Source: Pecten maximus (lineage: Eukaryota). From it: a stretch of DNA of 64,000 nucleotides. Location of the stretch: NCBI RefSeq assembly GCF_902652985.1, contig NC_047032.1, forward strand, positions 23,064,001 to 23,128,000, in the 5' to 3' direction. Shown here in pieces: positions 1 through 64,000 of the stretch (its first letter is position 1; each line of letters opens with the position of its first letter). A program made the position numbers and the translations under genes. The notes under the pieces were generated by a model. It saw nothing but the letters and a program-made list of their open reading frames with translations. It did not search any database and was not told the origin of the DNA.

Positions 1-945
1 GCATTTGACAGTGACCCATGGTCAGTTTAGAATTGGGTTAGAGTGACTGAGGTCAGGGAGTTGGGGTTTGGGGAGTGGGACAGTGACCCATGGTCAGTTC
101 AAGACAGGGTTAGAGTGACAGAGGACAGGGCGTTGAGGTTTTGGGAGTGGGACAGTGACCCATGGTCAGTTCGAGACAGGGTTAAAGTGACAGAAGTCAG
201 AGAGTTGGGGTTTGGGGAATGGGACAGTGACCCATGGTCAGTTCGAGACAGGGTTAAAGTGACAGAAGTCAGAGAGTTGAGGTTTGGGGCATTTGACAGT
301 GACCCATGGTCAGTTCAAGACAGGGTTAGAGTGACTGAGGTCAGGGAGTTGAGGTTTGGGGAGTGGGACAGTGACCAATGGTCAGTTTGGAATGGGGTTA
401 GAGTGACTGAGGTCAGGGAGTTGGGGTTTGGGGAGTGGGACAGTGACCCACTCAGTTCGAGACAGGGTTAGAGTGACAGAGATCAGGGAGTTGAGGTTTG
501 GGGAGTGGGACAGTGACCAATGGTCAGTTTGGAATGGGGTTAGAGTGACTGAGGTCAGGGAGTTGGGGTTTGGGGAGTGGGACAGTGACCCACTCAGTTC
601 GAGACAGGGTTAGAGTGACAGAGATCAGGGAGTTGAGGTTTGGGGAGTGGGACAGTGACCCATGGTCAGTTTGGAAAGGGGTTAGAGTGACTGAGGTAGG
701 GAGTTGAGGTTTGGGGCATTTGACAGTGACCCATGGTCAGTTTAGAATTGGGTTAGAGTGACAGAGGTCAGGGAGTTGGGGTTTGGGGAGTGGGACAGTG
801 ACCCACTCAGTTCGAGACAGGGTTAGAGTGACTGAGGTCAGGGAGTTGGGGTTTGGGGCGTTGGACAGTGACCCAGGGTCAGTTTGGGATGGGGTTAGAG
901 TGACAGAGGTCAGGGAGTGGGGTTTGGGGAAAGGGACAGTGACCA
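1..945. repeat. G-rich 72-bp minisatellite (~13 copies, runs off the left edge)
   Basis: Unit ~gagtgactgaggtcagggagttggggtttggggagtgggacagtgacccatggtcagtttggaatggggtta; starts at 41 and 113 give period 72, matching the 24-aa periodicity of ORF 43..471. Confidence 0.95.
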
Positions 946-1406
946 TCTATAATAATTTATTGAAACAGCTTTAAAGAATTAGAAATTAATCGAATGAAAC
1001 AATTACCAGTATCATTTTTTTAACATATATGATACTAACATTTACTGCATTTTTAAATGAAACTGCCATATATACTGAATACAGATTATCTGAGACAAGG
1101 TGAACAATGTGGGAGAACATATCTAGTCAGGGTGTACGTACTATAATAATGATACAATTACATTGTATATATATCATTTTAACTGATACCTAATTTAGGA
1201 CTATACAAGTTACTGGCACCTTATAACCATATAAAACTTTCTCTGGGAATTAACAGCCTGACTATGTATCTACTGCTACACAGAATTTATATAATAATGC
1301 ATGTTCAGGTTAACAATGTTATTCTTACATATTACAGAGATCCAATGTTAATTTTTTTATGGATGAGATAACTCCTATCTTTAATTACCCTGGACACAAG
1401 CGCCGG

Positions 1407-1545
1407 CCATAATATGTCCACATTTTCACAACTGTCGACCATTATGCCCACACTTTTACAAGTATCGACCATTATGCCCACACTTTTACAAGAGCTCACC
1501 ATTATACCCAAACTTTCATAAGTGTCGACCATTATATCCACATTT
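1407..1545. repeat. 30-bp minisatellite (~4.5 copies)
   Basis: Repeated gtcgaccattatgcccacacttttacaa-like unit. Confidence 0.8.
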
Positions 1546-1607
1546 TGGCACGTCCTTAAATGACCCTGGCTGTTAAGGACGTTAAACAAAAACAAACCAA
1601 ACCAAAC
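1546..1607 (+). mobile_element. 3' fragment of tRNA-derived SINE
   Basis: tggcacgtccttaaatgaccctggctgttaaggacgttaaacaaaaacaaaccaaaccaaac matches the 3' end of the full SINE at 22683-22901. Confidence 0.85.
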
Positions 1608-3064
1608 AATGATGTCATAATGGCAATTTGATCATCTCATATCAACGTCTTGCATATTAGAGGGTCAAAAACTAGCCAACAAAAAATAGAATAACATATA
1701 TATTGTATATGATTTCTCCTCCTTGGCGTGAGACCTGTAGTTAATGACCTGACAACATTGTATTGTCTCCGTGATGCTATACAATTGTTGTGAATTGGAA
1801 ATACTCCCAGCACATGACAACCGCGGCTCTGAAAGGTTTTGGTTTTTGGGCAGAAGAAGCAGATAAATGTTTATTCTGCCTGGAATTTGTATATCTGTCA
1901 GTGTGTGAGATAATAATCAAACATGTGTCTGTTCCGTGGACAGAAAAATCTCTGTCAATTAATTGTTCTGTAAGAGTTTTTTGCTGGCCAGCACTCAGTG
2001 AACTCTCCCTCATCTGGACAAGCTGAGATATCTTTGCCCACTGAACAGGCCCAGACTGCTGTTTCAGTTTTGTTTTCCATATCAGTAATCCGATTTTGAC
2101 ACAAGTATTGAATTGGTACTTGTTATATTTTTTACATGTTAATGCAATATCTGAATGTTTTAAGCTTCATTACATACCCCTTAACTAAGTGTAAAAAGCA
2201 AATACATGTTTCATTAAATCTTAAATGTTTTCTTACTAAATTATCAATTTTCTGAAACTTTTGTGACATTTTAAAGTGCCAAACTATTTTGAAAGAACAG
2301 TTTTCAAGGCAAATAATTATTATAATTATAACTATTGTTCAGATAATTTGTCCAGTGATAAATATTTCATTTCTTTATTAATATGAGAAACAAGCCATTT
2401 TGAATCTATTGAAAGCACACAAATGAAAAAAAAACATGCTTTAATAAAAATATAAAATTCTTATATTTTCAAAACAAATTTTCCCCAATTTTAAACTTTA
2501 AAGTTTTAGCACAGACTTGACGATCCATGATTTAAAAAAAAATTCCAACTATCAACAGATTTATTTAATTTTTATAAAAATATTTTGTCCTAGGTGGAAA
2601 TATATTTCTGATTTTTTAAGGTGGTCTATCCTGGGGTGTCACAGATCTGCCAGCTTACCACAGGGGTTTTCTCTGGCTACTCTGGTTACCAATCCAACAG
2701 TAATTAGACCTGTGCTACCATCCGGGTCAACAAGCATGATTAATATAAATTAACAACAATAATGATAATAGTATGTTTAATGTAACTTGTTTTGCAACTA
2801 TTGTAAACTATATTAAAGTTAACATTTACATAGATCTCTGATGCCACCTTAATGAACCTTTTAAAAAATGAATTTCAATACTGAACTAAAATCAGTGAGT
2901 ATTTCCTATAAATTCGTGTTTTAAAGCTTACAAATCTCTATGTGAAAAACATAACTGATGATTTTTTTTTTTCACTTCTACAATGATAACAGTGTATAGA
3001 CCTCGGTTTGATATTGTCATAATTATACTAAACATACCTCTCATACAAACAACAGTTGTCTCCC

Positions 3065-3416
3065 CTACTCATCCATTATTAAATTTGTACTGGTAAATTC
3101 ACTTGATGGAAACTTATACATAAAAACAACTCATTCATTATAAAATTTGTACTGGTAAATTTACTCCATGGAAACTTATACATAAAAACAACTCATTCAT
3201 TATAAAATTTATACCGGTAAATTCACTCCATGGAAACTTAAACATAAAAACAACTCATTCATTATAAAATTTGTACTGGTAAATTTACTCCATGGAAACT
3301 TATACATAAAAACAACTCATTCATTATAAAATTTATACCGGTAAATTCACTCCATGGAAACTTAAACATAAAAACAACTCATCCATTATAAAATTTGTAC
3401 TGGTAAATTCACTCCT
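3065..3416. repeat. 62-bp minisatellite (~6 copies) with alternating variants
   Basis: taaaaacaactcattcattataaaattt...ggtaaatt..ctccatggaaactta; starts at 3121, 3183, 3245; gtactggt and ataccggt variants alternate. Confidence 0.9.
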
Positions 3417-5168
3417 TAATTTTGTGTCCGTATCCAACATACAATTTATTTGTACTTGCAGAAATATATGGTAGTCTACTTTGGGTAATTTTTCTCCTTG
3501 CAACTATGAGCTTAATGTCCTACATTTTATTGTTTTTTGTCAGTGAAGATGGATACTGAGTGCCCTAGTGTTGTCCATCTTTAGATGACCTTTAATGACT
3601 GGGTTAAGGAGTAGGGGTGCTCCCCTCACCTCCACCTTATCCAGGACACACACTCCATGGGTCATCCCTGCTCCAACCTACCTTGGCCTGATTCCAGGAC
3701 ATTAAATGAATTCCACCTCATCTTAAATTAAGTTTGCACCAATGTCTGATACCGTATTAATATCTGTTTGAACTGAAATATTTATTATCTACTAATGGTG
3801 AATTACTGGGTATGATTAGCCAGGAATCCCAATAGTGAGTCTTAGTGAAGACTCCATTAGGATATTGTTCCTATACATGAGTCCTATATATCTCCATTAG
3901 ACTTCCAGTTCAAAAACCAGTTCCCTACAATCATGCTCCATATAGCTATCAAATTATATAGGGGAATATTCACCAGAAGTAACCAAAACATTCCTAGTTC
4001 CTTCTAGAATGTCACCAATCTGCATAAAACTCAACATCCCCTTATGCATTTCTAACCATAATAATATCTTATAGAACCATTGCATGATTCCACATATATA
4101 TATCAATGTAGAAGCCTGTGTGTCACATGACCTGTGAAGAGCATATTGATTGGAGGAGAGAACCTAAAACAGTTGTAGTGAATGTTTTCTGGCAGTCAGG
4201 CAACAGCCACCGGCCCATTGATGCCTCTCCACTTATTGATTACTTGAGAGAGGTAAAAATCATTCTGGAATTACATAAACACACGGATCTCTCCCGATCT
4301 CCTGTTTACACTGTCGTGTAAGGAGAAACTGTCTACCACCTAAACAGGGAATGAGCTTGGCATGTTTTATTGCCTTAGATTGCGTTCGGATTATCTCCCT
4401 TGTAATGAACTGTATTATGAGGCAGCTGACATTCTAATGACTATTTTGCAGTAGACTTGTTTTGACTTTTTGACGTTTGACCTTTTTGACTTGTCCTTTG
4501 ACCTTATTTTCCTGTTCCGTGACTTTTTTACCTTTGACCTTGTTACCTTTGTAATTGTGACCTCACTGCTACTGATTTTTTTATGTTTGGTTTTTTGGTT
4601 AATTTGGATGTGTTTAAGTTTGTCTGTTGATCTATTTGTATATTTTTGAGTGTCTCTGTAGGTAAATTTTGATGTTTTTTTTTTGTCTCTTAGTGAATTG
4701 ATGCATTTATGTTTTTTTGTTTGTTTGCTGGTGAATTTGTATGTTTTTGAGTTTGTTTGCTAGTGAATTTGTTTGTTTTTAAGTTTGTCTATGAGTGAAT
4801 TGGTATGTTTTTGGTTTTGTCTTATCATGAATTTGTATGTTTTTTAGTTTGTCTTCCAGTGAATTGGTATGTTTTTGAGTGTGTCCACTTGTGAACTTGT
4901 ATGCTTTTGCATTTGTCTGCTAGTGAACTTGTGAATTGTGAATTTGTATGTTTTTGAGTTTGGCTTCCAGTTAATTTGTATGGTTTTGAGTTTGGCTTCC
5001 AGTTAATTTGTATGGTTTTGAGTTTGTCTTCCAGTTAATTTGTATGGTTTTGATCGAGTTTGTCTTCCAGTTAATTTGTATGGTTTTGAGTTTGTCTTCC
5101 AGTTAATTTGTATGGTTTTGAGTTTGTCCTCCAGTTAATTTGTATGGTTTTGAGTTTGTCTTCCAGTT

Positions 5169-5218
5169 GGGGGCCGTGGTAATAGGACGTTAAACAGAAA
5201 CAAAACAAACAAACCAAA
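5169..5218 (+). mobile_element. Internally deleted mini-SINE (head joined to tail) with 13-bp TSD
   Basis: gggggccgtggt + aataggacgttaaacagaaacaaaacaaacaaaccaaa, flanked by ttgtcttccagtt on both sides. Confidence 0.75.
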
Positions 5219-5296
5219 TTGTCTTCCAGTTAATTTGTATGGTTTTGAGTTTGTCTTCCAGTTAATTTGTATGATTTTGAGTTTGTCTGCTAGTGA

Positions 5297-5521
5297 TTTG
5301 GTTTATTTTGTTTAACGTCCTATTAACAGCCAGGGTCATTAAAGGATGTGCCAGGTTTTTGAGGTGGAGGAAAGCTGGACTACCTGGAGAAAAAACCATC
5401 GGCCTATATATACGGTCAGTACCTGGAAACTGCCCCATATAGGTTTCAAACTCTCAACCCAGAAGTGGAGGGCTAGTGATAAAGTATGTGTCCGGACACT
5501 TCAACCACTCAGCCTTCGCGG
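5297..5521 (-). mobile_element. tRNA-derived V-domain-like SINE, diverged near-full copy
   Basis: Reverse complement of the 22683-22901 element: tail gtttaacgtcctattaacagccagggtcatt, ggtggaggaaagc core, head remnant ccactcagccttcgcgg. Confidence 0.85.
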
Positions 5522-5699
5522 TATGCTTTTTGAGTTTGTTGCTTGATGGATTTGTATGTTTATGAGTTTGTTTGGAGTTTTTAGATGATTTTTGTTAGTT
5601 GAGTTTGTTTGCCTAGATAAATTATTTAGTATTTCCTAACTTGAATTCAAATTACTTCAGCTCCATCTCACATTAAACAGTCCACAAGGTTTTTTTATC

Positions 5700-6645
5700 T
5701 GTACCCCTGTATCATAAATAGTGTAATATTTATAAACAGATAAAACTCCTGTATCATAAATAGTGTAATATCTATAAACAGATAAAACCCCTGTATCATA
5801 AACAGTGTAATATCTATAAACAGATAAAACCCCTGTATCATAAATAGTGTAATATCTATAAACAGATAAAACTCCTGTATCATAAACAGTGTAATATCTA
5901 TAAACAGATAAAACCCCTGTATCATAAACAGTGTAATATCTATAAACAGATAAAACTCCTGTATCATAAATAGTGTAATATCTATAAACAGATAAAACCC
6001 CTGTATCATAAATAGTGTAATATCTATAAACAGATAAAACCCCTGTATCATAAATAGTGTAATATCTATAAACAGATAAAACCCCTGTATCATAAATAGT
6101 GTAATATCTATAAACAGATAAAACTCCTGTATCATAAATAGTGTAATATCTATAAACAGATAAAACCCCTGTATCATAAATAGTGTAATATCTATAAACA
6201 GATAAAACCCCTGTATCATAAACAGTGTAATATCTATAAACAGATAAAACCCCTGTATCATAAATAGTGTAATATCTATAAACAGATAAAACTCCTGTAT
6301 CATAAACAGTGTAATATCTATAAACAGATAAAACCCCTGTATCATAAACAGTGTAATATCTATAAACAGATAAAACCCCTGTATCATAAATAGTGTAATA
6401 TCTATAAACAGATAAAACTCCTGTATCATAAACAGTGTAATATCTATAAACAGATAAAACCCCTGTATCATAAACAGTGTAATATCTATAAACAGATATA
6501 ACCCCCTGTATCATAAACAGTGTAATATCTATAAACAGATAAAACCCCTGTATCATAAATAGTGTAATATCTATAAACAGATAAAACCCCTGTATCATAA
6601 ATTAAATAGTGTAATATCTATAAACAGATAAACTCCCTGTATCAT
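5700..6645. repeat. 42-bp minisatellite (~22 copies)
   Basis: ccctgtatcataaatagtgtaatatctataaacagataaaac; explains the 14-aa periodic ORFs 5657..6598 and 5695..6471. Confidence 0.97.
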
Positions 6646-7134
6646 ATGGATTTTCAAGTGACAACTCAGCATACTGATTGATAATTTTGTTTAGGATCAT
6701 TCTTCCTTTCTATTCAGCGTTCTAGTTGTCAGGTTACAACTGTCACTCAACAAGATGCAGTGACCACCTGGTCTTTACAGGTGAAGATTATAATCCCATG
6801 TAGGTAGCCCTGTACCACAGGTCAACCAATGACTTCAAAGTCAAAAAATACATAATAACTTACAAATATTAACTAATCAGGCCTATATACATATCATGTC
6901 GGCCCTGGTACGCTGAGAAAGAATCACCTACGAACAGCTCATTATCTTTTCATGACTGTTTCAATTAAGGCTGTTATGACAGCAAATGAATAAATCATCA
7001 GGCTTTCCTACATCAACGTAGGATGAAAACATCCCCTGTAGAAAACCTCAGTAATATCACCAATACACATATATCTGTGTGTATGTAATTTTACACCTGT
7101 ATCCAGCATACAAAGTGTTTAGGAGAATGCATAA

Positions 7135-8960
7135 GGTTTACGGGTAACATACAGTACACACACCAGAAATTATACAGGTAATATACAGTACACACACCAG
7201 TAATTATACAGGTAATATACAGTATACACACCAGTAATTATACGGGTAATATACAGTACACACACCAGTAATTATACAGGTAATATACAGTACACACACC
7301 AGTAATTATACAGGTAATATACTGTACACACACCAGTAATTATACAGGTAATATACGGTGTACACACCAGTAATTATACAGGTAATATACAGTACACACA
7401 CCAGTAATTATACAGGTAATATACAGTATACACACCAGTAATTATACAGGTAATATACAGTACACACACCAGTAATTATACAGGTAATATACAGTAACAC
7501 ACCAGTAGTTATACAGGTAATATACAGTATACACACCAGTATTTATACAGGTAATATACAGTACACACACCAGTAATTATACGGGTAATATACAGTGCAC
7601 ACACCAGTAATTATACAGGTAATATACAGTACACACACCAGTAGTTATACAGGTACATATGCAGTATACACACCAGTAATTATACAGGTAATATACAGTA
7701 CACACACCAGTAATTATACAGGTAATATACAGTATACACACCAGTAATTATACAGGTAATATACAGTACACACACCAGTAATTATACAGGTAATATACAG
7801 TAACACACCAGTAGTTATACAGGTAATATACAGTATACACACCAGTAATTATACAGGTAATATACAGTACACACACCAGTAGTTATACAGGTAATGTACA
7901 GTATACACACCAGTAGTTATACAGGTAATATACAGTATACACACACAGTAATTATACAGGTAATATACTGTACACACACCAGTAATTATACAGGTAATAT
8001 ACAGTATACACACCAGTAATTATACAGGTAATATACAGTATACACACCAGTAATTACACAGGTAATATACAGTATACACACCAGTAATTATACAGGTAAT
8101 ATATAGTATACACACCAGTAGTTATACAGGTAATATACAGTACACACACCAGTAATTATACGGGTAATATACAGTACACACACCAGTAGTTATACAGGTA
8201 ATATACAGTATATACACCAGTAATTATACAGGTAATATACAGTATACACACCAGTAGTTATACAGGTAATATACAGTATATACACCAGTAATTATACAGG
8301 TAATATACTGTACACACACCAGTAATTATACAGGTAATATACAGTACACACACCAGTAATTATACAGGTAATATAGAGTATACACACACAGTAATTATAC
8401 GGGTAATATACAGTATACACACCAGTAATTATACAGGTAAGCATTATTTTATTGACCAAATTTCACAAATCTTGATTCTTCAATCAAATTACAATTTCTT
8501 ATGCAAAATGCGAACTTACAATCCACGTTAGCATCGACATTATACAACATGAACAGACGAAGATTATGTTTTAATTTTGTTTAATTTGTACATTATCATG
8601 TATCTTTACCCAAATATGGAGGTTATGTTACTACACTGGTAGTTTTACTAATCTTGCAATTTCAGATAAGTCGAAGTTGTGTTTCTTAAATCCTAAATAA
8701 ATTTAAGAAGATACTTGATATTCTTAATAGGTACAATTTTTTAAGTGTCTCGTAAGCCAAATATGGCTGGACATTTTTTACTCTAATTGGTATTTTTATC
8801 TATCATGACTGTGTTTTTACCATGTTGTAAAAATGTGTGACACTCTAATAAATAAAATATTGTATTGTATTGTATTGTATTGTGGTAATATACAGTACAA
8901 ACACCAGTAATTATACAGGTAATATATAGTACACACACCAGTACTTATACAGGTACATAT
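7135..8960. repeat. 34-bp minisatellite (~40 copies), interrupted at 8441-8883
   Basis: caggtaatatacagtacacacaccagtaattata; starts at 7175 and 7209; resumes at 8884. Confidence 0.95.
8441..8883 (+). mobile_element. 5'-truncated LINE 3' end with (ATTGT)n tail
   Basis: Frame from 8459 reads NFTNLDSSIKLQFLMQNANLQSTLASTLYNMNRRR, resembling a LINE ORF2 C-terminus; then aataaa and (attgt)5; ggtaa duplicated at 8436-8440 and 8884-8888. Confidence 0.7.
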
Positions 8961-8969
8961 GCTGGGTAC

Positions 8970-9220
8970 TGCTCAAGCAATACATGTCCCCTTAGTACTG
9001 GCCCAGGCTGAAAAAAGTAACAGTGATCTTGACCTTGACTTAAAAGCCCTTCAACTCAAATCTGATTTCTAGCAGATCATACTGAAATTATAGACTAACT
9101 TTCACCTTCATACCCATACTTGAAGCATGGCTGAGAAAATTGTGTAAAACTGAATGGACCGATGGACTCGATGGACGGCCCAACAGACAGACAGACAGGC
9201 GGATGGAAAGGAAGCCTATA
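8970..9220. mobile_element. Degenerate non-autonomous interspersed repeat (gaccttgac / (GACA/GACG)n type)
   Basis: gtgatcttgaccttgac motif and ggacggcc..cagacagacagacaggcggatgg microsatellite, a layout common in bivalve Helentron-associated/MITE-like repeats. Confidence 0.4.
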
Positions 9221-11069
9221 CATGTAGTAAAGCAACTGCAGTCCCATGTATGTTGTAATTAAAACAAATTTCATACAAGATAATGTTATATGAAAAGTTT
9301 TTAAACAAGTAATAAATTACAAACATAGACTGTGGTTACAACTATGCTAATTCAAGTTGGCAATGTTCGATACATTTAATATTTGTGAAAATTTTGCATT
9401 TTATTCTAATTAAATGTATAACTATGCTCACCTCATGTTTGTCAATATGACATGTTTAGTACCACAATAACAGTAAATTTATACACTGCAAACTCTTTAG
9501 TAAGTCAATATTTAAATTTGGACAAATTAGAAACCTGCATCGAATATAACAAAATTTATTACTGAATATGATTCAGTCAATCAGAGGCCGTGGTGGACAT
9601 CTTGGATGTTTGACGCAGAAAAAAAAAGTGAAATGCATAACAAGAAATCATCCTGGGTATGTAACCAAGGTTTGATGAGGATATAACTTTACCCATATGA
9701 ATAGTTTCTGAGTTAAGTCCGGCAAAATGCCAGAAGAATATTAAATAATGAAAACACAAATCAGTAGGAAATGAGTCACCATACTTCTTTCAGGGTGTCT
9801 TTAAAATACGGACTAAAAACAATATGTTCCCAAACTTTGTTAGGAGCTCGAGGACCTAATTATCTGATACATTGAGTTGAGCAATAACAACTAGCTAGAA
9901 TTAAACTATTAAAAGAGACCAACTTCCTGTTCAATGTGGAATGTTGTGAGTAGAGATTAATCAAAACGGCAGATCAAAATTGTTACATCATCAAATTTAA
10001 TATAATGATACAAGCCATTAGTCTCAGCTCACCCATATCAAATCCATATCAAATGCATTAAATTCTAATATTGTATAGTATTAAATTTCTGGAGTTCATA
10101 TCACTGATGAGGTCAACTACACATCATCTCAGCTAACCAATCATATTCTGTAACACCGTATTATGTGTAATAGGTATCCCCAACACCACATTGTCATACC
10201 ATGACCGATGTATTATTTTATTAGGTAAAGTGGTGTTAGATGGCTGCGATGTTTGTTTATTGATTGGTTTCATAGTAATACAGTGATATATATATAAATA
10301 TACAATCACTTGTATTTCCAACACAAATCCCTAGCGTGAATCCCTGACACATACCTATGACACATCTCCCTTGAAACCACATATGTCAATAACCTATCAT
10401 TATCTATGCATCATCAATGTACGCGTGCTGTGAATTCTGATACTACCCTGAACTAGCTGTGCATTAGAGAATAAAATATAGACTAATAATCCTTCACTAC
10501 ATGTATATAAAGGAACTGCAGTCCCACCCAAAGACCCAATTCCCAATGGCAATGTACATAATTTAGCCTATATTTCCCCAAAATGAATATAAATATTGCC
10601 ATATTCTGAAAATTGCTTAAAATCACCAAAAAAAAAAAAAAATGAAAATATAATAGCAATTGAATTTTAATGACATCAAATAGATGAGAAGAAAAAACAG
10701 CCAAATGAAGTGTGCCCAATTCCTGCAAAGCTAGCTAGGATATACTGTGTACTTAAGCAAATTGGCTAGCAGACAAGTCCTAAAAATACTTCTTTCTAGC
10801 TTAAGGACAATTTTAAATGAGTTATTATATTAATTTCATATCCAAGATTTTTCAATTAAATACCAATAACAAATAGTAACTGAACAATTCTATATCCTCA
10901 TGTGAAATTACTATTATAATTAAAATCCAATATTTACTAATGAAGCTAACCTTATCAGTTGAAAATTATCCATGTACTCATCTACTTTGACAGGTCACCA
11001 TTACAGATTCAATGTCACACTTATTGGTGAATGAAATACTCAAAGAGTGTCACACTCACTAATCGAGCG

Positions 11070-14000
11070 TAATTAACACTCACTGATCCAGTCTAACAAT
11101 CACTGACCCAGTCTAACACTCACTGATCCAGTGTAACACTCACTGATCCAGTCTAACACTCACTGATCTAGTGTAACTCTCACTGATCCAGTCTGACACT
11201 CACTGATCCAGTCTAACACTCACTGATCCAGTCTAACACTCACTGATCCAGTGTAACACTCACTGATCCAGTGTAACACTCACTGATCCAGTCTAACACT
11301 CACTGATCCAGTCTAACACTCACTGATCCAGTCTAACACTCACTGATCCAGTCTAACACTGACTGGTCCAGTCTAACACTCACTGATCCAGTCTTACACT
11401 CACTGATCCAGTCTAACACTCATTGATCCTGTCTAACACTCACTGATCCAGTCTAACACTCACTGATCTAGTCTAACACTCACTGATCCAGTCTAACATT
11501 CACTGATCAAGTTTAACAGTCACTGATTCAGTCTAACACTCACTGATCAAGTTTAACACACACTGATCCAGTCTAATACTCACTGATCCAGTCTATCACT
11601 CACTGATCCAGTCTAACACTCACTAATCCAGTCTATCACTCACTGATCCAGTCTAACATTCACTGATCCAGTCTAACACTCACTGATCCAGTCTAACACT
11701 CACTGATCCAGTCTAACACTCTCTGATCCAGTCTAACACTCACTGATCCAGTCTAACATTCACTGATCCAGTCTTACACTCACTGATCTAGTCTTATACT
11801 CACTGATCCAGTCTTACACTCACTGATCCAGTCTAACACTCACTGATCCAGTCTAACACTCACTGATCCAGTCTAACACTCACTGATCCAGTCTAACACT
11901 CACTGATCCAGTCTAACACTCACTGATCCAGTCTAACACTGACTGGTCCAGTCTAACACTCACTGATCCAGTCTAACACTCACTGATCCAGTGTAACACT
12001 CACTGATCCAGTCTAACACCCTCTGATCCAGTCTTACACTCTCTGATCCAGTCTAACACTCACTGATCCAGTCTAACATTCACTGATCCAGTCTAACACT
12101 CACTGATCCAGTCTAACATTCACTGATCCAGTCTAACATTCAATGATCCAGTCTTACACTCACTGATCCAGTCTAACACTCACTGATCCAGTCTTACACT
12201 CACTGATCCAGTCTAACACCCTCTGATCCAGTCTTACACTCTCTGATCCAGTCTAACACTCACAGCTCCAGTGTAACACTCACTGATCCAGTCTTATACT
12301 CACTGATCCAGTCTTACACTCACTGATCCAGTCTAACACTCTCTGATCCAGTCTAACACTCACTGATCCAGTCTAACATTCACTGATCCAGTCTAACACT
12401 CACTGATCCAGGCTAACACTGACTGATCCAGTCTAACACTCACTGATCCAGTCTAACACTCACTGATCCAGTCTAACACTCACTGATCCAGTCTAACACT
12501 CACTGATCCAGTCTAACACTCACTGATCCAGTCTAACACTCACTGATCCAGTCTCACATTCACTGATCCAGTCTAACATTCACTGATGCAGTCTAACACT
12601 CACTGCTCCAGTCTAACACTCACTGATCCAGTCTCACATTCACTGATCCAGTCTAACACTCACTGATCAAGTCTAACACTCTCTGATCCAGTCTTACACT
12701 CGCTGATCCAGTCTAACACTCACTGATCAGTGGCGTAGGAAGCGGGGGGGCAGGGGGGGCAATTGCCCCCCCACTTTTTTCAGTGGGGGGGCAAACATAT
12801 CTGTTTGCCCCCTCCCCCACTTTTTGACATCCAAAATCTAAAAAAGGGAAAAAAACACGAATTTATATTTTCATTTCGATAAATATCTGTATATTTTCGA
12901 ACCGATAATGTTTTCTTGAAGGCAACGATAAAAACTTTATCTTGTACATCCGGAACATTCCGACTTTTATACTAGTATATCAATCCTTAGACCTGTGTGT
13001 CGGTCGTCTGCAATAGCCTGGTAAGTCAATATTTATATCTTAATACGAAATTTTGCTTAACTTCATCACATAGATTCAGTAAGTTGATGATAATTTGTGA
13101 AGTTAATTGAGTTCATAATGAGAACAAGACAGAAACACAACATGAATAAGAATGCGCGGTTCTAACGTGAATAGAGTGATACTAATTACCGACAGGTAAG
13201 AGGAAATACAAAAAAAATTCGGCTCGCGCCTACGGCGCTCGCTTTATCACTAAATTACTGCCCCTCCTTTCGATTGCAGATCCACAGGGGGGCTTTGCCA
13301 CCCTGGGACCCGCTGGGCGGCCCCCAGACCTCTCGCAAAAAGGGGAAAAAAATTGGCTCGCTCGCGCCTACGGCGCTCGCATGATCACTTAATTACTGGA
13401 CCCCCTTTCGAAAACTCCTGGATCCGCGCCTGATCCCGAATTATTGGAAATGTGCTATATTCATTTTCCGCGGAGGGCTTGGACCCCCTTGAACCCCCTA
13501 TCAGGGCGCGGCCCCTCAGACCCCTCGTAAAAAAAAATTTTTTTAAAAATCGGCTCGCGTCTACGGCGCTCGCATTATTACTAAATTACTGGACCGCCGC
13601 CCTTTCGAAAATCCTGGCCGGGCCTGGTGATTCATGTTTTGCCATAAATAATAGATCCTGATTTGCGTAAATAACTTATTTTGTACTACATAAATTATCA
13701 AAATCATCATGGGATGTTGAAATGATAATTATTGCCTAATTTTGCGGAGATGGCATACGATTTGTTTAGTGCGTAAAATTTAAGGTTAAAAAAAAATTAG
13801 CCCCCCCACTTTTTGACGACTTCCTACGCCACTGCTGATCCAGTCTTACACTCACTGATCTAGTCTAACACTCACTGATCTAGTCTAACACTCACTGATC
13901 CAGTCTAACACTCACTGCTCCAGTCTAACACTCACTGATCCAGTCTTACACTCACTGATCCTTTCTAACACTCACTGATTCAGTCTAACATTCACTGATC

Positions 14001-27059: not shown

Positions 27060-29194
27060 TATGGCGTGTCAAACGTTGCAATATTCAATAATTCCATATT
27101 TGTATTCAATATTTTATATCTATGTTCAATAATTAATATTTATACTCAATATTTTATATTTATGTTCAATAATTAATATTTATATTCAATAATTAATATT
27201 TATATTCAATATTTTATATTTATGTTCAATAATTTGTAAATATATATTCGATAATTTGTGAATATATCTTCAATAATTTGTAAATTTATATTCGATCATT
27301 TGTAAACATATGTTCAATAATTTGCATTATGGGATAGCATGGGGGTGAATTAGTGTATACCGAGCCGAGCCCGAGCACAAGTAATTTTTCTACAATAATT
27401 CGAGTTGTTGTAAGTAGACGATTTTCAGTCATCAGGGGGTGATTTTTTTGTAGCACCCACTCAAGAGGGACTATTTACTTTCCAGAGACATGTTTTAATT
27501 TTGTGATATTTTTATACATACAACAAATCAACCTAACTGGTTTCAAAAATTTAAATTTTGACAAAATTTTCAGGTGATTTCTTGTCAAATCGTGACTTTT
27601 TTTATAGCCACAGTGACGATCACTGAACTCGAATTGTTCACCCGAGCCCGTAGTAAGGGCAGACATCCTGGGAACCGAGATCGAGCTGTAAGGGTATTAC
27701 CAGTGAATGATACATTCATGTAATTGCTTGATTATAGTGTTGGTTTTAAATGTTTTGTTGGGTAATAATAATAATACCGATTGATAATAATAACAACAAA
27801 CACTAGTATGATATAAATGGGTTATAATTAAAAGTTATGCTGAAAGTTTTAGATGGTCTAACAAAACGTAATAGGATATAGGTACAGTAAGTTTTAAAGC
27901 AAAACAAATATATCGATAGAAAACTTTGCCGAAATACTATGTGTTATGTTCAGGTCATTTCCTAAGGTAAACGGTATGCAGGGTTCGGGCTACGCTCCAA
28001 TTATGAAAAAAACGTAAGTGGACTTAGGCTTTATGAATGAAATCCGTAATACCGGTGATGACCATTGGGTTATAGTATCATTACAAGAAGTATATGGTAA
28101 CGAGGTATATATACTTTTGGTTTGATTTGTTTTGATTAACGTCCTATTAACAGCCAGGGCCAATTTAAGGACGTGCCAGGTTTTGGAGGTGGAGGAAAGC
28201 CGGAGTAGCCTGGGAATAACCACCGGCCTACGGTCAGTATCTGGCAACTGCCCCACGTAGGTTTCGAACTCGCAACCCAGAGGTAGAGGGCTAGTGATAA
28301 AATGTCGGGACACCTTAACCACTCGGCCACTGCGGCCCCATGGTATATATACTTGATAGGTATTACTAAATAGAAGGTTCAGTTAACATCAGCATGTGCA
28401 CATATCCCTGATCGGTCATACATGTACATCCTTATAGTTCGAGCTCGCTTAGCACGGGCATCGCCGCCTTGATTGCAAAAAAAAAAATTAAAAAAAAAAA
28501 AAAAAAAAAATCACGATTGACATGAAATCAATTGCAATTTATGTTGAAATTTTTATTTTTGAAACCAGCTACATTTAGTTGTATGTATAAAAATATCACA
28601 AAATTAAAGCTAATCTCTGGGATAATTAACAAAAAAACGTAAATAGTCCCGCTACGGCTTGACACTGAAAGTCGTCGACTTTTATCTTCTCTTTCCTAGT
28701 CAAGGGTCAGACTCGAAGGATTGAGTGCAGTTGACCCTGGATAGAAGAATGTCATCATACTTAAAAGAAATTTTACTGGCACGGTTAGTTGAAAAATAAC
28801 AACTCAAATTATTGTAGAAAAATGATTTTAATCAATTAAGCTGTTGAGGAGAAAACGAAATAACCAAATATAGAGCTCGAGACCTGTGCTCGGGCTCGGC
28901 TCGGGATACCTAATATAATTCACCCCCATGCTATCCCATAATGCAAATTATTGAACATATATTTACAAATGATCGAATATAAATACAAATTATTGAACAT
29001 ATATTTACAAATTATTGAATAACTATTTACAAATTATCGAATATACAATGTATATTTACAAATTATGAACATAAATATAAAATATTGAATATAAATATTA
29101 ATTATTAAACATAAATATAAAATATTGAATATAAATATAAAATATTGAATACAATTACGGAATTATTGAATATTGCAACGTTTGACACGCCATA
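27060..29194. mobile_element. Foldback-type non-autonomous DNA transposon, IS3EU-like
   Basis: Termini tatggcgtgtcaaacgttgcaatattc ... gaatattgcaacgtttgacacgccata; 6-bp TSD attgat (27054-27059, 29195-29200); inverted arms strong for ~320 bp and patchy to ~600 bp. TAYGG ends with a 6-bp TSD fit IS3EU. Confidence 0.88.
28117..28339 (-). mobile_element. Full-length tRNA-derived SINE nested in the foldback element
   Basis: Reverse complement of 22683-22901; TSD ggtatatatactt at 28104-28116 and 28342-28354. Confidence 0.93.
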
Positions 29195-30223
29195 ATTGAT
29201 GTAGGAGTTCTAACATTTTCTTATTTGCAAGCTTGATTTGACTTATTAATCATGTATTTGTATTTGTTGAAAACAATTCCTCTAATTTTAACACACTTGG
29301 ATTTTTTCATTTATTTTCAAGAATATATTCATTATATTTGAAACAAGGACACTAGTACAATATGGAACCCGTCTTCAATATAATATAGGCCACATGAATT
29401 ACAAACTCTTTGGCGTCGCTCAATGTTTGATGTCTACATTTTCAGTATTAACAATGTTGAATTTTTGCAAAGTCGAACCAGTATCCAGACGATATTGACC
29501 TTTTAAGATAATTCTGTGAAGCATAACTGGTGTACAGATATTGATATGAAATTCCTTTAGGAGACAATCTAACTTTAAACCGACACTGTTGTTGATGAGT
29601 ATAAACAATCATTCGCTTTATCATTGTCAAACATTAATGTAAACATTCTGTGATTCCCTTAAATACCCTAGACCTATTATTTATAGCATTTAACGTTCAA
29701 CACTCATCTTTGATATACAGTTATTGTATGGGTGTGAGGGATAATCAGAATGAACAAAGCCAAAAACTCCGCGAAAATATGAATGCGCTCATTCCGGGTA
29801 AATAGCACTTTGACTATTAACCTGGTTAATAGCATTTTTGGAGGATGTGGTTCAAATAGCATTTCTATTGTCTACTTTTCATATAGTTTAAAATAAGGAA
29901 AGGTATAATAATTATCTGTATCATTCGTTGTATCAAGACTGTCAAATACAATTCAGAGGCCATACTTCCAGGCTAAGGAGTTATCACTATAAACCAAGCA
30001 AGGACAGACTTCCAGATCAATACAATGGAATCTGATTTACTTAGTACACACCAGGCGTCTGTTTCTGGTTAGTATTTTTGGGAAAAAAGAATTACCCCCT
30101 ACTCTTACTTTAGTATGGGCTAGTGCGTTTTCTTTAAATACTAACCAGAAGCAGACGCCTGTAATATAACCTATGTTTAATTCAAACTGAAATGTTCTAA
30201 TAATGCATACGTGTATGCACAGG

Positions 30224-30225
<2 letters not shown>

Positions 30226-30267
<42 letters not shown>
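30226..30267. repeat. (TA)n microsatellite
   Basis: About 21 uninterrupted TA units. Confidence 0.95.
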
Positions 30268-30269
<2 letters not shown>

Positions 30270-30869
30270 GGCAAAGAAGTAATTCAACTATACCTTTACC
30301 TACTATATTTGTGTAACTGTTCCATGTTCTATGTCTATATGTGATCGTATGTAATTTACCTGTGTCTTGATAAAGGGGCAGATTGCCTCGAAAATTCGAC
30401 AATTTACTTGTCTGTACTGTCGTTATTACTACTTGACATATATATATATATATCAAGATACACATCTACACGCTACAATGTAGAAGTTCACAAATGTCAC
30501 GGCATATAGAATATATAAAAAGAAAGAAAAAACATACAAAAGAAGCATTTCATATCTGTGAACTATAACAAGTAATTGGATTTTGGTCGAAGTTTTGTAG
30601 GCTGCATGAGTTATCGTTCCTTTTTGTATGATACGCAGGTGTATGAGTTATCTCGCTTTGAATTAGATTAGCAACGATCGAGAATCCAGAGATATACTAC
30701 ATTTATCTTTTCACAGTTAAACTTAGATTCTTAAGTAAATGTTCTGCTTTCGAAAGCATTCACTGATATTATAAAATGTGGTGGGTAAATATATAGATTC
30801 GGATACTTATATATTTCATCGATATTTCATCATCACTTGGTAAATCTTGTTCCGGTTCTAAAAATATAT

Positions 30870-31045
30870 TGACGTCACCATACCAGTATCTGATTCGTTA
30901 CTATTCCTGTTCATGATTATGATTGGTCGATAAACCGAATAAGCCACCTAAAAATAGTATTGACGTGTTGGTCTACCCCAAGTTGTGTATAAAAACCTGT
31001 TAGGATAATACCGAGTCTCATTCGACCAGAGATATTTTATAAAGC
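30870..31045 (+). promoter_or_regulatory. Putative promoter of the AAC4-like gene
   Basis: TGACGTCA at 30870-30877, inverted CCAAT (gattgg) at 30921, tgacgt at 30961, TATAAA at 30988 and 31038. Confidence 0.5.
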
Positions 31046-31184
31046 AATATGTGAGGTATTTTGACCTGAGCCAATCTACCCCGAGCCGAGCGAGCCAACC
31101 CCCTCTAAATGACAGTCGAGCCTACACACAGAAAACACAATAATCGAACAGCAAATATGACGCAGCATCACCGACGACGTTTCA

Positions 31185-32974
31185 ATGGCAATAACCGCCG
31201 AACGCAGGGGCCCACGACGGGGTTTTCCACGACATCGGCGCACCGGTGTAAGCAACAACAGGGTTTTTTCTCTTGTTCGCCTCGAGAAATCAGTGCCTGC
31301 CCTCGATGTTTGCCTCGCCAAGAAGAATGGGAAATCTGCATTTTCTCGACAAGTTTCAAGAAACGATCAGAAAACTTCCCCTACAAGGACACCCTGTAAT
31401 ATTTATGTTGGGGAAAATTTCTCCGTTTCCATCCAGCAGTATTTCAACTTCGTGAAGTTAATGGGAGATAATTCTATGGGAGGTTTGATTCACAATAATT
31501 TCTACCCACACAAGAAACTGAAGGAAATGACACTTTCCATAGCTGCCATTAGACTTGCAACAGTTCCAAACGCAGGAGGAAACTCGGTAGTGTCAGAAGT
31601 GTTATCTTTCGAGTTGTTCCAGAGGTGTTTCAACGCAAAACTGCTCAAGGTGAGTTGATACTGTTGAATGTGTGTGTTTTTTTTTCAAAGCTCTTTTTTT
31701 CCTTTTTTGTTTTGTTTTTGTTTTACTGTCTTTTTTTAAGCTTAACGTTGACAGCGGTGCGTACTGCTTCTCACAAAACGCATAAATTGACACTGTGACA
31801 CACGGTACAGAAATAAATCTTATTTACCCAGTACATCAACAGATGATGATATCGCCTATAACACCGAAGAACATGTGACATACAGAAGTGGAGCTGGAGA
31901 ATTTATTGGGGTTAAATGAATAAAAGACTAAATTAAAGTTCAAACTTTTTATGTCTGATGCTTAACGTGTGTAACTTTTGGTACATTTGTATTACAAAAG
32001 AAAAAATAGATAAATAAATGAATAAATAAACCTAAATAAATAACATGTTTCTCGCTTTAATCGAGGACAATTACCCTTTGTCTGACTTCATTAATCTGAT
32101 GACAGCTATTATGATATACCGAATAGTAATTGAGAAGCGTTTAATCTGTTTTTAATATATAGAATGCAGGAGAAGATTCCGTCTTTTGATTTTGAAATAT
32201 ATATTAATTTATACAATTAATTAAAAAATGAAGTTGTTTGTTCAAAACTACCTGTAATATACACTCTTCATGTATAGCCAATACTTAGTACTGTAGTTCC
32301 TTCGCTCGTTTGGACGTAGATGGGTCTGAGATTATACAGAGCGTAAACAGTGAGTGTATTTATCTATTTTTTTGTGTGCATTTTTTCACATGTAGCCTTG
32401 ATTCTATCGTTACAGACTGAGATGGAAGTCGACTATTTCCCCATGGGCGGATCCATTACCGATTATGTGTGTGATCTCTTCGGACATAAAGTGGGTGTGT
32501 CCGTCACCCGAGCGATGAAGTACCACGGGGAGTTCACAGAAGAAGATGCTCACAGGCTACTGACCAAGAAACTGTCAGGTACGTTTCTACAGATAGCATC
32601 AATTAAATGTAACACGAAATTTATTAAACGAGTTGAATAATTTGATATATCAGAATTAAGCGATATCATAAACGGTCGATAAAAATTACACGAAACTGTC
32701 ATAATCCCAGCAGGTCTGTCAAATGGTTTTTACAACATTTAATGAACTGATTGATTTACGATATTTCTTATTCTTAATTACAGGCGTCGTACAATCAACA
32801 AAGAACTCGATGGAGAAATGGGAAAAACAGATTCTACACGTGTGGACCACAAGTAAAGATACAGCTAATACTCTGTCACGTGTCTTCCATAACCTAGAGA
32901 GTGACGTCACATCCAATACGGTCGTCATGATAACTGTTTCAACAAACGCGAAATACATCTTCAGAAACAGCTGA
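31185..32974 (+). CDS. AAC4-like protein (homolog of Dictyostelium 'AAC-rich mRNA clone AAC4' family), 272 aa, 3 exons
   Basis: Exons 31185-31649 (AAG|gtgagt), 32416-32578 (tacag|...G|gtacgt) and 32784-32974 (tacag|...TGA); phases join into an 819-nt ORF with motifs PNAGGNSVVSEVLSFE, LLKTEMEVDY, GSITDY, GVSVTRAM, KQILHVW. Family name recalled, not searched; start codon uncertain. Confidence 0.8.
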
Positions 32975-33205
32975 GACTCTGCCCTAGTGTGTTAAAAAAC
33001 ACACATTGGAAAGTGCGCCACATCCAACATCGTCGTCATGGTAACTATTTCAGGAAAGCGCAATATATCTTCAGAAACAGCTGAGACTCTGCCTTGATGG
33101 TAAAATCACAACACCTTAGAAAGTGCAGTTACATCCAACATCGTCGTCATGGTAACTGCATGTTTCAACAAACGCGATATCATATCTTCAAAAACGGCTC
33201 TGAAA
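32890..33205 (+). repeat. Triplication (~110-bp unit) of the AAC4-like C-terminal coding end into the 3' UTR
   Basis: catccaa..cgtcatg.taact.tttca...aaacgc...atcttcagaaacagctgagactctgcc recurs at ~32910, ~33021 and ~33132. Confidence 0.85.
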
Positions 33206-36200
33206 TTCTTACCTAATTAATATCTGGTCAAAATACCAATAATTGAACCTCCTAATGCCTGTAAATGGTATTCGGTACAGTAATATTCCTAATTCTATAT
33301 TCAAGTATCACATTTAAAAAAAAAGTATCAATATGATTATATGATTTTATCGCTTTACCTTCGTCTCTTTGATGGAGTGTTTAACCAGCTGATCTGCACC
33401 GTTTAGGACAGAATCACTCTCACTTAAAAAAAAAGTGATAAAAACATAAATTAAAAAAAAAAATTAGTTGTTCTTTTAATAAAATTTAGGAGCATTTCCA
33501 TTATCTCATTTTTACGTATGAATAGTTTGTAAGTAAGAAACAGCCATTTTAGAGGGGACTAGTGGAAATCAAGTATGTCATTTTTAAACGGCAAAACAAG
33601 GTACTCGGTAATTAAGTCATGTGACAAATTTTACTGGATTGAATCGTTCTTTTATTAGACTAAGACTTCAAAAGTATATGATCTTTGGGATTTAGGCAGA
33701 TACTCTTTTTTTTGGAAATTCAAATCCAAGTGTAAATACTCCGAATAAAAAGAAAGATCATTAATTGACTTCAAATATAATATGGAAAGTGTTTCCAACA
33801 TAACTTTGCATCAATCTGATTAATACTCAATCTTGCTCACGGAAAAAGACATCCGACCTAACCACGCCAAGGATTGTGGTTTAGTTATTCTGTGAAAGAG
33901 AAAGACCCCCTACCCCTACCCCCACCCACCCACCCAAACAGGAGGAATAATCTCTACTTAATTATGTAAATTCGATCAAAATTCAGTTTGTGTTATACAA
34001 CATGTACTAGTATTGTAATGTGCAATGAACATTTAGTCAATCAGACAAAATGTGAATTTTGGAAATAAAAATTAGAAGTATTTTATTTGTATATTGTGTT
34101 TGTAGTGTTTGCTTTTTTATAGAAAACTTTGATGCCAGATGTATCTGTGTTGTGCGTGCGTCATCTGTCAATTCAGCTACGATCTGAGCTCATTTCTGTG
34201 AGGTTCGTACCTGACATGATGTACATACGAAATCTGATCAAGATCGAACCGTTCTAGACACTCTTAGCATGATGAAACACACACATTAAGGTGGTTCCAT
34301 ACTTTCCGCATAATCAGTGTCATTTATTTCTTATTAGCTTATTTATTTGCATTTTTCAAGTATGTTAACGTAACTTTAATCAAGACACATGTCAATTTTG
34401 CAGAATTTTGACAGAAGACGGTGGATATGCTTTTTTTATTGAGCATAAAAGCAATGAGGATCTCGATCAAAGTTTCACGGTATCACGCACTCATGGCACC
34501 GCCCCCATACCCGTTCTGCCTTTCAAATCCTGGCTAGTATAAAACGGAAATGGTATGTCCACTAATGGCATATACTGTCGTGTGTATATATCGTTGATTA
34601 TCATTTCCACGTGCTCCTGTTTGAAGTAGGTTTTGGAAAAGCTCAATATTGGAGCTCAGAAAAATAGTTTAAAGATATTTTCAATCCACGTTCAGTATTT
34701 AGGATCCAAGGTCCACTTCAGGGTCTCGTTTTATACTATACCATAAAGCTATTCCCGTACACTTTCCAGTGTCGGCTTTCTTGATTTAAGGGATTTTATT
34801 GTCGCTTCTCTATCTAAATTCAGGTCCGATTGCTGCTGTATACGAAATTTAATGCCTCGTTAACATTGCTTCAGCTAACTAAAGCCAAGGTCTCTGGCTA
34901 CTTTTCGGTTAAGACGCCATCCGACCATTAGCAACCGAACCCTATTTGGTACTGCACAAGTTCCGCCTTGATTTCAGGTCAGAAAGAAATAGACAATAAT
35001 ATCTGTATTAATAAGTCTGAACTTAGTGACAACGGTGTGTACTTAAAGTTTAGGAATTATATATCCCATTTCAACTGTCCAGTCACTAAGTCACACCACA
35101 TTAATAATACTTTGACACAAAACACTTTGTTACATCATTCTACCGCTTCAACTAACCTAATTCAAACATTGTGTCATGGGTTGTTAAAAACGCGGATTGT
35201 TTGTATAAAGCGGATCATATATTGTACGAAGAAAATGGCTTTTCGTTTGTTTTTCCTTTACATTCCATTTTTATTTATCTGCCGCCATTTTCAATCCGAG
35301 TTGTTACTGGAACAGTGGAAGGAAGCTTGGCAATTTAAATAATCACGATTTTGTGTCTTTGATTGCTAATTATGTGGACTTGGTGATGGATTGATGAGAA
35401 AGAAGTAATAACATTTCAGCGTAAATCATGTATTTGTAGTTTAGTTGTTTGATATGTAATCAAAATCCAAACTTTGAAAATTTGACATTCTGCGCAGTCT
35501 GAATCCGCTTTGGGAATTTAGAGGTTACACGGCGCACGTCTTAAGGTTCTAGCCGTGTTATCCTCTAATATTGTTGGAGTACGTAAACAGTCGATTTCAC
35601 AACTTGGCATGCGATAGTCGTCCGACTTATGATTTGTATTGTATATTTGGTAGAATCGTATTCATTCGCCACCTTTGAGAAGACTCGTATCATTATATTT
35701 AATGTCCACAGTACAGGAACACGAGACATGAGATGTTAAATAAATTGATATCATCCTGTGTACCTAGATTTTCTGTTGTCTGGAAATCTTGATTACAAAT
35801 TAGTGCGAACAGGTTTTACTATCTATTGTTTCTCAGCTGATGTAGGTCTTTAACATTTAAGTTGGTTTGATGGTACATGTGTAGGTCAGTAGATCAATTG
35901 TTTATTGTCTCTAATTACGTCTTCTTCTTCGTTGATGGTCTGTTAAGAATTAATTTGTTTATTGTTTGTGACTAATCAGTATCCATTTGAAATCTACAAT
36001 AGCCGATGATGGCTAATCACATAATAATCTTCTAAATATCCAATCTGTCATCGATATAGTGATGACATCGGACCCTTTAATACCGTGTTATTATGACGTA
36101 CATATAACTAAACGTCCCACTTTTGTATTGACGCCATCATTGCTATCGTTCTCTCATTCTCTGTTTTGGGCTTCACGTGATTAATTCTGATGACGCGAAT

Positions 36201-36645
36201 ATCACAGATTTAGTTTGCCAGTACTGAAATGGACATGTAGATCTATTTAACACTTTTAAGTAAACGAAGACAATTTCAATCGCATTATTTATTTTATTTC
36301 GTAGCTGATAGACTAGTTTTAGATAATTCCTTTTCGGAATTTTAATTACATACAAATTATCCTGCATAGATTTTTCATTCTATAAATTCTTTATTTCTGC
36401 CTTAGTATTTTAACACTGCTTAAAAAAAAAACAGCCATTCTATCAATAACAACCGGGTCTTGACTGGTCAAACTGGACCACTTCTCCAAACGGAACCCTC
36501 AAAATATTTGTCCCATGCATGCTTGATTTATATAAGTTCCGCTATACACGGAACATAATATCCATCGTATTGGCATTACAAATATAATGATTTAGGACTA
36601 TCATTGTACTAGTTCTTTTTTAAAGATTTAACTGAAATGACCCCC

Positions 36646-36676
<31 letters not shown>

Positions 36677-36801
36677 AACAACAAAAAACAAAAAACAAAA
36701 AAAAAAACAAAAAAAAAACACACACTGGCTGTCTTGACTGAAAAGTTTTTGTTCCAACAGTCATCTTTTTCTTTTCTTGTCACCTTCACAGTGACAGTTG
36801 A

Positions 36802-39800
36802 CTAACGCATAATTTCGCAGATATAGTACAGGTCATATCCGATACAGACACAATCATGCATATCGAAATTGTCTGACTTTGTAACACATCCACAAGTCTG
36901 TGACCCTCCATCGGGTTCTCCGCTAGCCCATGACCTGACAGACGTATCAACCCTCTCGTCATTACTGAGAAAAATCCAATCGTTCTCATTATTCCTCTTT
37001 CGTCCAGTGTATACTATGTCTGAGCTTGCTGAAAATATCAAGGTAAATACGTCACATAGCACGTTACCACATAACCAGCTATCATAAAAAAACAAATAGT
37101 GTTACATGTTTAATATGCATATAGAGAAACCCTAATGATGAAGGAAGACAATTGTATGAATCCTGCCCTGACCCGGCCTCGCACTCCATTGCCAGAATTA
37201 CCCGCAGCGTTTACCACTGTTCCACATCCACCTTTTTGTAAATCTTGTGTGCCCAAATGTCAATATCCATTCCTTTTACTTCCGGTTTATATTATAACAA
37301 TGTATCCTGTGTTCCTACCACAGTCCACATTGTGAGCACCAGTCTCCTATTTTGAAATCCATTGATTGAAGACAATGATAGATTGTGATATATCTAGGTT
37401 ATATATGTCAGATAAGAAAGAAATATCATTTGTGAAAATATTTTGACTCTAAAAGGTAATCACCAGGATATGGTTTCCTCATTGGATCGCTATGAATACC
37501 GGGAAAGGTGTCATTAACTGTCAAGGTAGGAGAGGTTTTCAAATTGTGTTTGATATAAAATTTGTCCAGTGATTTAATGTTGGTTGAAAGGTCTTAATGC
37601 ACACAAAACGTGACGAGTGGAATATGTAAAATAAGTTCTAGTAATATGTAAAATAGGCTCTAGGAATATGTAAATAGGCTCTAGGAATATGTGAAATAGG
37701 TTCTAGTAATATGTAAAATAGGTTCTAGGAATATGTTAAATAGGTTCTAGGAATATGTAAAATAGGTTCTAGGAATATGTACAATAGGTTCTAGGAATAT
37801 GTACAATAGGTTCTAGGAATATATAAAAATAGGTTCTAGGAATATGTAAAATAGGTTCTCACTATTTATTGAACAGTCATTGATAACTAGAACCTCACTT
37901 CAGGGCATACATACAGCTTCTGTACTGTGCTGCATCTGATAATTCAGCAGGCGTATGATTGCAGACTATTTTACATTCTATTGGAATACTTATGTTTTAC
38001 CTATTGAAATTGAGTGATGTATATACGAAGCCTTATTGCCATTTTTCTTTTTCCCAAATCGAAGCCCGATGTAGAGGATATGTAGTGTCTGTTCAAGTTT
38101 TGTCTTTGACATTGATTTAATGGTAATGAATTTACATAAAGAATATATATGATGGTGTTATAATATATAGATTTTTTTTTGACGCATCAACATTATTTCG
38201 AAAATACAATCTCAGTTGTATTCCATTTTTTGTGCGACGTTACCTTCGCCGATGGTACGTAGACATGTGATGTTATAGGAAGGAGTTTGCTGGATTATAA
38301 TGGTCAATATGTTACAATTTCGTCATTCGGAAGTAAATTTATTTACTACTAATGATATAAAAATAACTATAAAAGTAATAACCATATGATTTACTCACCA
38401 TACGGCAGAGTTCTCATTATAAATCGAGCTTCTTCATCCGACTTAATTTCGACAAGGTTTGCTCCCTTGGCATTACATCGAGTCTACAGTAAGAATAAGA
38501 CGATTGATTGAACAAATATTACGTATGAACATGCGAGGTATTTCTTGAATCCCCTCAACGCTTATTTCGTAAGAAAACATAGAATATGACAATAATTAAA
38601 AATTTAAATTGTGATGTCAGGATTTAAGTAGGATCTGACATTAGATGACATCCTTTCATACCACGAATGACATGATCGTTGACCTATCACTTTGTTTCGT
38701 TAGAGTAGAGATATAAATTCTACGAATGCTTTCAAAAAGGCGTTCAACATACATACATATGTACATTTCAAAGCTGTACAATAAACTTAGTTGAGTATAG
38801 GCATATAATGATGATTAAAATCAAAACAATACAATACCATATTATATAACACACATAAATACAACTCACTATTGCTGTAGCCCACTCTGTTTGCTCGGAA
38901 TCAGTAGAGACATAGTAACACTTTTCCGGAGATGTGATCCAGCCATCGTCACAGACTCGGGGAGTCACTGTAGTAGTGGTGGCGGTAGTCGTACGTGCTC
39001 TACTGGCTATAAATAGATAGTAAACACGTGTATCAAAACAACAAAATAATTATTACACTTTCTTGAAATCTCCTATAGAACAGATCAGGGTTTTGAAACA
39101 CATTAAAAGAGTGTACAAAAGATATAAATATATTATCGCATTTCAATTACGGGTTGATACGATAGAATATAATTAACAAGGTACAGTAGTGCAACATGTT
39201 TAGTCATTTAATTGTTAATGTATCACAGTGAAAGGATAATGTGTCCTTGATATACCTGTTACAGACCAATAAGATAATAGGTCATTTTAAAAGGACTGTT
39301 AAGTGAAGTTAGATGTTTTAAAAAAATTCAAGATTGTTCCTAAAAATAAATATGAGTCAATACTCCTTATGACAGTTTTTGACAAAATACTAACGTAATT
39401 TATTTTATTTGAAGTGAGCACTTGATATCAAGATCATTAGATCAGCGTTCGTTTACAACTGAAGCGGAAGCGGGATGGGAAATTCACGGATAGAAAATTA
39501 TCCTCACGAGTAAAATCAACAACGATGACCAGTGAGTGTATATGTCGCCATGCTGGCTTACCCAGATGTTTAGATGTTGTGCAATTTAGAATGTAAGTTA
39601 GAATTTTCTTTAAAACATCGGTCACATGTTTTTATATTATTATTTATGTAAATAATTTCAGTAAGAGTGGAAATCGTTTTCCCTTATCCAGACCTAGGTC
39701 ATGCATGGCGATATCATAAGCTAAACATAAAATATCAGGTGACGTATTTTGAATACCATTGTATCAAATTGAATCGTCCTGGTCCTCTGATGCGCTGGCA

Positions 39801-42800
39801 ACTGATTAGGGAAACATCGATGTACTATAAATGTTGATTACATTTTTCAAATGTGATCAGAATAAATCAAATCTAGGTAAAATTAATAAATTGTCAAAAT
39901 GTGACATTTGGTGATTTCGAACCTAAGGCTGTCAAGCGGCAGTTCGACCATATAATATGAACTAAGTAGAGTTCACGGAAAAATAATGTTTATGCCACAA
40001 TATGTAGTCAGTCGTGTTAATGTTAAATCAAAATATTTTATCAACTACGTTCTTTTTAAATGTTTCAATACCAGTTAATCGGAGGACGACTTTTTATGAA
40101 TGGGATTTGGTTGTCTTTTGATACATAGAATAAAACATCTATTGTCCTCTGATGCGCTCTTTGTTAAAAAATATAACAATTTTGAAACCCTCCTTGAAAG
40201 TTGTAAAAGACCGATTATGCAACTTTTATATATCTATTGAAATTAACAGATACATTTCATTTTGCAAATAAGATTAAGATTAGATTTAAGGTTGGAATGC
40301 AAAGACTCAGTTTTTGACATTTTTTTTAAATTAAAAAAACCAAGTCACCTTTTGGACGAAACATGCTAATATGATAACACTTGACTGAACTGTCCTTTTA
40401 AAATCAGTTTACTAGATTGCTATGAATGCTGTAATTTTCTTCAAGATTTTTTTTTTCAAGTTGGCTACATCTTTTTCTCGGTCATTGTACAATTTCCTAA
40501 AACATTATTTGTTTAGAGAGAACAAGATATTTAAGTGTAATATACTTTTACGTCGGCTGTACATGATCGAACTATTTGTTGTACGCGTTTCGCAGACATA
40601 TCTTTTGCAATTAAGGCATCATTTTGACTAACGCAAAGTTTCGCAGATGTAGAAGAGGTCATATCCTGTACAGAAACAGTCCCACATTAGGAAGTTATCG
40701 TCCTCTTTGGTACACCCGCACTCCTGAGTCCCTCCATCTGGCTCTCCGTCACCCCATGACCTCACAGATATATCGACTCTCTCGTCATTACTAAGAAAAA
40801 CCCATGCGCCTTCATCATTCCTCTTACGTCCTGTATATACGTAGTCAGTGGTTGCTGAAAGTAATAAATCAAGCACGTTTGTCCTTTATAGATAATAAGC
40901 ATGTGTTAATATCATGCTGTAAAATGAGGTGTTGTTACTTAAATCGAAACTAAATTGATGCTGAATATTGGTGTATGGAAATCTGATACGGGCGATGTCA
41001 ACCTAAGGATTTGTTTTAGATGTTTAATTACATACTGTATAATGGAATGTGTTTATTTTATTTTACTTCTTGATAACAATATGTAGGAAGAAAGACATCT
41101 GTTTAACAGCGGCATTATAATTCATTCGATTTAAAAAAAATCTCCATTGTATTTGCTCTTTTCCTATATGAATCCTGTTGGTTTGCTTTTATGAAACAAT
41201 CGAGTTTGTTACGAGTACATGTAATATAACTGACTGTCTGTTATTAAATTATAAGCGCTTTATCATAATTTACATACAAACACGTGCCGGCAAATTTCGC
41301 ATCATGAACCAGGCTTCCCCATTCGTGCGGAACTCTACCAGATCGGCTCCCATGGCAGTACAACGGTCCTGCGATAAGTAAATATCCTCAATTGGACTTC
41401 AAATATATTTAAGCCTGTAAAGGCATTTTCAAAACAGCTGATGTAGCTTATGCTCATTGGAGAGGATTACGGAAGGTTGGTGATTAAAAAAAACAGTATT
41501 GCCATACCCACAGGCCCGAAAGAATGCCCCTCTGTTAATCGGACAAAATATCCTCTTTTCATTTCATTCTTATAAACGTTGATGCTGTATTGTCTTTAAA
41601 AACAGGATATGCATTGACCACTTTGATTGTATGGTATACCCTCTTTTAATACATGTAGCCAAGACCACAACACCGGCAATTTATCTCGATTTTTATGGCT
41701 AAAACCTTTGAATTGAAAGACTACCGGTAAATATATTGACCTCGCCCAAACTTTCCGATATTGACCACACGAGATGCCTATGATCGCAAATATGCAATCC
41801 TATACAAAGGATATTCATGTATTGTATTTTTCATACTTAAATGCTCAATTATTTGTATCGGAACTTTTGTCTCGATGGCCAAGAGGTGAAGCACCTAAAC
41901 ATTCATTAAACTCCCCGGGGTTCAATTTCCATCGACTTCGTTATCATAATTTTTTTATAGTAGCTAGACGTTCCAATCGACTTACTTTAAAAAAAATATT
42001 TTGTATATGTATTTATATAATATCATCTGCTCGTTGGGAGCATTACCACAGCCTACCACTCAGCTCTAACGTCAAGTGGTGTCGTCTTTTTCGTTTTTGT
42101 AAATTTCTCCTTTCTACTTAGACATATTCCTGCCTCCACGTTTTAACCGGTTATTTAATGTCTAATGCCTGGTTAGGAATATCACAATTTCCGTATGTAA
42201 GATAGACAACTGACAGAACTCACTTACTACCCTTGGTCCTTATTGAAGCACAATGCTGAAGAAAGGTTTCTAATATCTGGAACAATGTTCGCCCTAGAAC
42301 GTTAACCAACAAAGAAGCCATAATCAAATTGATTTTAAAATACGAAAACACGTTTAAATATTCAGAATTATGTTGTTTTAGATAAAAAAAAAAAAACATC
42401 CTTCAATAGGGAAAATCAATAAAACTCACAATGGCTGTAGCCCACTCCGTTTTCTCCTGAGAGGTAGAAACATAGTAACACTTTCCCCCTGGTGACATGA
42501 TCCAGCCATCGTCACAGACAAGTTCTGGTGTGTTTGTGGTTGTACTGGCTAGAAAGAGAATGATATTCGATTGCTTTAATGCAAACAAAATAAATTAAGC
42601 TACATCAATTAGGGAGATACAAATTAAGAAGCTTATTTGTAAGATTTATGTTTAAAAAAATATCATAAAGTCCTGTTGTTTCTTCATTCAATCTGGTTGT
42701 TATTCGCTTTTTTATTATTATTAATATTCCGTCATCGCAATGCGGTAATTTAAGGACATTTCACGGAACTGTCTTGTTTCAATGGGAATAAACCCTGCTG

Positions 42801-44863
42801 GCACTTTATACTGACTCGGGAATGGGAAGAAAAGTATTGCTTAATACGAGAGGGAAATCTAACAATTAGTCATGAGAGCAGGTACCATTCATGCACCTTA
42901 TCTGAACGTTCATCTTCGAGACCTTAAATGCAAATGATCGTTCACGTATTGTTGAACCTGTTTTGGTGAAAATGGGTTTTGGTATCAGAAAGTACTTCCA
43001 AACACTACCTGAATTGCAGAGCGAAAAAATATATATAGGGATGTTAAAGATAAATTATAGCGAATGTGACCTGCTCTTTGTATGTGATGATATATCTACA
43101 ACAATCGATACAATCCCTTTTATACAGACCACTGTCACTCGGTCCGTTTTATGAACATTTGAACACATACAAAATATTGTTAACAATTCAGGATAGACAA
43201 GATAAAACAGTTCTTGACGAAAAAACAAACAAACAAAACAGAAAGACATCGACATAACAACAACATCGCATGTGGGTCAATGTTGCGCCACATTCTTTTG
43301 CTCATACCTGTATCCATGTAAACTATACATTGTGGAATATAGTTTTAATTTTTACATTTCAATGACGTCACATTGTTTTCAGGTGTCACGTTGTGTTTGC
43401 ACTGCCTGACACGAAGGCCTCATTTAGTATTTTTGTAGGTTTTTATTTTTGAATTGGTGAGATAGAGTAAAGCAATATCAAGCAAAGTATCAAACATGTA
43501 TGAATGTAATTTTACAAAAAACGACAGGTTACACATAAGACTACTTTCTCTAAGATATGCTGTCATGGTTATTATGGAGACTGTGTTTTTACCACGATAT
43601 AGATTTTACCAACTTGTAAAACTTGTATAACTGAAAACTGTAAATAATTTGCATTTGTGTTGATATGTTTCTATGCCGCCTTTCAATACTAAAAACACTG
43701 TAGAGTTCCAGTATCGGAACATAAACATTTACATTGGTAGCTATTTTTTTCCAAAAGTGCAACGTTGTATCAAACGAAAACAAAATATCAAAAAATGATT
43801 AAAAAAACACCTAATTTTCCGAGAAATAAAGACAAGAAAATATTGGTGTTTTGTTTAAGGTGACTAACAACAGCAATAACAAATAACAACAACACATAGA
43901 ATAACATAAAATAAACTCCGAATGACCAAGGAACACGATTTATATGTTAGATCGTACTGATACCTCACATCTGCAAAATATTAAAAACAACATATGTTTG
44001 GGATGTGGACGTTCATGTCTCTGGTATTTTGACGTGTTCTATATTTTATGGACAGTAAAAGTTTAACATGGGAATAAGGCAGATTACAAGAGCACCGATG
44101 TTTCTATGTATTAGATAAGAGGATGAAGAGATGGTTGTTGCGAACTTTAATGCGACGGTTCATTTGAACCCTTCATAATGACTGCATTTGTTCAAAAATT
44201 GCTAATAATTGCATAGGTTTAAATATATACATTTATTTCATTTTCGTGCTAAATATGGTCTCATCAAAGCATTATATTGATATATTTTTTTTTCACAATT
44301 CATTTGTCATTTTCTTGATAAAGTTGACAAAATGTAGTTATGAATATTCACACATTAAAATCTTATGCTGCTTTTGAAACACAAAAGTGCATTCTCCTTA
44401 ACATGAAGTCAAAATTCATCTGATTACATAGGTACCTCATATTCAACCTACTCAAAATCTGTGTAAGGGCATTGTCTTGTAACTTACCGTGGCTGTCTGC
44501 TCCTCTCAACAGCTCCCGTAACTCTGTCTGCTCTTTTGTTAAAATTCGAATTTCATTTTCAAACCCAGACAAGATTTTCGAGAAGACTCCAAGTTCGTTG
44601 GACATCGATCGTTTGAATTCAATAATTTCAGTTTCGTTACAATGACACTGATAGTCGGAATCTATCATTCTTTCAACAGCATCGACCCTCCTTTGTAGCT
44701 GACATACTTTATCGTTTAAATTGAAATAAGTTCCGTTTAAAAGATCAACAACTTCACTTGTTAAACTTTTCTCCTCGTATTTCTCCAATAAGCCATTGTC
44801 TGAATATACTTTATCGCACTTTGAAATTAAAAGCAAAACAGCGAAAAGTACACACGTCTTCAT
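36802..44863 (-). CDS. Secreted C-type lectin 'gene C': signal peptide, coiled coil and two CTLD modules (418 aa if both are spliced in tandem)
   Basis: Exon 1 44863-44488; module C1 42548-42430, 41368-41278, 40854-40633 (stop at 40628 if unspliced); module C2 39006-38870, 38483-38399, 37028-36802. All introns GT-AG with compatible phases (1,0,1,1,0,1). CTLD motifs CDDGW..KCYY, W..A..RC..GA.LVE, W..GEPD, YICE. Confidence 0.85.
37620..37860. repeat. 22-bp intronic minisatellite (~11 copies)
   Basis: aggaatatgtaaaataggttct repeated. Confidence 0.9.
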
Positions 44864-46216
44864 CTTTCTATCGGCCTTGTGGAAATGTACATATGGAATA
44901 AAGTAAGTAAGATTACATCAGATGGTTTTAATAAAAATTCTGGTCATGTGATATCTCAGAAACGAAATGAAACATCAAAATGAAATAATTTACTATACAA
45001 AAACAAGACAGCTTTACTTCTTTATAATGGTGAAAACTATACATTTCAAGTGTTTATTTCGACCATTAGAGATAATTTTACATGTAGTTGTTAGGTTTCA
45101 CGGGGTTAATATTACGCGGGTGGGCCAGTCTGACCTTGTTCACGGGTATTACGTTTCGTGCAATCATGCCTAATCAACATTATACAGTAAACACTGCTTT
45201 ACATTTGTTTGCATATATAAATATTTTAATGGGTATTGATTTTTGCACTTTTTTCAATAACCGCGAATATAGTGGAATTACAGTATCATAAACGTCGTAC
45301 AGTGTGTGCGTTGTTGGCGGTTCAGCATATTCAATCAATCTCATTTCTACAATCTTCCTCCATCTCGATCTGTCCCCGTTTGTAAACATTTCACATTTCA
45401 AACTTCTCATGTTCAATCAATGAGATTGGATCAACTCAAACGTGCTTACCATGACCCTGAGATGGTTTTGACCAAGTTTTGTTACACCTATCTACGTGCT
45501 GATGTATGTGGGAAAGGGCATGTGAAGCTTTGTTTTATGTCAGATATGATTTTTGCCTCTGTGAGTGAAAAATTGCTCTGATATTACCGCTATATAAAAT
45601 TCCACGTCTCGCATATGAATGTTAAGAATTAGGTACAAGTTAAAGTGGGAATTGTTTTCCCGATTTATCTATAACAGATAAAAAGAAAAATTTTCTCTAT
45701 TACATGTTTCAACCTAATTCGATTATCAAAATACTTTTTTTTATTTTAAAATGACATTTGAGTAGTTTTTACAAATTACATCAAGTTGCATGGTCACGTA
45801 CAAAACATTGCAAAACTGTTGGTTGATTATTTATTTGTACAGGATATTGGGCCACTCTGTTTCAGACGTCACAAACATTCGATATCACTATCATCACATT
45901 TATATTATATATTTATTATTGAAGCTTACTGAAATCAGCCGATGTTAGACAAATGACGAAGGCGAAATTACGATAGGTTTTTGTAGGCACGTGATCATTA
46001 ACAATTGCAATGTTCCGATTAAACTGGCGAAAGAAAAGCTTTCATCCTAATCTAGGTCTACTGATATGTCTGGTCCCATCGCTATGAATTTATTTTTATT
46101 TACCTAAATAATGGCTTAATGAATACAAATCGAACTCTTTATATAAAAAAATATCTGATCAGTTATACATTTGAAATTGACCTGGATAAAGCCTTTTTTA
46201 AATGATCGGCATAATG

Positions 46217-46218
<2 letters not shown>

Positions 46219-46268
<50 letters not shown>
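46219..46268. repeat. (CT)n microsatellite
   Basis: About 24 CT units at the left edge of the duplicated block. Confidence 0.95.
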
Positions 46269-46271
<3 letters not shown>

Positions 46272-47307
46272 ATATATGTAATCGATATCACACGAGACGT
46301 TGTACTGAGAAACAGAAAATCAACTATTTAAATTTCATGCTTCTGCCTCTGTTTTTTCATCATTGGAAGATTTGCCTGGGTTGGCAGATTGCATGATTTT
46401 AAGTTACTAAGTTTTATGCACTGAAAATATCATACAAAATATCATACAAGGTACTATGTCAGAATGCTGGAGAGGTAGACTGCCAGAAATGCTACCGGAA
46501 GAGATATCTTATAACTACCAATTTACTTGATGTTAAAATCTTCGTCTGAATCCTACAGCATAACACGGATGTGTTTGGATCACGTGATTTAATGATGACC
46601 TCACGATTCTCACTCGCAATGCAAATCGATATAGACATAGAAAATATCTACCTCCTGGAATATAATGGATATACATGTACATATAGCACAATATGATTGG
46701 GACTGTGACATCATGTCCTAAGGAATTATACCAACAAGCATGTCAAATTTTACAACTTCCGTTCGGTTCGTATAAAAGACAATGGCAAAGATGAAGACGC
46801 CAAGGTCTTTGATGGATCTAAAGAGAATAAATGCTGCAGTTTCAGACATAGGTTATGAATAATTCGTTATTTGCGCATAGAAAAAGGATTAGGTTGTAAT
46901 ATTTATGTTTGGATGTTCCACACTAATCACATTGATAACTGGATTTTCTCAATATTACACATATTCCCAAATAGTTCGCATACAATTCTAGAAATGTTGA
47001 AAATGAGCAGCATTGAAATGGCAATTTTGCAGTCCACTAATTGTAATCGTGATAGCCTGTACGCAGATTTTGCTATTTAAACAATCTATAGGAGAAACAG
47101 AATCAGTCTTTATGCTTTCTACTTTCGGTTTCTATTTGACATATAACAGAACATCGAAATTCTCGTTCAAATGTTTATTCCTTTTAACAGTGGTTTATTA
47201 ACCATACATTTTATAGTATTTTTATGGCGTCATTGTTTTTTTTCCAGAATATGACTAACGCCCTATCTCACAGATATAGTACAGACTATACCCGGTACAG
47301 AATATGA

Positions 47308-50300
47308 CTAACGCCCTATCTCACAGATATAGTACAGACTATACCCGGTACAGAAGCAGTCGTGCATCAGAAAGTCATCCGTTTTTTGAGTACATCCACA
47401 TTCCTGGCTACTTCCACCATTCGGTTCCCCTCTAGCCCACGATCTCACCCAGGTATCAACTTTCTCGTCGTTGCTGACAAAAACCCAAATGTTTGCGTCG
47501 TTCCTCTGTCGACCGGTATACACAAGATCTCCTAAAGATTTTGAACATTAGCAAATTATCATCATTGTCAAATCTGAGTCATGTGCATAGAAAACAATTT
47601 GAGCGGGATTCTCGCAAAGATGAACCAAACGATTTAAAAAAAAAGATTTATTGATTTGATTTAAACATATTTTATTTGTTCAATCTAATAAATAGGACTA
47701 GGCACAAATTATCGCAACTGTTGAAACACCTTCTCTCAAGAAATTTATTCTGATGCCCAATCGATAAAAGGGGAATACCAACAAGCAAAAGAAATCAGAA
47801 TTTTTAACTCATGACGAAGCTACGACTCTAAATCACACAGGGAAACAGAGTGTTCCAAATCATGATACCGACCCCAAAACGTTTGGTCTACATCAACCTG
47901 TTTCTATCAAGCCCCTGTATTGTAAGTAAAGAGGTCCAACAGTCGTGTCCTAGCGCTCTATTGATACATTCACACAAGCTTCTGAAATAATTGATAACAT
48001 TTAATGCAGCTTTATACATCAAAAGACAACATAGTTGGCCGAGTCGATTGAAATGAAGAATTATTGTTTTAAAGTAGGTCACAAGTCACGGTTTAGGTCA
48101 GCAGTCCTGCATTTGTATTGCCAGTGGAAACCCCTTTTCGCAAGGAACACAAATGTAAAATCCTATCTCATACAGTTAGCATACTTTAGCGAAGGTTAAA
48201 GTTTGTTTAAACTATGCAAAATGGCAAAAGGACTTTGTTCCGGCGAGGTAACGGTAAGATATTTCTATCAACACAACAAAAGCATGAATTACTCGCCTAC
48301 ACGGCTCGGCAGATTTTCCATTATGAATTGGGATTCTTCATCCGTTTTGATCTCAACCAGAATTGCTCCCTTCGACTTGCACCGGCTCTGAAACAAGGAT
48401 GAGCAAATATGTTTGAAATTGAAATAAAACCTGTACAATCATTTTTATTTTTTTTTATTAAGTTCTCTTATGATAATTGGATATTATTTTATAATTAATA
48501 TTATTACATTTTCCAGTAATAGTGTTTATTAAATCTTAGCTGCTAAATAATTAGAACGATGCTTCCTATTTACAGTTCTCGGAGAGAAATAATGCCACTG
48601 CATAACATATATATTGCCAGCCTACTTGTTTTGTTATTTTTAGTATTTCGGATAATATAACCCGTTATGTATTCAGGCGCAGTACCGGATTTATGAAAAA
48701 ATAAATCAATAATATAAAAGTACCAGGTAAATATCAGTCGGGACTATTTGCAGTAGTACTAGTGTGTTTGATTGCGTTAGAGCTAGGAAATCCGTTGATA
48801 ATTTAGAAACAGTGATATTTTACATGCGATAATACTGGTAATACTAAGCCTTTCACAATCATAAATTTTCTACTTACGGAAATGATAATAACATTTGTCT
48901 TTCCATCAACGACAAATACATTAATAATTAACAAGAGTTCACTATGTAAAACGAGTTTCTTATGACTATTAATTGAAATTAACTTTAAATCCAATTAATA
49001 CGACTCACAATAGCTGTAGCCCATTCCGTTTTCTCCGAAAAACTGGACACATAGTAGCACTTGTCCGGGGATGTGATCCAGCCATCGTCACAGTTTCTTG
49101 GTTCAGTGGTAGGTTCGGGGGTGGTCATAGTAATAGTACTGGCTTTAATTAGAAAAGTCATGTTTCATAGTACACGACAATCCATTAAATCATAACTACT
49201 TACAGATGCTAAAAACCATTAAGTAATGCATTATCTTATTTCATTGAGTATTAATACATATGTTAAACGAGCATTTCAGTGTTTACAGAGGTTCTGAAGT
49301 ATACATTGAAGCATGCGGCACAACGCTTTTGAATCTTTATTTGAAAGAAAATGAATCTTCTAAAACCAAAGTGTCATCGTTGACATTTATGTATCATCTA
49401 TATCATTACTTAACCTTTATCTGTTACTAATTCATTTATTTTCAGAGGTCTAGGTATTTAACTTTTTTGACAGAAATAGAGAAAATGATCATTTCTTTCA
49501 TAAAAAGTCACACGTAGATTTATATTATTAACATTTTAACGATAACAGATCACTAACGCAAATTCTCGCAGATATAGAAGAGATAAAATCCAGTACACAG
49601 GCAATCCAACATTAGGAAGTCGTTTGACTTTCGGGTACAACCGCACGTCTGCTTTCCCCCATCTGGCTCTCCGGTACTCCATGACCTCTCGGACGTATCG
49701 ACTCTCTCGTCGCTACTGAGAAAAACCCATCGGCCAGCGTCATCGCTCTTACGTCCAGTATAGACTATGTGACTTGTCGCTGAAAATAACAAATCACATA
49801 CGTGAGTATCGTGAGAACAAAAGTAAAATATGTGTGGTTTCACAGCGATGAAACTAAATGCTGTTCTTTGAATTGGAAGTACAATGTACGATCATTGAAC
49901 ATTGATGCAGAATGAATTATATTCGAGTAGAACATGATAATTATTATCAACATGTATTTCTTAATCTTTTTCAGAATGACATTATTTGCGAACTGCTAAA
50001 TTTCCGAAGCACCGCAAAAGGTTTCACAAAGTTAAACCCGCGTTTAAATGTAGTGTTGAGTTGTTATTAAATTACTGCTACTGCTCAATTCTTGAATTAA
50101 TGGCATAATGGATATCCTGGGCATAAAGACACTCTGATAAATTTCATGATTACTTATGCACACACCTTTTTTTATTTCAAAAATGGTAAAGTGAGACATT
50201 CCACCTTCTACTACATGACAGTTTATCATTTCGAGAAATTTTAGTTGTAAGTGCCTTGAATGACGACTTTTTTCACTTACATGCTCGTTTCTATTTTTGA

Positions 50301-52130
50301 TAACAAAGTATGGTTTACATACAAACACGTTCTGGTAGATTGCCCATCACAAATTGTGCTTCCTCATCTGTTTTAAACTCCACTAGCTTTGCCCCCATGT
50401 CTCTACATCGATTCTGCGGAAAGGAACAAAGTGTTTTCAGCTACGCGTACCTGGTAGTTCCTTTGCCACTACTCTGGTTGTCATTAATATATTTGATAGA
50501 TAATTCCGATAGATTTATCATTGATATCGAGAGATGATCAATACCAAGCAACTTACAATGGCTGTAGCCCATTCCGTTTTCTCTGAAGTAGTGGAGACAT
50601 AGTAGCATTTTTTCCCAGGTGACAGAAGCCAGCCATCTTCACAGACCAGTTCTGAGGTGGGGGTAAACATTGTAACAATAAAGATGTTAAGGTTTAAAGC
50701 ATGTAAATAAATTAAAACCAAAAAAAGAACAATAAATGGAATATGTACTTAGCGGAACGAAAGAGAAGAAAACATTATGTTTGGTTTCCAACAAATCTGG
50801 ACATGTAAAATGAATACTAATATATAGTACTGGTACAGCTACAAACATTCCATTGTTTAAAAATGTAGAATATCTGCAGGTTAACAAATGTTGTCGCCGT
50901 ATGGATGGACGTACGGACGACTTCGACTATTGGGATGTAGCATTATTTTCCTTGGGACTTGTCGGGTGCAAATCACAGTTTTGATTTTAAAAGAATATCT
51001 CGCTAAAAACGCACATGCGCAGTAAGGTTTAACGATGAATTACGAGTAAAACAAAATTTGCAGCTATTTTCTCCTTTAGGCGACGAAGATATTTTGTCGG
51101 AATTAATCAATTACTCATCCCACAACTACATGTACCTCTGATAGAATACTGGTGGACAACGCCATACCATCATACTTCTTTTATTTTATTTATATCTTTT
51201 GATTTATGCAAAACATGTGTATATATTACAAATATATGTCCTCTCACAAGAGGGCTTGCACACGTCTTTCATATTTTTAACCACATAATTGTTTGGACCA
51301 GTAAATATATAAATGAAATAATAATAGATAAATAATTCAACAACTATTTCAATAAAAAAGTGATACAAATAAATAATAGTGATAATCAAATGAAGAAAAT
51401 ATATGCGTTAATATGTTGGCGGAATTAATGGTTAATCCCAATTCCAAAAAAGTGCTTTGTCTAAATAAGTTTTTCCCTGTTGATATCATGTGTCTGCGTC
51501 AAGCTAGCTGGGTGTCTCAGATTTTGGGAATGCTGTGAACCTAATATGGTATATGTAAGTATTGCTATTTCTTTATATATATACAATTATTTGCAATAAT
51601 ATGATTTATACATGTGTTTTTAGAATATGTGAATTAAGCATTTCCTAGGTATGTGCAACATGTTTCCAACATTATCATGCTCCCTGACACCAGATACCAT
51701 GATACTTAGTCAATATTCATTACATCGTTTATATGCAATATTATCTTACCGTAGCTATCCCCTCCGTCTAGTATCAAACGTAAACCTTCCTGGTCATTTT
51801 CCAAAATGCGAAGATCATTTTCAAAGCCAGACAGGATTTTTGAGATGTCTTTAAGTTCATTGGATATTGATCGTTTGAACTCTAGAATCGCTTCTTTGTT
51901 ACATTCACACTGATTGGCGACATCTGTCATTCCTTCAATAACATCGACTCTCTTTTGTAACTGACATACTGTCTCGTTTAGATTGAAATAAGTTCCGTTC
52001 AAAAGACCAACACCTTCACTTGTTAAACCTTCCCCGTCGTATTTCTTCAATAAAATCCTTGTTGTCTGAAAATACTTCTGCATACTTGTGATAGAAAAAC
52101 CAAAAACGCGAAGTATACACACGTCTTCAT
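47308..52130 (-). pseudogene. C-type lectin 'gene B': frameshifted leader exon plus two open CTLD modules
   Basis: Exon 1 52130-51750 is 381 nt versus 379 in gene A (two 1-nt insertions, early TGA). Module B1 50651-50557, 50413-50323, 49779-49558/49553 (EPD). Module B2 49142-49009, 48387-48297 (GC donor), 47531-47308 (EPN). Confidence 0.7.
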
Positions 52131-53531
52131 CTTTCTTAAGCCCTCGTTGATATGTGCGCGTGAAAGGAAGTAGAATTTAATTTCCATACGGCTACAATCT
52201 AAATTCCCTGGTCATGTAATATCTCAAAAACCGAAAACTTTGATATTATATTTCTTCGAGATAAATAGCTATACAAAAACTTGGCAGTTTTACTGCTTCA
52301 TGGTATAGATATACTGTACGTCATGTGGTAATTTTGACATGGAGACAGTTTTACATCTAATATTTATACAGCGCTCGGAAAAAAACATTCAAATATAATA
52401 ATATTTCAAAACCTTTATTTCTCTGTTTGTTATTATCCAAGTTGAACTTAACAGTGCGGAAATTATCTTATGGCCAGATATTAATAAAACAAATTAATAA
52501 ACAAATAAAAAATATGAAAATTTAAAAAAATTTAAAATGCCAACAAAAAAATCCCGAAATTCCAGGCTGGGACCTGCTATTCAAAACTGGAAAATGAAAT
52601 ATAACAAGAACAGAATATATATCTTACTTCAATATTCACATATGTTTATATATTGTATAGCTTAAAACATATATGTCGATATCTTTTATAGATTCAAACA
52701 TATGTATATATCTGTTAGTTTAAACATACAGTATGTATATAACTGTAAAGATCTTATGAAATAGTTTCTTGCAAACTGCGTTTTTCTGGTGGCACAAGGG
52801 TTTTTAAAGCCCTCAATGTAAATACTGGTTTTTTTCTTATTTTGTGTGGACCTCCTTCATGATTAAAGGGACAAATTCATTACTTAATTGATTATCAAAC
52901 AAATCAACAGTTGGTGCACAAGATGGTTCATGACCCCCAACCCTTCCAGGGTCTAAAAGAGCCCAATGCCAATCACACAACATATAGGTAATCGATATCA
53001 CACGAGACGTTGTACTGAGAAACTGACAGCCTCAAAAATCAACTATTTAAGTTCAATGCTTCTGCCTCTGTGTTTCATCATTTGAAGTTTTGCCTGGGTT
53101 GGCAGATTACACCATTTGAAATTAGTTAGTTAGTTGTATGCACTGAAAACTTCATACAAGGTACTATGTCAGAATGCTGGAGAGGTAGACTGCCAGAAAT
53201 GCTACCGGAAGAGATATCTTATAACTACCAATTTTCTTGATGTTAAAATCTTGGTCTGAATCCTACAGCATAACACGGATGTGTTTGGATCACGTGATTT
53301 AATGATGACCTCACGATTCTCACTCGCAATGCAAATCGATATAGACATAGAAAATATCTACCTCCTGGAATATAATGGATATACATGTATATAGCACAAT
53401 ATGATTGGGAACTGTGACATCATGTCCTACAGAATTAAACTAGCAAGCATGTTACAATTTACAAATTCCGTTTGGTTGGTATAACAGACAATGGTAAAGA
53501 TGATGACACCGAGGTCTTTGATGGATTTTAA

Positions 53532-55032
53532 GAGTGGATGTCAGCAAGCATCGAGCATTAGGTGGAAACTGAAAAAAATAGATTTTAGAAAAAGTGACCT
53601 TAAATGTTAAATTATGTTATAATTGGTGGATTTGAATAACAAAAATGGAATTTCAATCATGTCTGTGGCTCCGTATCCAAGCAATATGACTTCCTTAGTT
53701 ACGGGCTCATATAACACATCGCCTACATCGAATTTTTAGAATTTAGAGTATCTCTGAATCCTAAATAACAGTGAGATTAAAGTATTTACAGCCAAAATTT
53801 AATAATGATGACCCCCCTTAATAATTTGATTTAAAAAAATATAATTGGCAAGATTTACAAACTGTTGCTATGGTAACCTGAATACAGCAAGGAATTCTAA
53901 CTGAAAAAATATCAAAATATGACAAAGTTTGGTTGATCTTAGTTGGAATCTACAACCATATATTGAGTATTTATATGGTTTTCTTTTCGTTAGATGTATA
54001 CAGGGTAAGTTTAAAAAATGAAATTGGCTGGCAACTTAGAGAGGCTTTTGGTATAATGATTCAAATTTTTCCATTTTTTTCATGATTTCTGACATTTTCC
54101 GCACATTTTTTCTCACAAAACAATGTATATATATATATATAAATTGAACTTTTTAACCACATTTTAATTCATCTCCTTAAAAAGAAATAATAAATGGACA
54201 TTTCCAATGATACAATTATTATGAAATTAAAAAAATAATGGTTTATTTGCATTTTGGTTGCCATAGCAACCACTTATTAAATTAGGAAAAAAGCACTTAC
54301 AGTTCTTTTTTGTAATAATTTTGAATCAAAGAAATGAACTCTTCTTTCACTGATTCAATGTTGAACACTTCAACAATTTTTACTTTGACACATTTTGATA
54401 TGGTCACTAAAAATATTGAAGTTGCAGATATTAACAAAACATAGTAATACTTAGCATAGAAGAAAATGAAAGTACACAAAGCTGAAATTAAAAGTGTCAT
54501 TATGGGAGTTGCTGTAGATTTTTTTTTTTTGTTCCTAATGACTGTAACTTAACTGAATTGAGATTTAAGGTTGATTTCTTCTACAGACTTTATAATGTTG
54601 ACAAATTAGGCCTACTGGGGTATTAAAGACACAGGTCACCTTTGTGACAATTGTATAAGAGTTATCCCCCTTTTTGAACAACTTCTCAGTGGATTTCTGG
54701 CCATGCATACTCTGTTTCTCCACCCTTTTCCCAGAAACAGTATAAGTATTGACAAAGTATACCTATATAGTATGGTTTTCAACTTCAAAATATCTTGTCC
54801 TTGCCTTTATGAGGTAATGAGGTATACCACACTTTATTTTTAGGTCACCTGAGACAAAGTCTCTAGTGACCTACATGTATTCTAATCGCCTTTTGCCCGT
54901 CCTTGTCCGTCTTCCATCAGTAAACAAGCTACATTTTCCACTTCTCCAAAACTGACAAACCAAATTCAATGTAATTTGGCAGGAAGCTTTCATGATCAAA
55001 GGTTAACCAAAATTGTGAATTATATATGGTCA

Positions 55033-55072
<40 letters not shown>

Positions 55073-57466
55073 ATCACCACCATCAGGGGCCTGAGAAACA
55101 TAATCGAAAAGAGTCAAATCAACTAAACTTACAAAAAAAAAAAATTCTCAAGACAGAAATAGGGTAGAATCAAAGACTCTTCATAGGTGAAAGTGTCTGA
55201 GGTACTTAACCAAAATTATGAATTTCATGACCCTTGAGTCTCACCTTTACCCCTGAGGAGAGGTAATATTTACTATAGTTTATATAGGAAAATCACATGT
55301 TTTACTATCATTTGTTTGATTTCAATTGAAATTCATTCTAACTTGGTAATGGTTAACATTATCAGCTTTGGATGACAGCTTGATGGTATGTACACGTTTG
55401 GCCTGACTGACCCCCTTGGTTGATGGGTGGAGTCCAAAAGGGTTGAATAAACTAAAATATTGCAAAACTCTGGTGACCATTAAGGACCAAGGACCTTGTA
55501 TATGAAAAAAAAGCAATGTGAATGGATTTCAGGCATGAAAGTTTTTATTGAAATGGCTGCATCCATGGTTGTGAAGTATTGGTTTTTGTTTAGAGATGGA
55601 AAAGACATTCATTATCCTGTAATTAGAGCAAAACCCAATATTACATGAATCATAAAGTGATTTTATCTCAGATATACCTCAAATGTGTCAAAAACTAAAG
55701 TATTGTTTAGTAATCTTTGGTCACTGGACAGAAATTCACATTAATTTGGCATTTAACCTTTAAGTCAAGGTCAACATTATCATTCGGTGATAAACGTACT
55801 AGTATATAGAAGCTTAAAAAATAGCAATCAGTGATTGTTAATTTGAATTCCTGTAGAAGTACTTTTGGTTGAATTTTGAACATTCCAAATTTATAAGTTT
55901 ATATAACAGTATAAAACAGAAAAGCATTCCTGCTGAGTACCCAGACAATAATTCTAGACTCTACCTCCTGAGTCCATATTTATGTATGATAGTATCCATT
56001 TACAGGTGAAATACCTCTGCAAATTGTATGTCTATCATGCTACATGTACACCTCTGGGTGTAAATACATTAAAAAATAAGCAATTAAAATATCTGTACAC
56101 ATCCCTTGCTCTGAGAGTGAATTTGGTTCCTGCAGTCTGTAAAACCCTCTTGGTTGTGAAAATTAATAGTTTGGGTAAATATGTTTATTACTTTGCAGTC
56201 AAATTCAACCATATTCAATATTTGTTCCATGTACCTCTTCTTAGACACCAATGATCAGAAGATGTCAGCCATTTCTGGCACATTTTGTTTATAATAACTC
56301 TTCGATTGCAGATAATCCTACTATTCAAATGAACATACATTGTATGTCAAAACAATTTTAATTCTGTTACTGGGATGAATATGTTAGATTTTGAAATAGC
56401 TATCCGAAAAAATACGCGCAGGTTGTTTTGGCCTTAATTTGTGATTTTTTTTTTTTTTTTTTAGGTTTTTTTATGTGGTTACCATTGTTTTCACAGGTCT
56501 GAAAAACAGAAGAATAAGTTTATTATTTTTTAATAACTGTATTATAATTGAAAATATTGTACAGATTACAATTATGTATACTTTTGTATAGTTAATATTA
56601 CAGGAATAACCGGTTGTTACATATATTTAAAAAACATGTGCCTAAATTTGTTTTAGAATTAGGAACTTTTACTGATTAATGCTGAGTAGCAATTTCCTCA
56701 CAATTTCACTGTATTTCTAGTATGCCATCGAAGGGAAATTCCATACAAACATTATTTTAACCGATTCCCATGTCTAAAAAGAAGTTCATGCCTTTTCAAT
56801 TACCATAATTGTCTAGAATGCTGTGAACTTTGGTATCCATCTTTCCATGTAAACAATGAACTTTTTGTACATTTCACAAAAGAGTTCCAACAGGGGTGAT
56901 AACTCGTCCCTCTCAATAGCTTAGATTTAATGGTAGTAATACTAAATCCTCTTTTTTTACAATCTACAACCTCGATGAAGCTAATGATTATACATGATAT
57001 TTTCTGTACTTAATGTTGCATTATAATCAAAAGAAAAATTGGCTGGCAAATGATTAAGAAAAAAAATAGCAATACTTTTATAACCTGATATCCCTATCTA
57101 AATAGGTAGTATATGGGACAATTTATATTATACGGGCTAAAAGTCTTGATAGATGTTATACTTTTCAGTCTAAAATTATTATATGATATGCACTAAGTAA
57201 CTATAAACTTAAAAAGTAAAAAAATGTAACACCAGAAATTTATAATAAATTAATTTCTTTAAATATTGTAATATCCCACTGAGTCTGATTGGGTGTTTTT
57301 AAAGACTTGTCGGTTTCCATGGCAACGGTGATCACTTTGATACTTGCTACCTATTTCCTTGCATGATATTACATTTTGACCAACTTATGTAAATTTGAAG
57401 CATTTTGGTAATTTTGACACTTTCCATATTTTGCCAAAATTGCTCGATGCTTGCTGACATCCACTC
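53532..57466. mobile_element. TTAA-specific DNA transposon (Sola3-like; Kolobok not excluded), no intact ORF
   Basis: 26-bp perfect TIR gagtggatgtcagcaagcatcgagca / tgctcgatgcttgctgacatccactc; TTAA TSD at 53528-53531 and 57467-57470; GAG...CTC termini; empty site at ~46811-46833 in the paralogous block. Confidence 0.9.
54836..55500. mobile_element. Nested Helentron-associated/MITE-like repeat
   Basis: Starts ttttttaggtcacctgag...gtgacct (short inverted repeat), then a ccgtc microsatellite and caaaattgtgaatt...tgaccc subrepeats; right end not defined. Confidence 0.5.
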
Positions 57467-57896
57467 TTAAGAGAATAAATGTTGTAGTTTGAGATTTAGG
57501 TTATGAATAATTTGTTATTTGCGTATAGAAAAAAGGATGAGGTTGTAATATTTATGTTTGGATGTTCCACACTAATCACATTGATAACTGGATTTTCTCA
57601 ATATAACAAATATTCCCAAATAGTTCGCATACAATTCTAGAAATGTTGAAAATGAGCAGCATTGAAATGGCAATTTTGCAGTCCACTAATTGTAATCGTG
57701 ATAGCCTGTACGCAGATTTTCCTATTTAAACAATCTATAGGAGAAACAGAATCAGTCTTTCTGCTTTCTACTTTCGGTTTCTATTTGACATATAACAGAA
57801 CATCGAAATTCTCGTTCAAATGTTTATAACAGTGGTTTATTAACCATACATTTTATAGTATTTTTATGGCGTCATTGTTTTTTTTCCAGAATATGA

Positions 57897-60800
57897 CTAA
57901 CGCCCTATCTCACAGATATAGTACAGACTATACCCGGTACAGAAGCAGTCGTGCATCAGAAAGTCATCCGATTTTTGAGTACATCCACATTCCTGGCTAC
58001 TTCCACCATTCGGTTCCCCTCTAGCCCACGATCTCACCGAGGTATCAACTTTCTCGTCGTTGCTGACAAAAACCCAAATGTTTGCGTCGTTCCTCTGTCG
58101 ACCGGTATACACAAGATCTGTGCCTCCTAGAGAGTTTGAACATAAGCAAATTATTATCATTGTCAAATCTAAGTCAAGTGCATACAAAACAATTTGAGCG
58201 GAGTTTTCGCAAAGATAAACCAAACTTTTTTTTTTTAATTTGTTTTATTGATTCGATTTAAACATATTTTATTCTAATCTAATAAATAGGACTAGGCACA
58301 AATTATTGCAACTCACGAAACGCCTTCTTCCAAGAAATTTATTCTGATGCCCTTAAGATTCACTTTACCTCATTTTATCAATTGATAAAAGGAGAATACC
58401 AACAAACAAAAGAAACCAGAATTCTAACTCATGACGAAGCTACGCCTCTAAATCACACAGGGAAACAGATTGTCCCAAATAATGATGCCGACCACATAAA
58501 TTGTGTATAGTCTGCATCAACCTGCTTCTATCAAAACCCTGTATTGTAAGTAAAGACTAAAGAGGTCAAACAGTCGTGTCCTAGTGCTTTATTGATATAT
58601 TCACACAGGGCTTTGAAATAATTGATAAAAGAATAAAAAAAATACACATAAAAAGACACTATAGTTGTCCGAGTCGGTAGAAATTAAGAATTACTTTCTT
58701 CTTAAAGTAGGTCGCAAGTCACGGTTAAGGTCAGCAGTTCCGCATTTGTATTACCAATGGAAATTACTTTTCGCAAGGAACACACATGTCAAATATGCGA
58801 ATCCTATCTCATACAGTTAGCATACTTTACCGAAGGTTAAAGTTTGTTTAAACTATGCAAAAGGGCATATTCAAGGTCAACAGGTCTGCAAATGAAGTAC
58901 AAACATAAAAGGTGTATGTCAGACACCTAGGATGTATCCTCATTAGTATTGACATAACACTGTTTTATAAAACCTTTTACATTGCTGTCTATGGACGCCG
59001 ACGATGCCGACGCTTAACGATATAGAAAAGGCTCCCCTGGACTTTGTCATGGCGAGGTAACAGTACAATATTTCTATTTAAACAACAAAAACATAAATTA
59101 CTCACCTACACGGCTCGGCAGATTTTCCATTATGAATTGGGATTCTTCATCCGTTTTGATCTCAACCAGAATTGATCCCTTCGACTTGCACCGGCTCTGA
59201 AACAAGGATGAGCAAATACGTTTGAAATTGACATAAAACCTGTACAACCATGTCTTTTACTAAGGTCGCTTATGATAATTCGTAAGGAATGTATATCATA
59301 TGTATAGACCAGGTAACTTTTGCAGTTTATTGTATTGTGTAATTCGAAGAAAATAATGCTACACATTGTCATTTTTCTCTACTTCATCTTCCATTTTATT
59401 GAATACAAAATTAAACCGGTATTTAGCAACAGTTATAAGACATCTCTACATCCTAAATCTGAAGAAAAACAGGATTATATTGACGGAAATAATGGTTCTT
59501 TGTCAAGTTTATCTCGAGTATCAATAAAATAGTTTTTATGCATCTTTTTATAATTAATATTATTACATTTTCCAGTAATAGTGGTTACATAATCTTAGTT
59601 GCTGATTAATAAGAACGGGACTTCATATTTACTGTTCTCGGAGCGAATTAATGACACTGCATAACATATATATTGTCAGTCTACTTGTTTTGTTATTTTT
59701 AGAATTTAGGATAATATAACCCGTTATGTATTCAGGCGCAGTACCGGGATTTATGAAAACATAAATTAATAATATAAAAGTACAAGGTAAATATCAGTCG
59801 GGACTATTTGAAGTAGCACAAGTGCGTTTAAATACATGTACGTTAGAGCTTAGAATTCCGTTAATCATTTAGAAACTGACATTTTACACGAGATAATACT
59901 GGTAATACTAGTCCTTTTATAATCACACATTTTCTACTAATGGAAATGATAATAACATTTGTTTTCCACCAAAGACAAAGACACTAACAATTTACCATAT
60001 TTCATAATGTAAAACGATTTTTTGCTTGTCATAAATGAAATTGACTTTTTATCCGATCTTGATGAAAATAACAATTCTATTCCTAATGAAATATCATTAA
60101 TTATTCCATGACAAGAAAATATTGTCATACTTTAATTTTGCCTCAAAGCATTATCAAAACATTAATACGACTTACAATAGCTGTAGCCCATTCCGTTATC
60201 TCGAAATAAGTTGAGACATAGTAGCACTTTTCCGGGGATGTGATCCAGCCATCGTCACAGTTTCTTGGTTGAGTGGTAGGTTCGGGGGTGGTCATAGTAG
60301 TAGTACTTGCTTTAAATAGAAATGTCATGTTTCATAGTACACGACAACCCATTAAATCATAACTAGTTAGATATGCTAAAAAACATTAAGTAATACATTA
60401 TCTTATTTCGTGAAGTATTGATAAATAAGTAAAACGAACATTTCTATGTAAATTGATGTTGATATCAGGTGAAAGTATTCGGTGATTGGGCAGTGTTGTA
60501 CCAATCAATATACCACACTCTATCATCATCTAGTACTCATTTATTTACTTCGGGTGCAAAGTCTTGGTATTTAACCTTTTTCTATCTATTTTATCTTTGC
60601 ATTCACAGTTTACAATTTACAAGGGTGCAATGCCTGTATATGGAGAGGGAAGTCTTGGTATTTTAAATTTCTTTTTACCATTGTCATATTTTCTGTTCAT
60701 CGGCTCTTAATAAAGATATTATAATGGAACTAGCATTTACCGATCTTAGGTAGGTGATTAGACGTAGCTGTTAAAAGAATGAATTTATTACCGGAATGTT

Positions 60801-61980
60801 CTCCTAAACAAGACAAAAGTTTACCTTAAAAATGACACCACGGATGTTATTTTGAAACACCTGTATTATTTTGCTGAAATAAATGGGTACCTGTAAACTG
60901 CGAAACGAAAGCAAACGAAACGAAAAATGAAAACAAAAATAGACTGTACATAGGCCTTAGTGTCCCATTCTCATCGGTGTAAAAACAAGACAGAGGAAAG
61001 AATGAATTTATCACAATATCCACTCAGTATGAAATAACTCTATTTAGATAATATGCTTAGTCCATGATTTATAGGCATGTAAATTGCGTAGTGTATTGGT
61101 GCACGCTCGATCTAAAATAACGTGACAGAGGTGATTGTTAGCAACTTCGTTTATGGTGGGAAAACTAGGTGTATATCTGAAAAGTGAGAGTTTCGAGAAA
61201 ATTGCTGTACTTGAAAGGCACGATTCGTATAAAAAAAAAACGCCGGCTTAACGCGCTTTTCCCGTATTGCTGGTTTTGGGAGTGTAGACAGGATGGAAGC
61301 ATCAGATGACAATTCCATTTTAGTAACTTTGATGAAATGTGAATAATTCATTGCTCAATGATTAAATAGCAACTTGGTTTTCCATAGTTTTGCGTTTTGC
61401 ATATCCTGTTTTTATGGAATCCGTGATATAATTTGTTGACCGACCTACGCACATGTGTTTTGAGTTTTTATCTTCTGAAAAATATTGATCAAATTCGAAA
61501 TATCAAGGGAACATGTACTTTTCTAATTATTCGTCAATATCCATTACATCGTTCATATGCAATACTATCTTCCCCTCAATATAATGAAAACATGACCTTA
61601 CCGTCGATGTCCCCTCCGTCTAGTGTCAAACGTAAATCTTCCTGCTCATTTTCCAAAATGCGAAGATCATTTTCAAAGCCAGACAGGATTTTTGAGATAC
61701 CTTTAAGTTCATTGGATATTGATCGTTTGAACTCTAGAACCGCTTCTTTGTAACATTCACACTGATTGTCGACATCTGTCATTCCTTCGATAGCATCGAC
61801 TCTCTTTTGTAACTGACATACTGTCTCGTTTAGATTGAAATAAGTTCCGTTCAAAAGACTAACGCCTTCACTTGTTAAACTTTCGCCCTCGTATTTCTGC
61901 GATAAAACCTTGTTGTCTGAAAATACTTCTACATACTTTGATATAGAAACCAAAAAACCGAAATATATGCACGTCTTCAT
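57897..61980 (-). CDS. Secreted C-type lectin 'gene A': signal peptide, coiled coil, Thr/Pro linker and one EPN-type CTLD (277 aa)
   Basis: Exons 61980-61602, 60309-60176, 59196-59106, 58126-57897; GT-AG introns, phases 1,0,1; 834 nt open; WARGEPNGG, ECGC, MHDCFC, YICE. Confidence 0.87.
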
Positions 61981-63216
61981 CTTTCTGAAAGCCTTGTTGA
62001 TATGTGCGCGTGAAATGAAGTAAAATCTCATTCCCATGTGGTTACAATCGAAATTCCCTGGTCATGTAATATCTCAGAAACCAAAAACATCGATATTATA
62101 TTTCTGCGAGATAAATAACTATACCAAAACTTAACAGTTTTACTATTTCATAAAGTATGCAAACGGCATGTGTTTATTTTGACCTTGGAGATAGCTTGAC
62201 ATCTAATATGTATACAGCGGGAAAAAAATTGCATATTTAAATATTTCAAAACCATTACTTTTCTTTTTGTAATTATCCAAGTTGACCTTCACAGAGCGGA
62301 AATTATCTATGGCCGGATTAAAAAAAAAACAATTAAAACTGATAAGAAAATTGATTAACTAATAGACAAATAAAAAATGTGAAAATAAAAATTTTAGAAG
62401 AATTCAAAATACCAGCAAAAAACATCTCCAAACTCCAAGCTGGGCCTGCTGCATAAAAATGGAAAATAAAATATAACAGTATCAGAATGTATATTTTACT
62501 TCAATATTTTCTAAAAAAAAAAAAAAAAACAACAACAACAACATTTGTTTATATCTGTTATTGCTTAAAACATATGTATATCTGTTAGTTTAAAACGCAT
62601 ATATATAACTTATAGCATAAAGCATGTAAATAACTGCAATGGCTAATCCAAAAACAGTAAATGACCTAAACTTAATGCATTCATGTGTTTGATAAAAAAA
62701 AAGTTGCAATGTGTTATGAGGCGTGTTTAAGTTTCAATTGTACAGACTGCGAAAAAAGTATCATGCTGTATGGTTTGATGATCTTATAAAATAGTTTTTT
62801 GCAAACTGTGTCCCTCTGTTGGCTGAGTTAGTTTTGTTCTCATACGAAGCTGGTTATGCTTATTAGAACAGGTAAACGAGACCAGGCAACGTCCTTCAAT
62901 TTCACGTATAGGTATATTGACAAACCTTAATGTACCATATCGATCAGATATACCCTGTATAACTTGAAATCAAGGACACTACAGACTCGTCAACATCAGC
63001 CGTTTACCTCTCTCTCACAACGCAACCAACATGGAAAGCTTACATGGAATAGTTTTCCATTTCAAGGTAGCAAACAGTGTTTACATGTCACAGTTGCCTC
63101 AGTATTCAAGGGTTTATTAACACGTTCAAGATTTGAGCAGCAGAGGTCGACTTTTGAGAAATTTACAACAAAATGTTTCGAAAGATCCGTATTAAGTATG
63201 ACTATAAATGTGATTG

Positions 63217-63993
63217 GCTCTCCTTTGGACAAGTTCTATCTGACTGTCCTTTGGACATGTTCTATCTGACTCTCCTTTTGACATGTTCTATCTGACTCTC
63301 CTTTGGACATGTTCTATCTGACTCTCCTTTGGACATGTTCTATCTGACTCTCCTTTGGACATGTTCTATCTGACTCTCCTTTGGACATGTTATATCTGAC
63401 TCTCCTTTGGACATGTTCTATCTGACTCTCCTTTGGACATGTTATATCTGACTCTCCTTTGGACATGTTATATCTGACTCTCCTTTGGACATGTTCTATC
63501 TTACTCTCCTTTGGACATGTTCTATCTGACTCTCCTTTTGACATGTTATATCTGACTCTCCTTTGGACATGTTCTATCTGACTCTCCTTTGGACATGTTC
63601 TATCTGTCCCTCCTTTGGACATGTTCTATCTGACTCTCCTTTGGACATGTTCTATCTGACTCTCCTTTGGACATGTTCTATCTGACTCTCCTTTGGACAT
63701 GTTATATCTGACTCTCCTTTGGACATGTTCTATCTTACTCTCCTTTGGACATGTTCTATCTGACTCTCCTTTTGACATGTTCTATCTGACTCGCCTTTGG
63801 ACATGTTCTATCTGACTCTCCTTTGGACATGTTCTATCTGACTCTCCTTTGGACATGTTCTATCTGACTCTCCTTTTGACATGTTCTATCTGACTCGCCT
63901 TTGGACATGTTCTATCTGACTCTCCTTTGGACATGTTATATCTGACTCTCCTTTGGACATGTTCTATCTGACTATCCTTTGGACATGGTCTAT
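63217..63993. repeat. 26-bp minisatellite (~30 copies)
   Basis: tttggacatgttctatctgactctcc; explains the 26-aa periodic ORF 63314..63622. Confidence 0.97.
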
Positions 63994-64000
63994 CAAACCA

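Follow-up and report, generated by a model that had tools for sequence, protein, structure and literature searches.

An Arg-stop heptamer that also reads as a phase-1 GT donor at the ends of C-type lectin modules in Pecten maximus

The last exons of the C-type lectin domain (CTLD) modules in a 64,000-nucleotide stretch of Pecten maximus DNA (the window) end in the same seven letters, CGTTAGT, which read as an arginine codon followed by a stop (CGT TAG) or, if cut after the C, as a 5' splice site (C|GTTAGT). The question was whether the stop inside the donor is a selected switch between one-CTLD and two-CTLD lectins, as an earlier note on this DNA had proposed, or a sequence inherited with the module and used according to its position. 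The window belongs to a tandem cluster of secreted, immune-type lectin genes, and three genes were found in it (Table 1), gene A with one CTLD and genes B and C with two. Each gene follows a plan that runs from signal peptide and coiled-coil neck through a Thr-rich linker to one or two CTLD modules of three exons each. The cysteine framework CxxGW...CYY...C...GEP(D/N)GG...CGC...DC.C...ICE was present in all modules together with an EPN/EPD-type loop. The protein models P0014 (gene C; 56.7 bits, in two stretches) and P0019 (gene A; 30 bits) scored above the gathering score of 22.6 of Pfam PF00059 (Lectin_C); single last exons alone gave no Pfam match, and whole proteins were needed.

CGTTAGT occurred nine times in the window, every time on the minus strand. 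Shuffled windows held 5.1 copies on average and reached nine in 7 of 100 shuffles, so the count was only mildly above expectation; chance was rejected as the source of the heptamer by its homologous placement, since six of the nine copies (36801, 40627, 47254, 47307, 49552 and 57896) sit in homologous places, where the last exon of a CTLD ends. The remaining three matches (26672, 39389 and 61858) are unrelated. The six exon-end heptamers are paralogous copies and therefore not independent events. The earlier note had listed five identical exon ends on the minus strand preceded by divergent codons; all five were recovered, with the in-frame endings EIMR*, ETLR*, EIGR*, ENLR* and EIGR*, and the copy at 47254 is a sixth, absent from that list. 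The heptamer was also found in paralogues across the genome and in Mizuhopecten.

Table 1. Positions in the window of the three lectin genes, their exons and the heptamer sites.
Feature	Positions	Strand	Remarks
Gene A, one CTLD (NCBI 'perlucin-like', P0019)	57897..61980	-	
Gene A, E1	61980-61602	-	
Gene A, CTLD exons	60309-60176, 59196-59106, 58126-57897	-	
Gene A, CTLD end, terminal heptamer	57896..57902	-	P0019 ends ...CEIGR
Gene B, two CTLDs	47308..52130	-	
Gene B, E1	52130-51750	-	Single-base insertions near 52088 and 52056
Gene B, module 1 exons	50651-50557, 50413-50323, 49779-49558	-	
Gene B, module 1 end, internal heptamer	49552..49558	-	Homologous junction in LOC117316155
Gene B, module 2 exons	49142-49009, 48387-48297, 47531-47308	-	Donor of 48387-48297 is GC, not GT
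Gene B, module 2 end, terminal site	47245..47355	-	Perfect 53-bp tandem duplication
Gene C (NCBI LOC117316692)	36802..44863	-	AG/GT at every border; P0014 maps at 100%
Gene C, E1, signal peptide and coiled-coil neck	44863-44488	-	
Gene C, module 1 exons	42548-42430, 41368-41278, 40854-40633	-	
Gene C, module 1 end, internal heptamer	40627..40633	-	P0014 junction ETL-P-SRAR maps here
Gene C, inter-module intron	39007..40632	-	First AATAAA 39409-39404
Gene C, module 2 exons	39006-38870, 38483-38399, 37028-36802	-	
Gene C, module 2 end, terminal heptamer	36801..36807	-	Arg CGT, then stop TAG 36804-36802; P0014 ends ...CEIMR

In the last modules of the window's genes the heptamer is the stop codon. 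In the first modules it is an in-frame Arg-stop as well, and also a phase-1 GT donor compatible with the acceptor of the next module. The C at 40633 is the last base of the gene C exon and ends it in phase 1, GT 40632-40631 is the predicted donor, the TAG (40630-40628) would be in frame if the intron stayed unspliced, and the next module opens in phase 1 at 39006, after an AG. Gene B shows the same arrangement, with an exon ending in phase 1 at C 49558 and a module opening in phase 1 after an AG at 49142. The phases and the two junctions that the earlier note had drawn, 40633^39006 and 49558^49142, thus hold on both sides, and each join would give a CCC (Pro) codon, the acceptor side, after its AG, supplying two bases of the codon. 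From the phase-1 acceptor to the C of the final CGT the modules measured 432 nt (C1), 408 nt (B1) and 444 nt (C2), all divisible by three, and with both borders in phase 1 they are symmetric 1-1 modules.

The RefSeq model P0014 joins precisely 40633^39006 and is 100% identical to the gene C exons. P0015/16, P0007 and P0011 also join exactly at the heptamer position, P0015/P0016 being models of LOC117316155 (C18:23163881-23170282), a close paralogue of gene B that is joined at the homologous place (ENL-P-TAST), and P0007 (C18:17351295-17357731) being a paralogue with GTAAGT. A junction in a RefSeq model may be computational. About nine two-module genes were found in four clusters on three chromosomes, and Argopecten irradians has seven annotated two-CTLD proteins of 418-431 aa. 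In a tree of joined module sequences the first modules grouped in a single clade (support 99/97), an A. irradians module among them, which places the two-module layout before the Pecten/Argopecten split. The RefSeq models, the stopless GTAAGT or GTACGT sites of paralogues and Argopecten genes, and the lack of change at GT, +5G and +6T described below show that the family treats the heptamer position as a real intron in two-CTLD genes; splicing at C|GTTAGT in the first modules is plausible, and very probably it is a splice site there.

Gene B is probably a pseudogene. With the two insertions in E1 the frame opened by the ATG comes to an end after 27 codons, and no gene B protein model was among the database matches. 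The terminal duplication of the gene holds the heptamer twice (47307-47313 and 47254-47260). Two of the five sites named in the earlier note (49552 and 47307) therefore belong to a gene whose first exon is frameshifted. A GC-AG intron had also been suspected in gene A and was rejected; gene A has GT, and GC occurs only in B2.

Among the four independent lineages of the window (C1, C2, B1 and A) the heptamer was invariant, yet all 14 four-fold degenerate columns in that exon varied. The conservation of the synonymous Arg base that the earlier note had read as donor selection is therefore real within the window; the contrast mostly dissolved when the whole family was analysed. Changes were counted by parsimony on the tree at 10 internal and 18 terminal sites. 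At the internal sites GT, +5G and +6T did not change and +4A was kept with one exception; four-fold columns averaged 2.0 changes, and only 1 of 16 had none. All 10 have a predicted U2-type GT-AG donor with GT and conserved context among homologues. The +3 base, which makes the TAG, changed 2 times, equal to the four-fold mean. The stop was present at 5/9 internal sites of P. maximus and at 0/6 of A. irradians, the stopless sites (4/9 and 6/6) reading GTAAGT, GTACGT or CTTAAGT; orthologues thus vary the stop freely at internal sites. At the terminal sites the stop was always kept. The third base of Arg changed 3 times there and the position following the stop 2 times; four-fold columns averaged 3.8 changes, and extra selection on these two positions was rejected; a major-allele frequency of about 0.69 (11/16), against a four-fold mean of 0.61, agreed with parsimony. 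GT was retained at 9/9 internal and 11/16 terminal sites, a difference not significant alone (Fisher p = 0.12). On these counts, internal sites gain and lose TAG at the neutral rate, and terminal sites let GT and the trailing T drift near it.

The reading that we prefer, with moderate confidence as a whole, is that the heptamer was inherited with the module, that it is a stop in last modules and a donor in first modules, and that the TAG of the first modules is a passenger. It starts from the anatomy, the phases, the family-wide constraint pattern and the age of the two-module layout, which were established here. The seven letters at the module end would be shared by descent and their job set by position. 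In a last or only module they would be Arg plus a TAG stop, with a poly(A) hexamer usually about 60-140 nt downstream (61 nt for the AATAAA of gene A). Where a second module follows, GT(T/A)AGT at the end of the first would be a phase-1 5' splice site joined to the acceptor of the second, giving a two-CTLD lectin. The TAG in the internal donors of this cluster would not be a selected switch, and it would be tolerated because it lies inside the intron. Some unspliced RNA is expected, since GTTAGT is a weak donor, and such RNA would close the reading frame cleanly after module 1. Two sets of observations were counted on the other side. The TAG is kept at all four internal sites of the window's cluster (and at L024), which would allow a lineage-specific function of what we read as a passenger. 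Against the account as a whole were set the donor strength and the RNA data for gene C described below.

A regulated switch, in which 3'-end formation or intron retention rivals use of the weak donor and the ratio of one-CTLD to two-CTLD forms is controlled, draws on the same donor. The earlier note had called GTTAGT usable but suboptimal; it is weak, matching 5/9 consensus positions, none on the exon side, with T at +3, and GTAAGT donors of paralogues match 6-7/9. The TAG kept throughout the cluster also favours a switch, as does the A. irradians state, mostly GTAAGT, from which GTTAGT may be derived by a change that weakened the donor and made the stop. The neutral rate of that base among internal sites and its absence from 6/6 A. 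irradians sites speak against the stop having been selected as a stop-or-extend device. Polyadenylation in the intron, which the earlier note had invoked to set valency, fared no better. The first poly(A) hexamer followed terminal sites at a median of 115 nt and internal sites at 289 nt (Mann-Whitney p = 0.07), and the competing donors do not share a usable poly(A) signal shortly downstream: B1 has an AATAAA 118 nt away, which suits a switch, and in gene C the first AATAAA or ATTAAA comes 1,224 nt after the start of the internal heptamer, despite an inter-module intron of 70% A+T. A gene lacking the TAG would gain no more than about 11 residues (RKSYV...) by read-through, which leaves the TAG little advantage, and one of the two examples, gene B, carries a frameshift. 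We regard the switch as unlikely. If true it would be a very economical post-transcriptional control of valency, and nothing obtained requires it. The interpretation first given to these sites was thus upheld in part, in that an Arg-stop doubles as a phase-1 donor, and not as to the switch.

RNA was represented by Logan contigs from four runs at depth 2-5, which cannot show absence. Joints at 41278^40854, 38870^38483 and 38399^37028 were seen, gene C module 2 was transcribed and internally spliced, and contigs of X2, X3 and X6 passed the terminal heptamer (36801-36807) into the 3' UTR, down to 36735-36755. The join 40633^39006 was not seen in contigs of the four runs, none of which reached the donor. 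Two contigs from independent studies (X3 record 9 and X6 record 11) carried spliced module 2 and extended, without splicing, 104 and 67 nt past acceptor 39006 into the intron. Contigs covered 39007-39110 and 39435-39642 of the inter-module intron, the first stretch unspliced across the acceptor; X6 covered the second as well, and nothing of module 1. Run X1 was rejected as RNA, having intronic pieces only, no exons, and looking like DNA; X2 record 8 was rejected as gene C, being the highly expressed paralogue P0007. The presence of both CTLDs on one mRNA stands in the RefSeq model P0014, and use of 40633^39006 in vivo is inferred from that model and from the comparison between genes, not from reads. 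The unspliced acceptor is a point for the switch; intronic polyadenylation does not predict transcripts on which module 2 is joined to the upstream intron in unspliced form.

The same contigs bear on two further readings. E1 (donor 44488, phase 1) might be spliced either to module 1, ending at its own TAG, or to module 2 at acceptor 39006, which would yield two alternative lectins of one CTLD each, differing in their sugar-binding loops, and make the internal heptamer a true stop. The E1 donor and both module acceptors are all in phase 1, and gene A consists of just E1 and a CTLD of the module-2 type, which shows that an E1-to-module-2 join works in nature; the missing 40633^39006 contig fits as well, and the AATAAA pair at 39409, just downstream of the contig at 39435-39642, could mark a long 3' UTR of a module-1 mRNA. 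This choice between modules is nevertheless quite improbable. First modules of paralogues and of A. irradians carry no stop there and would have to be spliced, internal sites never vary in GT, +5G or +6T, every annotated model in the two species is a two-CTLD protein, and no 44488^39006 contig was found in a comparison confined to DNA outside E1. The second modules of the window could also be orphans, expressed from start sites of their own or by read-through as non-coding or decaying RNA, with the RefSeq junction a modelling artefact. The contigs that pass through acceptor 39006, the X6 run with module 2 and nearby intron without module 1, and the frameshifts in gene B and in a paralogue of gene C (L022, C18:23147xxx) agree with that. 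We rate it very improbable, given that gene C module 2, in spite of differing from each relative at about 30% of its nucleotides, has kept its frame, all its cysteines, EPD and three pairs of good splice sites, that it lacks both a start codon and a signal peptide of its own, and that the two-module layout was kept between Pecten and Argopecten.

Tandem CTLDs are familiar in scallops, e.g., in CfLec-3 of Chlamys farreri, which has three carbohydrate-recognition domains (PMC4432315), and the bivalve C-type lectin repertoire is expanded (PMC10140915). The present genes resemble those lectins in being secreted, with tandem CTLDs, tandem gene clusters and EPN or EPD loops, and differ in their N-terminal coiled-coil neck exon and Thr-rich linkers; among the database matches the subfamily had genome-annotation models only and no cloned cDNA relatives. 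Competition of splicing with intronic polyadenylation, giving composite terminal exons, is known from the secreted and membrane forms of IgM and from an atlas of immune cells (PMC5928244). Here too a shorter protein could result if the 5' splice site that closes a coding exon went unused. In the IgM-type cases intron-encoded residues are added, whereas the lectin stop sits inside the donor and in gene C 1.2 kb pass before the first poly(A) hexamer; the poly(A) site and the two isoforms would be putative in the lectins. Duplication of domains by exon shuffling of symmetric phase 1-1 cassettes is established and has been discussed (PMC13172734). The CTLD module has the phase-1 borders and the length in multiples of three of such cassettes, so a tandem copy stays in frame, and on the preferred reading one-CTLD and two-CTLD genes would differ only in what lies downstream. 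Unlike in ordinary cassettes, the 3' border in a single-module gene is the stop codon region, which reads as a GT donor, so that terminal and internal copies do different jobs. The scallop lectin and related literature searched did not treat a stop and a donor as one homologous heptamer, nor was a stop codon overlapping a donor described in the lectin or domain-duplication contexts covered.

A further possibility, tentative and on the unlikely side, is that GTAAGT, the state of other Pecten clusters and of most internal sites of Argopecten, gave way to GTTAGT in the inter-module donor of this cluster, one change that both weakened the donor and placed a TAG at the exon edge, so that valency could be tuned by splicing efficiency. 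Unspliced transcripts would then encode a clean one-CTLD lectin. In a wider version, a latent phase-1 donor lies over the terminal stop, and any tandem duplication of a module, or read-through to the neighbouring gene of the cluster, would yield an in-frame multi-CTLD protein at once.

If the account of an inherited heptamer with position-dependent jobs is true, the family would offer a clear natural example of domain addition in which the terminal stop region and the internal donor are one homologous heptamer. A rule for annotating the family would follow, by which Arg-TAG-T succeeded by an orphan module is to be spliced on. It would also help to explain the ready diversification of valency in bivalve lectin repertoires.

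The window contained nine copies of the heptamer CGTTAGT, all of them on the minus strand, compared with a mean of 5.1 in dinucleotide-preserving shuffles (at least nine in 7 of 100). The five copies that an earlier note had placed at the ends of C-type lectin (CTLD) modules were located exactly, each forming the final seven letters of an open frame C-E-x-x-R-stop (Table). A sixth copy (47254) arose by perfect 53-bp tandem duplication (47245-47355), which doubled the stop heptamer at the 3' end of gene B, and the other three (26672, 39389, 61858) were unrelated. The heptamer can be read as Arg CGT plus a TAG stop, or as a phase-1 donor C/GTTAGT.

Positions in the window of the three lectin genes and of the five CTLD-ending heptamers
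Feature	Position	Strand	Content
Gene A	61980-57897	minus	one CTLD module
Gene B	52130-47308	minus	two CTLD modules
Gene C	44863-36802	minus	two CTLD modules
Heptamer	36801-36807	minus	EIMR-stop
Heptamer	40627-40633	minus	ETLR-stop
Heptamer	47307-47313	minus	EIGR-stop
Heptamer	49552-49558	minus	ENLR-stop
Heptamer	57896-57902	minus	EIGR-stop

Stop-to-stop frames, direct reading and exon-query tblastn resolved three minus-strand genes of one family. Each begins with exon E1, which codes for a signal peptide (MKTC...) plus a heptad-rich neck and ends in phase 1, and continues with one or two three-exon CTLD modules, each starting with a Thr-rich linker behind a phase-1 acceptor. Measured between the acceptor and the C of the last CGT, the modules were 432, 408 and 444 nt long; because all three lengths are divisible by three, the modules are phase 1-1 symmetric cassettes. 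Pfam Lectin_C was found in the whole proteins of gene C (NCBI model P0014, LOC117316692; 56.7 bits in two stretches) and gene A (P0019; 30 bits). The models P0014, P0019 and P0016 (LOC117316155) begin at an internal Met (MIDSDY..., MTDVDN...), hence without signal peptide, and the genome has an in-frame upstream ATG at 44863 (gene C) and 61980 (gene A), which reads on into MKTC... and a hydrophobic leader. The models would thus be truncated at the 5' end, unless transcription begins within E1. Gene B is probably a dead and decaying copy. Compared with genes A and C, E1 of gene B (51750-52130) had two 1-bp insertions, near 52088 and 52056, and its ATG frame stopped after 27 codons. In module 2 the middle exon had a GC donor (48295-48296), where gene A has GT, and no gene B model occurred among the database protein matches.

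Splicing from 40633 to 39006, predicted by the earlier note, is the junction of the gene C model P0014 (...FYICETL-P-SRARTTT..., 100% identity to the window exons), with C + CC coding for Pro. The homologous junction is used by both isoforms (P0015 and P0016) of a close paralogue of gene B; two-CTLD models were present in other P. maximus clusters (P0007, P0011), and the same layout in seven Argopecten irradians proteins (418-431 aa). Exons mapped in five fetched P. maximus clusters (1,262 N in locus L052 kept unchanged) gave approximately nine two-module and six one-module genes. In a maximum-likelihood tree of 28 modules, first modules formed one clade (support 99/97) with one A. irradians module inside, and therefore the two-module layout predates the Pecten/Argopecten split; a second small group (L024/L027) was separate. 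Isoform X2 of LOC117316155 (P0016) exits the last CTLD exon early, at GTGAG within the conserved V-R-S-W codons (same contig, C18:23161865-23161984, outside the window), and joins an exon approximately 1.9 kb past the normal stop. The family therefore has alternative 3' splicing, at another donor than the heptamer.

Internal sites, ending the first module of two-module genes, were CGTTAGT (4), GGTTAGT (1) and CGTAAGT (4) in P. maximus (n = 9), and CGTAAGT (3), GGTAAGT (1), CGTACGT (1) and CTTAAGT (1) in A. irradians (n = 6). By parsimony over 10 internal sites (nine P. maximus and one A. irradians), GT, +5G and +6T had 0 changes, against a mean of 2.0 at four-fold degenerate columns of the same exon (0 changes in only 1 of 16). 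The +3 base, which makes or unmakes TAG, had 2 changes, equal to the neutral rate, and TAG was absent from all six A. irradians internal sites, so that the stop conservation on which the earlier note's switch depended did not hold for internal sites in orthologues. Terminal sites, ending the last or only module, kept the stop in all 16 P. maximus cases (TAG 15, TAA 1), with CGT (11), CGC (3), CGA (1) or CGG (1) before it and T (12) or G (4) after it; in other scallops the terminal stop was TAG or TGA, or was missing and the protein three residues longer. Counted on the tree over 18 terminal sites, of which two were from A. irradians and one from M. yessoensis, the Arg third base had 3 changes and the post-stop base 2, against a four-fold mean of 3.8. 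On these sequence comparisons, internal copies are constrained as donors and not as stops, and terminal copies as stops and not as donors. Conservation of the heptamer beyond synonymous sites, as earlier claimed, stood within the window, where 0 of 14 four-fold columns were invariant (modules C1, C2, B1 and A) yet the heptamer was, but largely disappeared family-wide, where the internal/terminal split explains the contrast: two of the four lineages are internal, with the donor constrained, and two are terminal, simply keeping the majority state.

We consider it moderately probable that the heptamer marks the module end by inheritance and serves one of two functions according to its position, and that the TAG carried by this cluster's internal donors is tolerated as a passenger. 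GTAAGT prevails in A. irradians and other Pecten clusters, so that GTTAGT at these internal sites may be either a derived state or a copy of the sequence in a neighbouring terminal module. At L054:31588-31830 (A. irradians, P0010 gene) the internal site CTTAAGT has lost GT, and the annotated P0010 protein continues for five residues (ETL-LKSATM) ahead of the linker, suggesting that the donor has moved. Past terminal stops family-wide (e.g., L010, L018, L052), the first 25-30 nt read roughly TAGTCATATNCTG.CGTGAAAATCACA and are recognisably kept between some P. maximus paralogues and a Mizuhopecten gene, which exceeds 3' UTR expectation at approximately 66% protein identity.

Logan contigs of four runs from four studies were compared with 36621-42620, leaving out 36621-36734 as a repeat and thus placing the true 3' end of gene C outside coverage. 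In run X3 (record 9) and run X6 (record 11), module 2 of gene C had its three exons joined (37028^38399, 38483^38870), and X3 record 10 joined exons 2 and 3 of module 1, with a loose end that matches the terminus of exon 1. Transcription and removal of the internal introns are thus evident for both modules. The 40633^39006 junction was absent from the contigs of the four runs, none of which reached donor 40633; depth was 2-5, and contigs are neither proof of absence nor informative on RNA ends or levels. Both module-2 contigs continued unspliced across acceptor 39006 and reached into the intron upstream of it, as far as 39110 (X3) and 39073 (X6), and X6 also had contigs on 39435-39642 and nothing of module 1. 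Since module 2 by itself lacks both a start codon and a signal peptide, the unspliced forms cannot be productive module-2 mRNA, whichever exon acceptor 39006 normally joins; that second modules are never productively joined seems very improbable. The unspliced RNA fits slow or inefficient removal of the 1.6-kb intron with its weak donor, and an internal start site may be an alternative. Eleven copies of a 22-bp unit (37619-37859) lie in the last intron of module 2, and with contigs at 37512-37679, 37827-37977 and 38145-38294 this intron, or a similar repeat, is present in the RNA-like run X2.

The earlier note had proposed a stop-or-extend switch by intronic polyadenylation, which we regard as unlikely. 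The gene C donor GTTAGT is weak (5 of 9 consensus positions matched, 0 on the exon side), unspliced RNA exists, and TAG is kept at all four internal sites of this cluster, but the stop lacks wider conservation, gene C is without a nearby poly(A) signal, and the gain relative to approximately 11 read-through residues would be small. After the gene C internal TAG no AATAAA or ATTAAA occurred for 1,224 nt of 70% A+T sequence, which argues against polyadenylation directly behind it; the first such hexamer lay a median of 115 nt past terminal versus 289 nt past internal sites (Mann-Whitney p = 0.07). At the gene C final stop, the first poly(A) hexamer was 412 nt downstream of the heptamer, and long T-rich, then G-only runs (36640-36720) started approximately 80 nt past the stop. 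Gene A demonstrates that joining of E1 to a module-2-type CTLD is feasible, which would agree with a choice in which E1 joins either module, although we find such a choice improbable.

Elsewhere in the window, a 5.4-kb array (11074-16510) of approximately 269 copies of a 20-bp unit (77% matches) is richer in G+C and, on the plus strand, strongly skewed towards C; it accounts for the composition bump at 12-16 kb. Minisatellite arrays occurred at 63218-63994, 7-944, 5703-6646, 7139-8440, 20907-22173 and 25207-26591, with periods of 26, 72, 42, 34, 31 and 47 bp. In the 26-bp array, which lies immediately upstream of gene A, one frame is open across three units (78 bp), most likely a fortuitous effect of the repetition.

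Scallop lectins with multiple CRDs are known (e.g., CfLec-3; PMC4432315), CTL expansion in bivalves is documented (PMC10140915), and switching between splicing and intronic polyadenylation is a classical mechanism (PMC5928244). In the literature searched, no family was found in which one and the same homologous heptamer is the stop region of the terminal module and the donor of the internal module, at the border of a phase 1-1 cassette. Both modules of gene C (36802-37028, 40633-40854) and gene B module 1 (49558-49779) carry the sugar-binding loop GEPDGG (EPD); in gene A (57897-58126) and gene B module 2 (47308-47531) it is GEPNGG (EPN), mannose-type by the textbook rule. Because the loops differ between modules, different specificities could, judging from these motifs, be combined in a two-module protein.
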